The notes under the pieces were generated by a model. That model was not told where the DNA came from. It saw nothing but the letters and a program-made list of their open reading frames with translations, and did no database searches. Positions 1-64,000 of a stretch of 64,000 nucleotides of DNA are shown here, piece after piece. The position numbers and the translations under genes were made by a program. This DNA comes from an uncultured cyanobacterium (GTDB taxonomy: Bacteria; Cyanobacteriota; Cyanobacteriia; Phormidesmidales; Phormidesmidaceae), in the NCBI GenBank assembly GCA_963793265.1, contig CAWBZI010000001.1, positions 1,344,001 through 1,408,000 on the forward strand, given 5' to 3'. Positions within the stretch are counted from its first letter, which is position 1; every line of letters begins with the position of its first letter.

Positions 1-9
1 AAGGCCAAA

Positions 10-321
10 ATGGACGCCAAATCTCCCCAAGAAAACGACCTGCTCAGCTATGTAAAGACGATGGATCCTGATACCATCACGCAGCTATCACGCCCTGATT
101 CTGCTGAAGTTATGCAGGTTATAGAGCATAACGTTATTGGTTTGCTAGGTGGACTGCCCTCTCAAAACTTTGACGTTACCGTCACCACGAACCGAGAAAA
201 CTTAGGCAGGTTGCTAGCCTCAGCGATGATGAGTGGCTACTTTTTACGCGGCGCAGAACAGCGTTTGAAATTTGAAGAGCAGTTTTCCGAGTCGCTATTT
301 GACGACAGCAATCTGTCATAG
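10..321 (+). CDS. DUF760 family protein (may begin upstream of the window)
   Basis: Motif 'NVIGLLGGLP..F.VTVTT.RENLGRLLASAMMSGYFLR.AEQR' is typical of cyanobacterial DUF760. The frame is open to position 1. Confidence 0.85.
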   Translation: MDAKSPQENDLLSYVKTMDPDTITQLSRPDSAEVMQVIEHNVIGLLGGLPSQNFDVTVTTNRENLGRLLASAMMSGYFLRGAEQRLKFEEQFSESLFDDSNLS

Positions 322-337
322 CAGCTAGGTCTTTTCA

Positions 338-1528
338 ATGCCTCGCCGCACCTCATCTCATAGCAAAAAACAAAGCTCGGTGGAGACTTCTCTGCCGAGC
401 TTGCTAGTGTCTGGAGATATTGCGTCTGAAGGCATTACGTCTGAAAGCACTATCGCTGAAAATATCGTTACAGACCTCCGAGCGCAGCTTCTGAGCTGGT
501 ACGCCTCTCAAGGCCGCGATCTTCCCTGGCGAAGAACCCAAGATCCCTATGCCATTTGGATCTCGGAAATTATGCTTCAGCAGACCCAGGTCAAAACGGT
601 TATTCCGTACTACGAGCGCTGGCTAGAAAAGTTTCCCACCGTAGAAGCCCTAGCTGCCGCCAATCAGCAGACGGTACTCAAGCTGTGGGAAGGTCTTGGT
701 TACTACGCCAGGGCCAGGAACTTACACAAAGCAGCTCAGCAGGTAGCCCACGAGCAAAAAGGTAAATTTCCCACCGATTTAGAAGGGGCTCAGGCCCTTA
801 AAGGCATTGGCCGCACCACCGCAGGCGGCATCCTCAGCGCAGCTTTCAACCTCCCTACCCCAATACTCGACGGCAATGTCAAGCGCGTTCTTGCCCGCCT
901 GGTCGCCTTCCCATTCGTCCCAAACAAAGCCCTAAATCAGCTCTGGCAGATCTCCGAACAGCTCCTCGATCCGCAGCACCCACGAGACTTTAACCAGGCC
1001 ATCATGGACTTAGGCGCAACCTTATGTACGCGCCACAATCCCGCCTGCCTGCTTTGCCCATGGCAACCCCACTGCGCAGCGTACAATCAAAATGCCGTAA
1101 CCGACTTTCCCATGACAGAATCTCGTAAGCCTATTCCTCACAAGCAAATTGGCGTTGCCGTTATCACTGATGCCCAGGGCAATATCTTGATTGATCGACG
1201 CAAGCAAGAAGGGCTATTAGGCGGGCTTTGGGAATTTCCTGGTGGCAAGATTGAGCCCGGAGAGAGCGTAGAAGCCTGTGTGAAGCGGGAAATTATGGAG
1301 GAGTTGGGAATTGAGATTGAGGTGGGAAGTCGCCTCATCACCATTGACCATGCCTACACCCATTTCAGAGTCACCCTCAATGTATTTAACTGCACACACC
1401 TCAGCGGCGAGCCAAAGCCAATAGAATGCGACGAAGTGAAGTGGGTCACCCTTGATGAGATTGAAGAGTATCCATTTCCGAAGGCGAACGGTCAGATTAT
1501 TGAGGCGATGAAGCAGCAAGCTGAGTAG
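338..1528 (+). CDS. mutY: A/G-specific adenine glycosylase fused to a C-terminal MutT/NUDIX domain
   Basis: 'RDLPWR..DPYAIWISEIMLQQTQV', HhH 'LKGIGRTTAG', 'LDGNVKRV', 4Fe-4S motif C-X6-C-X2-C-X5-C, and Nudix box 'GGKIEPGESVEACVKREIMEELG'. Confidence 0.95.
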   Translation: MPRRTSSHSKKQSSVETSLPSLLVSGDIASEGITSESTIAENIVTDLRAQLLSWYASQGRDLPWRRTQDPYAIWISEIMLQQTQVKTVIPYYERWLEKFPTVEALAAANQQTVLKLWEGLGYYARARNLHKAAQQVAHEQKGKFPTDLEGAQALKGIGRTTAGGILSAAFNLPTPILDGNVKRVLARLVAFPFVPNKALNQLWQISEQLLDPQHPRDFNQAIMDLGATLCTRHNPACLLCPWQPHCAAYNQNAVTDFPMTESRKPIPHKQIGVAVITDAQGNILIDRRKQEGLLGGLWEFPGGKIEPGESVEACVKREIMEELGIEIEVGSRLITIDHAYTHFRVTLNVFNCTHLSGEPKPIECDEVKWVTLDEIEEYPFPKANGQIIEAMKQQAE

Positions 1529-1541
1529 GGAAGTAATCGCA

Positions 1542-1883
1542 ATGGAAGCGCCAAACGAGCTATTATTCTCGATAGAAAAAGCAATCTACTTGTTCACGCG
1601 AGAATCACAACCTGGCAAAGGTGGCGATAAGCAAAAGTTTTGGAGAGAGGTTTTAGGTTTTAGCTCGCCTGAAGGCATTCGAGATGCCATATTAGAAAAC
1701 ACTAAGGTGACTGATTTAACGTTTGAAGAAGTTGATAAGTATGGCGATCGCTATCAATCCGTCATCGAAGTTTGCGGGCCTACGGGCAAGTCAAGATTGG
1801 TTAGGGTGGGATGGATAGTACGCCATAATGAGAGCATTGCTAGATTCGTAACGGCTATTCCAGAGAGAGGGAGAAGTGAGTGA
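1542..1883 (+). CDS. DUF6883-like protein (putative toxin)
   Basis: 'EK..YL...G.DK.KF...LGF', 'KYGDRY....V.GPTG....V..GWIV....ARFVTA.P' pattern. Stop overlaps the next start (GTGA). Confidence 0.65.
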   Translation: MEAPNELLFSIEKAIYLFTRESQPGKGGDKQKFWREVLGFSSPEGIRDAILENTKVTDLTFEEVDKYGDRYQSVIEVCGPTGKSRLVRVGWIVRHNESIARFVTAIPERGRSE

Positions 1884-2269
1884 TGACGAAGTTCAAATTA
1901 TTTGATCAAGTGCAACTTACGGAGCCCGTAGCGCTGACAGCCTGGATAAGCAACGCTATAGATAACTCGGACGCTGCTCCAGAAGGAACGGTTGGCACTG
2001 TCGTAGAAGTTCTAGCACCAGATGAAGCCTTCTTAGTTGAGCTTTTTGGAGATTGGATAGTTTCAGCAGATACAAATGGGCTGCATAGAGCAAATGCCGA
2101 AGAAGAAGGTGCATTTAGAGAAACGATAGGGGTTGAGACGGTGCGCTCTGATCAAATGAAGCTAATTTATAGAAAAAGTGCGAAAGAGGATTTGTTTCAG
2201 CTACTGGAGGGTATGCCAGAAAGCTTGATTGAAGAGGTTCAAACATTCGCAGAATCGCTGCAGCGTTAA
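1880..2269 (+). CDS. DUF4926-like protein with a C-terminal DUF2281-like helix (putative antitoxin/immunity protein)
   Basis: 'FKLFDQVQL..PV', 'G.VGTVVEV.....AFLVE' pattern; tail 'LFQLLEGMPESLIEEVQTFAESL'. Coupled to the upstream ORF. Confidence 0.6.
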   Translation: MMTKFKLFDQVQLTEPVALTAWISNAIDNSDAAPEGTVGTVVEVLAPDEAFLVELFGDWIVSADTNGLHRANAEEEGAFRETIGVETVRSDQMKLIYRKSAKEDLFQLLEGMPESLIEEVQTFAESLQR

Positions 2270-2286
2270 GGCTTCAAGGAACATCA

Positions 2287-2556
2287 CTATATGTTTCTTC
2301 TGTCTGCATTTGTTCTGTTGTAGAGGAAGGCGATCGCTCTGTACAAAGGGTCGTAGCGCTCAATCTGAAAGTACCAGGGCTCAGATCCAATACTCTTCGT
2401 ATAGAATGTTTCAAACTCTGGGGTTTCCGCTGCTCGGATCTCTTTAGACACAAAGTCATAGGCCCTCAAGTTCAACCAGGTTCCGGCGACACGAACAGAG
2501 AGAATCCATAGGTCTGTAACTGATATGAGAAAGAACCAGAAGTGCTTAGATAGCAC
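2287..2556 (-). CDS. hypothetical protein or gene fragment
   Basis: 89-aa ORF starting 7 nt after the trpE stop on the same strand; no recognisable motif. Confidence 0.3.
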
Positions 2557-2563
2557 GATGTTT

Positions 2564-4093
2564 TTATCCTTTCAGGCAGCGCACTGCTTCTAACATCCCT
2601 TTGGCTTTGTTGAGTGTTTCTTGATACTCACTTTTAGGCACTGAATCTGCAACTAAACCGGCACCCGCCTGTACGCTAATCGTTTGGCTACCATCGTCAG
2701 CGGACTGAACAACCATGGTGCGGATAGTGATTGCGCTATTGAGCTGGCCTTCAAAGTCGTAGTAGCCGTAGACGCCAGAGTAAGGGCCACGGCGGTCAGG
2801 CTCTAGCTCATTGATAATTTGCATCGCGCGAATCTTAGGCGCGCCGCTGACGGTGCCAGCAGGAAAGCTGGCGGTGAGTAAGTCCCAGGCTGTTTTGTTA
2901 GGGGCCAAATCACCCACTACGTTGCTGACAATATGCATGACGTGAGAGTAATTTTCTATCACCATCAGCTCATCTACCACGACGGTGCCGCTGCTGCATA
3001 CGCGGCCTAAGTCGTTGCGGCCCAAGTCAACTAGCATGACGTGCTCTGCAACTTCTTTAGGATCGGCAAGCAAATCAGCCGCATAGTCAGCATCTTCGGT
3101 GGGCGTTTTGCCTCTAGGCCGGGTGCCTGCGATGGGGCGTAGCGTGGCCTGCATCGGCTTACCGGCCTCTGTGCGGGTCGCTTTGACCATGACTTCGGGG
3201 CTAGAGCCGATGAGCTGCCAGCCGTTGAAGTTGAAGTAGCACATGTAAGGGGAGGGGTTGACCAAGCGGAGGGAGCGGTAGAGGTCGAATGGATCGCCGC
3301 TGTAGCTGGCCTGGAGGCGTTGGGAGGCGACGACCTGGAAAATGTCTCCGGCGCGGATGTGGGCTTTGGCTTTTTCGACGCAGGCGCAGAATTCTTCGGC
3401 GGTGCGGTTGCTGGTGTACTCCAGGGGCGGGGCGGTGCTCGCTTCGGGTGATGTCCACTGTAGGAGCGTGTCTTTTTCGCTCAAGGGAAGGCGAAGTTTG
3501 GTGATGAGGTTGGTGGCCAGGTCGCACGCCCCCTCATAAGCCGCCTGCAAATCCACTTCTTCCCCTCTCAAATCGGCATAGGCCACAGCCCACACTTTCC
3601 GCTTCACCTGATCAAAAATCAGCAGGTTATCCATCTGCATCCACAGCCCATCTGGCAAATCGCCTGGCTGACGCGGATAGGTGGTCACAGTCGGCTCAAT
3701 CCAGTTGATTAGCTCGTAGCCCCAAAAGCCAAACAAACCGCCGATGCCGGGCGGCAACTGGGGAAGCAGTACAGGCTTCAGCGGCGCTAAGCAATCTTGC
3801 AGAATATCGAATGGATTGCCGTCGATGACCTGTTGAGTTGAATCGCGGAAGGTCTGCGTTGTCTGTGCGCCCTTAGATTCGAGCACCCACATGGGGTCGC
3901 AGCCCAAAAAGCTATAGCGCCCTAGCGTGCCGCCCTCGACGGATTCCAGCAGAAAGCTATAGGGCTGACCGGCACAAACCTTGTACCAGGCGGACACAGG
4001 GGTGTCGAGATCGGCTACCCATTCTTGGTATACCGGCACAAAGTTTCCTTGTTTGGCAAGCTCGCAGAAGGTTTCAAAGTCTGGAAAGATCAT
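2564..4093 (-). CDS. trpE: anthranilate synthase component I
   Basis: 'DLDTPVSAW', 'FLLESVEGG', 'NPSPYM', '[10 protein letters not shown]', '[12 protein letters not shown]', '[11 protein letters not shown]', 'QAGAG.VADS'. Confidence 0.96.
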
Positions 4094-4188
4094 GAGAATT
4101 AGAAAAGGAAGGGGGCGATCGCGCTCGTTAGGCTCTCGGTCAGCAGTCGTTAAACAAAAGAATAGAACATTTGCCCGAGCAATCGATA

Positions 4189-4225
4189 AAACAAAAGGGT
4201 AGCCATAACAGCTACCCTTTTGTTT
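4189..4225 (-). terminator. intrinsic terminator downstream of psaD
   Basis: Perfect 15-bp inverted repeat AAACAAAAGGGTAGC-N7-GCTACCCTTTTGTTT with T-rich ends. Confidence 0.85.
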
Positions 4226-4259
4226 AACTTTTTATTCTGGAATAAGGTTCAAACGAGGA

Positions 4260-4688
4260 TCAGACCTCGAAAGTATTCTTGCCGCCAAACTTGATGGTCG
4301 CAGGATCTGGATTTTCGCCAATACGACGCTCTTTCTTGCCGCTGTAGCCACGGCCTTCGTTCACTTTCTCAGGCGGTACGCCATCGGCAGGGTGCAGATA
4401 CGTCGTTTCGCCATTAGGCAAAATGCGATAGATTTTGTAGTCGGTAATCTTAGGCTTGAACTTGGTCTTGAGCTGTCGGCTCAGCGCCAAACACTGCTCT
4501 TTGCGGGATAGATACAGCAGGTTCTCGCCTTCATTCATGATGGCCGCACCAGCCGTAGGCATTTCAAAGACCTGCTCTTTGTCAGAGGTCCAAGTAATTG
4601 CGTACTTTTCTTCAACAGCAGCCTTGGTTAGAAGGCCGCCAGTGCTGCCTCCAAACTTGGGCATCTTACCAGTCAGTTTCTCTGCCAT
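4260..4688 (-). CDS. psaD: photosystem I reaction centre subunit II
   Basis: '[35 protein letters not shown]', 'RKEQCLAL', 'YLHP.DGV.PEKVN.GR'. Confidence 0.98.
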
Positions 4689-4779
4689 GAATGAAATTCT
4701 CTCACTTCTTAGCTCACTTGGGATCGTATCATCGCCTTACGGACACTTTTACAGCCTCGCCAAGAAGCGTAACAGTTCG

Positions 4780-6882
4780 TTATGTAGCTTTGCTGTAGCG
4801 AGCTGATGAGGCTGTCTTGGCTGTTTTGGAGGTTTTGGGTGCTCTAGCTGATTTGGACGCGGCTGATTTGGCCGACCTACCCAACTGGCCCGGCTGCTCA
4901 ACGGCGGGCAGGGTGAAATGAATCTGGGTGCCCTGGTCTTTTCCAGCAGAAGTGGCCCAAATTTTGCCGCCAAGCCCTTCTACAATTTGCTGACAGATGG
5001 CTAGCCCTAAACCAGTGCCGCCAACAGAGCGCCGAAGCGCACCTTCTTCCTGGTAAAACCGCTCAAATACGGTTTCTAGGCGATCGCTCTCAATCCCTCT
5101 ACCGCTGTCGCTGACGGTGATTTCAACCATAGACTTACTGATAGGCTCAGCGTGAATCGTCACCTCACCATTGGCCTCTGTGAACTTGCAGGCGTTATCC
5201 AGCAGCTTTGAGAGCACTTCGACAATCCATTCACCGTCTGCACGCACGAAAGGCAGATCGTCGCTCAGGTCGGTTTCTATTCGCATAGAAGGCGCTGAGT
5301 CGGACGTGTTTTGCCAGCGCAGGCTGCTGAGCGCTAAATCGACGCACTCTTGTAGAGATAAGGATTCTAAATTCCACTCTACCCGGCGACTTTCGAGCCG
5401 AGAAAGGGTAAGGAAGTCTTGGACGAGCTTGCGCATTCGCTCGGCATCGGTCATGGCCGTATCGAGCATGATCTGACGCATATCGGCGTCCATGTCGGGC
5501 TCAGAAACCAGGCTCTCTAGGCACACGCGAATGGTAGATAAAGGTGTCCGTAGTTCGTGACCCGTAATGGCGATCAGGTTGCTGCGGGTGCGCTCAAGAT
5601 CGGCTAGCTGCTGGTTGAGATCTTCAAGATTGGCGTAGGCTTCAGCTTGAATAAGGGCCACGCTGAGCTGATTAGCGATCGCCTCTGACAGTTTCACCTC
5701 ATCGTCGTTCCAGTGCCGCCAGCTAGCGCTATCCAAATGCAGCTCAATCATCCCTAAGAGCCGGTTTTTGTGCACCAGTGGCACCATCAAGCAGCCGCGA
5801 ATTTGCCAGCGCCGCAGCCGCACGGTGGCGGTACTTAGCTCAATGCCCTCAACCGATTCGTTGATATCGTCAATTGCCAGCGTGGCATGATTGCTTTTTA
5901 CCCACTGATATAAAGGATTGTCTTTTAAAGGCCAGGCGACGCCCTCAAGCGAGTTGAGATTGGGCTGGCGGTATTCGTGCTGTACAATCACGTCTGCATT
6001 ATTCGGGGCGATGCGGTAGATAATGCAGCGGCTGACGTCCAGCACCCGTCCGAGCTGTTGGGTGGCGATCACAAATATTTCAGCCGGATTTAGCGACTGT
6101 CGAATGGCCGCGGTAATTGAGTTCACTAGGCGGGCTCTTTGCTCTTGGAGTGCGATCGCCCGGTACGCCTTGAGCTGCTTGTACTGACCCGCCTGCAAAT
6201 AAGTAATCAGCCGCTGCGCAAACGGATCGGTGCCCACTTCTAGGTCATGCCCCAGCACCTTTGGAATAAATCGCGTTTTTGCCGCCTTCACCTTTTTAGT
6301 CAGCTCAGGCCGATAAACCTGAATTCTATCTAGCAGCAGGTCAGCAGCCCGCAAACTTACCTGTCGGTCTAGCGTCCAAACCCCTTCAAACCGTCGAGTT
6401 TGATCTAAATGCGGCGTAGAAGCACCTTCTCCGGCAGCGCCCTCTTCTATAGCGCCTGCCAGCACATCTCGCTCTTCGTGCTCTCTACTCTCATCACCAG
6501 TAAGATGCTCGCGACAAATCAGCGCCGCGCTGTAGTGCTTGCCCAGTACCACCAAATGCCACTCCTGAGAAAGCGCATCCGACCCATCAAAGCTAATCTT
6601 TTCGTAAGCATCAACAGACTCGCTAAACTTAGTATCTGCCGCCGAGAGCACATACACCTGATCGCTAAGCTGACCAATGCGCTCATAGCGATGCGCCTCT
6701 TGTCGGTAGAACCGCTCCTGCTGAAAGCTTGCGATAATTAACGGCTTTTGTTCTGAACCTGCCAGCACCTGATCTTCCATCGCATGGGAGAGCGCTGTTA
6801 GTGAGGTTTTGAAATACATCTGAGAGCGTAGCATCGGCAGCGCCTCAAATATTTCTTCCACAATGGAAGTTGGATTACCCAT
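4780..6882 (-). CDS. sensor histidine kinase with DICT and GAF domains
   Basis: DICT 'YFK.SLTALSHAMED..IIASFQ.ERFYRQEA.RY', a GAF domain, H-box 'ITGHELRTPL', 'LLDNACKFT' and 'GGTGLGLAIC'. Confidence 0.92.
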   Translation of the reverse strand: MGNPTSIVEEIFEALPMLRSQMYFKTSLTALSHAMEDQVLAGSEQKPLIIASFQQERFYRQEAHRYERIGQLSDQVYVLSAADTKFSESVDAYEKISFDGSDALSQEWHLVVLGKHYSAALICREHLTGDESREHEERDVLAGAIEEGAAGEGASTPHLDQTRRFEGVWTLDRQVSLRAADLLLDRIQVYRPELTKKVKAAKTRFIPKVLGHDLEVGTDPFAQRLITYLQAGQYKQLKAYRAIALQEQRARLVNSITAAIRQSLNPAEIFVIATQQLGRVLDVSRCIIYRIAPNNADVIVQHEYRQPNLNSLEGVAWPLKDNPLYQWVKSNHATLAIDDINESVEGIELSTATVRLRRWQIRGCLMVPLVHKNRLLGMIELHLDSASWRHWNDDEVKLSEAIANQLSVALIQAEAYANLEDLNQQLADLERTRSNLIAITGHELRTPLSTIRVCLESLVSEPDMDADMRQIMLDTAMTDAERMRKLVQDFLTLSRLESRRVEWNLESLSLQECVDLALSSLRWQNTSDSAPSMRIETDLSDDLPFVRADGEWIVEVLSKLLDNACKFTEANGEVTIHAEPISKSMVEITVSDSGRGIESDRLETVFERFYQEEGALRRSVGGTGLGLAICQQIVEGLGGKIWATSAGKDQGTQIHFTLPAVEQPGQLGRSAKSAASKSARAPKTSKTAKTASSARYSKAT

Positions 6883-7066
6883 AGGAGGTTTGCTTATGTC
6901 CTAGCTCAAGGCGGCAAATGATAAGAGGCTGTGTTTAGGGTGGTTTAAAATTTTATGGTGTCTTAATAAGTACCGTTAGAATAGCAGGCGGCATTGACCG
7001 CAAAGCGCAGAAGTTAACTAAAGGTAAAACAGCCTTCCACAAAAACTTAAAAGACACTAGAGCAGC

Positions 7067-7113
7067 AAAAAGCGGTGGGCAAAGATCTACTAAGATCCTT
7101 GCGTCCACCGCTC
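7067..7113 (-). terminator. probable intrinsic terminator downstream of amt
   Basis: Hairpin AGCGGTGG...CCACCGCT with an inner GATC/GATC stem, followed by a T-tract on the minus strand. Confidence 0.7.
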
Positions 7114-7165
7114 TTCGGTTAGGTCAGCTTAATTTATCAAAAGCCTCGTACAGCGTATGAGGAGA

Positions 7166-8659
7166 CTAGATAATACCGCCCATATCGCTCGTGTCTTTGA
7201 GGAAACCGCTGTAAGCTTCCATGCCGTGCTCGCCAATATCTAAGCCTTTGAGTTCTTCTTCAGAAGAAACGCGCAGACCAATGAGAGACTTAAGCACAAC
7301 CCACAAAATGGAAGTCACAATTACGGTAAACAAGCCAATCGCTATAATCCCGATGATTTGAGCAATAAGCTGAGTTGGGCCAAAGCCAAAGAAAAGACCC
7401 AGGTCTTTATGGAACAAACCAACAGCCAATGTGCCCCAAATACCACAGACGAGGTGAACAGAAGTCGCGCCTACCGGGTCATCAATTTTGATGCTGTCAA
7501 AGAAGCCCACTGAGAACACAACGATTACACCTGCAATACCGCCGACGATGACTGCGCCCCAGTAGCCAATGCCACCACAGCCAGCAGTAATGCCAACAAG
7601 GCCAGCCAAAATACCGTTGATGACCATAGAAAGGTCAGGCTTGCCGCTGAGCGCCCAAGCTGTGAACGTTGCGGTGATACCACCGGCTGCGGCTGCGAGG
7701 TTAGTCACCAGTGCAATTTGAGGAACTGCGAGACTAGCAGCTAGCTCAGAGCCAGGGTTAAAGCCAAACCAGCCAATCCACAAAATAAGGCAACCTAACG
7801 TTGCAATGCTCATGTTGTGGCCGGGAATCGCATTCACGCCGCCGTTTTGGTACTTGCCAATGCGAGGGCCGAGGAAGATAGCGCCCATCAGAGCCGCCCA
7901 GCCGCCGACGGAGTGAACCACGGTAGAACCCGCAAAGTCGCTAAACGCAACGCCTTCGCCTAAGAAAGACATGTCGCTGAGCCAGCCGCCGCCCCAAACC
8001 CAGTGAGCCGTAACGGGGTAGCAAATTGCTGTAAGCAGAATGCTGAAAATAATGAAGCTAGAGAACTTAACGCGCTCAGCAACCGCACCGGAAACAATAG
8101 TGGCCGCAGTACCTGCAAACGCCGCCTGGAATAAGAAGAACACAGGGACGGTAAGCGTGAGCCCATCGACCAAAGTATCGGGTTCGGAGCCTGCTAGGAA
8201 GAAGCCGCTAAATCCAAAGAAGGCGTTGCCTGTACCGAACGCTAGCGCGTAGCCCAAAGCCCAAAATGACACGGTGGCTAAGGCGAATACGATTAGGTTT
8301 TTGGTGAGAATGTTGACGGCATTTTTTTGACGGCAAAAGCCTGTCTCTAACATGCCAAAGCCAGCGTTCATAAAGATGACCAATATGGAGGCCACCACAA
8401 TCCAGATATTATCTAGGACTATTTGCACGTCGCCAGCGATGACTTCATCTTGAGCGTGAGCTGCAAAGCCCCAGGTCGCGACGATTACAAACGCTAGAGG
8501 AATACAGGCTAGCCAGCCCCAGGCATATTTACGACCGAACGCGCCGCTTAAAGCGCGCTTAGCCATTTCGTTAAACGGCGGGACGTTGGCATCCCAAGGC
8601 GACGCGGCGCGCTTGGAAGACCTTTTTTTTCTAATTGTAAAATTGGACATTTTTGTCAA
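7166..8659 (-). CDS. amt: ammonium transporter (Amt1 type)
   Basis: '[21 protein letters not shown]', '[14 protein letters not shown]', 'GWFGFNPGS', 'IDDPVGA.SVH', '[12 protein letters not shown]'. Confidence 0.96.
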
Positions 8660-8790
8660 GCGTTCCTAACGCAAATAAGACAGTTCAGCAAATAGCCTTA
8701 GTCTTTAGGGCCGCTACGCGATCGCACAGCCCCATGACGGATTGCTCAAACTGTTGGTGCTTATTCCACCAAGTCTGAGCCCAGCAATCT

Positions 8791-8804
8791 GTATCGGCTG
8801 ATAC
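8791..8804 (-). promoter_or_regulatory. NtcA binding site upstream of amt
   Basis: GTA-TCGGCTGA-TAC matches the GTA-N8-TAC consensus, ~130 nt upstream of amt, an established NtcA target. Confidence 0.85.
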
Positions 8805-8971
8805 TTTTAATAGAGGAGTTACTACCCCAGATATTGTTTTTTGAACAGGTTTTAGGAAAGCTTTACAAAGCGACTCATTTTTTCTCTACTCAAGGGCACT
8901 TGCAGGCGGACTTTGTATCATTTCTGCAACATTGATTTTTCTTGATACCAAAAGGGTTTCAGCCAAAGATA

Positions 8972-9517
8972 TTAAGTATTGATCATATGCTTTAAATACT
9001 GCCTGGCACCGAGAGCCGCAAGCTGATTCTGCTTGTCATTTACCATTGTTTTGAGCTGCTGTCGGTAGTTTAGAACCTGTTCGAGCAGCGCTGGATTATG
9101 GGCAGCGAGCATTTGTACGGCGAGCAAGCCAGCATTTTTTGCATTGCCAATCGCGACCGTTGCCACTGGAATGCCGCCCGGCATCTGCACAATTGAGTAG
9201 AGAGAATCTACACCCGAGAGCGTGCTCGTTTTCACCGGCACCCCAATCACGGGCAGCGGCGAGAGGGCCGCGACCATACCGGGTAAATGCGCCGCACCGC
9301 CTGCGCCTGCGATAATGACTTTGAGCCCTCGGGTATGCGCTGTTTCTGCGTAGGTGACCATACGCTGCGGGGTGCGATGGGCCGATACAATGGCAACTTC
9401 GTGGGAGATTTGGAAATTTTCGCAAATAGCGATCGCGCCCATCATCGTCGGCAAATCCGAATCGCTGCCCATCACGATCCCAATCTCTATCGGTGCCCCT
9501 GCCTGTGGAGTTGCCAT
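8972..9517 (-). CDS. purE: N5-CAIR mutase
   Basis: 'GIVMGSDSDLP', 'SAHRTP', 'IIAGAGGAAHLPGM', 'SIVQMP.GIPVATVAIGNA.NA'. Confidence 0.97.
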   Translation of the reverse strand: MATPQAGAPIEIGIVMGSDSDLPTMMGAIAICENFQISHEVAIVSAHRTPQRMVTYAETAHTRGLKVIIAGAGGAAHLPGMVAALSPLPVIGVPVKTSTLSGVDSLYSIVQMPGGIPVATVAIGNAKNAGLLAVQMLAAHNPALLEQVLNYRQQLKTMVNDKQNQLAALGARQYLKHMINT

Positions 9518-9547
9518 AGCCTCAAGTTTTTCTCACTTATAGCGGTC

Positions 9548-10705
9548 ATGTCTGATAGTACTGTCATTCTCAACGCCCGTTTGCCCAGGCGGAAATCTTC
9601 AGATCTCTATCAGATTGTGATTGAGCAGGGGTTATTGCAGTCTGTAAAGCTGATGAGCGAGGTGCGATCGCCTTTCCTCAAATCAACGGTCATAGACGTG
9701 GCAGGCGACTGGATCTCTTCAGGCGCAGTCGATCTACAAATCAACGGAGCCTTGGGTCTAGCCTTTCCAGACTTAAGAGAAAGTCACTTCGAGCAGCTTC
9801 AGGCAATCTGCGATTTACTATGGCAGCAGGGCATCGATAGTTTTTGTCCGACGCTAGTCACCACCTCGATTGAAAACTTTCACGGCAGCCTATCTGCCAT
9901 TCACAAATTTCAGTCTCAGCAAAAAGGCGGCACCGCTAAAATACTGGGCGCACATTTAGAAGGGCCTTTTTTGAATCCAACAAAGCGCGGCGCACATCCC
10001 GCAGCGTTTTTACAACCGCTGACGCTGGATGCCGTAAAAACAGTCATTGGTGACTTTGTTGAAACCGTCAGCATCGTAACGCTAGCGCCCGAAATAGAAC
10101 AAAATAACGTTATTGAATGGCTCACACATCAAAACATCACAGTCAGCCTGGGTCATTCTTTAGCCACCGCCAAGCAGGCTACACAAGCATTTAATCAGGG
10201 CGCTACGATGGTGACTCACGCCTTTAACGCCATGCCTGGCCTGCATCACCGGGAACCTGGACTGTTGGGCGCAGCGCTCACGGATTCTCGCGTGTCCTGC
10301 GGCTTTATTGCCGACGGGCAGCACATCTGTCCGACCATGCTCAAATTGTTACTTCGCGCTGGGCGAGACAATCTGTTTCTAGTGAGTGACGCGCTCTCAC
10401 CGCTGGGCTTGCCGGACGGTAAATACCCATGGGATTCTCGTGAGATTGAGGTGATCGGTGGAACAGCAAGACTAGCGGATGGAACGCTTTCAGGAACAAC
10501 ACTGTCCTTGATAGAAGGCGCGAAGAATCTAGTGGAATGGGGAATTTGTGACGTGGGAGAGGCGATCGCACTTGTCACCCAAGCCCCCCGCAAAGCAATC
10601 GGCCTGCCCGACCTTGTGCCCAACGCACCCGCCCATCTTATCCGCTGCTGGCAGCACGACGTCCAAACCCATCAACTCAGTTGGCAGCGCCTACAAACTC
10701 TTTAA
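9548..10705 (+). CDS. nagA: N-acetylglucosamine-6-phosphate deacetylase
   Basis: 'DLQING', 'HLEGPFLN..KRGAHP', 'TLAPE', 'SLGHS', 'THAFNAM', 'IADG.H', 'VSDA'. Start moved to ATG 9548 to avoid overlapping purE. Confidence 0.93.
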   Translation: MSDSTVILNARLPRRKSSDLYQIVIEQGLLQSVKLMSEVRSPFLKSTVIDVAGDWISSGAVDLQINGALGLAFPDLRESHFEQLQAICDLLWQQGIDSFCPTLVTTSIENFHGSLSAIHKFQSQQKGGTAKILGAHLEGPFLNPTKRGAHPAAFLQPLTLDAVKTVIGDFVETVSIVTLAPEIEQNNVIEWLTHQNITVSLGHSLATAKQATQAFNQGATMVTHAFNAMPGLHHREPGLLGAALTDSRVSCGFIADGQHICPTMLKLLLRAGRDNLFLVSDALSPLGLPDGKYPWDSREIEVIGGTARLADGTLSGTTLSLIEGAKNLVEWGICDVGEAIALVTQAPRKAIGLPDLVPNAPAHLIRCWQHDVQTHQLSWQRLQTL

Positions 10706-10817
10706 ATCTCCTAATGCATCTCTCATACTTGAGTAATTCGAGACTGCTACCGTCATAGGGCTAAAGCCTTGAACGAAGGTGCGAAAATCACGGCAAAAGG
10801 CACTAGGGGACAAACCG

Positions 10818-12500
10818 ATGACAGACACAGCACAGCTAACATCTGACAAATGGTGGGAAGAGAGCGTCATTTATCAGGTGTATGCGCTGACGTTTGCCGA
10901 TGGCGATGGCGACGGCACGGGGGATCTGCGCGGCATTATCGATCGGCTTGACTATCTAAACGATGGTGACCCCGACAGTAAAACTTCCTTAGGGATAGAC
11001 GCCATCTGGCTCTCACCCATCAACAAGTCTCCCATGATCGACAACGGCTATGACGTTGCTGACTACACAGACGTGTGCTCTACGTTTGGCTCGCTCGCTG
11101 ACTTTGACGAGCTAATTGAAAAGGCACATGAAAGAGGGATCAAAATCATCATGGATTTGGTGGTTAATCACTCTTCTAATCAGCACCCGTGGTTTGTTGA
11201 ATCGCGTCAAAACAGAACCAACCCTAAGGCTGACTGGTACCTGTGGGAAGAGGCCACCGGAGACAGGAAGTATCCTAACAACTGGCAGTCTTACTTTGGT
11301 GGCCCTGGCTGGGCATATTCTCCTGAGCGAGAACAGTTCTACTTTCATACTTTCAATAAAAACCAGCCTGATCTAAACTGGCAAAACCCCGAAGTCGTAG
11401 CAGCGATTCACGACATTATCCGCTTCTGGCTAGACCGTGGCGTAGATGGCTTTCGCCTGGATGCTTCTAGCGTATATAGCAAAGATATTTACTTTCGAGA
11501 TAATCCGATGAAGTATGGTTCTTCGGATAAGAACGATTACAACAACTATCATCATCTATATGACAAGAATTTGCCTGAGAATCACCAGATTTTGAAAGAG
11601 ATGCGGGCGATCGCAGACGAATACGGCAACCGCGTTATCATTGGTGAAACCTTCATCGATAGCCGACTCCACGATTCAGTCGCCTTCTACGGTGTGAATA
11701 ACGACGAGCTGCATTTACCGATTGCCTTCGAGTTTCCCTTTAGCCCCTGGTATCCAGGCTATTTACAAAGAGAGATTGAGAACAAAGAGAAAGTTACGCC
11801 TGCGGGCGCTTGCCCCACTTACTTTCTAGATAATCATGATATTCCTCGGCATATGTCGCGGTGGGTGGAGTGTAGCTTGTGTGTGAATTCGGAGGCGATC
11901 GCAAAAGCCGCTGCTACCATTCTCCTCACCCTTCGAGGCGTCCCCATGCTGTACTACGGCCAAGAGCTGGGCATGGAAGACAATGTGGATATCCCAGCCG
12001 ATAAGCTGCAAGACAAAGCGATTGTAAAAAGCGAGAGTGGTGAAACGCCGCCGCCGCGTGATGGTGCGCGTACGCCGATGCAATGGGATGCCTCTGCCCA
12101 TGCAGGCTTTAGCTTTGGTAAAGATGTAGAGCCTTGGCTACCTGTTCATGCCAATTACAAGGAGGTGAATGTTGCCTCACAGTTACAAGATCCTCAGTCG
12201 ATTTTGAACTTTTATCGGGCGCTGATTCGGGTGCGGAAGCAGAGTGTGGCGTTGAGACGAGGGGGGTGGCGATCGCTCATTCACTATCCTCAAGAGCACA
12301 TGGCCTACCTGCGAGAAGCCGAAGGTGAAACGGTACTCATCGCCATCAACTTCTTTTACGAGCAGCCCTTCACGCTAGACGTACCAATCGACAAAGAAAA
12401 CTGGACAGTACTGCTTTCCACTTCATATGAAGCCGGTAAGCAAGTAGATTTATCAGATACCCTTCAACCCTTTGAAGTCTCTATTTTGAGAAAGATATAG
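10818..12500 (+). CDS. GH13 alpha-glucosidase / oligo-1,6-glucosidase family protein
   Basis: 'VIYQVY..TFAD.DGDG.GDLRGI', 'DNGYDV', 'DLVVNH', 'GVDGFRLD', 'DNHD', 'RDGARTPMQWD'. ATG 10818 follows AGGGG. Confidence 0.92.
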   Translation: MTDTAQLTSDKWWEESVIYQVYALTFADGDGDGTGDLRGIIDRLDYLNDGDPDSKTSLGIDAIWLSPINKSPMIDNGYDVADYTDVCSTFGSLADFDELIEKAHERGIKIIMDLVVNHSSNQHPWFVESRQNRTNPKADWYLWEEATGDRKYPNNWQSYFGGPGWAYSPEREQFYFHTFNKNQPDLNWQNPEVVAAIHDIIRFWLDRGVDGFRLDASSVYSKDIYFRDNPMKYGSSDKNDYNNYHHLYDKNLPENHQILKEMRAIADEYGNRVIIGETFIDSRLHDSVAFYGVNNDELHLPIAFEFPFSPWYPGYLQREIENKEKVTPAGACPTYFLDNHDIPRHMSRWVECSLCVNSEAIAKAAATILLTLRGVPMLYYGQELGMEDNVDIPADKLQDKAIVKSESGETPPPRDGARTPMQWDASAHAGFSFGKDVEPWLPVHANYKEVNVASQLQDPQSILNFYRALIRVRKQSVALRRGGWRSLIHYPQEHMAYLREAEGETVLIAINFFYEQPFTLDVPIDKENWTVLLSTSYEAGKQVDLSDTLQPFEVSILRKI

Positions 12501-12579
12501 CTGTATCAAAATAGGAAAACGCCAGTATTGACTTCGCCGGGCGTAGAACCTTTTAATTAGAAGAAGCTGCTATACACAG

Positions 12580-12852
12580 TCACTTAAACTGGCTGTAGTG
12601 ACTACCAATTGCATGAAGATAGACATGCTCATCATCGAAATCATACACAAGACGATCCCGTTTAGAGATTCGTCTAGCCCAAAGACCTGACAGCTCGTAC
12701 TTTAGTGGTTCTGGCTTACCTGAGCCAACGGTTGGATCGCCCCGCAGCATTTCCCCGATCTGCCTGCGCAAAACCCTATGGGCATTTTTATCTTGCTCCC
12801 GTAGTTTTTCGTAAGCTAGCCAGGTACCAGCTTTGAATACTAAATTCCTCAT
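12580..12852 (-). CDS. yoeB: Txe/YoeB family toxin
   Basis: 'G.GKPEPLKY.LSGLWARRI...DRLVY' and C-terminal 'HY'. Overlaps the antitoxin stop (ATGA). Confidence 0.9.
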   Translation of the reverse strand: MRNLVFKAGTWLAYEKLREQDKNAHRVLRRQIGEMLRGDPTVGSGKPEPLKYELSGLWARRISKRDRLVYDFDDEHVYLHAIGSHYSQFK

Positions 12853-13130
12853 TCAGCATTCACTGACAAAATATCGTCTAGTTCTTGCTGAGTGGGAATG
12901 TAGCCGCCTTGAGCACCGGGCGTCTGCCGAGCCGCTCGAATTTGGCTCATTAAGTATGGATCTTGCAGTATGTAAAGCGTCTCTTGCTCGCTCTCCCAGT
13001 CATCAACACTCATCACAATAAAGTCAGTTCCGTTACGGCGAGTTACTCTTAAAGGCTCGTGGCGACTCGCTGATGACTCTACAAATGTTCTCAGATTATC
13101 GCGGAATTTGTTGACGCTAACGCTTTCCAT
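12849..13130 (-). CDS. yefM: Phd/YefM family antitoxin
   Basis: 'SVN.FR.NL......HEPL.VTRRNG..F.VMS..DW..EQETLY.L'. Confidence 0.9.
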   Translation of the reverse strand: MESVSVNKFRDNLRTFVESSASRHEPLRVTRRNGTDFIVMSVDDWESEQETLYILQDPYLMSQIRAARQTPGAQGGYIPTQQELDDILSVNAE

Positions 13131-13393
13131 AGTGATGAAATACCTTATTCAATATGACGTACGGTATTGCCGTACTTAAATAATAGCTTAGATAGCCAAG
13201 AAGTTTATAAACGAGAAGAGATGGTGAAGGTGATAAAGGTCACCCACAGACAGGAATTCTGATGGCTAAGATCAGAACAAGTTTTTTTGATACGGCTGCT
13301 AAAAGTTACGGATTGTCCGTAGAAGCAGCGTAGAAGAATACTATCTTGATCGGCTTAACAGTTGCATCTCTCTCAATTTCTCAAGGAATTTCT

Positions 13394-14077
13394 ATGGCTA
13401 GTAAGGTCACCCCGCTCTACGCTAAAACTCGCATTTTGTTGAACCTATGGGCGTTGGATGAAACGCCCGCTGCCAAATCTCACTTTGTACCCGGTGGTGA
13501 GGCTTACAAAGCGGCGTTAGCGGAGCTGATAAAAGACGATAGTCTTGCAGAAACACCAAAAACTAAGAAGACGAAAGTCTATTCGCTCACGGCGAGCGGG
13601 CAAGACAAGTTAGCAAAGAACTTAGCAGACGAGGCTTTTGCATTTAGCTCAAATATTGGCCCGAAAACGACTAATGCGCTCTTGAGCTGGATAAGAATCA
13701 TCAGAGCCACAGGTTCACAAAATGAGCAAATGAACCAAGCAGCGGCTCAAACCCACGCCGATAGTCAGCCCTCTACCAACGGCAAGGCTTCTCAAATTGA
13801 TTCCTACGACGAATTTACTCAAACAGCTCTAAAAACCTACGATCAGCTCAATCAGGACTACAACCTGGACGACCTAGTACCTATCTATCGAATTCGTCGG
13901 GAAATAGGCGATCGCCTCCCTCGCCAAAAATTCAATGAATGGCTATTAGAAGTGCAGGCCAACGACCTCGTGCAGCTCATGGGCAGCAACCTATCTAACG
14001 TCACCGCCGACCAAATGGAAGACTCTTTGACCATTCCTGGGGCAGGCGCTAGATTCTTTGTGAAGCGGCTATCTTAG
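13394..14077 (+). CDS. winged-helix DNA-binding protein, RcaD-like
   Basis: AAGGA before ATG 13394. N-terminal 'VYSLTASG' wing motif; C-terminal 'LNQDYNLDDLVPIYRIRREIG..LPR..FNEWLLE.QANDL.QL' domain recalled as resembling cyanobacterial RcaD. Confidence 0.6.
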   Translation: MASKVTPLYAKTRILLNLWALDETPAAKSHFVPGGEAYKAALAELIKDDSLAETPKTKKTKVYSLTASGQDKLAKNLADEAFAFSSNIGPKTTNALLSWIRIIRATGSQNEQMNQAAAQTHADSQPSTNGKASQIDSYDEFTQTALKTYDQLNQDYNLDDLVPIYRIRREIGDRLPRQKFNEWLLEVQANDLVQLMGSNLSNVTADQMEDSLTIPGAGARFFVKRLS

Positions 14078-14124
14078 CTAGCGTTAAAGCAACAAGCCCA
14101 CCCATCCTTTCAGCTCTAAATATA

Positions 14125-16173
14125 ATGTCTGCTTCCTCAAAAAGCTCTACCGAGTCTGCTATTTTCTCTGCGCTAACCGCAAACAATCCATTTGAAAGAC
14201 CACCCGTTGTAAGAGAACAAAACATCTGGGGCGAATCTTTCCCAGACATTCCTTCCTTGAATGCAAAGGCTTCTGACAGCCTGTTTAATGCGGTAAGTCA
14301 GGTAAGGTCTGCCGACTCCGAACTAGAAAAAATTACCTCGCTTGTCTTTTTGTCCGACCGAGGCGTTGGGAAAAGCCATGTCATCAAGCGTATTCGTAGA
14401 AGACTACAGGCTAGTAGCGAAGGTATTTTTATTTACGCTAGCGCTGACAGATATGGCAACTTAGCGCTGATCAACTCTCTTTTTCAACAGTCTATTGCCG
14501 AAAGTTTGGAGCAGCAAAGCAATGACGGCGTAACGCAATGGCAAGAGATTGCAGCCTTGGTCGTGGCAGACGCCATGAGATCGGTGAATCCTGACGCCAC
14601 CGTGTTGATAGCCTCAGAACTGGTGAAAAAGTTTGACCGAGCCTATCAAAGTAAGCGATCACAGGGCAAAGACTTAGTAAGAGCCTTGGTTAGAGCTATT
14701 CAGAAGCTCGCGGTTCAAAGGCAGTGGCCTAAGACTGATAGCTATATTCTACGAGCGCTGGTCTGGACACTTTCTGAAGAACGCGGATCTTTGGCAGTGA
14801 AATGGTTAGCCGGGGAAGAACTTGGGGCCGAAGACGCCGCTGATCTACGACTACCCCTCAACAATAGAAGCGAAGGCGAAGCGAACGCTTCAGCACCCAC
14901 CGTTGTAGCCAACCTAATTTCTTTGCTTAACGAATACAAAACGGTTGTTATTTGCTTTGATGAGCTGGATACATCGGCAGTTGATGAAGACGGGCGAGAC
15001 GCACCCTACCTGATTTTGAACTTAGTTAAGCGATTGTTTGATTCGGTTAAGCAGTCATCTGGAGCCAAAGGCGTTGTGATTTTGACCTCAGTGCTGCCTG
15101 ATGCCTGGCGTCAGATCAAGCAGTTGCAGATTTCACTACAGAGAATATCTGCCTACGGCGACCCTATCAGCCTGACGTACTTGAACGAAGAAACCGCAAT
15201 AGATTTGTGCGCGCTAACGCTCGGCAGATTTTATGAGAGAAAAGGCTTAAAACCCAGAAATCCAATATATCCGTTCACCCGAGAAGAGATCGCCGCTTTT
15301 GGTAAAGGGAGGCCATCGGCTCGCGAAGCGCTAAAGTGGTTTGCCGCAAAGCTAGACGAAAAACTAAAGACCATTGAACCACCTTCTCTTTCCTATACGG
15401 AGAGGTTTGAGGTAGCTTACCAAAATGCTCTCGATCAGTTCGACATAGACGATCTCGACAATAACGAAGTAACGGCTTCTGCGCTACGGTTTTGCTTTGA
15501 GAAGATAGCAGGCATCGAGAAGACTAAAGAACAGCCGATAGAAGGCGTCGTAATTAAAAGCGTAGAAGATATTACACCTAGATCTAAGAATGATGGTCGG
15601 CTTCACTTTAAGGTACTAGGGGAAGAGGGTGGCGAGTCTGTAGTGGTTGGGCTCGGTGTCATTCAAGAGACGCACGGACTTTCAGTAGGCGCTGGCTTTA
15701 GGCGGCTGCTCGATAAGGAGACATTTGGGCTGTCGCGAGGATGTTTGGTGCGATCACGTGATCGCAAAATCAAGCGCTGTTGGGACTCTTTTGAGTACTA
15801 CCAACAGCTTATTGCCCAGGGCGGCGAATGGGTAGATCTCACCTCCGAAGAGATCAAACCACTGCTAGCGTTGCAATACGTTTACGAACACCACGAAAAG
15901 TTCGATCTCACCGTCAAACGGCTAGATTCTTTTGCCTTCACACGCAAGCTGCTCCAAAGCAATCCACTAATAAAAGAAATCTTGAGCCGCCCAGAAGGCC
16001 ACGTTGTAGAGGAGGCCCTAGAAGGTGATGAGCTTCAGCGCCTCAGCGATACCGTAGATTTGGAAACGCTTGAGACTGATTTGGCCAGCGATTTAGCCAT
16101 TGAAGACAACGATGAGAAAGCGGCTGAAGTTCGAGCCGACCTAGAAGAATTTGCTGAAGCCCTTGCCGTATGA
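14125..16173 (+). CDS. large P-loop ATPase, RcaG-like
   Basis: N-terminal 'NPF', Walker A variant 'SDRGVGKS', Walker B 'VVICFDELD', 'NPIYPF', and an acidic tail. Confidence 0.8.
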   Translation: MSASSKSSTESAIFSALTANNPFERPPVVREQNIWGESFPDIPSLNAKASDSLFNAVSQVRSADSELEKITSLVFLSDRGVGKSHVIKRIRRRLQASSEGIFIYASADRYGNLALINSLFQQSIAESLEQQSNDGVTQWQEIAALVVADAMRSVNPDATVLIASELVKKFDRAYQSKRSQGKDLVRALVRAIQKLAVQRQWPKTDSYILRALVWTLSEERGSLAVKWLAGEELGAEDAADLRLPLNNRSEGEANASAPTVVANLISLLNEYKTVVICFDELDTSAVDEDGRDAPYLILNLVKRLFDSVKQSSGAKGVVILTSVLPDAWRQIKQLQISLQRISAYGDPISLTYLNEETAIDLCALTLGRFYERKGLKPRNPIYPFTREEIAAFGKGRPSAREALKWFAAKLDEKLKTIEPPSLSYTERFEVAYQNALDQFDIDDLDNNEVTASALRFCFEKIAGIEKTKEQPIEGVVIKSVEDITPRSKNDGRLHFKVLGEEGGESVVVGLGVIQETHGLSVGAGFRRLLDKETFGLSRGCLVRSRDRKIKRCWDSFEYYQQLIAQGGEWVDLTSEEIKPLLALQYVYEHHEKFDLTVKRLDSFAFTRKLLQSNPLIKEILSRPEGHVVEEALEGDELQRLSDTVDLETLETDLASDLAIEDNDEKAAEVRADLEEFAEALAV

Positions 16174-17579
16174 CGATTCTCAACATTTCACTATGCCTAC
16201 CTGAGCTAGATGTTGCGGCGCTGTCTCAGGCGTCGCAGGGCCGTTCTATTGTGGCGATGACCCAGCGGTTTATTGTCCCTGACAAATCGTTCGCACTGCT
16301 CCCGTGTCAGCATCTAGCTGATGATTTGCAGCCCGAGGCTCTGTACCAGGATCGCGTACTCAAAGAACTAGCGCCGCTTAGGTTAGCCAGCGACGAGCCA
16401 GCAATCACAACACACTGGGCTGAGTGCGTATTTTGTCAGCAAATTGTGGATGAGGATGCGATTACAGCGCTAGGCGATCACACCATTTGGAAAACAGAAG
16501 CCCTACTGCATCACCTGCAAACCCACGGCAAGCTATTTCTCTCTTTTCTAAGGGTCTACGAACTGCCTCAAGCGATCGCAATATCAACCGCACCCGTCTG
16601 TGAGCAGCTTTATAAATTCCTACCGTTACCACAATATTTAGAAGTCAGCACTCAAGCCCCAGTTCTAGACGCTGACGAATTCACTGCTGCCAAACAAGCC
16701 GTGCTTGAACCGACAGAAAGAGCGATCGCGCCGCCTAATATCCCAGACGAACATGACATCCCAGCAGATGAAACAGACATTTTAGATGATCCTGACTGGG
16801 TATCGAAGATATCCGAAGTCGGACACTCTAGCGATGGACACACTTTTGAAAAATTAGTCAGAAAAGGACTCATAGAATTGGGATTCAGCAACTCGTCAGA
16901 GCAGTTAACCGCTAGCCTGGATCCTAAAGCAACAGGCGGCGCAGGCGGATTAGATTTTTACGCCGATTTGCCTTATAAAGTTGTCGGTGAATGTAAAGCC
17001 AGTAAGAAAAAAGTAATCAACAGCGATGCGGCTACTCAGTTGGTTAGGCTAGGACTTCAAAATCTACAGCACGACGAGTATCCGAACTGCATCAAAATAG
17101 TTGTAGCTGCAGGGAGACTAACGGCAAAAGCAAATCAAATTGCTGAGGGACATCGCATTAATATCATCCGCCCCGAAGTTATGCAACAGCTAGTAAATAG
17201 TAAGCTAACGCTCGAAAACGACTTTGATCTGTTTCAACTCAAAGGTTCTTTAGAATCAGAGCCTTTTGGCGAAGCAGCCAATCAAAAAATCAACCAATAT
17301 GTAGACTGGTGCCTCGCTGAGTGGACAGAAAGGAAGGAGTACAAACAGCTTGTTCAGCAGGCAGTCAATACATTAAAGGAACTCTCAGAGCAGCCAATCG
17401 CTTCACAATCCGAGGATTTCTCAGTCAAAGAGATTCGGGCACATCACAACGCTAAATATCAGCCAATTGTTAAAACTGCTAGAATGGCTCGAATTTTAGA
17501 AAACCAGTATATTCAGGGCAGTCTTATCAACAAAAGAACTCACACAGATGGCTCTATTGGCTACTATCTAAAGAGCTAG
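16170..17579 (+). CDS. DUF1802-like domain fused to an Mrr-like PD-(D/E)XK endonuclease
   Basis: N-terminal 'AL.QGRSI....RF', 'THWA', 'HTIW', 'FLRVYEL'; nuclease motifs 'FEKLVRKGLIELGF', 'GGLDFY', 'VGECKAS', 'ATQL'. ATGA overlap with the ATPase. Confidence 0.75.
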   Translation: MTILNISLCLPELDVAALSQASQGRSIVAMTQRFIVPDKSFALLPCQHLADDLQPEALYQDRVLKELAPLRLASDEPAITTHWAECVFCQQIVDEDAITALGDHTIWKTEALLHHLQTHGKLFLSFLRVYELPQAIAISTAPVCEQLYKFLPLPQYLEVSTQAPVLDADEFTAAKQAVLEPTERAIAPPNIPDEHDIPADETDILDDPDWVSKISEVGHSSDGHTFEKLVRKGLIELGFSNSSEQLTASLDPKATGGAGGLDFYADLPYKVVGECKASKKKVINSDAATQLVRLGLQNLQHDEYPNCIKIVVAAGRLTAKANQIAEGHRINIIRPEVMQQLVNSKLTLENDFDLFQLKGSLESEPFGEAANQKINQYVDWCLAEWTERKEYKQLVQQAVNTLKELSEQPIASQSEDFSVKEIRAHHNAKYQPIVKTARMARILENQYIQGSLINKRTHTDGSIGYYLKS

Positions 17580-17640
17580 CGGTAGCGCGTTCTGCTGTTT
17601 GCCAACACGTACTATATGTAATTGCGATCGCCCCACCCCT

Positions 17641-18090
17641 ATGAAAAAGTCCTCACTCTACGAAGCCGACTTTTACGCCTGGACTCAAGAGCAGTCTAAG
17701 CTGATTGCGCTGGGAAAATGGCAGGGACTAGATGCTGCAAATCTAGTAGAGGAAATCGAATCGTTGGGCCGCAAAGAACGTCAGGAACTCAGGAATCGGC
17801 TGGGCATCTTGATCGGTCATTTGTTGAAGTGGCAGTTTCAACCCGGCCAAAAGAGTAATAGCTGGAGCAATAGCTGGCGCGGCACTATTCGCGAGCAAAG
17901 AAAACAGATTAATTTACTCATTAAAGATAGCCCTAGCCTTAAGCCATATCTAAAGGAAGCGTTGAATGATGCTTATGACTTGGGTATTTCGTTAGCCATT
18001 AAGGAAACGCAGCTATCAGAGGAAACCTTGCCAGACACCTGCCCGTATCGATTAAGTGATATTTTAGAACCTGGATTTTTACCTACTTAA
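17641..18090 (+). CDS. DUF29 family protein
   Basis: 'LYE.DFYAW..EQ', 'LD..NL.EEIESLGR.E..EL..RL..L..HLLKWQ.Q', 'SPSLK.Y', 'P..CPY'. Confidence 0.92.
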   Translation: MKKSSLYEADFYAWTQEQSKLIALGKWQGLDAANLVEEIESLGRKERQELRNRLGILIGHLLKWQFQPGQKSNSWSNSWRGTIREQRKQINLLIKDSPSLKPYLKEALNDAYDLGISLAIKETQLSEETLPDTCPYRLSDILEPGFLPT

Positions 18091-18167
18091 GGCGCTGCTA
18101 CGTGAGGATTAGAGAACCGTCGATATTAACGGCGTACTCTATGATTGAGGAAAGCGAGGTAACTGTT

Positions 18168-18434
18168 ATGAACCAGCAGCAGATTGAGGCGATCGCGCAA
18201 ACTATCAGCACCCTGTCCGACGAGGATAGGCAAGCATTAGAGCAGACACTACAGCAATCAAACGGTTCAGGTTCAACTGAACAAACTAACAACGCACGAG
18301 AAGTACCCGAACAAGAGACACTTAGCGACTTTTTTGAAGCGGTAAAAGCGATTCGAGTCGAAGGCGGCCCCCCAGATTGGTCGAGTAGAATAAACGACTA
18401 CTTAAACGAAGATGCTGTTTCAGAGCATGACTAA
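18168..18434 (+). CDS. putative antitoxin of the downstream PIN toxin
   Basis: GAGG before ATG 18168; C-terminal 'GPPDWS..I.DYL' motif of the kind seen upstream of PIN genes. Overlaps the PIN start. Confidence 0.6.
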   Translation: MNQQQIEAIAQTISTLSDEDRQALEQTLQQSNGSGSTEQTNNAREVPEQETLSDFFEAVKAIRVEGGPPDWSSRINDYLNEDAVSEHD

Positions 18435-18843
18435 GGTTTTTCTGGATTCGGCCTACTTGATTGCACTGGTGTCTACCTCAGACAAATTTCATTTAAAAGC
18501 GAACCAACTTTCTCGCTGGCTAATTGATAGCCAAGTCGAAATCGTGACGACCCGAGCAGTTTTATTAGAAGTCGGCAACGCCTTATCAAAAGAACGCTAT
18601 CGTCACATCGCAGTCGAACTTCTAAGCAGGATAGAGAGAAATATCAACATTGAGATTGTGCCACTGTCAGAGCGCCTGTATACAGAAGCTGTAGCGCTAT
18701 TCAAATCTCGCTCGGACAAAGAATGGGGTCTTGTTGACTGCGTGTCTTATGTCGCGATGACCGAGCAGGGCATCACTCAAGTGCTAACCTCTGATAAGCA
18801 TTTTAAGCAAATGGGATTTGAAGCAATGCTTTTAGATGATTAG
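18427..18843 (+). CDS. vapC: VapC-family PIN-domain toxin
   Basis: 'VFLDS..LIAL....D.FH', 'VLLE', 'GLVDCVS...M', 'LTSDKHF.QMG': the acidic PIN residues are present. Confidence 0.9.
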   Translation: MTKVFLDSAYLIALVSTSDKFHLKANQLSRWLIDSQVEIVTTRAVLLEVGNALSKERYRHIAVELLSRIERNINIEIVPLSERLYTEAVALFKSRSDKEWGLVDCVSYVAMTEQGITQVLTSDKHFKQMGFEAMLLDD

Positions 18844-18923
18844 AGCGTAGTATTTTCGACTGTAAACGTACTAAAATCATAACCGCGCAGCCCTTTCCTA
18901 TCAGTACTGACCAACCGCCTGTT

Positions 18924-19634
18924 ATGACCAACTCCACCCTTGATGATAAAACGGTAGTCCGCGACTATTTCAACGCGACGGGCTTCGATCGCTGGAAGCG
19001 CATTTATGGCGACGGTGAAGTAAATAAGGTGCAGGTGAATATTCGCGCCGGGCACCAAAAGACGATTGATAATGTGCTCGAATGGTTCGCTGAAGATGGC
19101 GATTTGTCGCAAATGACGGTGTGCGATGCGGGGTGTGGGGTGGGGAGCCTGGCGATTCCATTAGCGAAGATGGGGGCGAAGGTGTATGCCAGCGATATTT
19201 CTGAGAAGATGGCGGGTGAGGCGGACGTGCGGGCCAAAGCTGAGCTAGCAGATGTGCTGAGCGCTGAGCAAATGCCTGAGTTTGAGGCGAAGGATTTGGA
19301 GGCGATTGAGGGCAGCTATCATACGGTGGTGTGCTTGGACGTGCTGATTCACTATCCGCAGGAGAAGGCGGACAATATGGTGAAGCACCTCAGCTCGCTG
19401 GCTACCGACCGGGTAATTATGAGCTTTGCACCGAAGACCTGCTTTTATGCCACGCTTAAAAAGGTAGGAGACTTTTTTCCGGGGCCGAGTAAGGCGACGC
19501 GGGCCTATTTGCACAGAGAGTCGGATGTGGTGAAAGCGCTGGAGGCAAATGGCTGGGTAATTGGAAGGCGATCGCTCAACAAAGCCCCCTTCTATTTCTC
19601 TCGTTTGCTCGAAGCCACCCGTCCTAGCACATAA
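18924..19634 (+). CDS. chlM: magnesium protoporphyrin IX methyltransferase
   Basis: 'DDKT.V.DYFN.TGFDRW.RIYG', 'CDAGCGVGSL', 'CLDVLIHYP', 'FFPGPSKATRAYLH'. Confidence 0.97.
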   Translation: MTNSTLDDKTVVRDYFNATGFDRWKRIYGDGEVNKVQVNIRAGHQKTIDNVLEWFAEDGDLSQMTVCDAGCGVGSLAIPLAKMGAKVYASDISEKMAGEADVRAKAELADVLSAEQMPEFEAKDLEAIEGSYHTVVCLDVLIHYPQEKADNMVKHLSSLATDRVIMSFAPKTCFYATLKKVGDFFPGPSKATRAYLHRESDVVKALEANGWVIGRRSLNKAPFYFSRLLEATRPST

Positions 19635-19669
19635 CCAACTGCTTCCACCCACCTACCCTTCTCATCGTC

Positions 19670-20095
19670 ATGGCTAATGCAAAACGCATTGCAGGGCTTG
19701 GGCTCTCTGGATTAGGACTACTGCTCGGCTTTCTTTGCCTGGGCAGGGCCGTAGAAACTGCGCTGGATAAAGATCCTAACCGGCTCGGTAAGCGAGAGAC
19801 AATCACCGCCGGGCTGCTGCTAGGCATTCCGATTACCGCATCGGCGCTATGGATGATCAAGGACTTGGAGCGTAGCCGAAAGCTAGCTGAATCTGAGCGA
19901 TTACAGGCACTTTTCTATAAGGCGCTTAAGGCGAACAATGGCAGGATTAACCCGCTTCAGTTCGCGATGCTGGGTCAAATTTCTGTTGAGGAAGCTAAAG
20001 ACTGTCTGGATGCTTGGGCTGTTCCGCTCAACGCAGACTTTCAGGTAGACGAGGCCGGGGTGGTGATGTATTGCTTTAACGTGTTTGAAAACTGA
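19670..20095 (+). CDS. conserved membrane protein (two TM helices plus a winged-helix-like C-terminus)
   Basis: Two hydrophobic segments; C-terminal 'GRI....FAM...IS..EA...LD..A....A.F.V.E.G...Y.F'. Confidence 0.7.
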   Translation: MANAKRIAGLGLSGLGLLLGFLCLGRAVETALDKDPNRLGKRETITAGLLLGIPITASALWMIKDLERSRKLAESERLQALFYKALKANNGRINPLQFAMLGQISVEEAKDCLDAWAVPLNADFQVDEAGVVMYCFNVFEN

Positions 20096-20113
20096 TCTTT
20101 TTGGAAGAATGCC

Positions 20114-20488
20114 ATGGCTCGTTTGTTTTTCATAGTCGCCTCTCTTTTGGGCGGGCTCTCCGTAGCAGGCGGCGCGTTCGGTGCTCATGCCCTCAAAGGA
20201 ACGTTGAGCGAAACGGCTTTGAACAGTTTTGAAACCGGCGTAAGATACCAGATGTATCATGCCCTAGCGTTGCTTGTTGTTGCCTTACTGATTAAGCAGT
20301 CGCCCGAAATCTCGATACTCAACGTCGCAGGCTGGTGCTTCATTGCGGGCATTGTTCTATTTTCGGGCAGTCTTTACGGGCTGAGCCTGGCGGGGATTAA
20401 GGCGCTAGGGCCAGTTACGCCATTAGGCGGCGTTGCTTTTATGGCGGGCTGGATTTGTTTGATGGTTGCTAGTACAAAAGCGTTCTAG
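20114..20488 (+). CDS. DUF423 family membrane protein
   Basis: 'GAFGAHAL', 'TGVRYQMYHALALL', 'LFSGSLY', 'LGPVTPLGG'. Confidence 0.93.
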   Translation: MARLFFIVASLLGGLSVAGGAFGAHALKGTLSETALNSFETGVRYQMYHALALLVVALLIKQSPEISILNVAGWCFIAGIVLFSGSLYGLSLAGIKALGPVTPLGGVAFMAGWICLMVASTKAF

Positions 20489-20510
20489 GCTCTCTTGATT
20501 TAGCCGCTCG

Positions 20511-21074
20511 CTACGAATCAATATACAATTCATCAAGCACGTCAATACTAGCCTCTTCTGAATCGAGCGTTTCAGCTTCAGTCATTTCAGCTTCAGTCAT
20601 CTCAGCTTCAGGCATCTCAGCTTCAGTCATTTGGGCCTCAGTCATTTGGGCCTCAGACGCACCCTCTTCAGCCATCGTCTCGTCAGTCGCTTCGTCTTCC
20701 ATCATGGCTTCTTCTGCAAGATCTGTATCGATAGACTGCGCTGTCGCTTCTGGCTGAATTGAAACCGTTCCATCTTCGGAAACAACGAGCTTCCATTCAC
20801 CCTTACTCTGGTTGTCATGCTGACTAATAGAGGAGAGTGAATTAGAAGAAGACAGCGCTTGGTCTTGAGGAACGACGCTACCGTCAGATTGCAAGATCAG
20901 CTTAGGGGTTTGCTCAGAAGCAGCGGTGACAGGCGCTATACGGGTCGATTCCGAGGTGGGTGATAGTGCGATCGCACTTCCTGCTGTCAGGGCCATGCCA
21001 GCGCCCGTTTGCAGCAGCGCGCCAAAGAGCACAAGCGGCAGATTGGTATTTTGAGAATTTGCATCGGCTGACAT
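20511..21074 (-). CDS. hypothetical exported acidic protein with EA(E/Q)M(T/P) repeats
   Basis: AGGAG before ATG 21074, a hydrophobic leader and a low-complexity acidic C-terminus. Confidence 0.65.
   Translation of the reverse strand: MSADANSQNTNLPLVLFGALLQTGAGMALTAGSAIALSPTSESTRIAPVTAASEQTPKLILQSDGSVVPQDQALSSSNSLSSISQHDNQSKGEWKLVVSEDGTVSIQPEATAQSIDTDLAEEAMMEDEATDETMAEEGASEAQMTEAQMTEAEMPEAEMTEAEMTEAETLDSEEASIDVLDELYIDS
20571..20656 (-). repeat. 15-bp coding tandem repeat, about 6 copies
   Basis: Plus-strand units such as TCAGCTTCAGTCATC and TGGGCCTCAGTCATT encode EAEMT/EAQMT. Confidence 0.9.
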
Positions 21075-21247
21075 AGCAGTGACTCCTAACAGGACTTCCG
21101 TAATATTACTGACTTTCTTGTCAAGCAAGATAATAACTCAAAAGAACTAACGTATCTTCAAATATGAAGAATATTGACTTTAGTAGGATAAAATCGTCTG
21201 TATTCTATTGATTTTGCGATTAAGACTGATGAATTGAACGCATTGCG

Positions 21248-22477
21248 ATGATTAAAGCCCTTCCCAATCCCCTCCAGCTTCCCTGGGTAATTTATGCGCT
21301 AGAGCAGGGAAACGCTTCGCTGCACCGAGCCTTAGCGCTGGCGAATGCAGCCGCATCAGATCGTCAAATCTTTATTATCAGCAACAGTGAATATGCGACG
21401 GTTGCCCAAAACAAACTCTCTCAAAATTTTGACGCTACCGATAATATTTCCATTCATTCAGTTGCTTGCAGCGCCACATTCGGCAGCCCAGATGACGAGC
21501 TTTTACAGGTGAGTCAGCTATTTTCAATCGCCCCTTTTGTCCTCATTGTTGATTCGCTACCAAAGGGCTTCTACGGCGAACTACCCGACATTCTGGCTGA
21601 GCTGGCTAACATTCCCAAAGTTTTGATACTGCGAGATTTGAAGCCGACCGATGCGTTAGTAAAGCCCCTCCCCAGAAGAACTGCTCGCAGTCTCGACAGC
21701 CTCATCGCAGAACATTACGATCTGGCCATTATCCCTGGCGATCGCGAAGCCCCCACTGCACTCACCCTTCCTCCTGGTGAGCAAGCATTCTGCAACCTCA
21801 AACAAACCCATCCCTGGCTGAGCCGGTTGACTCACAGCTACTATCAAGACAAAGCAACAACTATTTTAGTCATAGCCTCAGCAGCAGCCGAGAAAGAAAT
21901 ATATGGCTACATCGCCAGCACCTTAGCGCAACAGTGCCCTGATGCAAATATCCGATGTTTCTCTCGCATTCCGCCCAACAACTGTCCGGTTGAACTTTGG
22001 GATGCCTACTGGCCCCCGGTAGACTATCTACCAGGGGCAGATTTGGTGATTGGCTCAGGTGACTACAGCACAGTTCATACCTGTCAGGCGTTAGGAATTC
22101 CGCTCATTGCATTTCCCTGGCAGCGTCAGGACGATCTACAAAGAGAAAGACTTGACCATGCCGCTAGCTTGAGCCCTGAACTGATCAAAATTGTCACGAG
22201 CCCTGAAGAGGCGCTCGGGAATGCGTTTGCTTTGCTCAATCAGATGATAGCGAGCAGACTGACTGAGCTTCAGAAGACAAAGGATGTAGCGTCTGGCTTG
22301 GCGGATTTCGTAGATAAAACCGCAGGCAAAGAAACAGAGGGAATTACAGAGGCGATCGCACTCATCGAAGCAGCCATTGTCGCTAAGTGGAATCAAATTG
22401 CTCATGCCGCGATGACAGCAGACGTGCAGCAGATGAGAGAGCGGCAAGAGGCACTCGCCGAGGACGATCAGTGGTAG
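21248..22477 (+). CDS. GT-B fold glycosyltransferase-like protein
   Basis: 'WVIYAL......HRALALA', 'LIVDSLP.G..GEL', 'ADLVIG.G.Y.TV..C.ALGIP.IAFP..R..DLQ..R'. Confidence 0.65.
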   Translation: MIKALPNPLQLPWVIYALEQGNASLHRALALANAAASDRQIFIISNSEYATVAQNKLSQNFDATDNISIHSVACSATFGSPDDELLQVSQLFSIAPFVLIVDSLPKGFYGELPDILAELANIPKVLILRDLKPTDALVKPLPRRTARSLDSLIAEHYDLAIIPGDREAPTALTLPPGEQAFCNLKQTHPWLSRLTHSYYQDKATTILVIASAAAEKEIYGYIASTLAQQCPDANIRCFSRIPPNNCPVELWDAYWPPVDYLPGADLVIGSGDYSTVHTCQALGIPLIAFPWQRQDDLQRERLDHAASLSPELIKIVTSPEEALGNAFALLNQMIASRLTELQKTKDVASGLADFVDKTAGKETEGITEAIALIEAAIVAKWNQIAHAAMTADVQQMRERQEALAEDDQW

Positions 22478-22482
22478 CGGTG

Positions 22483-24081
22483 ATGAAAGAAGCAAGCTAC
22501 AAGAAATACTATCAGGCCATAGCGGAGACGCCAAAAGTCGCAGTGCCTTACAGACAGCTTGCTAGTGCTCTATTGGAGGACGCAGATTTTGAACAGGCGA
22601 TCGCCTTCGCTAAAATCGCGCTAAGCCTGAATCCCAATGACTTTCAAGCAGCCCTCCTGCTTCAAAAAAGCATCGACGCGCTACACAAACTGTCCTATCC
22701 AAAAAGGCCATCAGCGCAAGCACACCAGCCAGCTAAACAACCACCACTAATAGCCGAAGAAGGGAACAACTACACTTTTATCAGTCAAAAAGTACAAGGG
22801 TTCATCAACAGCTCACAGCCTTATCACCTGCCTGTTTCCATCATTATCCCGACCTATAATCGTAAAGACAAACTTGCTCGCGCGCTAGCTGCCCTTACTC
22901 ATCAGAGCTATCCTCAACACCTCATCGAAATTATCGTAGCCGACGACGGCAGCACCGACGGTATCGAAACCGTCATTCAAAAGTTTCAACAGCACCTTAC
23001 GATCAAACATGTTTGGCAGCCAGATTTAGGCTTTCGGCTAGCGGGCGTGTGCAATCTTGGCATTCAGAATGCGACTCACAACTGCATTGTTTTGCTACAG
23101 TGCGACATGATTCCTCGGCCTGAGCTGGTAGAAGCCTATATGCAGTACCTTCATACCGGCGAGAGAGTCTTTTTGATTGGCGGGCGTCAGTTTGTGTGTG
23201 CAGATGATATTACAGATGATCAAATTTTAGCCGACGTTGACGCAGCCTTGAGTTTACCGGCGATTAAAACCAACAACGAAATTTGGCAAGGACAAAAGTC
23301 CTGGCAAGACTGGCGAATTCCCGTCTATCAAGAAACAGACGGTCTTAAGAAAGAGAAATATCCTTTCAGAGCGGCTGTGGGCTCTAACCTCGCATTCTCT
23401 AAGCAGTTAGTGGAAGAGATTGGGGGCTTTGACGAAGACTTCCATGCCTGGGGCGGCGAAGATCGAGAGTTTGGCTATCGGGCTTATAATGCGGGCTACT
23501 ATTTTATTCCGGTTAAGAAGGCGCAGTGTTTGCATCAGGAGCCACCGGAGGGCGTGAATGAGAGCGATCGCAAGCTGGGCAGCAGGCTGGCGAAAAAAGG
23601 GTGCGAGGAGAAATGCCCTATGCCTACCGATAGGAAATATCAGGCAGGAAGAGTTTATGCCGTGCCTAAAGTCTCTATCTGCGTCGTTGTTTTTTCAAAT
23701 GCCGACACGCCGCGATTGCTCAGAACCTCTATCGAAAGCGTGCTCAACCAAACTTACACAGATTTAGAAGCTTTTGTTATTGTCTGTGGCGTTAACAGCC
23801 ATCGTTTTCAAAGCCTGCAGGTTAACTTCTCGGCAGATAAACGCGTGAGATGGAAAGTGTTGAGGCGGCAATACGCTTTGGAAAGCGTTTTGAACGGCGG
23901 CTTTAAGCGAGCAAAAGGCGCTTATATTGGGTACTTGAAGGCGGGAGATACGCTACGGCCCGATGAGATTGAAAGATTAAATCAGCGTTTGGATGAGGGC
24001 GATGATGGCTGCGCGTTTGAGGAGGCGATCGCGCAGCCCTTTCAGTTATTTAGAAAGCGCGACTGGATGAGAGCGCAATGA
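22483..24081 (+). CDS. TPR plus tandem GT2 protein resembling class II hyaluronan/chondroitin synthases; second GT domain degenerate
   Basis: 'VSIIIPTYNR', 'ADDGS', 'LP.IKTNN', 'DWR', 'GFDEDF.AWGGED.EFGYR', 'HQEPP...NE.DR..G', 'VPKVSI'. Confidence 0.8.
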   Translation: MKEASYKKYYQAIAETPKVAVPYRQLASALLEDADFEQAIAFAKIALSLNPNDFQAALLLQKSIDALHKLSYPKRPSAQAHQPAKQPPLIAEEGNNYTFISQKVQGFINSSQPYHLPVSIIIPTYNRKDKLARALAALTHQSYPQHLIEIIVADDGSTDGIETVIQKFQQHLTIKHVWQPDLGFRLAGVCNLGIQNATHNCIVLLQCDMIPRPELVEAYMQYLHTGERVFLIGGRQFVCADDITDDQILADVDAALSLPAIKTNNEIWQGQKSWQDWRIPVYQETDGLKKEKYPFRAAVGSNLAFSKQLVEEIGGFDEDFHAWGGEDREFGYRAYNAGYYFIPVKKAQCLHQEPPEGVNESDRKLGSRLAKKGCEEKCPMPTDRKYQAGRVYAVPKVSICVVVFSNADTPRLLRTSIESVLNQTYTDLEAFVIVCGVNSHRFQSLQVNFSADKRVRWKVLRRQYALESVLNGGFKRAKGAYIGYLKAGDTLRPDEIERLNQRLDEGDDGCAFEEAIAQPFQLFRKRDWMRAQ

Positions 24082-26511
24082 ATCTTTTGCCTTGAGTGCC
24101 AGCATCCAAAACAGCGGGATTCCAGAATATTCATGAGGCGCAATATTGTTAGCAGGCGCGATCGCTCTAAACGCAGCATTCTTACGAATATCAGGATACG
24201 CATCACAGGCAAATCGATACAGCGCTGAAAACCGTTCTCTATTGAAAGGCTGCTTTTGCCGGTAAGGCCAATCCCGATTGAAATAGGGCAACAGCCACTC
24301 AAATCCTTTCTCTAAACCAGCGCCCTCGCGCGTCGTGTATCGCCATAAGTCAATGCCGACATGCTCCGCAACTTTGGCTAAGTTAGCCCAGTTTTGCAGG
24401 TTAAAGGTGCAGTAGTGCAGCGTGGCGCTTCGCTTCAGTTCTTGAGGCTGTTTGCCACCGGGCTCAAACTGTTTTGCCAGCCTGAGCTTACTGTATTCGA
24501 GCGTTTTGAAAAGAGCGATCGCATCATCACAAAACCCAGCTAGCGCGGCCACTTGAAGATCATAGCAGGTGCCATGATTATTCACCGCTCGCCCCTCTGC
24601 TTGGCCCTGAGCGCTCGTCATCAGCCAGTTCAAAAGCGACTGACACCAGGCTTGTAGCCCTTCATAGTCGGCCTGTGACCACGCATCCGAGTAGCGCAGC
24701 AGCTTCACCGCATCTAAAAAGTAATAGAAATCTTTGGTGTCAATAATGCCCCACCGTGCGCCCAGATTGTTGTTGTTTCCCATCTCAACCTGAGCATATT
24801 TAAGATGAGGCGTCATTTTAGTCGCCGGATCTAAAAACCACGTGCGTACCAGGTTTGCAGCATGGTCTGCATAGTGGCGATCGCCCGTGATATACCAGGC
24901 CATTGCTAAAGTCGTCGTATTGTTTAGCGTTCTCTGTAGGCGAGCGTGGTCGTATTGGTTGCTCTCTTTAGAATATAACTTAGTTGCAGGCATTCGCTGA
25001 CCGTCGCGAAATACATACGGTAAGCCATCGGGCTTCGTTGGATCTGGCCAGCTAAAGGCCGATAGTGAAAAGTAGTCGTGGGGACTACCGCTGGCGGGCA
25101 TGGCTGTTTTTTGCATCACAGAGTAGGCCGGATGCTGGAGGGCTTTGTTAGCTAGTGCCTTGAGCTGTCGAAAGAAATCAAAGGCGCGTGGCTGGCGATC
25201 GCACCGACACTTATACAGGCACTTATCGCGAAACTGATCCAGGGTTTGCTGATTAAAAAACAACAGCTCGTGAGCCTTGAAGCAACGGCGAAAGATGCTT
25301 TCATCAATTGCATCGATAAACTGCCATACCGCCGCCTGCCGGTCAACTGTGCGCCCGCTCAGTCCTGCGCGGCCCTGATCGTGATCTAGCGCGTGGCCAG
25401 AGGCCAGACGAGCGACCCGGCCTGCCGATTGCCACTGGCCCGCTTCAGCAGAAACCGTCCACTGCTTTCGCTCCCAGGGTTTGTAGTTCCACCTGTCCCA
25501 AATGCCCGGTATTTTTAGCCGCCTGAACAGCTCAACTTTGGTAAAACGGCCATACTGTAAAGATTCGTCAAAGCGTTCCTTGGAGCTTTGATGAATTGCA
25601 ATTTGCGGTTCTTCAGTCGGCGGTGGAATTTCGCCGGGCGTAAAAAGCTGCTCGTTGGTAGTTAGCCGAATCATCGGCAAAATAAAGTGTTTAATCGATG
25701 GTTTATTGTCTCGCTTGGGCCTGATCTGAACAGTTTTTAAAACACGACGCCAGGCAGCTAGCGTCATAAAACAGCCGCCGTCTAACACTAGCGTCCAGTC
25801 GGCTTTTTGCTGACCTTCGTCTAAGGCTAAATTGCGGACGGCGTTGAGGTTGATGGCGGCTAGGTTTTTGGGTCTGTAGGGGCGATCGCCCGCCCAAATC
25901 TGACTGTTGCGATCAAGTTTTTGAAAGGCGGGCGATCGCAAAAAATCAGGCTCCAAAAAACTCTCAAAGTCGTAATCCACCCTGGCATAGGCCGCCTTGT
26001 CAAACGGGATATGCCGATACGTTTGATGGTGCGTCGTTAAAGTCTTTAAGATCTTCTGTTCTTGTTCTGCATCTACAATTCTGTTGACTATCCAAGTCTT
26101 TTGGCAGCGATGCAAAGGCGGCTCATGATTCAAAATAAACTCAAGATTGGCCAGCGTTTGCCCCACATAATGACGCGGTGGCAAATCACTGCCTAAGATT
26201 CTGTAAAGAATAAAGCTAGGCGAACTCTGTTGACTCGTCGCGCTCGATACAACACAATCTTCGATGCCTAAAACATTCGAGACAAGGGCATTCCACTCAC
26301 CCAGCTCAGTAAAATTTTCAATATCGAAAGCATGCTTTCGTTGCACAGAGATCTCTTTAAAGCGGGCCACCCAGTCGGCAATGAGCTGACCAGAGAGCCG
26401 TGAGCTTTGAACAGACGCTTTAGAGAAATAGTGGCCCATTGAGTCATAGTTACCGCACCAGTACTGCCACCAGGCAAGGTCTAAAAGGTCAAAGTTGTTC
26501 ATCTTCATCAC
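24046..26511 (-). CDS. fusion of a glycosyltransferase-like domain and an alginate-lyase family domain
   Basis: C-terminal 'HDYFSL..F.WPDP..PDGLPY..RDG', 'TWF.DPATKM.P.L.YAQ', 'NNHGT.YD.Q', 'G.QP.EL.R....HY..FNL'; central 'LYRILG.DLPPRH', 'RN.AL..G', 'LDG.CF'. Confidence 0.8.
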   Translation of the reverse strand: MMKMNNFDLLDLAWWQYWCGNYDSMGHYFSKASVQSSRLSGQLIADWVARFKEISVQRKHAFDIENFTELGEWNALVSNVLGIEDCVVSSATSQQSSPSFILYRILGSDLPPRHYVGQTLANLEFILNHEPPLHRCQKTWIVNRIVDAEQEQKILKTLTTHHQTYRHIPFDKAAYARVDYDFESFLEPDFLRSPAFQKLDRNSQIWAGDRPYRPKNLAAINLNAVRNLALDEGQQKADWTLVLDGGCFMTLAAWRRVLKTVQIRPKRDNKPSIKHFILPMIRLTTNEQLFTPGEIPPPTEEPQIAIHQSSKERFDESLQYGRFTKVELFRRLKIPGIWDRWNYKPWERKQWTVSAEAGQWQSAGRVARLASGHALDHDQGRAGLSGRTVDRQAAVWQFIDAIDESIFRRCFKAHELLFFNQQTLDQFRDKCLYKCRCDRQPRAFDFFRQLKALANKALQHPAYSVMQKTAMPASGSPHDYFSLSAFSWPDPTKPDGLPYVFRDGQRMPATKLYSKESNQYDHARLQRTLNNTTTLAMAWYITGDRHYADHAANLVRTWFLDPATKMTPHLKYAQVEMGNNNNLGARWGIIDTKDFYYFLDAVKLLRYSDAWSQADYEGLQAWCQSLLNWLMTSAQGQAEGRAVNNHGTCYDLQVAALAGFCDDAIALFKTLEYSKLRLAKQFEPGGKQPQELKRSATLHYCTFNLQNWANLAKVAEHVGIDLWRYTTREGAGLEKGFEWLLPYFNRDWPYRQKQPFNRERFSALYRFACDAYPDIRKNAAFRAIAPANNIAPHEYSGIPLFWMLALKAKDSLRSHPVALSK

Positions 26512-28636
26512 GAACCGCTCGCCTGCAGTTTGCTGGTGACTCGCTCAATCCGCAGGCGAATTTCCTCAGCTTGATCGTCTCGGCCCAGTGTTTGCCAGAG
26601 TGCAAGTGCCTGCTCAAGGTAGTCTATTGACTGTTCAAAGCTCGACTGTTGTTCATAAACGCCACTGATCTGTCTAAGAATTCTAGCTGTCGCTGCCAGA
26701 TCGTCTAGCTCGCGGCTAATCGTGACAGCCTGCTGATAAGCGTCAATGGACTGTTCGTAGCTGCCCTGCTGATAGTAGACAGCGCCCATGCTCTTGAGCA
26801 CTTTGCCCTCACCACGACGATCGCCAATCTGATTGCGAATATCGAGTGCTCTTTGATAGTAGTCAATCGCCTGTGCGTAGTCTTCTCTCGCCTTGTGCAC
26901 ATTACCAATATTGTTCAGCGTAGAAGCTTCTACGGTTTGATGGCCAACCTCGCTGTTTAGATCCAAAACCTGTTGATAATAGTCCAGCGCCTTGTCATAT
27001 TGTTGTAGGTCAAAATAAATACGACCGATGTTGTTGAGCATTCGAGCTTCGCTAGAGCGATCGCCAATCTGCCTGCGCGCAGCTAACGACTGTTCGTAAT
27101 AGTCCAGCGCTTGAGTCAAATCGCCACGATCATGAGCTAGCAAGCCCAAACCGTTAAACGCCAGTCCCAGACCCGGTACAAAATCAATTTCTTGGCTAAT
27201 CGCCAAAACCTGCTCATAGGTTGAACGCGATAAATCTTGCTTTTCTTGGGAGCGATAGTTGAGGGCGATTTCAGTGAGCGCGTTGGCTTCACCCATGCGA
27301 TCGCCGTTTGCCTGATGAATTGCTAACGACTGCTGCGCGTAGTCCAGCGCCTGATCGTACTGGCCCAAGTACCAGTGAGCAGCCGATAGGTTCACCAGGG
27401 TTTGGCCCTGCCCCCCCAAGTCGTCCAGATCAGTCTGTATCGCTAGCGCCTGCTCATAATGTGAGATGGCCTTAGTATATTGACCCCATGAGGCATAGAC
27501 CCGAGCCAGGTTTCGTAAAGCCTTGGCTTCGCTGAGGCGATCGCCCACCAGCGGTCGTTTACTAATTTCCAAAGCCTGCTGATAGTTCTCTACAGCCTGT
27601 GAATAGTCACTTTGATGATAGTAAGACTCCCCGATTCTGTTGAGCGTTTTGCCCTGCTCTGCCAAATCGCCCGTTTCTGCTTGAACAGCTAGCGCCTGCT
27701 GATAAAGCGATCTGGCCTGCGGATAGTCACTCTGGAGCTGATACACCCAGCCTGTCAGCCGGAGCACTCGGCCTTTTCCAGTGCGATCGCCAATCTCATC
27801 AAACAGCGATCGCGCCTGCGCGTAATAGCCCAGCGCCTGCGGATAGTCGTACGTCCGCAGGCTCATCTCGCCCTGATTTTCTAGCGTTTGCCCTTCCCCC
27901 TGTCGGTCTTGAATTGCGTCTGCAACCGCCCAGCTTTTCTCATACATCGCCTGAGCTTTGTCATACTCGCCCGCCTGCCGATGCATCGTTCCTAGCTTTC
28001 TAAGCGCAATGCCCTCCCCTAGCTGCTCCCTAAGCGCCTCCGATAGCGCCAGACTTCGACGATAGTAGTCCCAAGCCATTTCACGATCTTTTTCAGATTC
28101 AGCCACCTCACCTAAGTACCGCAGCGTTTCACTTTGCCCTAGCCGATCTTTCACCCGCTCAGCAATCTGCAAACTCTCCTGCAAAGCTGCCTTCGCCTGC
28201 TGCGTTTCGCCCGTCGCCAAATAGGCCCGTCCTAAGTTCGCCAGCGCCTGACTTTCTCCTAAGCGATCGCGCACCTCCCTGGCCCGTTGCAAATGCCGCT
28301 GATGATACTCAATCGCCTGCAAATACACGCCCTGATTGTGATACACCTCGCCAATATTGCCAACTGCCTGCCCCTCTCCTAGCGCGTCGTCGATTTCTCG
28401 GGCAATCGTCAAATGCTGCTCATGATCCTGCAAAGCTGCCGGGTAATCGCCTAAGTTGTTGCGCATTACCCCCAAATTGCCGTACGCATAGCCCATCCCA
28501 CGCCGATCTTCTAAAGCTTCAGCCTGATCCCGGCTCCGGCTCAGGTAGTCAAGCGCGTCTTCAAACCCACCAAGCCGATAGAAAACATTGCGCCAGCGCT
28601 GAATTCCCAGCGTGCCAATAAACGAATCTAAGGCCC
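26508..28636 (-). pseudogene. 3' TPR-repeat half of a frameshifted AAA_35-TPR gene
   Basis: About 16 TPR units of ~40 aa. The frame stays open upstream of ATG 28496 ('[34 protein letters not shown]') into the end of the upstream ORF. Confidence 0.75.
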
Positions 28637-30625
28637 CGCCACCCGCTCGGCCTTGGCCTCTAAAGTTTTCACGTCCGTCGCCAGCTTGTTCTTTTGAGCG
28701 GCCAGCTTGTCCTTTTGAGCAGTCAGCTCACTCGTTTGTGCCGCCACCTCGCTCAGCTGAGTCTGCAAAACTTCAGATTCATCATTCTTCGCCGCCAAGT
28801 CTTGCGTCACACTCGTCAGCTCTTGCCGCGTCTGCGCCGTTCTTGCCTGTGCCGCCTGACTGGCCGCCTCTGCTGTCTGCTGTGCGTCAATCGCCTGCGC
28901 CACCTCGGCGGTCACCTGCTGATTTTCTTCAGCTAGCGCCTGGTTCGTCGCCCCAAGCGCGTCATTGGCTAAGCCCAGCTTTTGATTATTGACTTGCAGG
29001 GCTTCTTGGTCGGCTTGCAGTTCTCTTTTTTCAGTCGAAAGTTCTGCCAGCCCAGCCAAAGCCGATTCCTTACTCAGTTCCGCTTTGCGCATATCGTCTT
29101 GCGCCGACTCAGCGCGCGCTGACTCTTGCAAAGCTTTTCCCTGAGCCCACACCGCCCCTGCCGTAGACAGGCTAATTAGCCCAGCGCCCAGCGCCGTTAG
29201 CCAGCCAGTTCTACGCTTAGCTCGCAGCAAATCACGCCGCGCCGCCGCCAGCTTTTGCTGAATCGCACCTAGCTCAGCGCGAAAGCCCAGCTTCTGACTT
29301 TCCACTAAAAAGTCATAGTCCTGCTTGCCCAAACTCCGAGACTCGGCCCAGACTAAAGCACCTGTTAGCGCCTCCCCTTGCAGCAGCAGCGAATCGTCTT
29401 GTTTGCCCGCATCAATCCAGTGATTAATTTCTTCACCGTAAGGGCGAATTGCCATCAGCGCCCGGTCTATCCAGGCTTGGGCAAACACCTCGCGATAAAT
29501 CGGGTTATACACTTGCAGCGTACCGATACGATCTACGACCAGGCCCGAAAGGCGAAGGATGACCTGCTGCGAGCTGCCGTCTTGTAAAATGCCGCCATGA
29601 TTTAGGATCTGCTGATAGAGGCCCAAAAGCTGGTTGGCGTGGGTTTCACTGTGGAGAATGCGATCACGAATCGTCTTTAGGTGCGATGGCTGATCCTGCA
29701 TTTCCCAGTTGTCGATCACGTAGGTTCTCACCACATATTCCACAAGCTGCTCGGGGCTCGGTGAGTCGGGTAGGGAGGAGGGCGCTGGGGCCAGATCTGG
29801 AGGAAGCCCTGCGGCTGTTTGCGCGGACAGGGATTTGCGGGCGATCGCATCGTGCACAATCAAATGACAGACCTTCTGCGTCAAAAACGGCTGTCCGCCC
29901 GTCCAGGCCAGCACCGCCTTTAGCACCGCTTCAGGCTCACTTACTTTTTCAGCTAAGCCCGGCAGCAAAGGAGCCGCTTCGGCAAAATTAAACCCCACAA
30001 GCTGAATCGCCTGACCAATATTAAACGGCGTTCGCAGCCGGTCATTGGTCAGCTCATCTGGGGCCGCAACGCCCACCATGGCAAAGGTTAGCCGGTTCAG
30101 CTCAAGATTTTCAGCGCGCGTATCGTAGCACTCTCGAATCACTGCAAAAAAGTCGTGAATATCAAACGGCAGGCTCAGAACGCTGTCAATCTCCTCCCAA
30201 AAGATCACCACTGGCCCTGGCACAATTCTCAGCAGCACATCGCGAAAAAACTTACCCAGCCGCCGCACCGCCGATAGCTGATGATGTGCCTCCCACCAGC
30301 TATCCAGATCAAAATCCGGGTCAAGCCGCTCCAGTCGCAGCCGAGCAACGATATTATCGATCACGCTGAAATACCATTCCTTTGGCGTAATGCTCGTCGT
30401 ACCCAAGCCGCTAATATCAATCGAAGCGCAGGCCACCCCCTCAGCTCTTAGCCGGTCAATCGTTCGCACCCGCAGGCTCGACTTCCCCATCTGTCGGGAG
30501 TTTAGCACCGCGCAAAATTCACCGGCCTTCAGCGCCTGATACAGCATCTCATCGGCTGCTCTTGCCACATAGGTCGTCGCATCCGCAGGCAGGCTACCCC
30601 CGACCTGATAGCGGTATTTTGTCAT
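28628..30625 (-). CDS. AAA_35 (AAA-like) ATPase with a putative TM segment and coiled coil; 5' half of the split gene
   Basis: 'YQVGGSL......YV.R.AD..LY', '[11 protein letters not shown]', '[10 protein letters not shown]', 'RTPFNIG', '[11 protein letters not shown]'. Confidence 0.85.
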
Positions 30626-30643
30626 GACCCTCTAAGCCTCCGC

Positions 30644-32377
30644 CTACAAACGCGTCTGAAAGTACTCTCGATAAAGCTCACACAGCGGCAGCACGCTATT
30701 ACCCTGATATTTCACCAGCCCCATACTGCTCAACTTAAACGCCTCAGTTGAGCCAATTTGCACCGGCCCCGCCGCCTCAATCACCTGCGCAAAAGCCGCC
30801 GCCAGCTCAGGATCGGCCTCAATATTCAGCAGATGCCGCCGCAAATGATCGTTATATAGGCCCCCTTCAGTTGGCGCTTCGACGAGCAGTTCATCTACCG
30901 TGATTCGGCCCCGCGCAATTCGGTTGAGCGCAATTCTCAGTAGATAAGGATGTCCGCCGACTAGCCTCAATAGCTGCTGAAGCACGGGATCTGAAAACGC
31001 TAACCGATGGCGAGAAATCATATCCAACCGCTCCTGGTAGTTAAGCTCTCTCAAATCAACCGGAAGCCCCACATTAAACGGCGAACGGTTAATGCTCAGC
31101 GGCACATACACTTCTTTTGAATGCACAATTACCAGATGAAGCTTGGCCCACATCGGATCGCTTTTGCCCTCTTCGTGCCACACCCGCAGCATCCCAAAAA
31201 AATCCGTAGCAATCTCGGGATGCTCAAACACCTGATCGACTTCATCGAGCCCCAGCAAAATAGGCTTATCGATTTCGGGCAGCAGGTAATTCTCAAAATA
31301 GCGCTGACAGCGGCGCACAATGCCCCGTGAGCCCTGCCAATACTCAGCCAGCTTATCGGGCAAATCCAGCTCCTCAGTCACCAGAGAGCAAAACCACTGC
31401 AAGAATTCATTGAGATCGTCCAAAGCCTTTTCGTCCGCCGTTTGCAGGCTCATCCGCACGGTTTCATACCCCTGCTGCTTAGCGTGACTCAGCACCCGAA
31501 TCAACAGCGAGGTTTTACCCATCTGCCGAGGAGCCTTGATGCGAATGAGTGAGCCGCGCCTTTGAATGGCCTCGTAGCAGTCGGCCTCGATAGGTGATCG
31601 CTCAATATAAAACGGCGAGTCCAGCGGCACCAGCCCCTCCGGCTCCTCAAAGTCAATCGGCGGCAGCGCTTTTTCTGGTTCTTCTACGGGTAGGTCTTCT
31701 ACGGGTAGCGCTTCTTCTACAACAGGCACTTCTGCAAAGCTAATGTCTCGTTTTTTTGCAGCAGGTGCTGAAACTTTCACATCGGCGACCTTCATGCTTA
31801 GCAACCGCTCTTGACCAAGCTGCGAATGCAAAACCGGCGTTGCCGACTCAGGAATATTCTCCAAATCAATTGCCAGCAGGCCGAACTCAAACGCTTCTGG
31901 GAACGGTCTGCCGTAGCCCAAGCCATCGTAAAAGCCCACCGCAAACTTAATCGCCGCGCGATCGCCTATCGACTGATTCATGCCGATCACGTAGTCCACA
32001 TGCTGCGCGATCGCCATCGACTGCGCTTTGGAGTAGCACGCATTTAGCAGCACGCATTCCACACTCGGACAAAGCTGAAAAAGCTTCGCTAAAGTCTTAC
32101 CCTGCACCAGCGTTGAGTGGCCCGCTTCATTCTCAAAAACCAGACCCTGCTGGCCCGTACCGTGCCCCGAAAAATGAACAATCTGAGGCTGATGCTTGAG
32201 CAGCGATCGCCGCAAATCATCTGGCCTTACGGCCCACTGCGAAATCACCTCAAACTGCTCACGCCCTTCTGAGAGCGCGAGCCCCTCCTGAATCTCACGC
32301 ACTTCTTCAGGCAATCGAAGCTGAGCCGTATTAGAGGGATTCGCCGCCAGGATTAGAATTTTCGTAGCAGCCATCAC
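30644..32377 (-). CDS. CHAT (caspase-like) protease domain fused to an AAA_35 ATPase
   Basis: 'KILILAANP....LRL.EEVREI', 'HFSGHG', 'LLNACYS'; 'FYIER.P.E', 'APRQMGKTSL', 'LDEVD', 'SPFNVG', 'GGHPYL'. Confidence 0.9.
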   Translation of the reverse strand: MMAATKILILAANPSNTAQLRLPEEVREIQEGLALSEGREQFEVISQWAVRPDDLRRSLLKHQPQIVHFSGHGTGQQGLVFENEAGHSTLVQGKTLAKLFQLCPSVECVLLNACYSKAQSMAIAQHVDYVIGMNQSIGDRAAIKFAVGFYDGLGYGRPFPEAFEFGLLAIDLENIPESATPVLHSQLGQERLLSMKVADVKVSAPAAKKRDISFAEVPVVEEALPVEDLPVEEPEKALPPIDFEEPEGLVPLDSPFYIERSPIEADCYEAIQRRGSLIRIKAPRQMGKTSLLIRVLSHAKQQGYETVRMSLQTADEKALDDLNEFLQWFCSLVTEELDLPDKLAEYWQGSRGIVRRCQRYFENYLLPEIDKPILLGLDEVDQVFEHPEIATDFFGMLRVWHEEGKSDPMWAKLHLVIVHSKEVYVPLSINRSPFNVGLPVDLRELNYQERLDMISRHRLAFSDPVLQQLLRLVGGHPYLLRIALNRIARGRITVDELLVEAPTEGGLYNDHLRRHLLNIEADPELAAAFAQVIEAAGPVQIGSTEAFKLSSMGLVKYQGNSVLPLCELYREYFQTRL

Positions 32378-32499
32378 GGTTACCTACGTTTAGCTATCCG
32401 CAGAGCAATCATACCGGCTTATTTTGCGACTTCTCTTCCAGATTAGGTAAGATCACGGAAAAAAGTATTAAGAATTGAGATACGCTCGTCCAAACGGGT

Positions 32500-33075
32500 C
32501 TAATCAGCAACTAGCTCACCATTCACTTCATTAATGGGACGCCGCTTCAGCTCTACCGATTCAGTACGGGGCAGCAGGTTAAAAACTTCGCGCATTTTGT
32601 CATCGATCTTTTCGTAAGGCACCTGCCCAATCTCGTTGAACACCATTTCACCGTTTTCATCGAATACAACAACCTGCGGCACAGAGCCCTTGAAGTAGTA
32701 GCCAGGTTCGTTTTCTTCGTAGCTGTCTTTCACTGGGATGGAGTCGGCAGCGATCGCAATAAAATTAGCCTCCCGACCATATGGAGCCTGAAGCTGCGAA
32801 ACCACCGAAGAAAACAGTTTGCTATCTCGGCTGTCGTCTACATAGAAAACCAACAGCGTCGGTTTCTGCTGTGCAAAAGACTGCGCCAGCGAAAATCTTG
32901 GCGGCACAATCGAGCCGTTGCCCGCATACAGCGCGTAAATATTACCATCGTAATTATCGTCGTTCAGCTCAGCTAAGGCAGGCCCGCCACCTATGCCCAG
33001 ACTTGCAACAATCAATAGTCCAACAAATATCACGCTTACGGTCAGCCGTAGGTTTCTGAAAAGTGTAGCCAGCAT
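32500..33075 (-). CDS. thioredoxin-fold thylakoid membrane photosystem I accumulation factor family protein
   Basis: 'DDNYDGNIYALYAGNGS.VPP', 'LLVFYVDDS.D.K.F', 'VPQVVV.D', 'R..NE.N.EL'. The start is uncertain (33075 or 33102). Confidence 0.75.
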   Translation of the reverse strand: MLATLFRNLRLTVSVIFVGLLIVASLGIGGGPALAELNDDNYDGNIYALYAGNGSIVPPRFSLAQSFAQQKPTLLVFYVDDSRDSKLFSSVVSQLQAPYGREANFIAIAADSIPVKDSYEENEPGYYFKGSVPQVVVFDENGEMVFNEIGQVPYEKIDDKMREVFNLLPRTESVELKRRPINEVNGELVAD

Positions 33076-33155
33076 AAGTCTCTTAAGTAATTCTCTAAAC
33101 AAATGTTGAAAGGGATTAGACGTATCGTCCCAAACTCCGTGCGCCCGAATGAGAG

Positions 33156-33764
33156 CTATGTTCCTCGAAAGCTATCCACTACTCTTTTTAAAGTTTCCTC
33201 ATTCTCTTGATAGCTCGATTCGGTTGTCCAGCCTACGACCTGATAGTACTTCTCGCGGCCTTTAATCGTCGTATGCAGGTACACTACCGGCTGATTGTCT
33301 ACGGTGCCTCTAATCTCATACTGCACCGCCGGGTTGCCGTTCAGCGAACTCAGGCCCGTGCGCGTTTCACCCTCATATCTATCCAACTCTCTTTGAATCA
33401 GCCAGCGATACTGCTCTGCATTATTCTCTAGATCGAACTGATTGAGCACCGCGTCGCTCTCAGAGAGCACCTTTGTATAGAGCCCCCTCGGTGGATAGGT
33501 CGCATAGATATCCGCGCTTCGCCGCAGCCCGCCTTTCTCGGCGACCCATCCACTCGGCACCGTTATTCTGACGTTGGTAGCCTCGTTTTCAAGATCAGAA
33601 GGCACGTCAATGTTTTCAGACCGGCTTACGCTGCCGATGGTTCGAGCGCGATCGCAGCTACTCACCCCTCCACTGACCAGCACAAAAATCAGCAATCCTT
33701 TCGCTAAACCAGAGACAGATAAACCAGGGGCAAGTAGATTACGAACAGAGCAATTGGGGCGCAT
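33156..33764 (-). CDS. hypothetical lipoprotein (PsbP/Mog1-like fold possible)
   Basis: Lipobox-like 'VSSC'; 'ITVPSGW', 'LNG.PAVQYEI.G.......YLHT...G...YYQV..WT'. Confidence 0.65.
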   Translation of the reverse strand: MRPNCSVRNLLAPGLSVSGLAKGLLIFVLVSGGVSSCDRARTIGSVSRSENIDVPSDLENEATNVRITVPSGWVAEKGGLRRSADIYATYPPRGLYTKVLSESDAVLNQFDLENNAEQYRWLIQRELDRYEGETRTGLSSLNGNPAVQYEIRGTVDNQPVVYLHTTIKGREKYYQVVGWTTESSYQENEETLKRVVDSFRGT

Positions 33765-33931
33765 CGTCTGAAATAGTGGGGGCTAAAGCACTGGGTCTAG
33801 AGCGCGACGCCAGCAAGTTAGCCAAAGCATAGCAGAGCGGTGATAGAGACAGCCGACATATTCCCCCCTCGCGGATTGCTATATGCTGTAGGTAGCTTAA
33901 TATCAGTGCCTATCAAACGCCACCTAACCCT

Positions 33932-35023
33932 ATGCTCAGAGCCGGAATTGTTGGACTGCCCAACGTCGGAAAATCAACCCTATTTAACGCAGTCGTCGCC
34001 AATGCAAAAGCTCAGGCCGCAAACTTTCCGTTTTGCACTATTGAGCCAAATGTAGGCATCGTAGCGGTTCCTGATGAGCGCTTGCAGGTGCTTGCAAAAA
34101 TTTCGGAATCCAAAGAAATTTTGCCTGCGCGAGTTGAGTTCGTAGATATTGCAGGCTTGGTAAAAGGCGCAAGCCAGGGTGAGGGCTTAGGCAACCAGTT
34201 TTTGGCCAATATTCGCGAAGTTGATGCCATTATTCATGTCGTCCGCTGCTTTGAAAACGATGACATTATCCACGTCTCAGGCTCTATTGGCCCGCTGCGC
34301 GACATCGAAGTCATCAATTTAGAGCTGGCACTATCGGATCTATCTCAAATAGAGAAGCGAATGGATCGCATTCGTAAGCAGGCACGCAATAGTGCAGAGG
34401 CCCAAACAGAGCTGGAGATATTAGAAAAGATTCAGCCTGTGCTAGACGAAGGTCAGGCGGCTCGCACCGTTGAGCTAGACGAGGAAGAAGCGCTGATTAT
34501 CAAGCCTTTGGGTTTGCTGACGCGCAAGCCAGTTATCTATGCGGCCAACGTGTCTGAAGATGACTTAGCACAAGGGAATAGCTGGGTAGAGGAAGTTCGC
34601 GCTCATGCCGAGAAGGAAAACGCTCAGGTGGTAGTTGTTTCAGCGCAGGTAGAAGCTGAGCTGCTAGAAATTCCTGAAGAGGAACGCGGCGACTTTTTAG
34701 AGGCCCTTGGCGTTGAAGAAGGTGGCTTGCAGTCTTTGATTAGAGCGACTTATGACCTATTAGGGCTGCGGACTTACTTCACAACTGGCCCTGAAGAAAC
34801 CAGAGCCTGGACGATTAAAGCAGGAATGCTCGCGCCCCAGGCCGCAGGTGTGATTCACACGGACTTCGAGCGCGGCTTTATTCGAGCTGAAACCGTGGGC
34901 TATAACGATTTGGTCACCAACGGATCGATGGGAGCCGCGAAGGAAAAGGGGCTGGTGCGCAGTGAAGGAAAGGAGTACACGGTTAAAGAAGGCGATGTGA
35001 TGCTCTTCCGGTTTAATGTGTAG
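33932..35023 (+). CDS. ychF: redox-regulated ATPase YchF
   Basis: 'GIVGLPNVGKSTLFNA', 'ANFPFCTIEPNVG', 'DIAGLVKGASQGEGLGNQFL', 'APQAAG.IHTDFERGFIRAE'. Confidence 0.98.
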   Translation: MLRAGIVGLPNVGKSTLFNAVVANAKAQAANFPFCTIEPNVGIVAVPDERLQVLAKISESKEILPARVEFVDIAGLVKGASQGEGLGNQFLANIREVDAIIHVVRCFENDDIIHVSGSIGPLRDIEVINLELALSDLSQIEKRMDRIRKQARNSAEAQTELEILEKIQPVLDEGQAARTVELDEEEALIIKPLGLLTRKPVIYAANVSEDDLAQGNSWVEEVRAHAEKENAQVVVVSAQVEAELLEIPEEERGDFLEALGVEEGGLQSLIRATYDLLGLRTYFTTGPEETRAWTIKAGMLAPQAAGVIHTDFERGFIRAETVGYNDLVTNGSMGAAKEKGLVRSEGKEYTVKEGDVMLFRFNV

Positions 35024-35056
35024 GGGAGAGTGAGTTGTGAGGCCAAATATCCCGGA

Positions 35057-35144
35057 GCCCTCACCCTAAATCCCTCTCCCGGTGGGAGAGGGACTTCAGA
35101 TTTGGCTCCCTTCTCCCACCGGGAGAAGGGTTGGGGATGAGGGC
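35057..35144. repeat. REP-like composite palindromic element
   Basis: Terminal inverted repeat GCCCTCA...TGAGGGC enclosing hairpins TCCCTCTCCC-GGT-GGGAGAGGGA and CCCTTCTCCC-ACC-GGGAGAAGGG, between convergent genes. Confidence 0.85.
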
Positions 35145-35186
35145 TTCTGCGTATTAATGCTAGGGACACACTTTGACCGCTAGCGC

Positions 35187-35903
35187 CTAATTATCCATAA
35201 CCACAAACGATTTCGTTAGCCCTAGCACCTGCTCGCTGTCGATTTGCTTGTTTGGAAACAGCCGCTTGAGCTGCGATCGCCTCAGCAACCTGACGCTATC
35301 AAACTCCTCATAGAAAATCCGCTTAAGCGAGTTAGAGCGCCAGGAAAACAGCGCGTAGTTGAGCGAAAGAAAAGCCAGCCTGCGATAGAGCGATCGCGGC
35401 AGCCAGTGAATAAACAGCGCCACAAAATGGGGCTCCATCGGGAACCAGTGATTCGGCGTTTGGATATAAACTCGCTTGCCCACGCGATCGCACTCTTGAG
35501 CAAACCTGGCCGTACTGGTCTCATCGCCCACATGCTCAATCACCGAATTAGAAAAGGTAAGATCAAAGCTCTTATCGGCAAACGGAATGTCGCAGCCATT
35601 CCCGACCATCGCTTTGTAGGACACCGAATCAGTCCCACCATCGCAAACGCCGCCGTCGCCTGCTTCAAAGCGATCCACATCGTTCTCTACATTGAGCAGT
35701 ACGAGTTCTTTGGGCACTACGCCGTAGTGTTCTTTGAGCAAATTCCAAATCGCCGGACGCCCGCCCACGTCTAGCACGCGGTAGCTAGCTAAGTCTGGAT
35801 AGGCCCTTACCAGCATCGCCAGCCGCCTTTTACGAAACTTAGCCATTGCTGGGGTGATGACTTGATCCCAAGAAATTTTTTCTAGAAAAGCAGGTAGACG
35901 CAT
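35187..35903 (-). CDS. class I SAM-dependent methyltransferase
   Basis: 'VLDVGG', 'IPF.DKSFDL.FSNSVIEHVG', 'IQTPN.WFP.EPH'. Confidence 0.85.
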   Translation of the reverse strand: MRLPAFLEKISWDQVITPAMAKFRKRRLAMLVRAYPDLASYRVLDVGGRPAIWNLLKEHYGVVPKELVLLNVENDVDRFEAGDGGVCDGGTDSVSYKAMVGNGCDIPFADKSFDLTFSNSVIEHVGDETSTARFAQECDRVGKRVYIQTPNHWFPMEPHFVALFIHWLPRSLYRRLAFLSLNYALFSWRSNSLKRIFYEEFDSVRLLRRSQLKRLFPNKQIDSEQVLGLTKSFVVMDN

Positions 35904-36191
35904 AGTGATAGAGGTTAGGCAATAAAGATAACCCGTAAGTAAGGCACAATTACTTACTCCTACAAAGAGCACCGATAGCAGGCGGATGTTCCCTTAATAG
36001 GCCGAAACCGCCATCTTTGACGCGTAAAAGGGGGTTAAAAAGTAGGTGTGTCCTGTTATGCCAGCGTCCATGTATTCCTACGGAAACTTCATAAAAAGGC
36101 TAGGCAGGGCGCTCAGATACGATTAAAATCTGCCATAGTCGCACCGCAAGCGAATTACACCGCAAGCGTTTCCTTTTAAGCATTTTCATGA

Positions 36192-37040
36192 ATGGCCTCC
36201 GTGGTTAACTGGTTCACAAAGATTCCGAATTGGGCAGCGCTCTCTTTAGTAATGAACGGGCTGCTGTTTGCCACGTTGCTTGCCGTTAGCCAGGAAGAGA
36301 CGACTTCTACCGATCTATGGCAGTCGGATCTAACCCCCGCTGTCAATACCACGATGGCAGAAGCCGCTATTACAGATGCGGTGCTGGACTTACCTAAAGT
36401 TGAAACCGGGCGCAAGCTCACCTACCAGGATCACGTATCGCATCTGGGCGATCGCGCCAGAGCCGTTGCCGCGCAAAACCCCGAACACCTCACCGTTTTA
36501 CTCGGTGACTCGCTCAGCCTGTGGTTTCCTGGCGAACTCATGCCAGGAGAAAGGGCCTGGATCAACCAGAGCATCTCAGGCGAAAAAACCAAGGGACTGC
36601 TCAACCGCTTAGATCTGATTGAAAAAAATAAAATCGAAGCCATCTTTGTGATGATTGGCATCAACGATTTGATCTGGGGCCAGACAGACAAAGAAATTAT
36701 TGAGAACTACAAAAAAATCGTCGAGCAGCTTAAGGCCAAGCACCCGACGACTCAGATTGTGGTGCAGTCGATATTGCCGCACGGGGGCGAAAACTCAACT
36801 TGGGAGAGCCGCGATAAGCTACTGGCGCTGCCGAGCGATCGCATCGTCGCTATGAACAGTGCGCTCAAAGAAATTGCCGATGACAACGACGCCTACTATC
36901 TAGACCTCTATCCTATTTTTGTTACGGGCAACGGTCAGCTCCGGTCTGATTTGACGACTGACGGTTTGCATTTGAACCGGGAAGGATATCTGGTTTGGCG
37001 AAGTGCGATCGCGCTATACGCACAGCTAGAGCTTCAGTAA
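36192..37040 (+). CDS. SGNH/GDSL hydrolase
   Basis: 'LLGDSLS', 'NQSISGE', 'MIGINDL', 'TDGLHLN..GY..W'. Confidence 0.92.
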   Translation: MASVVNWFTKIPNWAALSLVMNGLLFATLLAVSQEETTSTDLWQSDLTPAVNTTMAEAAITDAVLDLPKVETGRKLTYQDHVSHLGDRARAVAAQNPEHLTVLLGDSLSLWFPGELMPGERAWINQSISGEKTKGLLNRLDLIEKNKIEAIFVMIGINDLIWGQTDKEIIENYKKIVEQLKAKHPTTQIVVQSILPHGGENSTWESRDKLLALPSDRIVAMNSALKEIADDNDAYYLDLYPIFVTGNGQLRSDLTTDGLHLNREGYLVWRSAIALYAQLELQ

Positions 37041-37108
37041 GGGCCACACGCTGGCGATGCGATAAACTTGAGACTATAGAAATCTCGCATTCCTATCTTG
37101 AGTAATCC

Positions 37109-38356
37109 ATGGATACCAAAGCCTTTAAGCGCGCCCTTAACCACTCCGAAAACTACTACCGCAATCAGGGCTTTGGCCAAAAAGAAGACGTTGCCGGGCA
37201 GATGCGCTCCGAATACGAAAGTAGCCTTATTCAAACTATCCGCAACAACAACAATCTGCTTACCCAGGGCGAAGTCACCATTCACCTGGCCGAATCATTC
37301 GGCTTTTGCTGGGGCGTAGAGCGTGCGGTGGCCATGGCCTACGAAGCAAGGCAGCACTTCCCCGACCAGAAAATTTGGATTACCAACGAAATTATCCATA
37401 ACCCCGAAGTCAACCAGCAGCTCAAGGCGATGAACGTCGCGTTTATTGAGCTGATCGGGAAAGAGAAGGACTTCTCAGGCGTCGGACAGGGCGATGTGGT
37501 GATTCTGCCAGCCTTTGGTGCGAGTGTGCAAGAGATGAAGCTGCTTCACGATAAGGGCTGCGTCATTGTAGACACCACCTGTCCCTGGGTGTCTAAGGTG
37601 TGGAACACCGTTGAAAAGCATAAAAAAAGAGAGTTCACCTCGATTATCCACGGCAAGTACAAGCACGAAGAAACGGTGGCGACTAGCTCATTTGCAGGGA
37701 CTTATCTGGTTGTGCTGAACCTGGATGAGGCTGAGTACGTGGCTCGCTATATTTTGGCAGGGGGCGATCGCACCGAGTTCCTCACCAAGTTTGCCAACGC
37801 TCACTCCGAAGGCTTCGACCCCGACAAAGATCTCGCGGCAGTCGGCATCGCCAATCAAACCACCATGCTCAAAGGCGAAACCGAACAAATCGGCAAACTC
37901 TTCGAGCGCACCATGCTCAAAAAGCACGGGCCCCAGGCGATTAACGACCACTTCCATAGCTTTAACACCATTTGCGATGCCACCCAAGAACGGCAGGACG
38001 CGATGTTTGAGCTAGTGGAGGCGGACGTAGATCTAATAGTCGTTATCGGCGGCTTCAACTCCTCTAATACAACCCACCTGCAAGAGATTGCCGTAGAGCG
38101 CCAGATTCCGTCTTTTCATATAGATAGCGCTGCGCGAGTGGGGCCGGGTAACCGCATTGAGCATCGACCGTTGCATAGTCAGCAAATGAGTCAGCCAGTG
38201 GATGATGAAGGGGTGGCGATCGCAACTAACTGGCTCCCTGCTGGCAACATTTCAGTCGGCGTCACCTCAGGAGCCTCAACCCCTGACAAAGCCGTTCAGG
38301 AAGTGATTGAAAAAATCTTTGCGATTAAGTCTCAGGTGCCTGCTGGCGTAGCTTAA
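37109..38356 (+). CDS. ispH: 4-hydroxy-3-methylbut-2-enyl diphosphate reductase
   Basis: '[11 protein letters not shown]', 'IIHNP', 'DTTCPWV', 'NQTTM', '[11 protein letters not shown]', '[10 protein letters not shown]', 'TSGASTPD'. Confidence 0.97.
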
Positions 38357-38525
38357 TCACCGATAGCAGCCTATTCGCTATAGATAGCCCGCTACAGGTA
38401 TCTCTCAGTGCATAGCTGTCTTTCGATAATGACAAAAATGTAATCAAGGGCTACATCTTCAGACGCACAGAGATATCGCAACCTTTTTCTAAGGTTAAGG
38501 AAGTTTCAAAGGAACAACCTTACAT

Positions 38526-38999
38526 ATGAAAAACCAGTTCACCAGAATCGCTAAAATCGGCAGCGCGGCTGCACTATCAGTGCTATCGCTTTCTGTCGTC
38601 GCCTGCTCGCCTGCTGTAGAAGATGTCAGCACTGATGCCGACGTGCCCACCGATCAAGCAGCCGTACCCGATGGCGCAGAAGCTGGCGACGGTGACGATC
38701 CTGATATCGCTGGCCTCGTTGGTGAAACGGTCACTATCAGCACAAAGGTAACTGAAGTAATTTCGCCTAATTTATTTACCGCCTTTGATGAAGAGTCAAT
38801 GCGCGGTGAAGAAGTGCTAATCGCCACCGATTTGCCAACGCCTGAAGTCGGCCAAAATATTGAAGTCACGGGCGATGTCATGGAAATGACCGATACCGCT
38901 GTTAAAGAGGCTTACAACGTAGACATCGATCCTGCGCTTGTAGAAGCTTACGTTGGCAAGCCATACATCGCAGCTAAGGCAATTGAAGCCGTTGACTAA
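38526..38999 (+). CDS. acidic hypothetical lipoprotein
   Basis: AAGGA RBS, signal peptide with lipobox 'VVAC', and a beta-rich C-terminus. Confidence 0.75.
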   Translation: MKNQFTRIAKIGSAAALSVLSLSVVACSPAVEDVSTDADVPTDQAAVPDGAEAGDGDDPDIAGLVGETVTISTKVTEVISPNLFTAFDEESMRGEEVLIATDLPTPEVGQNIEVTGDVMEMTDTAVKEAYNVDIDPALVEAYVGKPYIAAKAIEAVD

Positions 39000-39056
39000 C
39001 TGCTTGCTTTAGCCCAAACAGCGTATCTTTTGTACGCCGTTGATGCCTATCTTGAG

Positions 39057-39138
39057 CCCCCTCTAGCCCATGTAAAGTAACGGCTAGAGGGGGTTTTATG
39101 CTACTTGATGCTAGAGGAAGCAACCCTTCTAGCATCAA
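39057..39138. terminator. two adjacent hairpins between convergent genes
   Basis: CCCCCTCTAGCC-N13-GGCTAGAGGGGG-TTTT (39057-39097) and TTGATGCTAGA-N12-TCTAGCATCAA (39105-39138). Confidence 0.75.
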
Positions 39139-39235
39139 TGAATTCCAACTGGCGAGGCAAACAGCAACACCCAGCAGCAAGCTAGTCCTAGCGCGATGCC
39201 GACAGAGATAATACTCATCAAGAAATACCTAACGA

Positions 39236-40717
39236 CTATCTAGGGCCATCGTACGGCAGGCGCTGCCAGTCAGGATCAACTTCCATCAGCCAGTCCTCAC
39301 CCACCCGAATCGTAATATCCGAATCGATATCGCCTGTCGAATCGTACACGACTTGACCAATATCTACCGTCTCTTTAACTGAGCGCGCACTGCCAATATC
39401 GCCACGCTGAGCCACCACCGACGTTTGACGATTCACAGTGGCCCAGTCGCGCACCACGTACACATTATAAAAGCCCAAATCTCTGAGATATTCGGCCATT
39501 GAGTAGCTGGCATACTGGTCGTCAGTCGCATTTTGCACTGCAATCTTCAGGGCGCTCAAGGCTCTAGCAGAAGGCGGCTCGTAGTAGTTGATGCCCTGGC
39601 CTTCATCAGCAACCAGCTCAGCGGCAGAGCGCGTGTTGAAATAAGTTCGCATCAAGTCGCTGCTAGCAGATCTATCTGATAGCCAGTAGCTAGCGCTGTA
39701 TTCTTCAGGATCGCTAAAGCGCCCAGGCAGCATCACCATATGCAGATCTTTGCTGTCTAGATTCAGGCCGAAACCCGCCAAGGCTAGCAGCTCCTCTACG
39801 CTCAAGTTCGTATCAATATGGCTTTGCAACACGCGAATAATCTGCGGCAGCTTAGGCAGCATCGCGGGTGTCGCCAACCGCTTGCGCAGCGCCTTTAGTA
39901 AGACCTGCTGCCTTTGCACTCGGCCAATATCACCGTATGAGTCTTGGCGGAAGCGAGCAAACTGCTCGGCCTCATCGCCATTTAACACCTGCAACCCAGG
40001 CTGCAAGTCAATCACCAGCCCCTGCGTTTTGTCCTCATACTCCATGGCTTTTGGCACCATCACCTCAACGCCACCCACCAAATCGACAATCTTCTTAAAA
40101 GCCGCCGTGCTTACGCGTACATAGCGATCAATTTTGACATTATCAAAGTTGTGCATCACTGTTTGAGCTGCCAGCTCAGCGCCGCCCTCAAAGTTAGCCT
40201 CGTTAATTTTCTCGATGCCATAGCCCGGAATCTCAACCCGCGTATCGCGAGGAATCGACATCACATTGACGGCTTTTTCTTCGGGGTCAACGCGAGCGAG
40301 CAGCATGGTGTCCGTACGGCCTACCAAATCACCAGGCTTAGCCCCTTCTACGTCATGCGCTTCGTCTAGCCCCATCACTAATATATTGACGGGACGAGAA
40401 ACTTGATAGCGAAAGCCAGAGCGCCACAGGTCAGTCAGCGGCGGTGCTACTGTTTCATCACCAGCTGGCCGAGGAAGTGGAAAGGTAATAACCGCAAGGG
40501 TGCCTAAGCCAGCCGTTATCAGCGCAGTAGAGCCGAACAATATCGACCAAAAGGTGCCCTGAACCAACTTACGTAGGCCGCTGCGCTTCTTAGCTGTCGG
40601 GGTTAAAGACGTTTTTGTAGAGTTTGTAGAGATAGGGGGGAGCTTTTTTCGGCTAGGCAGGCGAGATGACGCTTCAGGATAAGAATTTGCCTCTTGATCA
40701 TTAGGCTGAATAGTCAT
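39236..40717 (-). CDS. LCP (LytR-CpsA-Psr) family protein with a LytR C-terminal domain
   Basis: TM helix, 'NILVMG.D', 'GRTDTMLL', 'SIPRDTRV', 'FARFR.D..GDIGR..RQQ', 'DSDITIRVG.DW'. Confidence 0.93.
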   Translation of the reverse strand: MTIQPNDQEANSYPEASSRLPSRKKLPPISTNSTKTSLTPTAKKRSGLRKLVQGTFWSILFGSTALITAGLGTLAVITFPLPRPAGDETVAPPLTDLWRSGFRYQVSRPVNILVMGLDEAHDVEGAKPGDLVGRTDTMLLARVDPEEKAVNVMSIPRDTRVEIPGYGIEKINEANFEGGAELAAQTVMHNFDNVKIDRYVRVSTAAFKKIVDLVGGVEVMVPKAMEYEDKTQGLVIDLQPGLQVLNGDEAEQFARFRQDSYGDIGRVQRQQVLLKALRKRLATPAMLPKLPQIIRVLQSHIDTNLSVEELLALAGFGLNLDSKDLHMVMLPGRFSDPEEYSASYWLSDRSASSDLMRTYFNTRSAAELVADEGQGINYYEPPSARALSALKIAVQNATDDQYASYSMAEYLRDLGFYNVYVVRDWATVNRQTSVVAQRGDIGSARSVKETVDIGQVVYDSTGDIDSDITIRVGEDWLMEVDPDWQRLPYDGPR

Positions 40718-41076
40718 TACGGGGCGATCGCAGGGATAAATGTGGGCAAATATTTTCGCACTAGCCTGATGAAGCTACCAAAGATCAGTAGAGGCAGGCG
40801 TAATCTTCGAGACACTTTGAGAAAAATCTGAGGATAGATGACGCCTGATATACAAACGAGTAAAGAGGCTGCACGAAAAATTTACCAGAACTGTTGATCT
40901 CAAACTATGCGTGAATTTACGACTCACAGCCGTTCAGATCACGACGTTTCTAGAAAATTGTGCAAACTTTTGCAAGTTTGTGTTTTGTTAATCAATTGTT
41001 AAGAGAATTGTAGCCTGTAATCTTCCGGTCAGGGGTAGGATAAACCGGAATCTTGGATGGCACAGTAGTATTTGTT

Positions 41077-42147
41077 ATGGCGCGTTTTATCCCCATTATT
41101 TTGGCTGGCGGCAAGGGCGAGCGCTTTTGGCCTGTCAGCAGGCTGAAGCGGCCTAAGCAGTTTCTGTGCCTAGACGGCGGCGAGCGATCGCTCTTACAGT
41201 CCACGGCCGATCGCCTGCTGCCGATGGCTGATTGGGCATCGCTTTTTGTCATTACCGCATCGCATTTGGCCGAGGGCGTCCGCGAGCAGCTTCCAGAGAT
41301 TCCTACTGAAAACATATTGGTAGAGCCTCAGGGCCGTGATACTGCCCCAGCCGTGGCCTGGGCAACATTAGAAGTGGCTAAACGCTTTGGCGAAGACGCA
41401 GTTTGCGGGTTTTTCCCTGCCGATCACTACATCACCGATGAAGCGCGCTATCGAGATACGCTAAAAGCAGCGGCTGCGCTAGCGGTGGAGGAAGGGGCGA
41501 TCGCAACCCTTGGCATTACCCCCACTTTTCCCTCTACCGGCTACGGCTACATCGAACAAGGCAACGAAGCAGGCACCTTCAGCGCAGGCACCGTGACCGA
41601 TCTGCCTGCCTATAAGGTCAGCCGCTTTGCCGAAAAACCTGATAAGGCGACTGCCGAAGCCTTCCTTGCCAGCGGCAGATATAGCTGGAACAGCGGCATG
41701 TTTATCTTTCCAGCCGCCGTCATGATCGCAGAGCTGAAGACCCACGCCCCCGAGATGACCTATGCGCTACTCGAAAAAGGTGCAGATGCCTACGCAACGC
41801 TAAAAAAGCTCAGCATTGACTATGCGGTGATGGAAAAAACGGATCGGGCCTACGTGGTACCAGCTAACTTTGGCTGGGATGATTTGGGCGATTGGAATGC
41901 CATTGAACGGCTGCTTAAAGGCGATGCGGACAATGTAGAGCTGTGTCAGCACGTCGGTATCGATAGCCACGGCAGCATTTTGTATAGCGCTGATCCCGCA
42001 GAAGTGATTGTCACGATTGGGCTAGAGGATGTAGTAGTGGTGCGCGATGGCAACGCTACTCTGATCGTGAAAAAAGACCGTACGCAGGAAATTAAGCAGG
42101 CGGTGAAGTCTTTAGGTCAGGAAGATAAATTCCAGCACATGCTGTAA
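41077..42147 (+). CDS. manC: mannose-1-phosphate guanylyltransferase
   Basis: 'PIILAGG.GERFWP.SR..RPKQFL', 'EP.GRDTAPA', 'F.EKPD', 'WNSGMF', 'SIDYAVMEK', 'GWDDLGDW'. Confidence 0.93.
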   Translation: MARFIPIILAGGKGERFWPVSRLKRPKQFLCLDGGERSLLQSTADRLLPMADWASLFVITASHLAEGVREQLPEIPTENILVEPQGRDTAPAVAWATLEVAKRFGEDAVCGFFPADHYITDEARYRDTLKAAAALAVEEGAIATLGITPTFPSTGYGYIEQGNEAGTFSAGTVTDLPAYKVSRFAEKPDKATAEAFLASGRYSWNSGMFIFPAAVMIAELKTHAPEMTYALLEKGADAYATLKKLSIDYAVMEKTDRAYVVPANFGWDDLGDWNAIERLLKGDADNVELCQHVGIDSHGSILYSADPAEVIVTIGLEDVVVVRDGNATLIVKKDRTQEIKQAVKSLGQEDKFQHML

Positions 42148-42237
42148 ACGGCTTAACACACCCCTTAAACAAACTAGGCAAGGCTCTGAATCTAGCATTC
42201 TAGGCGCAGCCAGCTTAAAAACTTAAAATACATAGCG

Positions 42238-42290
42238 AAAGCCTTGTGCACTTAAAGACTCAGCTTACGAGTCAGGTGCGCAGGGCTTTT
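42238..42290 (+). terminator. probable terminator downstream of manC
   Basis: AAAGCCTTGTGCAC...GACTC-N7-GAGTC...GTGCGCAGGGCTTTT hairpin with a T-tract. Confidence 0.65.
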
Positions 42291-42459
42291 GTACGTGGGC
42301 ACATCTATGCCGATTTATACGGAGGTATCGGCTAGGATTTACGGTAGATTTGGGTATGTTTACGGAATCTTTTTGTACAAATTGGATATGCTGTAAACTT
42401 TTCTAAGCAACGAAGGCGACTGTCTTTACTAAATTTTCATCCTCATTCTGCAAAATACA

Positions 42460-43245
42460 ATGGCCCTCAAGACAATGGCACTACCACGTATTTCAAAAGT
42501 AGCGATCGCCGCTGGCATTTTAGGCACCAGCTTACTAGCTGTTACGCCTGCTAACGCTTCAGTCCTGGTTGATCCGTCTATCAGAAGAGAAGGCAGCGAC
42601 ACCTCTCAGGTATCAAACAGCAGCGAAAATATTGTTCAGCTAGCCACTAGCACCCCTGGCTTCAGCACGCTCTCAGCAGCTTTGCAGGCCGCTAATCTTA
42701 CCGGCATCTTAACTGGCGAAGGCCCTTTCACCGTATTTGCCCCCACCGATGCGGCTTTTAGCGCGCTCCCCGACGGCGCACTAGAAACCCTACTTTTGCC
42801 CGAGAATAGAGACTTACTGACTAAAGTGCTCTACAACCACGTGGGCTACGGGAATGTCACTTCCGACCAGCTCAGCGCAGGCGCTTTTGAAACGTTTGAC
42901 GGCACCGTTGACGTCGAGGTTGAACCAACAGGCGTTACGGTAGATGGCGCTAATGTTGTTCAAGCTGATGTAGATGCCAGTAACGGCGTTATCCACGCAG
43001 TAGATACAGTGCTTTTACCAGCAGGCTTCACCGACCAGCTTCAGGCCCGAATGAACAGCACATCTACAACTTCAACAACTTCTAGCAGCAGCACAGAGCA
43101 AATTACTCGAGCAACCACACTGCAAGAGAGTGCAATCGATCGTTCACAAGAAGTTGCACCTGTTGCACCTGTTGCACCCGCAGCGGTAACGCCTCAGCCT
43201 GAGCCTGAACCTGCTGCTCAAGAGCCTGTACGCGGCCTTTGGTAG
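42460..43245 (+). CDS. secreted fasciclin (FAS1) domain protein
   Basis: Signal peptide, 'FSTL.AAL.AA.L', 'GPFTVFAPTD.AF', 'ASNGVIH.VD.VL', C-terminal 'PVRGLW'. Confidence 0.93.
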   Translation: MALKTMALPRISKVAIAAGILGTSLLAVTPANASVLVDPSIRREGSDTSQVSNSSENIVQLATSTPGFSTLSAALQAANLTGILTGEGPFTVFAPTDAAFSALPDGALETLLLPENRDLLTKVLYNHVGYGNVTSDQLSAGAFETFDGTVDVEVEPTGVTVDGANVVQADVDASNGVIHAVDTVLLPAGFTDQLQARMNSTSTTSTTSSSSTEQITRATTLQESAIDRSQEVAPVAPVAPAAVTPQPEPEPAAQEPVRGLW

Positions 43246-43400
43246 TCGGCCATTCTAGGAGCCGACCAGGAACCAACCAGGCGCTAGCGAGTCGTGCAGC
43301 ATCGTTGATCCGAGCCTTTTTTCCAGAGGGCTGAATCAAACGCACGACTCGCCGGTTCAAAAGCATTTTTAGCAGTACTCATATTCTCAACAAGGGCGTC

Positions 43401-43952
43401 ATGAAGTTGCCAAATTCGTTCTCGGCTTTGCTGTTCGCAGGGCTTGTATTAGGAGCCGCAGCACCTGCCATTGCGCAGCAGGCACCCATCACCACGCCTC
43501 GCGAAACGCCTCGATCATCGGCCACCAGAACGGCCTACTCCACAACAGAAGCGCAGTCTGTGATGGGCAGTCAAATTGTCTTGAGTTTGGAGCAGCGCCG
43601 GGTATTTCTCTACCGTGGCGACATGCTCGTAAGTAGCTATCCAGTGGCGATTGGCACAGAGGAAACGCCTACGCCCCAGGGAGAATTTGCCGTTTCACAA
43701 ATGGTCACCAATCCAGCCTGGCAGAGTCCTTGGACAGGAGAAGTGCATGAGCCGGGCGCTGATAGCGCTCTGGGCCTGAGATGGATAGGATTTGCAGCCA
43801 GTGATGAGGGGTCTTTTGGCTTCCACGGTACGCCGACTGTCGAGTCTATCGGGCAGGCAGCCTCTAACGGCTGTGTGAGAATGCACAACGAAGACGTGGT
43901 GGCTTTGTTTGCTCAAGTAGATATCGGTACGACGGTCATTGTGCAGCAGTAG
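43401..43952 (+). CDS. L,D-transpeptidase (YkuD family)
   Basis: 'YPVAIG....PTP.G.F', 'LG.RWIGF', 'GFHGT......G.A.SNGCVRM.N.DV'. Confidence 0.92.
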   Translation: MKLPNSFSALLFAGLVLGAAAPAIAQQAPITTPRETPRSSATRTAYSTTEAQSVMGSQIVLSLEQRRVFLYRGDMLVSSYPVAIGTEETPTPQGEFAVSQMVTNPAWQSPWTGEVHEPGADSALGLRWIGFAASDEGSFGFHGTPTVESIGQAASNGCVRMHNEDVVALFAQVDIGTTVIVQQ

Positions 43953-43978
43953 ATGCAGCAGTAGACGCAGCAGTAGAT
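43943..43978 (+). repeat. 12-bp tandem repeat x3 containing the stop codon
   Basis: GCAGCAGTAGAT-GCAGCAGTAGAC-GCAGCAGTAGAT. Confidence 0.9.
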
Positions 43979-43979
43979 T

Positions 43980-44543
43980 ATGAATTATTCAAGGCAGTGG
44001 CTTAGATATTGTGTAGCCGGTACAGTTGCAGCGATCACGTCTCTATCAGCCGGTCACATAGCGGAGGCAACCGCAGTTGAGTTGTCAGAGCCCTCCGTAG
44101 AACCGGCAATGCGTACGGCAGCTACCACTAATCTTGAATCCAATACCCAAACGCTTGCGCTCAATATAGTCCTTAGTCTCTCAGACCGACGTGTTTCGGT
44201 TTATCGCGGTGACATGCTTGTCTCTAGCTATGCAGTCGCCGTGGGCCGTGAAGGTTGGAATACACCGACTGGCGAGTTCAGCGTCTTTCAAAAACAAGTC
44301 AATCCCGCTTGGGAGCATCCTTTCACTGGCGAAGTGCTGCCGCCTGGCCCTGAAAATCCCCTGGGAGCCCGATGGATTGGCTTTTGGTCGGATGGCATTA
44401 ATTCTATTGGCTTTCACGGGACGCCCGACGAGTCAGTAATTGGTAGCGCGGTGTCTCACGGCTGCGTACGGATGCACAATGAAGATGTGCTGGCGCTGTA
44501 TGAGCAGGTAGGCTTAGATACGCCTGTGACCGTTTTGCCCTAA
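43980..44543 (+). CDS. L,D-transpeptidase (YkuD family)
   Basis: 'NPLG.RWIGF', 'IGFHGT......G.AVSHGCVRM.N.DV..LY'. Confidence 0.92.
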   Translation: MNYSRQWLRYCVAGTVAAITSLSAGHIAEATAVELSEPSVEPAMRTAATTNLESNTQTLALNIVLSLSDRRVSVYRGDMLVSSYAVAVGREGWNTPTGEFSVFQKQVNPAWEHPFTGEVLPPGPENPLGARWIGFWSDGINSIGFHGTPDESVIGSAVSHGCVRMHNEDVLALYEQVGLDTPVTVLP

Positions 44544-44615
44544 TGAATCCTCGCTTTTAAGTTAAAACGCTACGCTAATAGAAGTTATTCTTGATTTATA
44601 GGCCCTTTTTATAAC

Positions 44616-46463
44616 TTGGCGTCTACCTCTAAATTCTCAGCATTCATTAAAAGCGCGAGCAGCTCCCTGACGATTTTCAAAAACATGCCCCGGCTGCTTC
44701 GGCTAGTATGGGTAGCTGCCCCAGGGGCACTGATTATCAGCCTGATACTGACGCTCACCAGTGCGCTGATACCCGCAACTCAAATTTACATTAGCAAGCT
44801 GATTGTAGATAAGGTGGTGGATTTAGTCGGCGACGGCGTGGCGATCGCACTTATCATCCAATCCCTGACGCCCTTGGTCGCAGCAGGCTTCGGCTTTTTA
44901 CTCCTCCAAGCCGTCTTGCAGCAGCTCGACAGCTACATCACTCAGATCATGAGCGATCGCTTCCTGCTTTTCGCCAACACCCAACTCCTGCAACAGGCCA
45001 CCCGACTAGATCTGGCCCACTACGAATCGGCAGAATTTCACGACATCCTCGACCGCGCCCGGCAAAGCGGCAGCAACTATCCCATGCGGGTGCTGCGCCT
45101 ATCCTTACAGCTTCTAGGCCAGGTAACTCGCCTGTTTGGACTGCTCGCCCTGCTACTGCGCTTTAATCCTTTAGTCTTCGTACTGCTCTTACTCAGCGCC
45201 CTGCCCACCTTTTGGGTCAGCGTTCGCTTCTCCGAGCGCCGCTTTTGGATGACCCGCCGCCAAACGCCCAGCCGCCGCCTCGCTGACTACTTTGGCAAAG
45301 TGCTCACCGAACCTGAGTTTGTCAAAGAGGTGCGGCTGTTTAACTTGGGCAGCTACATGGCTAAGCAGTATCAAGACATTCGCGCTGAATTTAATGAGGA
45401 GTCTAAAGTTCTTGCTCGGCGGCAGGCGATCGCTCAAGTCGCGCTAGAAATTATCTCAGCCATCGGCTTCTACGGCGCGTATGCCCTAGTCCTTTGGGAA
45501 ACCATTCGCGGACTTGTCACCATTGGCGATTTAACCCTATATGCAGGCACCTTTCAGCAGGCCCAAGCCGCTACCGCTGGCATTTTGCTCAGCATCGCCA
45601 CCCTTTACGAATTTAACCTGTACGTCTCTCAATACTTCGAGTTTTTAGATCTTGCCCCACAGGTCATCAGCCCAAATCGCGCTAAACCTTTCCCCAAACC
45701 TATCCGCGAAGGACTCGTTTTAGATAATGTCTACTTCACCTATCCCGGCAGCGACACGCCCACGCTCAAAAATATTAATCTTGAGATCGGCCCGCAGGAG
45801 TGCATTGCGCTTGTAGGTTTAAACGGCTCTGGTAAAACGACGCTGCTGAAGCTACTAACCCGGCTGTATGACATCGACCGCGGTCGAATTTCAATTGATG
45901 ATGTGCCGCTAAGCGCGTTTAATCTCGAAGACTTACGGCGCAATATCGGCGTGTTGTTTCAAGATTTTGCGCGCTATGCCCTTACGGCCAAAGACAATAT
46001 TGGCTTCGGCAACCTGCCCGATCGAGAGGATGACGAGCAGGTTTTGCAGGCGGCGACTGATGCGGGGGCGACAGCGGTGATTGATAGGCTAGAGGGCGGC
46101 TACGATACCGTGCTCGGCAAAATGTTTGACGGCGGCGTAGATCTCTCAGGCGGGCAGTGGCAGAAGATTGGGCTGGCTAGAGCCTTTATGTCGCAGGCGC
46201 AGGTGTTGATACTCGATGAGCCTACAGCAGCGGTGGATGCGATCGCTGAACACGATCTCTTTGAACGCTTCCGCCAGCTCACTCAGGGCAAAATGACCTT
46301 CTTAGTCAGCCACCGCTTCTCAACGGTACGCATGGCCGATCGCATTGTCGTGCTAGAAGATGGCGAAGTGATTGAAGCTGGCACTCACGATGAGCTAGTT
46401 GCCCAGCAAGGCCGCTATGAGGAAATGTTTCGATTGCAGGCAGAAAGCTATACGAGCGCTTAA
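44616..46463 (+). CDS. ABC exporter, fused permease/ATP-binding protein
   Basis: N-terminal TMD, Walker A 'GLNGSGKTT', signature 'LSGGQWQ', 'ILDEPT', 'SHR'. The start is uncertain. Confidence 0.92.
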   Translation: MASTSKFSAFIKSASSSLTIFKNMPRLLRLVWVAAPGALIISLILTLTSALIPATQIYISKLIVDKVVDLVGDGVAIALIIQSLTPLVAAGFGFLLLQAVLQQLDSYITQIMSDRFLLFANTQLLQQATRLDLAHYESAEFHDILDRARQSGSNYPMRVLRLSLQLLGQVTRLFGLLALLLRFNPLVFVLLLLSALPTFWVSVRFSERRFWMTRRQTPSRRLADYFGKVLTEPEFVKEVRLFNLGSYMAKQYQDIRAEFNEESKVLARRQAIAQVALEIISAIGFYGAYALVLWETIRGLVTIGDLTLYAGTFQQAQAATAGILLSIATLYEFNLYVSQYFEFLDLAPQVISPNRAKPFPKPIREGLVLDNVYFTYPGSDTPTLKNINLEIGPQECIALVGLNGSGKTTLLKLLTRLYDIDRGRISIDDVPLSAFNLEDLRRNIGVLFQDFARYALTAKDNIGFGNLPDREDDEQVLQAATDAGATAVIDRLEGGYDTVLGKMFDGGVDLSGGQWQKIGLARAFMSQAQVLILDEPTAAVDAIAEHDLFERFRQLTQGKMTFLVSHRFSTVRMADRIVVLEDGEVIEAGTHDELVAQQGRYEEMFRLQAESYTSA

Positions 46464-46683
46464 GCCATTAGGCGATCTATCGTTTGGCAAATCTCGGGCG
46501 ATCGCGATTATCCGTACTAAAAACTATCGGTTTCTCGATAGGATTAGAAAGGCAACTTTACCACTTTAATTTGCAATGGACATTCGGTTTAAGCTTTGGC
46601 TCGGCGTCTTTGGTTCACTCCTCACTCTTTGGCTCGCCGTCAACTTTTTAGTTTGAGATAGCTAGTGAATCAGAGGTGCCAGA

Positions 46684-47556
46684 TCACTTCCGCGCCGTTA
46701 GCCAAGTTTGGACTTCAGCCAAGCTCTCAAAGTCTAATAGCATTTCACTTAAGTCTTCCAGCATAGCCAGTGGCAGTTCTGATATTTCTTTTTGAATAGC
46801 ATCTGGAAGTACCCCAAAGCGTTTTCCCAGCAGCCGAAGGATGACTCTGGCTTCTCCTTCGGCCTTACCTTCGGCCTTACCTTCGGCCTTACCTTCGGCC
46901 CTACCTTCGGCCATGATGTCCTGATAGACTCTGGTTTCTTCAAAAGAGATGTCCAACATTTTCTCTACCTCTCGACGGTTAATTTGTCCAAATCTATACG
47001 AAATGATGGTGATTACCATATCTATGATGGCACGACTTTCATCAGACGAGCCTGTCTGACTTGTCCGCTTTAACAACGCTCTAGCCTCTGCCGGTGCGCT
47101 CGCTTCATCTAGTGTCGTCAATACCATCAGTCCAACCCAGGACGGTAGCTGCTGGATATCTCCAAGCTCATCTAGATAGATTCGGTGCAGTTGACCGCAC
47201 GCTAACAGTCGTCTGTGCGGATACAGCTCACCCTGCTCTTTACTGCGAGAAGGATAGATGACGACAGATTGCCAATCGGTGAAGCGATCGCGATTTCGAT
47301 AAAAGTAAAGCGCCGATTCAGCAAAGACCCGCTCGTAAAGTCTTTCGTCTTTTTGAAACTGAACTTCAACGAAAAAAACAGCGCCTGGCTTGCCTTCTGG
47401 CGGTAGAATCACACCGTCAATTTCAAACCTGGGTTCTTTTACAGCAACCGAATCAAAGCGATAGCCGTCAGTATCTTCAGGTGGATTAGGCAGTAGCTCA
47501 AACAGCAGGGTCGGAGAGAGCTGAAAGAGCTTGTAAAAGATTGAATCGCGTCGCAT
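46684..47556 (-). CDS. Rpn family recombination-promoting nuclease (DUF2887 + DUF4351)
   Basis: 'MRRDSIFY.LF', 'Y.F.SV.VKE..F.IDG', 'FVEVQFQ.D', EG(K/R)A repeats, 'L.KRFG.L......I..L....LEDL.E.LLDF....V..WL'. Confidence 0.92.
   Translation of the reverse strand: MRRDSIFYKLFQLSPTLLFELLPNPPEDTDGYRFDSVAVKEPRFEIDGVILPPEGKPGAVFFVEVQFQKDERLYERVFAESALYFYRNRDRFTDWQSVVIYPSRSKEQGELYPHRRLLACGQLHRIYLDELGDIQQLPSWVGLMVLTTLDEASAPAEARALLKRTSQTGSSDESRAIIDMVITIISYRFGQINRREVEKMLDISFEETRVYQDIMAEGRAEGKAEGKAEGKAEGEARVILRLLGKRFGVLPDAIQKEISELPLAMLEDLSEMLLDFESLAEVQTWLTARK
46857..46912 (-). repeat. 12-bp coding tandem repeat (EGKA) in the Rpn gene
   Basis: CTTCGGCCTTAC repeated about 4.5 times on the plus strand. 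Confidence 0.9.
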
Positions 47557-47591
47557 ATTGCATAGCCCTTATTTATTTTTGGTATCAACTT

Positions 47592-48458
47592 TTAGGCTGC
47601 TGCGAATAGACGCTCCCAATCGATGTTGGAGGGGCGATCGCCCTTAGAAATCATCTCAAATGCCTTATTTTCTGCCGCTGCAATCTCCAAGCAGGCCACA
47701 CAGGCCGCCGCCACATCAATCCGACTGGTTTGCCCATTGAGCGTATCGCCTGTAGCCATCGCTACCCCAGCTTTTCCTTCAGTACTCGCCTGCACTAGAG
47801 AATTAAAGTCACGCGAGGTATAGGGGCCATCGGTTAGCTGCCCCGGCCTGATAATTGTGTAGGGAAGCCCCGATCGCAAAATTGCATTCTCGCCTTTACC
47901 CTTTGCATCTAGTACACCAAAAGCATTCAGCAGGCTATACGGAAACTGGTCTTTGCGCGCTACCCCGCAAGAGGAGACAAACACAAATCGCTGTAGCGTT
48001 CTGGGCGCAGCCTGCACCAAATTACTCACGCCAATTGCATCCACGGCCTCTGGGGTATTACGTGCGTTGGCATTGCGAAAGTCTTCATTGAGATAAATTT
48101 TTGACCAGCTCGCAATTTGCTCTAGCGGGTTGCTACCTAGATCCGCCTTGAAGTCCCACCGATCAGAAGGTAGCGCCGTTGTACCCGTCGCACAGATTAA
48201 GTGCGTAATCTCCTCGGTTGCGGCGGTTAGCGTTTGGGGCTCACGAATATCACCCACGGCAATCTCAACTTTACCTGCGAACATGGTCTGCGCTTTTTCG
48301 GCGCTACGGGTTAAGGCACGCACCTTATAGCCTTCAGTCAATAGCTTTGCCACCGCTAGCTGCCCCACCCCACCTGTCGCACCCGCTACGAGCACCAAAG
48401 AGCCTGCCTTTGGTGCGCTATTAGCAGGTTCGTTACCGGAAAAAATGTCTGCAGTCAT
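47592..48458 (-). CDS. NAD(P)-binding atypical SDR oxidoreductase
   Basis: 'VLVAGATGGVG', 'RFVFVSS', 'SGLPYTIIRPG.L.DGP', 'SRIDVA'. Confidence 0.88.
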   Translation of the reverse strand: MTADIFSGNEPANSAPKAGSLVLVAGATGGVGQLAVAKLLTEGYKVRALTRSAEKAQTMFAGKVEIAVGDIREPQTLTAATEEITHLICATGTTALPSDRWDFKADLGSNPLEQIASWSKIYLNEDFRNANARNTPEAVDAIGVSNLVQAAPRTLQRFVFVSSCGVARKDQFPYSLLNAFGVLDAKGKGENAILRSGLPYTIIRPGQLTDGPYTSRDFNSLVQASTEGKAGVAMATGDTLNGQTSRIDVAAACVACLEIAAAENKAFEMISKGDRPSNIDWERLFAAA

Positions 48459-48740
48459 GATGTCACCTTAATTATTGCGAGCTTTATGTAGAGGCTTTTG
48501 TGCAGTTTAGAATCTAATTTCGGTAAGGTGGCTTAGGACACTTGCTTTGCATATTTAGCGTCATAAAGTTTAATATTTAGCTTGATGTTTAGAACCATCG
48601 GGGTTTTGCCTGGCAGCGACCGAAAAGATTGTCAGTGCAAACCACTTAAACTGTAGGTCTTTCTAGGCCAACCACGCAGAAATATGCTCCAGCAGCCTCC
48701 TGATAAAAAAGTTTTGATACGAATTTTGAACAATCTTTTT

Positions 48741-50108
48741 ATGAAAAAGTCAGCTAAGTCTGAAGCTGATTCTACCGAGGTGACGGTACCTATCGTTGAG
48801 GCAGTCTCCGTTGTTAAAGAGGCAGCTATCGACAAAGGAGACTCCAATACTAAGGAGATGCCCTTAGTTGAAAAAGCGTCTGCGATTGAAGAGGTGCCTA
48901 CGGCTAAGAAAAAGCTAGCGACAAGACTCGCTCGTTTGCCCAAAGGTAAGATTGCGTTTGGGTTAGGGCTATTAGGAGCTAGCTCTGGGCTGGCGTTTAC
49001 TCAGGCCATGCCAGATTCTTTACAAGCTACGATTTTGCCCGCTCAAACCCGCGCTGAGCCGCTTCGTCAGACGGGCGATCCAGAGGCGCAGGCGGTGCTC
49101 GGGTCAAGCGGGCTGTTTTTGACCAACGAGATTTTTTATCGAAAGATTGAGGCGATCGCACAAGTCCCTCGCAGCCAAACCTCAGCGCTCACTCAAGAAG
49201 GTGCGATCGCGCCCACAGCCAGCGGCCTACCTGTTCCTACTGATTCAGACTCGAAAGACACCTCAAAAGCAGACAGCGCCAAAGCTAAAGCTGCCCAAAA
49301 GGCACAGGCTGAACAAGTCATCGCCGCTGCGCCCCCCGCCCCCAAAGCTGCCGCCCCCGTCTTTGCAGGTACCACCATCGATAGCGTATTAGAGATGCGC
49401 GTTTCTTTAGCCCGAGATGTTGAGGCGATCGCCTTTGCCACTTCCAGCAGCGGCACCATCACCGACCTAGACGGCAACCCGCTCAAAACGCTCACCCCGG
49501 AAACCTCAGCGCTTGCCGAAATCGGTAACGGCATCGTCGTTGATGGCGAAACCCTGCCCACCGCCTTTTGGGTGTATCCCGAAGACGGCGGCTATGTGGC
49601 AGTCGGTAACAGTTGGTATCGTGGCCGCGTTCTTGTGGCTCTGCGCGAACGCGGCCTGATCGCGGTTAACTACGTTTTGCTGGGCGACTATCTCTACAGC
49701 GTCGTCGGCAGCGAAATGTCACCTAACTGGTCAATCGAATCACTCAAGGCTCAGGCCGTCGCTGCTCGCTCCTACGCGCTCACTCACAACATTCATCCCG
49801 CTAGCGATGAATACTTCGATCTTGACAACACGCAGCGCTTTCAGGCTTACAAAGGCATAGATAGAGAGGCGAACACAACTCAAGCCGCTGTGCAGTCTAC
49901 CGCTGGCGAATTCATCAGCCACGAGGGTGGGATTGTTGAGTCGCTGTATGCGGCCTCTCAAGACATTGTTGACGACGCGCATAAAGGAAGTGGCATGAGT
50001 CAGCTCGGTGCCCGAGATTTGGCTGAGCAGGGCTACAGCTATGCAGAAATTTTGAGCCACTACTATCCTGGCACCGCACTAGGACGAATAGAAACCGACC
50101 ACGAGTAG
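48741..50108 (+). CDS. SpoIID/LytB domain protein
   Basis: 'YRG', 'VNYV...DYL.SVV.SEM...W..E.LKAQAVAARSYAL', 'GMSQ.GA..LA..G..Y.EIL.HYYPG'. The start is uncertain (48684, 48741 or later). Confidence 0.88.
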   Translation: MKKSAKSEADSTEVTVPIVEAVSVVKEAAIDKGDSNTKEMPLVEKASAIEEVPTAKKKLATRLARLPKGKIAFGLGLLGASSGLAFTQAMPDSLQATILPAQTRAEPLRQTGDPEAQAVLGSSGLFLTNEIFYRKIEAIAQVPRSQTSALTQEGAIAPTASGLPVPTDSDSKDTSKADSAKAKAAQKAQAEQVIAAAPPAPKAAAPVFAGTTIDSVLEMRVSLARDVEAIAFATSSSGTITDLDGNPLKTLTPETSALAEIGNGIVVDGETLPTAFWVYPEDGGYVAVGNSWYRGRVLVALRERGLIAVNYVLLGDYLYSVVGSEMSPNWSIESLKAQAVAARSYALTHNIHPASDEYFDLDNTQRFQAYKGIDREANTTQAAVQSTAGEFISHEGGIVESLYAASQDIVDDAHKGSGMSQLGARDLAEQGYSYAEILSHYYPGTALGRIETDHE

Positions 50109-50277
50109 ATAGCGAGTAAACAGCTTGCCTACGACTGATTCCAGCAATATTTGAATGCGGCTATCCGAATAAAGCAAAGGGAAGAAGGTTGTGTAAACCC
50201 CTCTAGGCATATAAAGAATAGTCGGTAGAATAGAGGCACAAGCTTCTTGCTTTCGAGAACGTTCTTTTGAGAATGCC

Positions 50278-50802
50278 ATGAAAGAGTCTGGTCAGTCTGT
50301 TTATTCTGCCGAACCTTTAGCAACTAGCCCGGCAAATGCGGGTCGTACAGTTGCGAGCTACCTGTTTTGGCTGGCCTGCCTATCGGGGGTTTGTGGACTG
50401 CACCGATTTTATAATGGCAAGATTACATCGGGATTTATCTGGCTGTTTACCTTTGGGCTATTTGGCATTGGGCAGCTCGTAGATTTGGCTAATATTCCTG
50501 AAATGGCAGAGGAGCGATCGCGTCAACTCCGTCAGCGTAAGTACAACATTGCCCAATTCAACGATCCGGCATTAGTACAGACGCCTCAAACCGGAAAGCC
50601 CTCGCTTGTCATTCAGCTTCTTCAGCTTGCCAAACAAAAGAAAGGCCGCCTCACCGTCACAGACTGCGTACTAGAAACAGGCGCTTCCTTTACAGAAGTC
50701 GAGCAGCAGCTAAAAGAGCTTGTTACGGCGGGCTATGCGTTAGTCACTAACGATGTTGTCTCAGGTATTGTTGTTTACGAGATCCCTGAGTTAGAAACAT
50801 AA
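50278..50802 (+). CDS. TM2/NINE domain protein
   Basis: 'SYL.W.....[28 protein letters not shown]'. Confidence 0.9.
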
Positions 50803-50873
50803 CTAGGCGATAGTATTTTCGGGAAACATGAAGTGTCAACGTGTTGTTTTAATCAACATTTTATTACACTGCC

Positions 50874-52130
50874 ATGTCTTCTAAAAATAAACTAGCTAAA
50901 GATGAAAACAGCGGATGTGGATGCCTGGGCTTATTGCTATTTATTGGGTTCGGCATTTGGCTGGTGCCCAGATTGCAGTATATCAATCGTCAGGACGTTG
51001 AAAACTTCTCTCCTGAGAAGATAGGCAGTATCGCGAGTGCTGTAATAAATAAAGGCGATCATTCAACAACAACACTTACAGCAACAGAGCCTACCGCAAT
51101 AGAACCTATAGAATCAAAGCCTGTAGCGACAACACCGACAGCTCCTACAGACTACAAATTAAAGACTTCTGTCCCTGCCATACAGCAGGCACCTGCTGAG
51201 AGCAATATAGAGCCGATGGCCTGGCCTACACTACCTGCAGCCTGGGCTAATAAAGAGATGCGGGGCATTTATATTAGTCGGTATGCGATTACAAACCGGG
51301 CAAGTGAACAGATGATTCGCGATCGCGTCCGCTACTACAAGGCTCAAGGCATTAACACCATCATTCATGGCGTGTGGGGTAACGGCTGCACGATGTACAA
51401 AAGCGAGGTGATGAAACAAACCCTTGGCTACTCAAGCTGTCCTAACCTGTTTCAAGACGACTGGCTCGTATGGCTAATCGACGAAGCGCACCGGCAGGGA
51501 ATGCAAGTACACGCCTACTTTGAGAAAGGCATCAAACTAGACGAGAATAGTCCCATTTTTGACCTAGCGACCCAAAAAAAGTGGCTACTTCCAGGCATCG
51601 ATAAAACCTACGCAGGCGTCGATCACTATTTGTTAGATGTAGAAAAGCCAGAAGTTGCAAAGTACTTTCATGAAATTCAAGCAGAGTTTGTGCGCAAATA
51701 TCCCACCATTGATGCGGTGCAGTGGGACGACTACCTAGGCTATCACGAAGAAATATCAGGCGGTGTCGATCGCACCAAGGCCCTAACTGAGTTTGCGCTG
51801 GGTCTGCGAAACGCGGCCAAGCAGACGAATCCAAACGTTAGCTTCGACGTTTGTCATCATAATCCTTACTGGAGCAAGCAATACTTTGACGCCGACTGGA
51901 AAAACTGGAATGTTGATAGAGCTTTCATTCAAGCCTATGACGACAAGAACTTTGCTGAAGAACTTAGCTACATAGAACAATCTGAAGGCATTGCCGTAAC
52001 AGACACTCAGTTTGATCGGCTAGAAGCTTTAGCCAACAATCCCAATGTGAAAAGCGTTTTTCTCTTTCCGTCTGATGGTGATCCAGAGAAGACCGCTGCT
52101 CGATTCAAGCAAACAGTAGGCGTACGTTAA
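50874..52130 (+). CDS. GHL10-like glycoside hydrolase with an N-terminal membrane anchor
   Basis: 'E.RGIY', 'G.NTI...VWG.G', 'D.L..LI.EAH..G..VHA.FE.G', 'P.V......I..E.V..Y..D..Q.DD'. Confidence 0.85.
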   Translation: MSSKNKLAKDENSGCGCLGLLLFIGFGIWLVPRLQYINRQDVENFSPEKIGSIASAVINKGDHSTTTLTATEPTAIEPIESKPVATTPTAPTDYKLKTSVPAIQQAPAESNIEPMAWPTLPAAWANKEMRGIYISRYAITNRASEQMIRDRVRYYKAQGINTIIHGVWGNGCTMYKSEVMKQTLGYSSCPNLFQDDWLVWLIDEAHRQGMQVHAYFEKGIKLDENSPIFDLATQKKWLLPGIDKTYAGVDHYLLDVEKPEVAKYFHEIQAEFVRKYPTIDAVQWDDYLGYHEEISGGVDRTKALTEFALGLRNAAKQTNPNVSFDVCHHNPYWSKQYFDADWKNWNVDRAFIQAYDDKNFAEELSYIEQSEGIAVTDTQFDRLEALANNPNVKSVFLFPSDGDPEKTAARFKQTVGVR

Positions 52131-52220
52131 CGCTTAGAAGTGCACTGGATATCTTCCTCTCAAACTTCTCTACTATCAGATAAGCTTATAGTCAGCCGGT
52201 CTTCCTTATAAAATCGTTTT

Positions 52221-52514
52221 ATGAACGCAAACACCCTTTCTCGCTACGTTGAACGTAATTCTGAAATTTTGAGCGGAGAACCCGTTGTAACAGGTACTCG
52301 CACCTCTGTTCGAGCCATTGTTGGCCTATGGCGGCTGGGTATTATGCCAGAAGAAATATTAGTGCACCTTCCTCATCTCACGCTGGCCCAGGTATTTGAT
52401 GCATTGAGTTTCTATCAAGACAATCAGCCAGAAATTAACGAATACATAGAGCGCAATCAAGTGCCAGATGAATTGGTTCACCCATCTGTAAAAGCAATGC
52501 TGACAAATTCGTGA
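52221..52514 (+). CDS. DUF433 domain protein (antitoxin-like)
   Basis: 'EIL.GEP...GTR..VR.IV', 'PEEI....P.LTLAQV..AL.FY..N..EI'. Confidence 0.9.
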   Translation: MNANTLSRYVERNSEILSGEPVVTGTRTSVRAIVGLWRLGIMPEEILVHLPHLTLAQVFDALSFYQDNQPEINEYIERNQVPDELVHPSVKAMLTNS

Positions 52515-52840
52515 CCGAACTTATAGCGCTATACACAGATGAGGATATGTCAGCATTGGTCGCTAAGCTTCTAAAGTCGCGTGGCTTAGAAGTGACGACT
52601 GTTCCTGAACAAGCCTCACTGGGTAAAAGTGACCTTGAACAGCTAAAGCTAGCATCTTCTATGAACAGATGTCTCATAACCCACAATCGAGTAGACTTTG
52701 AGCGGTTGCATATTCAGTATGTGGATAACAACCAAGAACATGCTGGAATTATTGTCGTTCCACAGAAGAACGCTTATGAAGTAGCTAAAAGAATTGGCAT
52801 CTTGGTTAATGCACTAACAGTTGATGATATTGCGAACTAA
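52511..52840 (+). CDS. DUF5615 family PIN-like protein
   Basis: 'LY.DED.....A.LL..RG..V.T', 'G.SD.EQL..A....R..ITHNR.DF..LH......H.GII'. GTGA overlap with DUF433. Confidence 0.88.
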   Translation: MTELIALYTDEDMSALVAKLLKSRGLEVTTVPEQASLGKSDLEQLKLASSMNRCLITHNRVDFERLHIQYVDNNQEHAGIIVVPQKNAYEVAKRIGILVNALTVDDIAN

Positions 52841-52868
52841 CTGCTATACGCATGAGCTATGACTGCTT

Positions 52869-53933
52869 TTAAGGTAGAGGCACAAAGCCTGCTTCTTTGA
52901 GGAGTTCGCCGCCTTCTTCGGTTTGGATGAGCTGGGCGTAGGCGGTGCCTGCTTGCTCGGTTAGCTGGCCGTCTTTGCGGACGATGATGTAGAGCGGGCG
53001 GATAAGGGGGTAGGTTTGGCTTTGGAAGGCGTTGAGGTTTAGCTGATTGCGCTGGGTTGGGCAGCTAGTCGGGGCGACGTAGGGATTTTGGTAGGGGGCG
53101 ACGAGCTGGGAGCCTGATGTGCCGATGGGAAGCGGGGCGACGGTGCACTGGCCGACAATTTCGGGGGCGGAGGCGTAGTAGATGGCTCCTGGGTTTTCGC
53201 TGACGAAGCGGATGGCAGCAGTGGTGGTGTTTTGCCTTTGCACGGTGGGGGCGAAGGGCTGGTCGTTTAGGACGACTTCCTGGAAGAATTGGACGGTGCC
53301 GGAGTCGCCTCGGGAGGTGGGGATGATAGGGAGGTTGGGGCCGCCAACTTGGTTCCAGTTGGTGATGCTGCCCGTGTAGATGTCTTTGAGCTGAGTGAGG
53401 GTGAGGCCGGGGATGGGGAGATCGGGATGGGTGGCGATCGCAACTGCTTCCATCGCCACCGGAATCTCTTGCAGGGTCACACCCCGCTGCTGCGCCTGCT
53501 GCTTTTCTTGTGCGCTCAAAGGCCGTGACGACTGCGCAAACGCCAGCTCGCCGTTGATGAGCAGCTCAATCCCTTCACTTGAGCCTGAAGCGTCTTTATA
53601 AACCAGGGAAAAACCGGGCTGCGCCTGCTGAACTTGGGGGTCAAACGTGCTTCTAAGCGGAGCCCATGTTGTGCTGCCGCCATAGAAAAACCGCCCGTTT
53701 GGAATGTTGGATACGTCTGCAAACGTGCCGCCCGAAAAGGAGCTAGCAATATCTACAGGCTGAGGGTTCTCGGCCCCATTGACCGTCGTTTGCATCGTTT
53801 CTGCGGCGTCAGATAAGCCACCCCCCGACAACAGATCACTGCTCTTGAGCCACCATCCACCCGCCCCAACCACGGCAATCGTGATTCCTAAAGCGATGAT
53901 CAAAGCAGGGGTTTCGTTCTTTGACTGGCTCAT
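52869..53933 (-). CDS. PstS-like phosphate-binding protein (PBP domain), membrane-anchored
   Basis: 'F.YGGSTTWAP.R', 'GS..GI..L', 'LT..QL..IY.G.ITNW..VGG', 'SGT..FF', 'YP..R.LY'. Confidence 0.85.
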   Translation of the reverse strand: MSQSKNETPALIIALGITIAVVGAGGWWLKSSDLLSGGGLSDAAETMQTTVNGAENPQPVDIASSFSGGTFADVSNIPNGRFFYGGSTTWAPLRSTFDPQVQQAQPGFSLVYKDASGSSEGIELLINGELAFAQSSRPLSAQEKQQAQQRGVTLQEIPVAMEAVAIATHPDLPIPGLTLTQLKDIYTGSITNWNQVGGPNLPIIPTSRGDSGTVQFFQEVVLNDQPFAPTVQRQNTTTAAIRFVSENPGAIYYASAPEIVGQCTVAPLPIGTSGSQLVAPYQNPYVAPTSCPTQRNQLNLNAFQSQTYPLIRPLYIIVRKDGQLTEQAGTAYAQLIQTEEGGELLKEAGFVPLP

Positions 53934-54000
53934 GAGACAAAAGCTAAATAAGGGATGGATGTGTAGCCGTAATAGCTAACGCTAGCCATAAGCTACCCAC

Positions 54001-54270
54001 CTAAAACACTTGATTCCATTCATAAACGGAATATTCTGTCCAGATCCCGTTTTGCCAGTAAGGATCGCCCTCTATGAGCTGGCGCACCGCATCTTCACTG
54101 TCAGCCTCATATGTGCCAAACACCTTTGTATTATCGGTAGTTGGGCCGAGAGCCGTGAGAATGCCGCGTTCCTTTTGCTCAGTAAGCCCCTTGAGGTGAG
54201 CTTCGCGGTAGGGCGATCGCTTCTCCAAAGCATCCACACAATAGCTGCCCCACATCACAAACTTAGCCAT
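54001..54270 (-). CDS. YciI family protein
   Basis: 'ALEKR.PYREAHL', 'GPT', 'DPYW.NG.W'. Confidence 0.9.
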   Translation of the reverse strand: MAKFVMWGSYCVDALEKRSPYREAHLKGLTEQKERGILTALGPTTDNTKVFGTYEADSEDAVRQLIEGDPYWQNGIWTEYSVYEWNQVF

Positions 54271-54318
54271 AGTCTCATTCCCTTAATTACGCCCTTAAAT
54301 CAAATCACACTCTTTCAT

Positions 54319-54831
54319 CTAAACGATCTCAAATTCAACCCCATAGGTTTCCAAAAGGTTGCAAGTTGTGTGGTCTACCACATTGGTATCGCTGAGTTCT
54401 AGATTGTAAAAATTCACTGTGTCATCGTCAAAATAGGGACCTGCGTGCCACGTTCCTACCTCTAGCTTGACGAAGCAATCGCCTGGAATCTTGAATACCC
54501 GAATGTCTGTGGGCTGAGGGTTTGGCTGCGCGCTCGGCGGGGCAACACCTAAGAACCACGTTCGTCCGTCTAAAGCACCTAAGCACTGAGTACAGCCGCC
54601 GTGTCGGGTAATGTCATGAAATCGTCGTCCGCGCTGATGGAGCTGCATGATGTAGAAGCGCGGCGTACCGTTTTGCAAGTCGAGCTGAGCATCTTGCAGG
54701 TTAAACGGAACGTCGTCGGGCTGAGGCCGAATGAGTTGTCCAAAGGGTTTGAAGGCTTCGGAATTGATAGGCGTTGCCTCGATGGGCATTGCCTGAACGG
54801 TCGGAGATGAGTTAGCCAAAATAATAGTCAC
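54319..54831 (-). CDS. ureidoglycolate lyase-like cupin
   Basis: 'F.PFGQ.I', 'G.PRFYIM.L', 'ITRH...TQCLG', 'L..GTWHAGP', 'FYNLELSDTN..DH'. The start may be ATG ~54789. Confidence 0.8.
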   Translation of the reverse strand: MTIILANSSPTVQAMPIEATPINSEAFKPFGQLIRPQPDDVPFNLQDAQLDLQNGTPRFYIMQLHQRGRRFHDITRHGGCTQCLGALDGRTWFLGVAPPSAQPNPQPTDIRVFKIPGDCFVKLEVGTWHAGPYFDDDTVNFYNLELSDTNVVDHTTCNLLETYGVEFEIV

Positions 54832-54907
54832 AAAATCATAAGGATCATAGGAAATCCTATAGGCTAGGGGGCTGTATCATTCTATAGAAAGTAGCTAGCG
54901 ATATTAC

Positions 54908-56050
54908 ATGGACGACAAACTAATGCTGATGATTCCGGGGCCGACCCCGGTGCCTGAGAAAGTTTTGCTGGCGATGGCGAAGCACCCGATTGGGCATCGC
55001 AGCGGCGAATTTAGTCAGATTATCGCTGAGACAAATGAAAATCTGAAGTGGCTTTTTCAGACCAAGAATCCCGTGATGGCGCTGTGTGCGAGCGGGACTG
55101 GCACCATTGAAGCGGCGATTATTAACTTTTTGAGTGCGGGCGATCGCGTCATCGTCGGCAGTAACGGCAAGTTTGGCGACAGATGGGCACAAATTGCCAA
55201 AGCCTACGGCCTAGACGTGCAGGTCGTTAAGGCCGAATGGGGCGAGCCGCTGAACCCCGATGATATTGCCGCTGAACTCAAGACTGATAAGAGTATCAAG
55301 GCCGTTATCATCACGCACAGCGAAACGTCTACTGGCGTACTGAACGATTTAGAGGCGATCAACAAGGCTGTAAAAGACAATAGCGATGCATTAATTATCG
55401 TTGACGCGGTTACTAGCCTGGGTTCTTACAACATTCCGGTGGATGAGTGGGGCATTGATGTGATTGGCTCTGGCTCGCAGAAGGGCTTTATGCTGCCACC
55501 AGGCTTGGGCTTTGTTACGGCTAGCGATAAGGCATGGGCAGCTTACGAGAAAGCAACGCTGCCTAAGTTCTATTTAGACCTGGGTAAGTATCGCAAAGCT
55601 GCTGATAAAGACAGCACGCCTTTCACCCCGCCTGTGAATCTCTACTTCGGCATGAAAGTGGCCTTGGAGATGATGAAAGCGGAAGGTTTAGAGAGTATTT
55701 TTGCTCGCCACACGCGGCACAAAGAAGCGGCGCGCGCGGCAATGAAGGCGTTGGGTCTACCTTTGTTTGCTCCTGATAGCAATGCGAGTCCGGCGGTAAC
55801 TTCTGTTGTTCCTGATGGCGTCGATGCTGAGAAGATTCGCTCGGTGATGAAGAATCGCTTTGATATTGCCCTTGCAGGCGGTCAGGATCATATGAAGGGC
55901 AAGATGTTTCGGATGGGGCATTTGGGCTTTGTGAGCGATCGCGATGTTTTATGCGCCATTAGCGCCCTCGAAGCAACTTTGGTAGAGCTAGGCCACAAAG
56001 CGCCAGGTAGCGGCGTGGGTGCAGCGAGCGAAAGACTGCAAAAAGGATAG
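54908..56050 (+). CDS. class V PLP aminotransferase (alanine/serine-glyoxylate family)
   Basis: 'LMIPGPTPVP', 'HSETSTG', 'DAVTS', 'GSQKG...PPG', 'FR.GHLG'. Confidence 0.93.
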   Translation: MDDKLMLMIPGPTPVPEKVLLAMAKHPIGHRSGEFSQIIAETNENLKWLFQTKNPVMALCASGTGTIEAAIINFLSAGDRVIVGSNGKFGDRWAQIAKAYGLDVQVVKAEWGEPLNPDDIAAELKTDKSIKAVIITHSETSTGVLNDLEAINKAVKDNSDALIIVDAVTSLGSYNIPVDEWGIDVIGSGSQKGFMLPPGLGFVTASDKAWAAYEKATLPKFYLDLGKYRKAADKDSTPFTPPVNLYFGMKVALEMMKAEGLESIFARHTRHKEAARAAMKALGLPLFAPDSNASPAVTSVVPDGVDAEKIRSVMKNRFDIALAGGQDHMKGKMFRMGHLGFVSDRDVLCAISALEATLVELGHKAPGSGVGAASERLQKG

Positions 56051-56096
56051 ATATTGTCTTGATTAAAAGACTACTGAAAAATTAGATTCAACAACA

Positions 56097-56131
56097 AGAG
56101 TCTCGAAGGATTTAAAACCTTTCGAGACTCT
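56097..56131. terminator. probable bidirectional terminator between convergent genes
   Basis: AGAGTCTCGAAGG...CCTTTCGAGACTCT hairpin with a T-rich 3' flank and an A-rich 5' flank. Confidence 0.75.
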
Positions 56132-56169
56132 CTTCTTTTAGAGGCGCATACGGATTAGCAGAATGTTGT

Positions 56170-57333
56170 TTATATGCAATGCCCTGATCGTATTGCCTCT
56201 GTCACAATCGCCACTGTCTGGTCAATTTCAGCTTCAGTAGTTTCTCTTCCAAGCCCGAACCGTAAGGTTGCTCTAGCTAACTCATCACTGCGACCGAGTG
56301 CTTTAATCACATGAGAGGGTGCGGGACTCGCTGAGCTACAGGCTGAACCAGAAGAGAGCGCAATGTGCGGCTGTAGTTGCGAGAGTAGCGTAGCGCCTTT
56401 AATACCTGAGATGCTGACATTAAGGTTGTTGGCAAGGCGCTGTGTAGGATGTCCGTTGAGATAGATATCGGTGAGATTGGTAGAAAGGTGTGTCCAGAGG
56501 CGATCGCGCAACCCCTTCAACCGCTTCATCTCCTCATCCCGCTCAGCCATCGCCAGCCTCAGCGCCTCGCCAAATCCCACAATCTGCGGCGGATAAAGCG
56601 TACCAGAACGCAATCCTCTCTCCTGATCGCCACCATGTAGCTGCGGCGCAAGCTGTACCCGAGGATTTCGCCTGCGCACATACAGCGCGCCAATGCCTTT
56701 AGGGCCGTAGAGCTTATGGGCCGTCATTGAAAGCAGGTCTATATTCATCGCCTGCACGTCAAGGGGGATTTTGCCGAGGGCTTGGGCGGCATCGGTATGG
56801 AAAAGGATATTGCGATCGCAACACATCTCCCCAATCTCTTTAACCGGCTGCAACACCCCAATCTCATTATTCGCCGCCATCACCGACACTAAAATTGTCT
56901 CAGGCCGAAACGCCTGCTCCAAAGTCTCTAATTGAAGGAGCCCTTGAGAATCTACCGGCAAATAAGTCACGCTAAAACCCAAACGCTCCAGGTATCGGCA
57001 GGGCTCAAGCACCGCGCTATGCTCTGTTTGCACAGTAATAATATGTTTGCCATCGCTCATATAAGATTCGGCAACGCCTTTAATCGCCAGATTGTTAGCT
57101 TCTGTTGCACCGCTTGTAAAAACAATCTCTACAGGCTCCGCATTAATCGCCTTAGCGATAATATCTCTCGCCTTATCAATGCCTGCCTCAGCCTCCCAAC
57201 CATACGAGTGATTCAGGCTGCTAGGATTACCAAAATACTCTGTAAAAAACGGCAGCATCGTCTCCAGCACACGCGGATCAACCGGCGTGGTTGCGTTACT
57301 GTCTAAATAAATAGGACGACTGGCTTTGTTCAT
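56170..57333 (-). CDS. iscS: cysteine desulfurase (IscS/NifS type)
   Basis: 'IYLD.NATTP', 'FTSGATE.NN', 'HTDAAQ', 'AHKLYGPKG', 'RSGT', 'SSGSACSS'. Confidence 0.93.
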   Translation of the reverse strand: MNKASRPIYLDSNATTPVDPRVLETMLPFFTEYFGNPSSLNHSYGWEAEAGIDKARDIIAKAINAEPVEIVFTSGATEANNLAIKGVAESYMSDGKHIITVQTEHSAVLEPCRYLERLGFSVTYLPVDSQGLLQLETLEQAFRPETILVSVMAANNEIGVLQPVKEIGEMCCDRNILFHTDAAQALGKIPLDVQAMNIDLLSMTAHKLYGPKGIGALYVRRRNPRVQLAPQLHGGDQERGLRSGTLYPPQIVGFGEALRLAMAERDEEMKRLKGLRDRLWTHLSTNLTDIYLNGHPTQRLANNLNVSISGIKGATLLSQLQPHIALSSGSACSSASPAPSHVIKALGRSDELARATLRFGLGRETTEAEIDQTVAIVTEAIRSGHCI

Positions 57334-57725
57334 ATCGACTCTATTTCTTCATTTTGTTCCCTCAGCACGAACCGATCAAAGAAACCAATGGCTTCGTAAT
57401 TTCCAAAAGGCGTTTCGGTAACATATGTGCTAAATAGCAGGCGATTTTTTCGCTCTGTATTCGTAACAATTAGATCTTGTACTTCTTCAGCAGTAAGGCT
57501 CTCGCTACCTGCAACGACGCCTTGACAAGCTTTACTAATTGCCTCACCTACTCGCCCGAGCCATTCAGCAAACCCTTCGGGCTGACACACCGAAGCTTCC
57601 ACTTCATCAGCGACCGTTGTTGAAAGGTACTGCGCGTAGTCTTCTTCAGTAGGGTTCGTAATAAATAATGCGCCGCCCAAGGCTACCAGCGAAAACAGCG
57701 CTATAGAAGGAACAACTTTTTTCAT
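57330..57725 (-). CDS. DUF4359 family protein
   Basis: Hydrophobic leader plus 'TNP....Y..Y', two Cys and 'T.R.N.LLFS.Y.T'. Confidence 0.75.
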   Translation of the reverse strand: MKKVVPSIALFSLVALGGALFITNPTEEDYAQYLSTTVADEVEASVCQPEGFAEWLGRVGEAISKACQGVVAGSESLTAEEVQDLIVTNTERKNRLLFSTYVTETPFGNYEAIGFFDRFVLREQNEEIESI

Positions 57726-57794
57726 GATCGATTAACCTAAAAGAGAAGACAGTGTGAGACTGTATGAGATCTGTGACTATCCTAACGTAACGCT

Positions 57795-58370
57795 ATGAAC
57801 ACACCTGCTCATGCCATTTTCAATCTGGCACTGCTGGGTCGCAAAAAGCAGCCGCAGTGGAATCCGCTCATTATCTGGGGTGCGCTCATTCCCGATTTGG
57901 CGATGTTCGCGTTTTACCTATGGCTCAGGCTCGCTACAGACATTCCAGAAAACCAGATTTGGCGAGTAGAGTACTATCGGCCCTTCTGGCAAACGCTGTT
58001 TGACTGGTTCAACTCTATTCCGCTGGCGCTGCTGGGAATGGGCGTCATGTTTTATGCCAGGCGTACCGGGATTGCGCTACTGTTTGCCAGCATTTTGCTA
58101 CATTGCTTGCAGGATCTACCGCTCCACAATGACGACGCGCATCGGCACTTTTTACCCCTGAGTAACTATCGCTTCGAGAGCCCGCTTTCTTATTGGGATC
58201 CCGACCACTATGGTCAAATTATGGGGCTGATAGAGCTAGTGCTGATGGTGGTTGCAAGCATCTATGTTTTTAGGCGGGTGCGATCGCGCTGGACTAAAGG
58301 TCTTTTAATCTCAGTTAACGTACCAGCGTTGCTCCTGCTCGCATATCTAGCGTTCACTGCCGTCACATAA
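57795..58370 (+). CDS. membrane protein, metal-dependent hydrolase-like
   Basis: 'MNTP.H', 'GA..PD', 'LH...D.PLH.DDAH.HF.P', 'SP.SYWD'. Confidence 0.75.
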   Translation: MNTPAHAIFNLALLGRKKQPQWNPLIIWGALIPDLAMFAFYLWLRLATDIPENQIWRVEYYRPFWQTLFDWFNSIPLALLGMGVMFYARRTGIALLFASILLHCLQDLPLHNDDAHRHFLPLSNYRFESPLSYWDPDHYGQIMGLIELVLMVVASIYVFRRVRSRWTKGLLISVNVPALLLLAYLAFTAVT

Positions 58371-59200
58371 ATCGCCTGCGGGCTTGTCATTTCACGCAGT
58401 TCAATTCGCTTCACGCTGGGCAACTGCCACCAGGGAACGTGCGGAAACGCATGGTGCTCACGATGATAGCCAAAGTGATAGCAGGTGATTAGGGAAACTA
58501 GCCAGGGCCAATAGTTGCTATTAGTCCGCAAGGATGACTGGTAGGTGTCGTGCTGCTTGCGGTGCACCAAGTAAGTGCCAAAGTAAAAGAGCTGCATAGA
58601 ACTGAGCAGCGATGGAATGGCCCAAAAAGCGAGCAAGTTTGCTTCAGGCACACCCATCACGCGATATAGGCCGTTGTAAATGACCGCAATGCCTAGCGAC
58701 TGGCGCAGCGTCCAATAGCTGCGCATAAAACGGAAGTACCACAGCACCGGATGGGTGTGCTTGCCGTTATGAAAGTCGGGGTCGTGATGGCTAGCGGGAA
58801 AGCGGTGATGCTCGGTGTGGGCCTCGTGGAGTTTGTCGTAAGGAATCAGGCCGTAGAGGAAAAGAGCTAGTTCACCTAATGCTCGGTTGAGCTTAGGACG
58901 ATTAGGGGCAATCGTTTCGTGCATGGCATCGTGGCCAGTGACAAAAAGACCCGTGTATAAAAAGGTGAACCATGGGATGAGGAGCCCGCAGCCAACCGGG
59001 CCAATTTCGCTAGCGCCAGTGGTAAATGCAGTTGAGAAGCTAACGGCCCAGACAAGCAAAATAGACAGCGCTACAATCACGCCGCCATTGGATTGACCAT
59101 CGGCGGGAAGGGGTAGTTGAATCTGTGTTTTGAGATAGGCCTTTAGTTTGTGAAAGTTGGGTTTATGGGTTGATAAGTAGGAAAAAGGCGCTCTGATCAA
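58262..59200 (-). CDS. crtW: beta-carotene ketolase
   Basis: His boxes 'TGLF.T.HDAMH', 'H..HH..P....DPDFH', 'QLF.FGT.L.H', 'TCYHFGYH.EHH..P.VPWW.LP'. The start is uncertain. Confidence 0.9.
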   Translation of the reverse strand: MIRAPFSYLSTHKPNFHKLKAYLKTQIQLPLPADGQSNGGVIVALSILLVWAVSFSTAFTTGASEIGPVGCGLLIPWFTFLYTGLFVTGHDAMHETIAPNRPKLNRALGELALFLYGLIPYDKLHEAHTEHHRFPASHHDPDFHNGKHTHPVLWYFRFMRSYWTLRQSLGIAVIYNGLYRVMGVPEANLLAFWAIPSLLSSMQLFYFGTYLVHRKQHDTYQSSLRTNSNYWPWLVSLITCYHFGYHREHHAFPHVPWWQLPSVKRIELREMTSPQAIYVTAVNARYASRSNAGTLTEIKRPLVQRDRTRLKT

Positions 59201-59339
59201 AACAGGTGGCTCAGGATATTAGCGAGGGTGTATTGGCGAGGGCGGGAAAAACCCACACACTATGAAATCACAAATCATAAAAATCTTGATGTGTTCTCAT
59301 CCCGTCTAGTCGCCTGGTTTATAGCGGCGGCTACAAACC

Positions 59340-61976
59340 TCACGATAAATTCAAAGGATCGACATCAATACTCAAGCTGGTGCCTTTTGGAATCTGCTTT
59401 TGCAGACCCGTAAGCACTGGTAACTGTGTTTGTAAGGGTAGCTTGATGAGGATGTGCCATCGGTAGCGGCGGGCCACTCGATAAATTGGCGCAGGTACAG
59501 GCCCGAGAATGTCGTAGGTGGTTTCTTCCAATTGATTTTCAAGGTGATCGCCCTCCTGACTCACCACTAGGTGATCGCGCACCTGCTGCGCCGTTTCTTC
59601 AGTCACCCGTTCATCGAGCCCGCTAATGCGCAAAAGCACCAGCCGCCCGTATGGCGGATAGGAAAGGGCTGCGCGATCGCCCATTTCCGTCTTCAAAAAA
59701 TCAGCATACGCCACCTGCGAATTCACAGGCACCTCTGGCAATGGATCCACATCCTTAGCCTTTTGCACAAGCGCCTGAATCGCTACATGCTCTGGGCTAT
59801 AGGTTTGCACAATCACCCGCCCCGGCTGCTCACCCCGTCCGGCTCGCCCTGCAACCTGCGTCATCGTCTGAAACGCTCGTTCACTCGCCCTAAAATCAGG
59901 CATAAACAGCAGCCCATCAGCCGCAATTACCCCCACCAACGTCACCTGCGGCAAATCAATCCCCTTCGTCAGCATTTGGGTGCCCACCAGTAAATCAGCC
60001 TCTCCTTGCGCAAAGCGAGTCAGCAGTGCCCGGTGTGCGCCCTTATTGCGTGTGGTGTCACTGTCGAATCGAATGCAGCGAGCCTGGGGCAAGTACTTTG
60101 CCAGGTCGTTGACCACGCGCTGGGTGCCGCTGCCGAAGTTTTTAAGGTAGGGCGAGGCGCACTCAGGACATTCTTTCGGATGGCGCTGGCCGTAGCCGCA
60201 ATAGTGACATTGCAGCCGGGCGGTGGCGTTTGGATGCGGCTGATGAAAAGACAGCGACACGTCACAGTGCGGGCACTCCATCACATAGCCACAGCTCCGA
60301 CAGGACACAAAGCTGCTGTGCCCCCGCCGATGAATAAATAAAATGCCCTGGTTGCCGGTTGCGATAAGTTCTTCGAGCGCTTTTTGTAAAGAGCGGCTAA
60401 AGACGGTGCGATTGCCTTCGTGCAGCTCAGTTCGCATATCGACGACTTCAATCGGCGGCAACGGGCGGGCGTGAACCCGCTGCGGGAGGGAAAGGTAGTG
60501 GCGATCGCACGCTAAATCTGCCTGCGGATTATCCGGCGTCCGCTCAGGCGTGATCGCTACATCGCCTTTAAACCTCACCCACGTCTCAATCGAAGGCGTA
60601 GCCGACCCTAATATCAGCGGACACGCTTCCAATTCAGCGCGCCACCGCGCCACCTGCCGGGCGTGATAGCAGGGCATCGGCTGATCTTGCTTAAAGCTGC
60701 TGTCGTGCTCTTCATCTAAAATAATCATGCCGAGGTTGGGCAGGGGCGCAAATACCGCCGAGCGAGTACCGATAATGACCTGCGGGCTGCCGGTGAGCAT
60801 TTGCCGCCAGGTGTCGTAGCGCTCGCCTTCTGAAAGGCCGCTGTGGTAGACACAAACCTTGTCACCAAAGCGACTGCGAAAGCGATCGGTGAGCTGCGGG
60901 GTCAGACCGATTTCGGGCACGAGGACTAGGGCAGACTTTTGGGCTTGAAGGATAGGGGCGATCGCCTGCAAATACACCTCGGTTTTACCCGAACCCGTGA
61001 CGCCGTGCAGCAGCCCCTCGCTATAGCCTTTCATTTGCTGAAGCACAGCTAGCGCCCGAGCCTGATCGTCAGTCAACGCTTTAGGCCGATCGGGCAGCGC
61101 CGAAGAATGACTGCTAGCGCGTAAGATTTCGCGCGGCTCAATCACTAAGTAGCCTTTATTAGCAATGCTTTTTAGCGTCTTACTGGTGGTGTGTAAAAGC
61201 TGAAGCGCATCGCTGAGCCACAGTTCGCCGCCCTGCTGAGCTAAGGCTGCTAGTAATTCGTGCTGGCGATGTGTGAGATTAGGATCGTCATCAGGCGGCT
61301 GCGCGATGAGTGAAACGGCCTGGCGCTTTTGTGCTTTGGGCGATCGCGGTGGTGATAGATAATTTTCAGCTAGGCCCCGGTTAACTAGCTCGCCGAGAGC
61401 TTTGCTAATTTCAGTCAGTTTGTACTGCGGCTTGAGCTGACGCCGAATGTGCTGCCAGCTATAGTCCTGTTCGGGTGAGTTTTTGAGAACTGTTGTTAGA
61501 TCTAGGGCTGAGGGAGAAAGGCTTTGATTTATATTTTGATCGATAGTTTGATGGGTAGACGGTGCGTCGTTTGACTTTTGTTGTATCTGCGAATTAGGAG
61601 AAAGTAATCTTACTCTTCTTTGCGATCGCGACAACAATCCCGGCGGCAGGGCCGTACGTAATACTCGAATAAGCGGCGTTTGATAGTAGCGAGCAACACG
61701 GTTTAAAAGTCGCCAGTAGTGTTTACTGAAAAAGCTTGTGTTGATCAAACTTTCTATTGTTTTGATAGAGGAGGGGACAACCCCCTCAGGGGGATGGGAT
61801 AGGGGTTTGATAGCGATCGCACCCACCCGCTGCGCCCCAAATGAGACGCTGACAATATCTCCTGGATGCACCTCGAAATGCTCTGGCACGCGGTAGGTGT
61901 ACAGATCTGTAGCGCCCGGACAGTCTACCAAAACTTCGATTAACGCATCGCGCGGGCGAGGTGAGACGAAACACAT
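59340..61976 (-). CDS. priA: primosomal protein N' helicase
   Basis: 'LLHGVTGSGKTEVY', 'ILDEEHD', 'GSATPS', four CxxC pairs, 'GTQM..KG.D.P.VTLV', 'QVAGRAGR'. Confidence 0.96.
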   Translation of the reverse strand: MCFVSPRPRDALIEVLVDCPGATDLYTYRVPEHFEVHPGDIVSVSFGAQRVGAIAIKPLSHPPEGVVPSSIKTIESLINTSFFSKHYWRLLNRVARYYQTPLIRVLRTALPPGLLSRSQRRVRLLSPNSQIQQKSNDAPSTHQTIDQNINQSLSPSALDLTTVLKNSPEQDYSWQHIRRQLKPQYKLTEISKALGELVNRGLAENYLSPPRSPKAQKRQAVSLIAQPPDDDPNLTHRQHELLAALAQQGGELWLSDALQLLHTTSKTLKSIANKGYLVIEPREILRASSHSSALPDRPKALTDDQARALAVLQQMKGYSEGLLHGVTGSGKTEVYLQAIAPILQAQKSALVLVPEIGLTPQLTDRFRSRFGDKVCVYHSGLSEGERYDTWRQMLTGSPQVIIGTRSAVFAPLPNLGMIILDEEHDSSFKQDQPMPCYHARQVARWRAELEACPLILGSATPSIETWVRFKGDVAITPERTPDNPQADLACDRHYLSLPQRVHARPLPPIEVVDMRTELHEGNRTVFSRSLQKALEELIATGNQGILFIHRRGHSSFVSCRSCGYVMECPHCDVSLSFHQPHPNATARLQCHYCGYGQRHPKECPECASPYLKNFGSGTQRVVNDLAKYLPQARCIRFDSDTTRNKGAHRALLTRFAQGEADLLVGTQMLTKGIDLPQVTLVGVIAADGLLFMPDFRASERAFQTMTQVAGRAGRGEQPGRVIVQTYSPEHVAIQALVQKAKDVDPLPEVPVNSQVAYADFLKTEMGDRAALSYPPYGRLVLLRISGLDERVTEETAQQVRDHLVVSQEGDHLENQLEETTYDILGPVPAPIYRVARRYRWHILIKLPLQTQLPVLTGLQKQIPKGTSLSIDVDPLNLS

Positions 61977-62244
61977 GAGAAAAAAGCTAGTGAAGAAAAC
62001 GAAACGTAACAATAAGAGTGAGAATGCTACAGAGATGCTGGCTTAAGTGCATTACAGAGTTTTAGAAAGGAAACGTAAGTTATCAGCCCGAACAGTTTCT
62101 TCATGAAGTGTTGTTATAGTAAGGTCGTAGTTTGGAAAAACACACTCTAGTTCCTTAGGCGTCATTCCAGAGCTTAGTAAGATTGAGCTTCGTAAGATTC
62201 CGATACCAGAATCCGATAGTCATGATGTGAACCTGATTCTAAAT

Positions 62245-63561
62245 ATGACAGCCCCCTACACTTCTAAAAACAGCAACCCTAAAATCAGTACAACGTCCTC
62301 TCCAAGCAGCGCAGTTGCCACAAAAGTGACCACTTCACCCGGCTGGGAAGATAGCTTTGATCTTTCTGAATCAGAAGCCTCTGTCGATTCTGCCTACAAA
62401 GGTCAGTTTGCTACAGCTACAGCCCTAGTAGAGGATGAAGTCGATAGTGAAAGCGGCCCTCAAACCGGATCCGAAGTGGTAAGTGATGCCCTTATAGATA
62501 GCTCAGACGACACCTCGGCTGAGGGTGATGTTCTCGATGGCCTAGACGAAAGCCAGTACTCAGCGCAATACTCCGAATCAGAAACGGCTTCCCCACGCTA
62601 TCGCAAATCATCTAATGATGACGCGGTGGGTGCCTTTTTTAAGGAAATGGCTCGCTACCCACTACTCAAACCTGACGAAGAAATTGAGCTAGCCAGGCAG
62701 GTACGCATCATCGTAGAGCTAGAAGAACGCTCCGAGGCGCTGCAAGAATCATTGCAGCGTCGCCCCAGCCTGACAGAGATAGCCGAGTCTTTTGACTGCA
62801 CCGAACAGCAGCTCAAGCGCCGCCTGCAAAAAGCGCGATCGGCCAAACGGCGCATGATCCGCTCCAACCTGCGCCTCGTTGTCTCTATTGCCAAGCGCTA
62901 CCTCAACCGGGGCGTTCCTTTCCTAGATCTTATTCAAGAAGGTGCACTCGGCCTCAACCGCGCTGCCGAAAAGTTTGATCCTGATAAAGGCTACAAGTTT
63001 TCCACCTATGCTTACTGGTGGATTCGCCAGGGCATTACGCGTACCATTGCAAACGATGCGCGCACCATTCGCCTGCCGATTCACATCGTTGAAAAGCTCA
63101 ATAAGCTCAAAAAGGCGCATCGCGAACTGCGTAAAGAGCTTCAGCGCACGCCGACTGAGGCCGAAGTAGCCGCAGCGCTAGATATGACGCCCGATCAGCT
63201 TCGGGTGCTTCAGCAGGTGCAGCGCAAGTCGCTTTCTTTAAACCATCGCGTCGGCAAAGGCGAAGACACCGAGCTGATGGAGCTGCTCGAAGATGGCAAG
63301 TCGCTATCGCCTGAGTCTAAAATTAGCGAGTCGATGATGCGTCAGGAGATTTCTGACGTGCTCACCGAGGTGCTCACCGAGCGCGAAAAGGACATTATTG
63401 CCTTACGCTATGGCTTGACCACAGGTGAGACGCATACGCTTGAAGAAGTGGGTCGGATTTTTCAGCTTTCGCGTGAGCGAGTGCGGCAGATTCAGACGAA
63501 GGCCATGCGCAAGCTGCGTCGGCCCCAGGTTGCCTCTCGATTGAAGAACTGGCTGAAGTAG
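62245..63561 (+). CDS. sigE: group 2 RNA polymerase sigma factor, SigE type
   Basis: 'VGAFFKEMARYPLL', 'NLRLVVSIAKRY', 'SLSLNHRVGKGEDTEL' and 'KAMRKLRRPQVA..LK.WL' match the Synechocystis SigE pattern as recalled. Confidence 0.85.
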   Translation: MTAPYTSKNSNPKISTTSSPSSAVATKVTTSPGWEDSFDLSESEASVDSAYKGQFATATALVEDEVDSESGPQTGSEVVSDALIDSSDDTSAEGDVLDGLDESQYSAQYSESETASPRYRKSSNDDAVGAFFKEMARYPLLKPDEEIELARQVRIIVELEERSEALQESLQRRPSLTEIAESFDCTEQQLKRRLQKARSAKRRMIRSNLRLVVSIAKRYLNRGVPFLDLIQEGALGLNRAAEKFDPDKGYKFSTYAYWWIRQGITRTIANDARTIRLPIHIVEKLNKLKKAHRELRKELQRTPTEAEVAAALDMTPDQLRVLQQVQRKSLSLNHRVGKGEDTELMELLEDGKSLSPESKISESMMRQEISDVLTEVLTEREKDIIALRYGLTTGETHTLEEVGRIFQLSRERVRQIQTKAMRKLRRPQVASRLKNWLK

Positions 63562-63607
63562 GAAACTTTCAGCTTCTAAATAGACTTTGAATCAGCAGGC
63601 AAGCCTT

Positions 63608-64000
63608 CTATCTAACTGAATGCTTGCCTGTTTTCGAGCGAAAGGTCACATTCACGCCCTCATTGGTCTGCTGCAACAGCAGTAGCGGTGTGGGCTTTGC
63701 TTTTTGATCCCACTGCATATTGGCAATGCGCCCCTGCAAAGTCGGCTGCCAAAAGGTTTCAGAGTCAGGCGGGTTCAAGAAGTTCTCAATACATTTGACC
63801 ACTTCGTCAACGGTTTTTGAAGTAGCCTGAGCAGGAACTTTAGTCAACTGAATTTGAATACGAAACAGCACGCGCTTGCGCTTCTTTGCATCGTTAGGCG
63901 AAATGTACTCCACGTCAAATAGCTGATCGATAGGTCGCGGCTTGCTGGCAATGCCTACGGTACCGCTGCTGGCCTGTGAAGGTCTGAGCGCTTCGCTAAT
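63608..64000 (-). CDS. hypothetical protein, 3' part only
   Basis: The frame of the 63608..63913 ORF has no stop up to position 64000 ('ISEALRPSQASSGTVGIASKPRPIDQLFDVEY...'). Confidence 0.55.
   Translation of the reverse strand: MSEALRPSQASSGTVGIASKPRPIDQLFDVEYISPNDAKKRKRVLFRIQIQLTKVPAQATSKTVDEVVKCIENFLNPPDSETFWQPTLQGRIANMQWDQKAKPTPLLLLQQTNEGVNVTFRSKTGKHSVR

Follow-up and report, generated by a model that had tools for sequence, protein, structure and literature searches.

What process, if any, does the octamer GCGATCGC (HIP1), a palindrome that to our knowledge has been without an established function for about thirty years, impose on the DNA that surrounds it? The question is raised by a 64,000-nucleotide stretch from an uncultured cyanobacterium (the window), for which an earlier note had described a change from G/T-rich to C/A-rich sequence on the plus strand at many HIP1 sites, independent of coding strand, and had proposed a strand-asymmetric mutation or repair process centered on HIP1, for instance nicking and excision with exposure of one strand to cytosine deamination.

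Polar composition around HIP1

The window carries 80 HIP1 sites (1744..61820, 1.25 per kb), and at 71 of them the GC skew of the upstream flank exceeds that of the downstream flank (100-bp flanks, starting 5 bp out). A random control with 2,000 draws of 80 positions gave a mean of 39.3 flips and a maximum of 53. The eight positions cited by the earlier note are all exact starts of the octamer, with positive GC skew upstream and negative GC skew downstream at 50, 100, and 200 bp, and its gene and strand labels agree for all eight host genes. On the plus strand, the upstream/downstream 50-bp skews are +0.68/−0.38 in nagA (9548–10705; site 10562..10569), +0.58/−0.15 in an alpha-amylase-family glycosidase (GH13-like) gene (10818–12500; 12269..12276), +0.63/−0.54 in chlM (18924–19634; 19568..19575), +0.36/−0.38 in ispH (37109–38356; 37764..37771), and +0.33/−0.50 in a manC-like gene (41053–42147; 41497..41504). 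For genes on the minus strand, again read on the plus strand, they are +0.69/−0.33 in a pstS-like gene (52869–53933; 53434..53441), +0.57/−0.61 in an iscS-like gene (56170–57333; 56500..56507), and +0.50/−0.31 in priA (59340–61931; 61813..61820). Matches of nagA, chlM, ispH, and priA lie above the NCBIfam cut-offs, and those of the GH13-like, manC-like, pstS-like, and iscS-like genes below.

The flip is a feature of the whole genome rather than of a single locus. Around the 6,888 HIP1 sites of the genome (G000, seven contigs), GC skew at fourfold-degenerate sites amounts to +0.60/−0.60 at 4–10 bp and +0.41/−0.41 at 21–40 bp, and is equal for plus- and minus-strand genes, as had been claimed. 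The skew decays over ~60–70 bp with a tail to ~1 kb, which after controls for codon box and gene position still measures +0.23 at 481–960 bp and +0.11 at 961–1499 bp. Behind an intervening second HIP1 the short-range part falls from 0.88 to 0.30; both this loss and the tail are more readily explained by tracts than by a binding footprint.

The profile is specific for the octamer and absent around control palindromes. On contig C1, the folded skew at 10–100 bp is 0.121 for HIP1. Among 147 other palindromic octamers present at least 10 times it averages −0.001 (SD 0.027), and CGATCG outside HIP1 (n = 427) has a value of 0.001; isolated GATC (n = 9,375) shows no skew (antisymmetric skew −0.009), and control words give about −0.03. 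The change from G-rich to C-rich sequence at HIP1 is confirmed. The accompanying T-to-A change proved small, with a fourfold log A/T of −0.06 versus a log G/C of +0.85, and resides mostly at other third positions (−0.39).

The effect is largest at silent (fourfold) sites, where all eight codon boxes shift, and the order of composition is G > A≈T > C; small shifts also occur at codon positions one and two, and the three reading frames behave similarly (0.42, 0.39, and 0.38). Skew increases with protein conservation (from 0.87 to 1.16 log-odds), which is also compatible with an effect of site age. Fourfold boxes carry no sequence-context signature, whether APOBEC-like, CpG-like, or other, and the profile contains no 10.5-bp periodicity indicative of helical phasing. 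No sign of an extension of the palindrome into a hairpin or cruciform was seen: mirror positions are not complementary beyond base composition (observed/expected below 1 at 1–3 bp, and close to 1 at distances of 4 bp and more). In intergenic DNA the skew is weak, but the regional skew is similarly damped.

Towards the regional skew, the HIP1 effect is additive in log-odds, with equal strength for either sign, and leaves it undiluted near the site (slope 0.98 ± 0.06). The spectrum near HIP1 resembles that of this regional, gene-strand-independent skew, which would suit a role of HIP1 in preferential Okazaki priming, or as a local origin or terminus, the flank skew being a fork signature. However, a lagging-strand effect should hit one side per fork direction, whereas both sides shift equally under either sign of the regional skew (+1.02/−1.03 and +1.05/−1.00, with fork direction assumed from the regional skew of a seven-contig draft), making this explanation very improbable. 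What the regional-skew test excludes is limited to added mutagenesis and to fork effects confined to one side, as a strand choice fixed by position need not erase the regional skew.

Dependence on the intact site

Flank skew tracks the presence of HIP1 between lineages: orthologous flanks in G000 display +0.525 at the 206 sites whose HIP1 is common to G000 and three relatives, compared with +0.151 at the 147 sites whose HIP1 is found in the relatives only. Decayed copies of the form GTGATCGC retain a residual two-sided skew (+0.73/−0.65 log-odds). This word arises by the commonest HIP1 loss, C2>T; across 117 sites lost from one genome, 40 of the non-carrier words have this form, as expected if C2 were m5C. 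The 7-mer half-sites GCGATCG gave +0.24 (5′ flank) and +0.10 (3′ flank), an apparent one-sidedness that is confounded by local composition, and their antisymmetric part is about 0.07 log-odds versus about 1.1 for HIP1. One-sided activity of half-sites was dropped, since conditioning on composition explains the asymmetry equally well.

The site dependence bears on the possibility that causation runs the other way, HIP1 arising or surviving where composition already flips, or that the pattern is a coding artefact of amino acids or codons beside the HIP1 residues. Sites carried by one of three genomes do show skew in the non-carriers, 0.195 where G000 lacks the site as well (38 sites), and the slight shift at first and second codon positions would agree with a coding origin. 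Many of the non-carrier words are, however, decay products such as GTGATCGC, and the orthologous flanks without HIP1 in G000 are far weaker. The strength at fourfold sites, the likeness of the three frames, the behavior of the control words, and the persisting tilt of recent substitutions next to conserved sites likewise make either form very improbable.

Substitution rates and a proposed direction of strand replacement

The congeners of G000 are only ~72–79% identical over aligned stretches and too distant to polarize substitutions, so a closer congeneric trio (G004, G007, and G009; 85–86%) was used, comprising 468 orthologue triples and 58,626 fourfold sites; the rates given here are those of this one trio, at ~32% silent divergence. 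The total substitution rate near relative to far from HIP1 was 0.995 (CI 0.94–1.05). For the 5′ strand, substitutions that create G were raised (C>G 2.2-fold, CI 1.5–3.0; A>G 1.17; T>G 1.20), and those that remove G were lowered (G>C 0.77; G>T 0.83; G>A 0.91), the net result being a tilt toward G on one strand while the overall rate stays the same. Forward and reverse rates move in opposite directions under a constant total, as in biased gene conversion; a preference of GC over AT was not found, the bias being one of G over C by strand, and fourfold GC within genes rises only slightly (+0.024 at 21–60 bp). Among the models compared, C>T-only gained 0.0 log-likelihood units, raise-only 10.7, lower-only 11.8, and CG-only 20.3, versus 29.8 and 27.9 for the balanced one-parameter push-pull models of the selection type and the mismatch-pair type, respectively; by AIC, a six-pair model is modestly ahead (−63.2 vs −57.7).

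A strand-asymmetric process at HIP1 is upheld by a skew that is silent-site, octamer-specific, site-tracking, and present in recent substitutions, and it is the cytosine deamination given as an example by the earlier note that is not supported. In its broader form, this explanation holds that single strands bared by excision or resection from HIP1 suffer extra damage, either deamination or oxidative G>C/G>T on the other strand. A C-poor 5′ strand has the sign expected from 5′→3′ resection followed by C>T, C>T on this strand is ~1.15–1.24-fold at twofold sites by parsimony, and the 2.2-fold C>G would likewise fit. Yet the C>T rate near relative to far from HIP1 is 0.96 (CI 0.81–1.12) under a flat total rate, C>T-only and raise-only models fall short of the gain of 28–30 for push-pull, T is not raised on the 5′ strand at fourfold sites, GC there is not lowered, and the regional skew is undiluted, unlike the expectation for an added mutagenic flux. 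For the trio, damage is largely refuted, and overall it is considered quite improbable; deamination may have a minor share in view of the twofold sites.

The unchanged total rate and the push-pull tilt point to a one-directional mismatch-correcting process tied to HIP1. We give about an even chance to a model in which mismatches in the surrounding DNA are resolved in a direction set by HIP1, the strand starting at HIP1 being rewritten 5′→3′ from its partner. Briefly, the strand running 3′ from its start at HIP1 would be removed and resynthesized 5′→3′, beginning at a nick or end, and the strand located 5′ of HIP1 would be kept as template, with a reach of ~60–70 bp and a weaker tail to ~1 kb; given the palindrome, the process would operate on both strands and generate a mirror pattern. 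The base of the kept strand would win more often when the mismatch is well recognized (G:G far better than C:C) or, as an alternative to such recognition bias, a misinserted G on the kept strand would survive, and G would build up 5′ and C 3′ at a constant total rate. Nicking, the direction of excision, and involvement of MutS/MutL are presumed steps, the mismatches may originate from replication errors or from recombination/transformation heteroduplex, and the direction assigned to the repair is derived from mismatch hierarchies measured in E. coli rather than in cyanobacteria.

Several observations speak against this proposal. The tilt in the present trio (s = 0.30) is about half of the 0.55 needed for the standing skew, a shortfall that simulation did not trace to estimator bias, the antisymmetric part at half-sites is small, some HIP1-dense genomes are without skew and no discriminating gene emerged (see below), and the selection-type model fits as well as the mismatch-pair model. 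The selection-type model, being the best one-parameter fit, counts in favor of weak selection or molecular drive, whereby fragments or chromosomes with a G-rich strand 5′ of HIP1 would be taken up, loaded, or invade better and G would become fixed more often without any repair bias, for example through a recombinase that, once HIP1 has been cut, prefers G-rich 3′ tails. RecA prefers GT-rich DNA, and the unchanged total rate, the additivity in log-odds, and the composition ranking are all in line with such a drive. HIP1 has further been reported to enhance transformation (10.1101/2024.09.10.611283) and to co-vary with type IV secretion/uptake families (PMC13756078). Nevertheless, a tail past 1 kb and the short-range loss behind a second HIP1 are hard to obtain from a binding footprint, neither 10.5-bp phasing nor mirror complementarity is seen, and the C↔G tilt exceeds additive base fitness (the CG-only gain above; C>G +1.29 vs A>G +0.24 in a free fit). 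Selection or drive is therefore regarded as rather unlikely.

Lineage distribution and comparison with known systems

A tilt toward G at one flank position is found in 100 of 112 HIP1-rich genomes, and some have none; G029 is HIP1-dense (3 sites per kb) with a fourfold skew of only ~0.02, and several further genomes were classed by one flank position, not by fourfold sites. Among 62 genomes picked for high, middle, or low skew, no gene of four candidate families separates skewed from unskewed genomes, homologues being present in 41 (m5C methyltransferase), 62 (MutL), 61 (RecJ), and 34 (MutY). Several unskewed genomes hold one RecJ copy or a weak second one, many unskewed genomes hold two good ones, and the second copy of G000 is a partial match only. 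The m5C methyltransferase homologue (E ≤ 1e-40) is absent from the strongly skewed G077, G039, and G282 and present in the unskewed G202, G196, and G216, and is neither necessary nor sufficient for the skew. G000 encodes a conserved C5 methyltransferase (C4:631026–632336), presumably with CGATCG specificity, and its MutL carries an endonuclease-type motif; a search with one MutH motif found no match, and no nicking enzyme acting at HIP1 was identified. By eye, counts of GTGATCGC across the same 62 genomes did not follow any evident pattern. For GGCGCC, an abundant word in G147, the flanks in that genome are unskewed (4,834 G vs 4,812 C), and none of 26 genomes has a clear G excess beside it.

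At recombination hotspots of eukaryotes, GC-biased gene conversion and strand asymmetries combine fixation-like push-pull with no raised total rate and decay from the initiation site, and amino-acid-changing positions are moved as well. The HIP1 pattern shares these properties, but is strand-polar (G over C rather than GC over AT), bacterial, and centered on a fixed octamer that recurs about once per kb. Replication-strand GC skew has the same G>C with weaker T>A and a similar damping outside fourfold sites, whereas here thousands of local ~100-bp flips sit atop the regional skew, independent of its sign. Dam/MutH of E. coli differs in that its excision is bidirectional, and plain GATC is without skew here. 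A further difference is that mutH is reported to be absent from all cyanobacteria examined (PMC5101192). The two are alike in that a short methylated GATC-containing palindrome picks the replaced strand with a reach near 1 kb (PMC4390886). As with Chi and uptake sequences, an over-represented word is tied to recombination or transformation, and HIP1 has been proposed as Chi-like and uptake-like (10.1101/2024.09.10.611283; PMC13756078). Chi is polar and non-palindromic, however. Homologous HIP1 raises integration in PCC 7002 independently of AddAB (10.1101/2024.09.10.611283).

A hypothetical GmeC-directed mismatch repair at HIP1 was put forward by Elhai (Life 2015, PMC4390886), in which HIP1 likewise provides the strand signal for MutS/MutL excision without MutH. 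The commonest loss, C2>T, would be expected if C2 were methylated as in that model, an indirect indication; m5CGATCG was shown for Synechocystis (PMC6105098). In contrast, the sections of Elhai's article considered here predict gain of HIP1 words and list extensions by 1–2 bases rather than polar skew or a one-way tract, and the model treats half-sites as active (PMC4390886), whose antisymmetric part is small here; nor does the skew depend on the m5C methyltransferase homologue. With somewhat less than even confidence, HIP1 may be viewed as the place where an undescribed strand-replacement system enters the DNA, one that needs no MutH, works in a single direction, and probably uses MutS/MutL. 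Such a system would resemble strand-polar biased gene conversion and would rewrite silent positions, along with some that change amino acids, across cyanobacterial genomes, with a strength varying by lineage and time. Given such variation, the flank skew would constitute a sequence-only record of HIP1 activity and tract length.

No earlier report of a polar flank skew at HIP1 was found in the literature searched. The footprint supplies a direction, a length scale (~60–70 bp plus ~1 kb), a signature (C>G up, G>C down, total rate constant), and a strength for each genome, making hypotheses on repair and recombination testable by simple experiments, for which the host needs careful choice as some HIP1-dense genomes are unskewed. 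The bias at silent sites beside HIP1, about ±1.5 log-odds, is large enough to distort analyses of codon usage and selection in cyanobacteria.

Polar base composition around HIP1

The abundant palindromic octamer HIP1, GCGATCGC, occurs 80 times in the window, and the composition turns from G-rich to C-rich at 71 of these sites; in 2,000 draws of random positions the count averaged 39.3 and never exceeded 53. The eight HIP1 coordinates that an earlier note gave as examples of this flip, then judged by eye, are all exact, with positive GC skew upstream and negative skew downstream at 50, 100 and 200 bp; its eight gene labels are likewise correct, four lying above curated cut-offs and four matching below them. 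The source genome G000 (5.68 Mb in 7 contigs) carries 6,888 HIP1 sites, and on its contig C1 the folded all-site skew of 0.20 at 10-20 bp has halved by 50-75 bp (0.10) and is down to 0.02 at 200-300 bp. Among palindromic octamers present 10 or more times on C1, HIP1 ranks first, the 147 others averaging -0.001 (SD 0.027), and CGATCG outside HIP1 gives 0.001. The feature is real, large and specific to HIP1. A search of the open literature, which lacks much of the older HIP1 work published in subscription journals, found no description of polar composition in HIP1 flanks; the accessible part of PMC5861425 contains no occurrence of 'asymmetr', and that of PMC13756078 uses 'skew' of sampling only. 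The flank skew is apparently unpublished, although the supplements to papers on HIP1 could affect that judgement, and it makes the long-open HIP1 question directly testable.

Gene calls were obtained with our own dicodon script, so short genes may have been overlooked. In the sense frame, skew at fourfold-degenerate silent sites falls from +0.60/-0.60 (4-10 bp) through +0.41/-0.41 (21-40 bp) to +0.17/-0.17 (101-150 bp). It is similar across all three HIP1 reading frames, and varies with distance similarly in plus- and minus-strand genes, which bears out the proposed independence from coding strand. On the strand lying 5′ of HIP1 (the 5′ strand), log enrichment at fourfold sites is about +0.44 for G, -0.47 for C, -0.13 for A and -0.07 for T; all eight fourfold boxes shift, and no sequence-context preference was found at fourfold sites beside HIP1 in G000. 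The decay length is ~70 bp by a single exponential, or 62 bp plus ~1,070 bp by a two-part additive fit. Once codon box, position within the gene and regional skew are controlled for, the log-odds run from +1.56 (4-20 bp) through +0.88 (41-80 bp), +0.44 (121-240 bp) and +0.23 (481-960 bp) to +0.11 (961-1499 bp), with control words at about -0.03. Behind another HIP1 the long tail stays and the short part is mostly gone (0.30 versus 0.88 at 41-80 bp), for which saturation or younger sites could be alternative causes. Past gene borders the effect has about half its strength. Relative to the fourfold effect, the response is 0.26 in intergenic DNA, 0.19 at first and 0.11 at second codon positions, and regional skew is damped likewise (0.15, 0.08 and 0.05, respectively). 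Neither helical phasing around HIP1 nor mirror complementarity across its flanks was found in G000.

Directly beside HIP1, complementarity is avoided throughout G000 (observed/expected 0.58 in frame 1, 0.62 in intergenic DNA), all four complementary flanking pairs being low, so that perfect 10-bp palindromes are under-represented; in contrast, Table 3 of Elhai (PMC4390886) records palindromic extension of HIP1 in other lineages. Fourfold regional skew in 50-100 kb windows of G000 is patchy (about -0.3 to +0.3) and the same on the plus strand for either gene orientation (r 0.73, split-half reliability 0.96), which looks like a mixed replichore history.

Distribution across cyanobacteria

For a survey of the phylum, G and C were tallied on each strand at the position 16 bp upstream of HIP1, where coding skew cancels out; 120 of the 261 sampled genomes had appreciable counts and were entered, 112 of them with at least 500. 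The G000 counts (4,406 G, 2,888 C) are identical to those of our own script. The tilt toward G is positive in 100 of the 112 genomes (z > 3 in 68, z < -3 in 2), with a median of +0.069 and G000 second highest at +0.208, related genomes being non-independent and a single flank position a noisy measure. No correlation of skew with HIP1 density appeared in this survey. Fourfold checks on 20-60 kb per genome agree: skew is +0.30 to +0.39 within 60 bp in the genus pool, +0.23 in G039, +0.16 in G192, about -0.08 in G202, and ~+0.02 in G029 despite 3 HIP1 sites per kb. Pooling 68 named loci beyond the closest group (955 sites), which are not independent because all surround ispH, gave +0.23, +0.19, +0.11, +0.08 and +0.04 with distance. 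The flank skew is widespread yet varies by lineage.

The nearest named relatives of the IspH itself are 82-85% identical and mostly labelled Phormidesmis. Outside the class of G000, HIP1 is abundant and G-tilted (+0.05 to +0.15) in G117, G122, G105, G119, G088, G108, G114 and G061. At locus L199 of genome G295 the hyper-abundant word is the hexamer CGATCG, not HIP1 (83 copies in 12.7 kb, 2 as HIP1); across that genome its flanks are weakly skewed with like polarity (13,559 G versus 12,095 C at 17 bp), and the skew is not significant at this locus alone. G147, HIP1-poor within the HIP1-rich genus g25, has abundant GGCGCC and no flank skew. Loci L139 (G077:C1:1-20000), L190 and L201 hold 0-1 HIP1 per 20-kb stretch, and L139 is possibly foreign DNA, since G077 is HIP1-dense elsewhere.

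The skew goes with the site itself: orthologous flanks in G000 show +0.525 at 206 sites where HIP1 is common to G000 and three relatives, and +0.151 at 147 sites where only the three relatives have it. The most frequent loss product, GTGATCGC, retains a two-sided ghost of the skew in its flanks; with 766 copies it is also the most abundant of twelve individually counted one-off words. Counter-evidence comes from sites found in one genome only, where non-carriers are already skewed by ~0.2, which probably reflects both double losses and regains.

Substitutions and candidate mechanisms

In three congeners (G004, G007 and G009; 85-86% identity, ~655 kb each, 468 orthologue triples), fourfold sites close to conserved HIP1 diverge by 0.32, versus 0.31-0.32 far from it, and the maximum-likelihood near/far ratio of total substitution rate is 0.995 (CI 0.94-1.05). 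For single changes on the 5′ strand, 4-60 bp from the site and with CIs from 60 bootstraps over genes, the near/far ratio is above 1 for those toward G (C>G 2.20, CI 1.5-3.0; T>G 1.20; A>G 1.17) and for A>T (1.68, CI 1.1-2.2) and C>A (1.28). It is below 1 for those away from G (G>A 0.91, G>T 0.83, G>C 0.77), and C>T stands at 0.96 (CI 0.81-1.12). With box-specific backgrounds and 25,026 near sites, the models gained log-likelihoods of 0.0 (C>T only), 3.8 (C>T plus A>G), 10.7 (raise-only), 11.8 (lower-only), 27.9 (balanced pair), 29.8 (selection-type), 37.6 (six pairs) and 49.9 (free). The strand-asymmetric process at HIP1 that the earlier note had suggested is supported; its example, cytosine deamination on an exposed strand, is largely refuted by the C>T ratio, the nil gain of C>T alone and the total rate, and is now highly improbable.

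Regional skew passes undiluted through the flanks (slope 0.98 ± 0.06), and both sides of HIP1 shift by ~1.0 for either sign of it; the bias therefore multiplies existing flows in a push-pull manner, with no added mutagenic flux. This behavior resembles strand-directed mismatch correction or polar biased conversion. Under either of two mismatch-based routes, the strand that starts at HIP1 would be rewritten 5′→3′, a reading to which we give about an even chance. In a heteroduplex, this strand would be excised upon mismatch recognition and the kept 5′ strand would gain G, because G:G would be corrected and C:C not, as PMC5021808 shows for E. coli. During replication, misinsertions lying 3′ of a nick at HIP1 would be removed, those lying 5′ would be fixed or missed, and misinserted G, on presumed error preferences, would accumulate on the 5′ strand. 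Both routes share one polarity and would yield the observed pattern. The rates accord equally well with selection or drive in favour of G-rich 5′ arms, but the kilobase tail accords less well, and this alternative appears unlikely. The process seems weaker now in the trio, whose present tilt is 0.30 versus the 0.55 needed to hold the standing skew, simulations with heterogeneity having recovered 0.51-0.60. In G007 and G009, 5′-strand G is lost faster than gained; amino-acid identity in the trio is 0.89-0.91 near HIP1 and 0.92 far from it.

Candidate genes in G000

G000 encodes a MutL with an endonuclease-type motif and, judging by motifs, a MutS-type ATPase and Pol I, together with two RecJ matches, a MutY and a conserved C5 methyltransferase. 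Over 62 genomes, none of four candidates (C5 methyltransferase, MutL, RecJ, MutY) tracks the skew. The mutY gene (window 401-1528, plus strand) bears a C-terminal Nudix/MutT-like domain. The second RecJ (C6:55790-57223) is a 477-aa ORF matching profile positions 6-386 only, and the frame is open to near 800 aa in most relatives; it is possibly truncated or split. Seven C5-methyltransferase loci are present, one with internal stops and one matching in two pieces, and C1 is nearly devoid of GGCGCC, GCCGGC, CCCGGG and GAGCTC (2-5 copies), a pattern as with restriction-site avoidance; the coordinates attached to these observations are C1:809848-811017, C4:92953-94237 and C1:1596714.

What the first reader, a model, noticed from the sequence alone, without database searches (positions are those of the whole stretch)
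13394..17579. Candidate undescribed anti-phage/restriction system: wHTH protein + P-loop ATPase + DUF1802-Mrr-like nuclease
Seen: three co-oriented genes (47-nt gap, then an ATGA overlap). The ATPase has Walker A SDRGVGKS and Walker B VICFDELD. The third protein has a complete PD-(D/E)XK set (FEKLV...GGLDFY...GECK...TQL) after a DUF1802-like domain, and a possible C-terminal winged helix. TA modules flank the operon on both sides. Recalled: the first two proteins resemble the RcaD/RcaG pair described as phycobiliprotein regulators in Calothrix/Fremyella. Inference: here the pair is coupled to a nuclease effector, which suggests the family is a defence module. DUF1802 may be a PUA/ASCH-like reader of modified or damaged bases, and no methyltransferase is present, which fits modification-dependent restriction.
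Basis: partly seen in the sequence, partly recalled or inferred. Interest (0 to 1): 0.85.

Follow-up and report, generated by a model that had tools for sequence, protein, structure and literature searches.

The report
Cyanobacterial nuclease with swappable ATPase sensor
Three linked genes (a DNA-binding protein, an ATPase and a DNA-cutting enzyme) form a probably immune module in many filamentous cyanobacteria, in which the ATPase part is swapped between lineages while the cutting part stays constant; a 2024 paper predicted this gene set in one sentence, and it has not been tested.

Summary
In detail: a two-winged-helix protein, an ORC/Cdc6-type AAA+ ATPase and a DUF1802 (ASCH-like)–PD-(D/E)XK–winged-helix nuclease, with TA genes on both sides. 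The order is fixed (44 of 48 fetched ATPase loci in a 250-genome sample). PADLOC has no model for it. Rakesh et al. 2024 (PMC10853773) already mention Orc/Cdc6 genes coupled to an ASCH-REase and a multi-wHTH protein, untested; this scan also found the family on other DNA (e1-5274900). The first two genes are paralogues, not orthologues, of RcaD/RcaG, which mostly lead a nuclease-FtsK gene. Added here: the operon sits at fixed lineage-specific sites, not in defence islands; a block covering the second winged helix, the ATPase and the start of the ASCH domain is exchanged (ATPase 26–95% identical where a flanking protein is 89–98%) between constant anchors; some ATPases carry a SeqA-like domain or are fused to the nuclease without ASCH; ATPase breakage with intact nuclease is tolerated (5 of 43). 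Best reading: an ATPase-gated anti-invader nuclease whose specificity lies mainly in the ATPase block. Pure ASCH-read modification-dependent restriction is weaker.

The parts
13394..14077 (+). Gene 1, 227 aa, two predicted winged-helix domains (about aa 1-105 and 132-227); RcaD paralogue lacking the first ~90 aa of RcaD-type proteins
   Evidence: PadR E 0.027, weak; hhalign 97.9% to RcaD-type, aligned from template position 92; only weak WH hits; not folded
13394..13708 (+). WH1 of gene 1: constant left anchor of the exchanged block in relatives
   Evidence: median 89% identity within both fixed loci; tree follows lineage
14125..16173 (+). Gene 2, 682 aa, ORC/Cdc6-clade AAA+ ATPase (aa ~15-420), alpha/beta domain of REase-like strand order without catalytic residues (aa ~447-588), acidic tail
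   Evidence: AAA_16 E 8.5e-8; Cdc6 Z 13.4, rmsd 3.4, 241 aligned; TnsC Z 12.8; BrxC Z 12.2
14353..14376 (+). Walker A (aa 77-84)
14947..14964 (+). Walker B (aa 275-280)
   Evidence: E280 is Q in 8 of 40 sampled homologues
15463..15888 (+). Putative inactive REase-fold domain of the ATPase (inferred from secondary-structure order only)
   Evidence: sequence searches blank
16170..17579 (+). Gene 3, 469 aa, DUF1802 (ASCH/PUA-like) + PD-(D/E)XK nuclease + winged helix
16170..16709 (+). DUF1802 / ASCH-like domain (aa 1-180), lacking the motif of stand-alone DUF1802
   Evidence: Pfam E 2.4e-20; EOLA1/CXorf40A Z 10.4, rmsd 3.3, 137 aligned
16782..17324 (+). FokI/BspD6I-like catalytic domain (aa 205-385) with E227, D262, E274, K276, Q290; constant right anchor in relatives
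   Evidence: FokI Z 13.1, rmsd 2.5, 147 aligned
17337..17576 (+). C-terminal winged helix (aa 390-469), variable among relatives
12580..13130 (-). YefM-YoeB toxin-antitoxin pair (flank, not conserved with the operon)
17641..18090 (+). DUF29 gene (flank); also stands at the empty site of G267
18102..18843 (+). Small gene + PIN toxin, VapBC-like pair (flank)

Best explanation
An ATPase-gated anti-invader DNase. Shown by computation: the three genes are one unit; the nuclease keeps a full active site; a block made of the second winged helix, the whole ATPase and the start of the ASCH domain is replaced among relatives by recombination between two constant anchors (WH1 and the catalytic domain). 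Inferred: the winged-helix protein binds DNA and loads the ORC/Cdc6-like ATPase (it supplies in trans the winged helix that this ATPase lacks); on meeting its trigger the ATPase oligomerises on DNA, as ORC, TnsC and MuB do, and recruits or dimerises the FokI-like nuclease, which is silent alone; DNA is then cut near the assembly (invader DNA, or host DNA as abortive infection). Specificity lies mainly in the exchanged block, so the alleles are different sensors wired to one effector. The trigger is unknown: a DNA sequence or methylation state (SeqA-like fusions, ASCH domain) and an invader protein or replication structure are about equally open.
For: Order WH-ATPase-nuclease in 44 of 48 fetched ATPase loci of the 250-genome sample, 77 of 79 nuclease-anchored loci have the ATPase, 63 of 64 ATPase-anchored metagenome loci with downstream DNA have the nuclease by script. 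Natural ATPase-REase-WH fusions in three distinct 50% clusters, two of them seen in several records. At one site, ATPase identity 26-95% (median 44) against 89-98% for a flanking protein in 15 Microcoleus-type loci; 41-98% (median 49) against 83-99% in 10 Nostoc-type loci; sharp DNA breakpoints. AU test rejects lineage clades for the ATPase (p 2e-5 and 1e-59) but not for the catalytic domain (p 0.58). Tandem alleles, some sharing one nuclease (L204, L234). In G020 the interior is replaced by an AlbA_2-TPR gene and a retron-type RT, leaving both anchors. ATPase broken with full-length nuclease in 5 of 43 sampled loci, nuclease broken in 0, which fits an activator, not an antidote. Patchy in the own family. 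Paralogous pair also leads a nuclease gene. Same role predicted in PMC10853773 (passages).
Against: No experiment; no protection or cleavage data found. Very high prevalence in two families (25 of 32 and 10 of 12 genomes), fixed chromosomal sites, and no match in viral contigs or plasmids are unlike most defence systems. Nearest neighbours are mostly housekeeping, Uma2 and TA genes. The ATPase breaks may partly be assembly errors. In the Phormidesmis-type locus of this window the nuclease (43-71%) varies more than the ATPase (58-74%) (6 loci), so the block pattern is shown for relatives, not for this lineage. The inactive-REase call for the ATPase tail rests on strand order only. RcaD was reported as a promoter-binding regulator (second-hand, PMC2799420 passages).
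Confidence: 0.55

Rival explanations
1. Type IV (modification-dependent) restriction enzyme: the DUF1802/ASCH domain (or the C-terminal winged helix, as in DpnI) reads a modified base and directs the nuclease; the ATPase and WH protein are only motor or accessory, as McrB is for McrC.
For: ASCH/PUA-like fold fused to a PD-(D/E)XK domain (MspJI is the top Foldseek row but E 4e-3); no conserved methyltransferase; SeqA-like domain on some ATPases points to methylation sensing; conserved aromatic residues W83, W107, F171; ASCH called 'modified DNA-binding' in PMC10853773.
Confidence: 0.2
2. Housekeeping role: a DNA repair, replication or transcription-control complex (as reported for RcaD/RcaG), with the nuclease acting on damaged or branched host DNA.
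For: High prevalence and fixed sites in large-genome filamentous lineages; chromosomal only; RcaD and a related 'all4300-type' protein bind promoter DNA (PMC2799420 passages); catalytically decayed stand-alone copies are kept as long ORFs.
Against: Allele exchange across families and deep polymorphism at one site; loss, breakage and replacement by a retron-type cassette; absent from most genomes of the own family.
Confidence: 0.1
3. Self/non-self or addiction module: alleles act as incompatibility types that destroy DNA or cells carrying another allele, or the nuclease is a toxin held back by the ATPase.
For: Deep balanced polymorphism at one site; TA genes gather at the same site.
Against: Several different alleles coexist in tandem in one genome; ATPase loss with an intact nuclease is seen, and one stand-alone copy with a full active site exists (L264).
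Confidence: 0.1
4. A mobile element remnant: TnsC-like ATPase plus TnsA-like nuclease-winged-helix protein.
For: TnsC and MuB are among the fold matches (Z 12.8, 11.9); TnsA has a PD-(D/E)XK + winged-helix build (recalled).
Against: No transposase or integrase recurs among neighbours; no terminal repeats around the operon; fixed sites; not on plasmids or viral contigs.
Confidence: 0.05

Closest known systems
Predicted Orc/Cdc6 + ASCH-REase + multi-wHTH neighbourhoods (Rakesh, Aravind, Krishnan, NAR 2024, PMC10853773; passages read, supplement not readable)
   Same: Orc/Cdc6 ATPase in an operon with an REase fused to ASCH and a multi-winged-helix protein; anti-selfish-element role proposed.
   Different: One sentence, no name, no taxon, no test; says triple wHTH whereas gene 1 here looks double; allele exchange, SeqA-like fusion, ATPase-REase fusion and the RcaD link are not in the passages read ('RcaD' and 'cyanobacteria' occur 0 times in the main text).
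RcaD/RcaG pair and the Orc/Cdc6-coupled HerA/FtsK capture systems
   Same: Homologous WH protein and ATPase in the same order, followed by a PD-(D/E)XK nuclease gene.
   Different: Paralogous clade (21-24% ATPase identity); third gene is [3'-5' exonuclease]-PD-(D/E)XK-FtsK-alpha-FtsK, not ASCH-REase-WH; WH protein about 60-90 aa longer.
PUA-superfamily type IV restriction enzymes (MspJI, VcaM4I, TagI) and DpnI-type REase-wH enzymes
   Same: Reader-like domain fused to a nuclease, no cognate methyltransferase; REase followed by winged helix.
   Different: Those act as single genes; here an ATPase and a WH protein are nearly always linked, and reading of a modified base is not shown.
BREX (BrxA, BrxC/BrxD) and SspBC(D)
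   Same: Multi-wHTH protein next to an ORC/Cdc6 AAA+ ATPase (BrxC Z 12.2; PMC12839542 passages).
   Different: No PglZ, methyltransferase or phosphorothioate genes recur; no PADLOC match.
Avs/AVAST STAND systems
   Same: AAA+/STAND-like ATPase gating a nuclease by oligomerisation (works-like analogy; Avs3 Z 11.8).
   Different: No TPR sensor repeats; effector is a separate gene downstream; extra WH protein.

Membership tests
Orc/Cdc6 + ASCH-REase + multi-wHTH neighbourhood (PMC10853773) | Orc/Cdc6-clade AAA+ ATPase | tested here: met
   best fold matches Cdc6/Orc1, Z 13.0-13.4
Orc/Cdc6 + ASCH-REase + multi-wHTH neighbourhood (PMC10853773) | REase fused to an ASCH domain in the same operon | tested here: met
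Orc/Cdc6 + ASCH-REase + multi-wHTH neighbourhood (PMC10853773) | DndG-like triple winged-helix protein | tested here: inconclusive
   gene 1 aligns to RcaD-type proteins from their position 92 on, so two WH domains are likely; not folded, PDB hits weak
Orc/Cdc6 + ASCH-REase + multi-wHTH neighbourhood (PMC10853773) | Inactive REase domain after the AAA+ core (stated there for the related FtsK-linked ATPases) | tested here: inconclusive
   alpha-beta-beta-beta-alpha-beta-alpha-beta order in the model; no PDB, Pfam or profile match; domain not folded alone
Orc/Cdc6 + ASCH-REase + multi-wHTH neighbourhood (PMC10853773) | Listed among the paper's members (Supplementary Data S1) | not testable with these tools
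   supplement not readable
RcaD/RcaG HerA-FtsK capture operon | Homology of genes 1 and 2 to RcaD-type and RcaG-type proteins | tested here: met
   hhalign 97.9% (184 columns) and 99.8% (534 columns); RcaD name from NCBI annotation of the paralogue
RcaD/RcaG HerA-FtsK capture operon | HerA/FtsK translocase gene in the operon | tested here: not met
   no FtsK domain in the three proteins; that gene type not found in G000 with a profile of 11 sequences
Type IV modification-dependent restriction enzyme | Nuclease domain with intact active site | tested here: met
Type IV modification-dependent restriction enzyme | No cognate methyltransferase | tested here: met
   no methyltransferase-like cluster recognised among recurrent neighbours of 80 loci; 38 of 103 neighbour representatives scanned with Pfam, none a DNA methyltransferase
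Type IV modification-dependent restriction enzyme | Cleaves modified but not unmodified DNA | not testable with these tools
   needs biochemistry
ASCH amidohydrolase (YqfB / GKER type) | G-K-x-x-[E/T]-x-R octapeptide with catalytic Lys and Glu/Thr (10.64898/2026.02.27.708502, passages) | tested here: not met
   no such motif in the fused DUF1802 alignment
BREX / BREX-related | PglZ plus methyltransferase or other modification genes | tested here: not met
   no PADLOC match, no such recurrent neighbour
Tn7-like transposon | DDE transposase and terminal repeats | tested here: not met

The most novel reading that the evidence does not exclude
A resident innate-immune locus of filamentous cyanobacteria built like a polymorphic resistance gene: a constant nuclease effector served by an interchangeable ORC/Cdc6-type sensor cassette whose allele classes are shared across families, can be stacked in tandem, and take on reader modules such as a SeqA-like hemimethylation domain. 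It would recognise foreign DNA by its replication or methylation state without any dedicated methyltransferase, and RcaD/RcaG, long filed as light-acclimation regulators, would be the sister immune system.
Probability: 0.3. Interest if true: 0.8.

Novelty: new member of a known kind. Interest (0 to 1): 0.52.

Why it matters
Filamentous and bloom-forming cyanobacteria (25 of 32 and 10 of 12 sampled genomes in two families) carry this module, yet defence-system finders do not see it. If it restricts phage or incoming DNA, it bears on cyanophage ecology and on why many of these strains resist transformation. The natural allele series, the ASCH-less fusions and the SeqA-like fusions give ready-made tests of what an ORC/Cdc6-type immune ATPase senses and whether ASCH domains read DNA modifications, which is still unproven. 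It also questions the regulator label of RcaD/RcaG.

Tried and rejected
PADLOC and NCBIfam: no match for the three proteins except weak P-loop hits (Sll1717 family E 2.7e-10, DS41 E 6e-4, both far below cut-off). PDB sequence searches with the gene 1 and gene 3 profiles: nothing significant. Inactive-REase test of the ATPase tail: hhalign to the nuclease domain and to RcaG-type tails, PDB and Pfam all blank; ESM Atlas gave only unnamed cyanobacterial clusters and DUF1802 clusters. Complex prediction of ATPase aa 420-630 with protein 3: no answer, score 0.00, no evidence either way. Viral fold library: no match at E<=0.001. No relative in viral contigs or plasmids. No terminal repeats; promoter and terminator scans below chance. 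Rfam found no RNA family at the retron-type insert in L145. No RNA holder listed. The idea that the nuclease's winged helix is the split-off ORC winged helix was not supported by profile comparison. Defence-island enrichment was not tested statistically; 38 of 103 neighbour representatives were scanned. Literature searches: DUF1802 (one unrelated paper, listing only), RcaD/RcaG (12, 116), ASCH+Mrr+cyanobacteria (44), CDC6+wHTH+REase (46), bioRxiv ASCH (60), SeqA+Cdc6+ASCH (115), cyanophage defence (117): no experimental study of this operon found; the library lacks most subscription papers. The careful ATPase tree did not finish; quick trees were used, L073 left out of the AU tests as a long branch.


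Full report
Observation. Pfam gives AAA_16 for protein 2, DUF1802 (E 2.4e-20) and a borderline Mrr_cat for protein 3, and YefM/YoeB, DUF29 and PIN for the flanks. PADLOC has no match and NCBIfam only weak P-loop hits. Contigs of public DNA runs cover the three genes with few differences. The nearest named relatives are Phormidesmis-type cyanobacterial MAGs.

Anatomy. The AlphaFold2 model of protein 3 (pLDDT 90.8) has three parts: an ASCH/PUA-like domain (EOLA1/CXorf40A Z 10.4, rmsd 3.3, 137 aligned; ZmASCH and TRIP4 in Foldseek at E about 0.007-0.02), a FokI/BspD6I-like catalytic domain (Z 13.1, rmsd 2.5, 147 aligned) and a winged helix. The model of protein 2 (pLDDT 88.4) matches Cdc6/Orc1 best (Z 13.4, rmsd 3.4, 241 aligned), then TnsC, BrxC and MuB; its C-terminal third has the strand order of an REase fold without catalytic residues, but no search confirmed that. 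Protein 1 was not folded; its alignment shows two conserved blocks around a linker, read as two winged helices (inference).

Conservation. Of 79 loci found with the nuclease, 77 have the ATPase directly upstream; the other two start at the contig end. That scan used active-site patterns, so it could not find dead copies. In a sample of 250 other cyanobacterial genomes I fetched 48 loci of near full-length ATPases: 44 carry all three genes in order and 4, all in one family, have neither partner; two further matches on fragmented contigs were not fetched. Of 80 ATPase-anchored metagenome loci, 64 of 66 with upstream DNA have gene 1 and 63 of 64 with downstream DNA have the nuclease by script; the one miss (L256) is a tandem arrangement that does hold it. 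Prevalence is uneven: 25 of 32 and 10 of 12 genomes in two families, 0 of 107 in another, and about 8 of 61 in the window's own family. No relative was found in viral contigs or plasmids.

Relation to RcaD/RcaG. Weak ATPase matches led to a paralogous pair whose first protein NCBI names 'transcription factor RcaD'. Profile comparison links it to gene 1 (97.9%, E 3e-13) and its ATPase to gene 2 (99.8%, E 3e-30). In 11 of 15 such loci (7 checked with Pfam) and 6 of 7 in the own family the third gene is a PD-(D/E)XK-FtsK fusion, often with a 3'-5' exonuclease. So the recalled resemblance is real but at paralogue level, and both clades lead a nuclease gene. The Lyngbya paper (PMC2799420, passages) already distinguishes an RcaD-like and a shorter 'all4300-like' group, each followed by an RcaG-like ATPase; the original RcaD paper was not read.

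Prior art. [quoted passage not shown] That is this architecture. The supplement could not be read, so membership and any detail there (taxa, fusions) remain unseen and may overlap with what I report as added. PMC12839542 (abstract, outline, passages) and PMC12707154 (passages) add nothing specific in the passages seen. Earlier notes of this scan cover the same family (e1-5274900) and the RcaD-FtsK sister (e1-3083010); I had found the paper and the sister operon before seeing the second note.

Fixed site, exchanged core. Neighbour clustering shows lineage-specific fixed sites among housekeeping genes; in this lineage the site lies between nagA and the Mg-protoporphyrin methyltransferase-like gene (names recalled from sequence likeness), and it is empty in G267. 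Among 15 loci at the Microcoleus-type site a flanking protein is 89-98% identical but the ATPase 26-95% (median 44); among 10 Nostoc-type loci 83-99% against 41-98% (median 49). By domain, WH1 (median 89% in both) and the catalytic domain (86%, 92%) are constant, while the ATPase core (45%, 49%), ASCH (72%, 59%) and the last winged helix (55%, 69%) vary; DNA identity falls from over 90% to 40-75% inside the second half of gene 1 and returns inside or just after the ASCH domain. Quick trees of 30 rows: WH1, WH2 and the catalytic domain need the minimum of 2 lineage changes, the ATPase 4; AU tests reject lineage clades for the ATPase (p 2e-5, 1e-59) but not for the Nostoc-type catalytic domains (p 0.58), L073 left out. 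These groups were chosen by locus, and kin are not independent. Against generality: in the six loci of the window's own type the nuclease varies more than the ATPase.

Natural variants that bear on mechanism. (a) Three ~895-aa proteins fuse the ATPase to the catalytic domain and winged helix with no DUF1802. (b) Ten of 19 long ATPases examined end in a SeqA-C-like domain (Pfam E about 1e-5 in 3 of 4 loci tested; alignment; SeqA structures E 0.001-0.09), and three more occur in the 80 metagenome loci, one in place of the REase-like tail. SeqA binds hemimethylated GATC (PMC12707154 passage); whether these domains do is untested, and the window's ATPase has none. (c) Tandem alleles, sometimes two WH-ATPase or ATPase units before one nuclease. 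(d) In G020 only the two anchors remain, with an AlbA_2-TPR gene and a retron-type reverse transcriptase between them. (e) ATPase interrupted with a full-length nuclease in 5 of 43 sampled loci (2 in-frame stops, 3 frameshifts), nuclease interrupted in none; in the other two sets breaks were few and mixed (4 of 64, 2 of 41; sets overlap). (f) Stand-alone nuclease copies: 12 loci in the own genus and one elsewhere, all but one lacking the full catalytic set. (g) The fused DUF1802 lacks the motif of stand-alone DUF1802 and the ASCH catalytic octapeptide (10.64898/2026.02.27.708502, passages); a DNA-reader role for ASCH is called unconfirmed in 10.1101/2023.06.07.544091 (passages).

Mechanism. 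Shown: linkage, folds, intact active sites, block exchange, fusions. Inferred: the WH protein loads the ATPase on DNA, the ATPase assembles when triggered and licenses a nuclease that is silent alone, and the exchanged block sets specificity (0.55). A pure ASCH-directed type IV enzyme (0.2), a housekeeping complex (0.1), an incompatibility or addiction module (0.1) and a transposon remnant (0.05) fit less well. The trigger is not identified.

Verdict. Real and well-defined, works like an ATPase-gated restriction or Avs-type system, and is best filed as a member of a predicted but unnamed and untested kind. The allele-exchange pattern and the SeqA-like and ASCH-less variants are not in the passages I could read and make it directly testable. 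Interest 0.52.

Noticed in passing
G000:C5:284043-285539 (L178, L259): Stand-alone 498-aa copy of gene 3, 27% identical, with a decayed active site; related stand-alone copies in 11 more loci of the genus, often beside the same HAD-like gene, kept as long ORFs. Possible decoy or regulator.
   Followed up: partly
G000:C1:1882790-1883302: Only a short RcaD-like gene remains at the site where relatives (L164-L166) carry RcaD-RcaG-nuclease/FtsK; the rest was not found in this genome.
   Followed up: partly
L081:2610-4526, L082:8563-10473, L083:8285-10195, L080:8858-10894: Full-length ATPase homologues without WH or nuclease genes; three lie between a putative membrane protein gene and a vWA (TerF-like) gene.
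   Followed up: partly
L145:4226-7380 (G020): Operon interior replaced by an AlbA_2/Schlafen-TPR gene and a retron-type reverse transcriptase; no Rfam RNA found.
   Followed up: partly
L090:6403-11429, L098:6131-11116: RcaD-type gene followed by two RcaG-type ATPases and no nuclease-FtsK gene.
   Followed up: no
L134-L141 ATPases: Walker B glutamate replaced by glutamine in 8 of 40 sampled ATPases, one allele class; may be an ATP-binding switch rather than a hydrolase.
   Followed up: no
L146-L159: Stand-alone ~200-aa DUF1802 genes are common in cyanobacteria, highly conserved, in housekeeping contexts; likely a separate ASCH-like enzyme of unknown substrate.
   Followed up: partly
P0415, P0417, P0419: ATPase homologues with another, unidentified ~200-aa C-terminal domain.
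   Followed up: no
L110:4491-6664: GmrSD-type and RelA/SpoT-like genes directly downstream of one copy of the operon.
   Followed up: no
window 10779-12500: A 573-aa glycoside hydrolase-like gene (by likeness, not scanned) lies in the same variable interval as the operon and the TA genes and is absent from the related loci examined.
   Followed up: no
window 16000-16170: Acidic tail of the ATPase; six of the differences in the long run-X2 contig over this gene cluster at 16065-16107.
   Followed up: no
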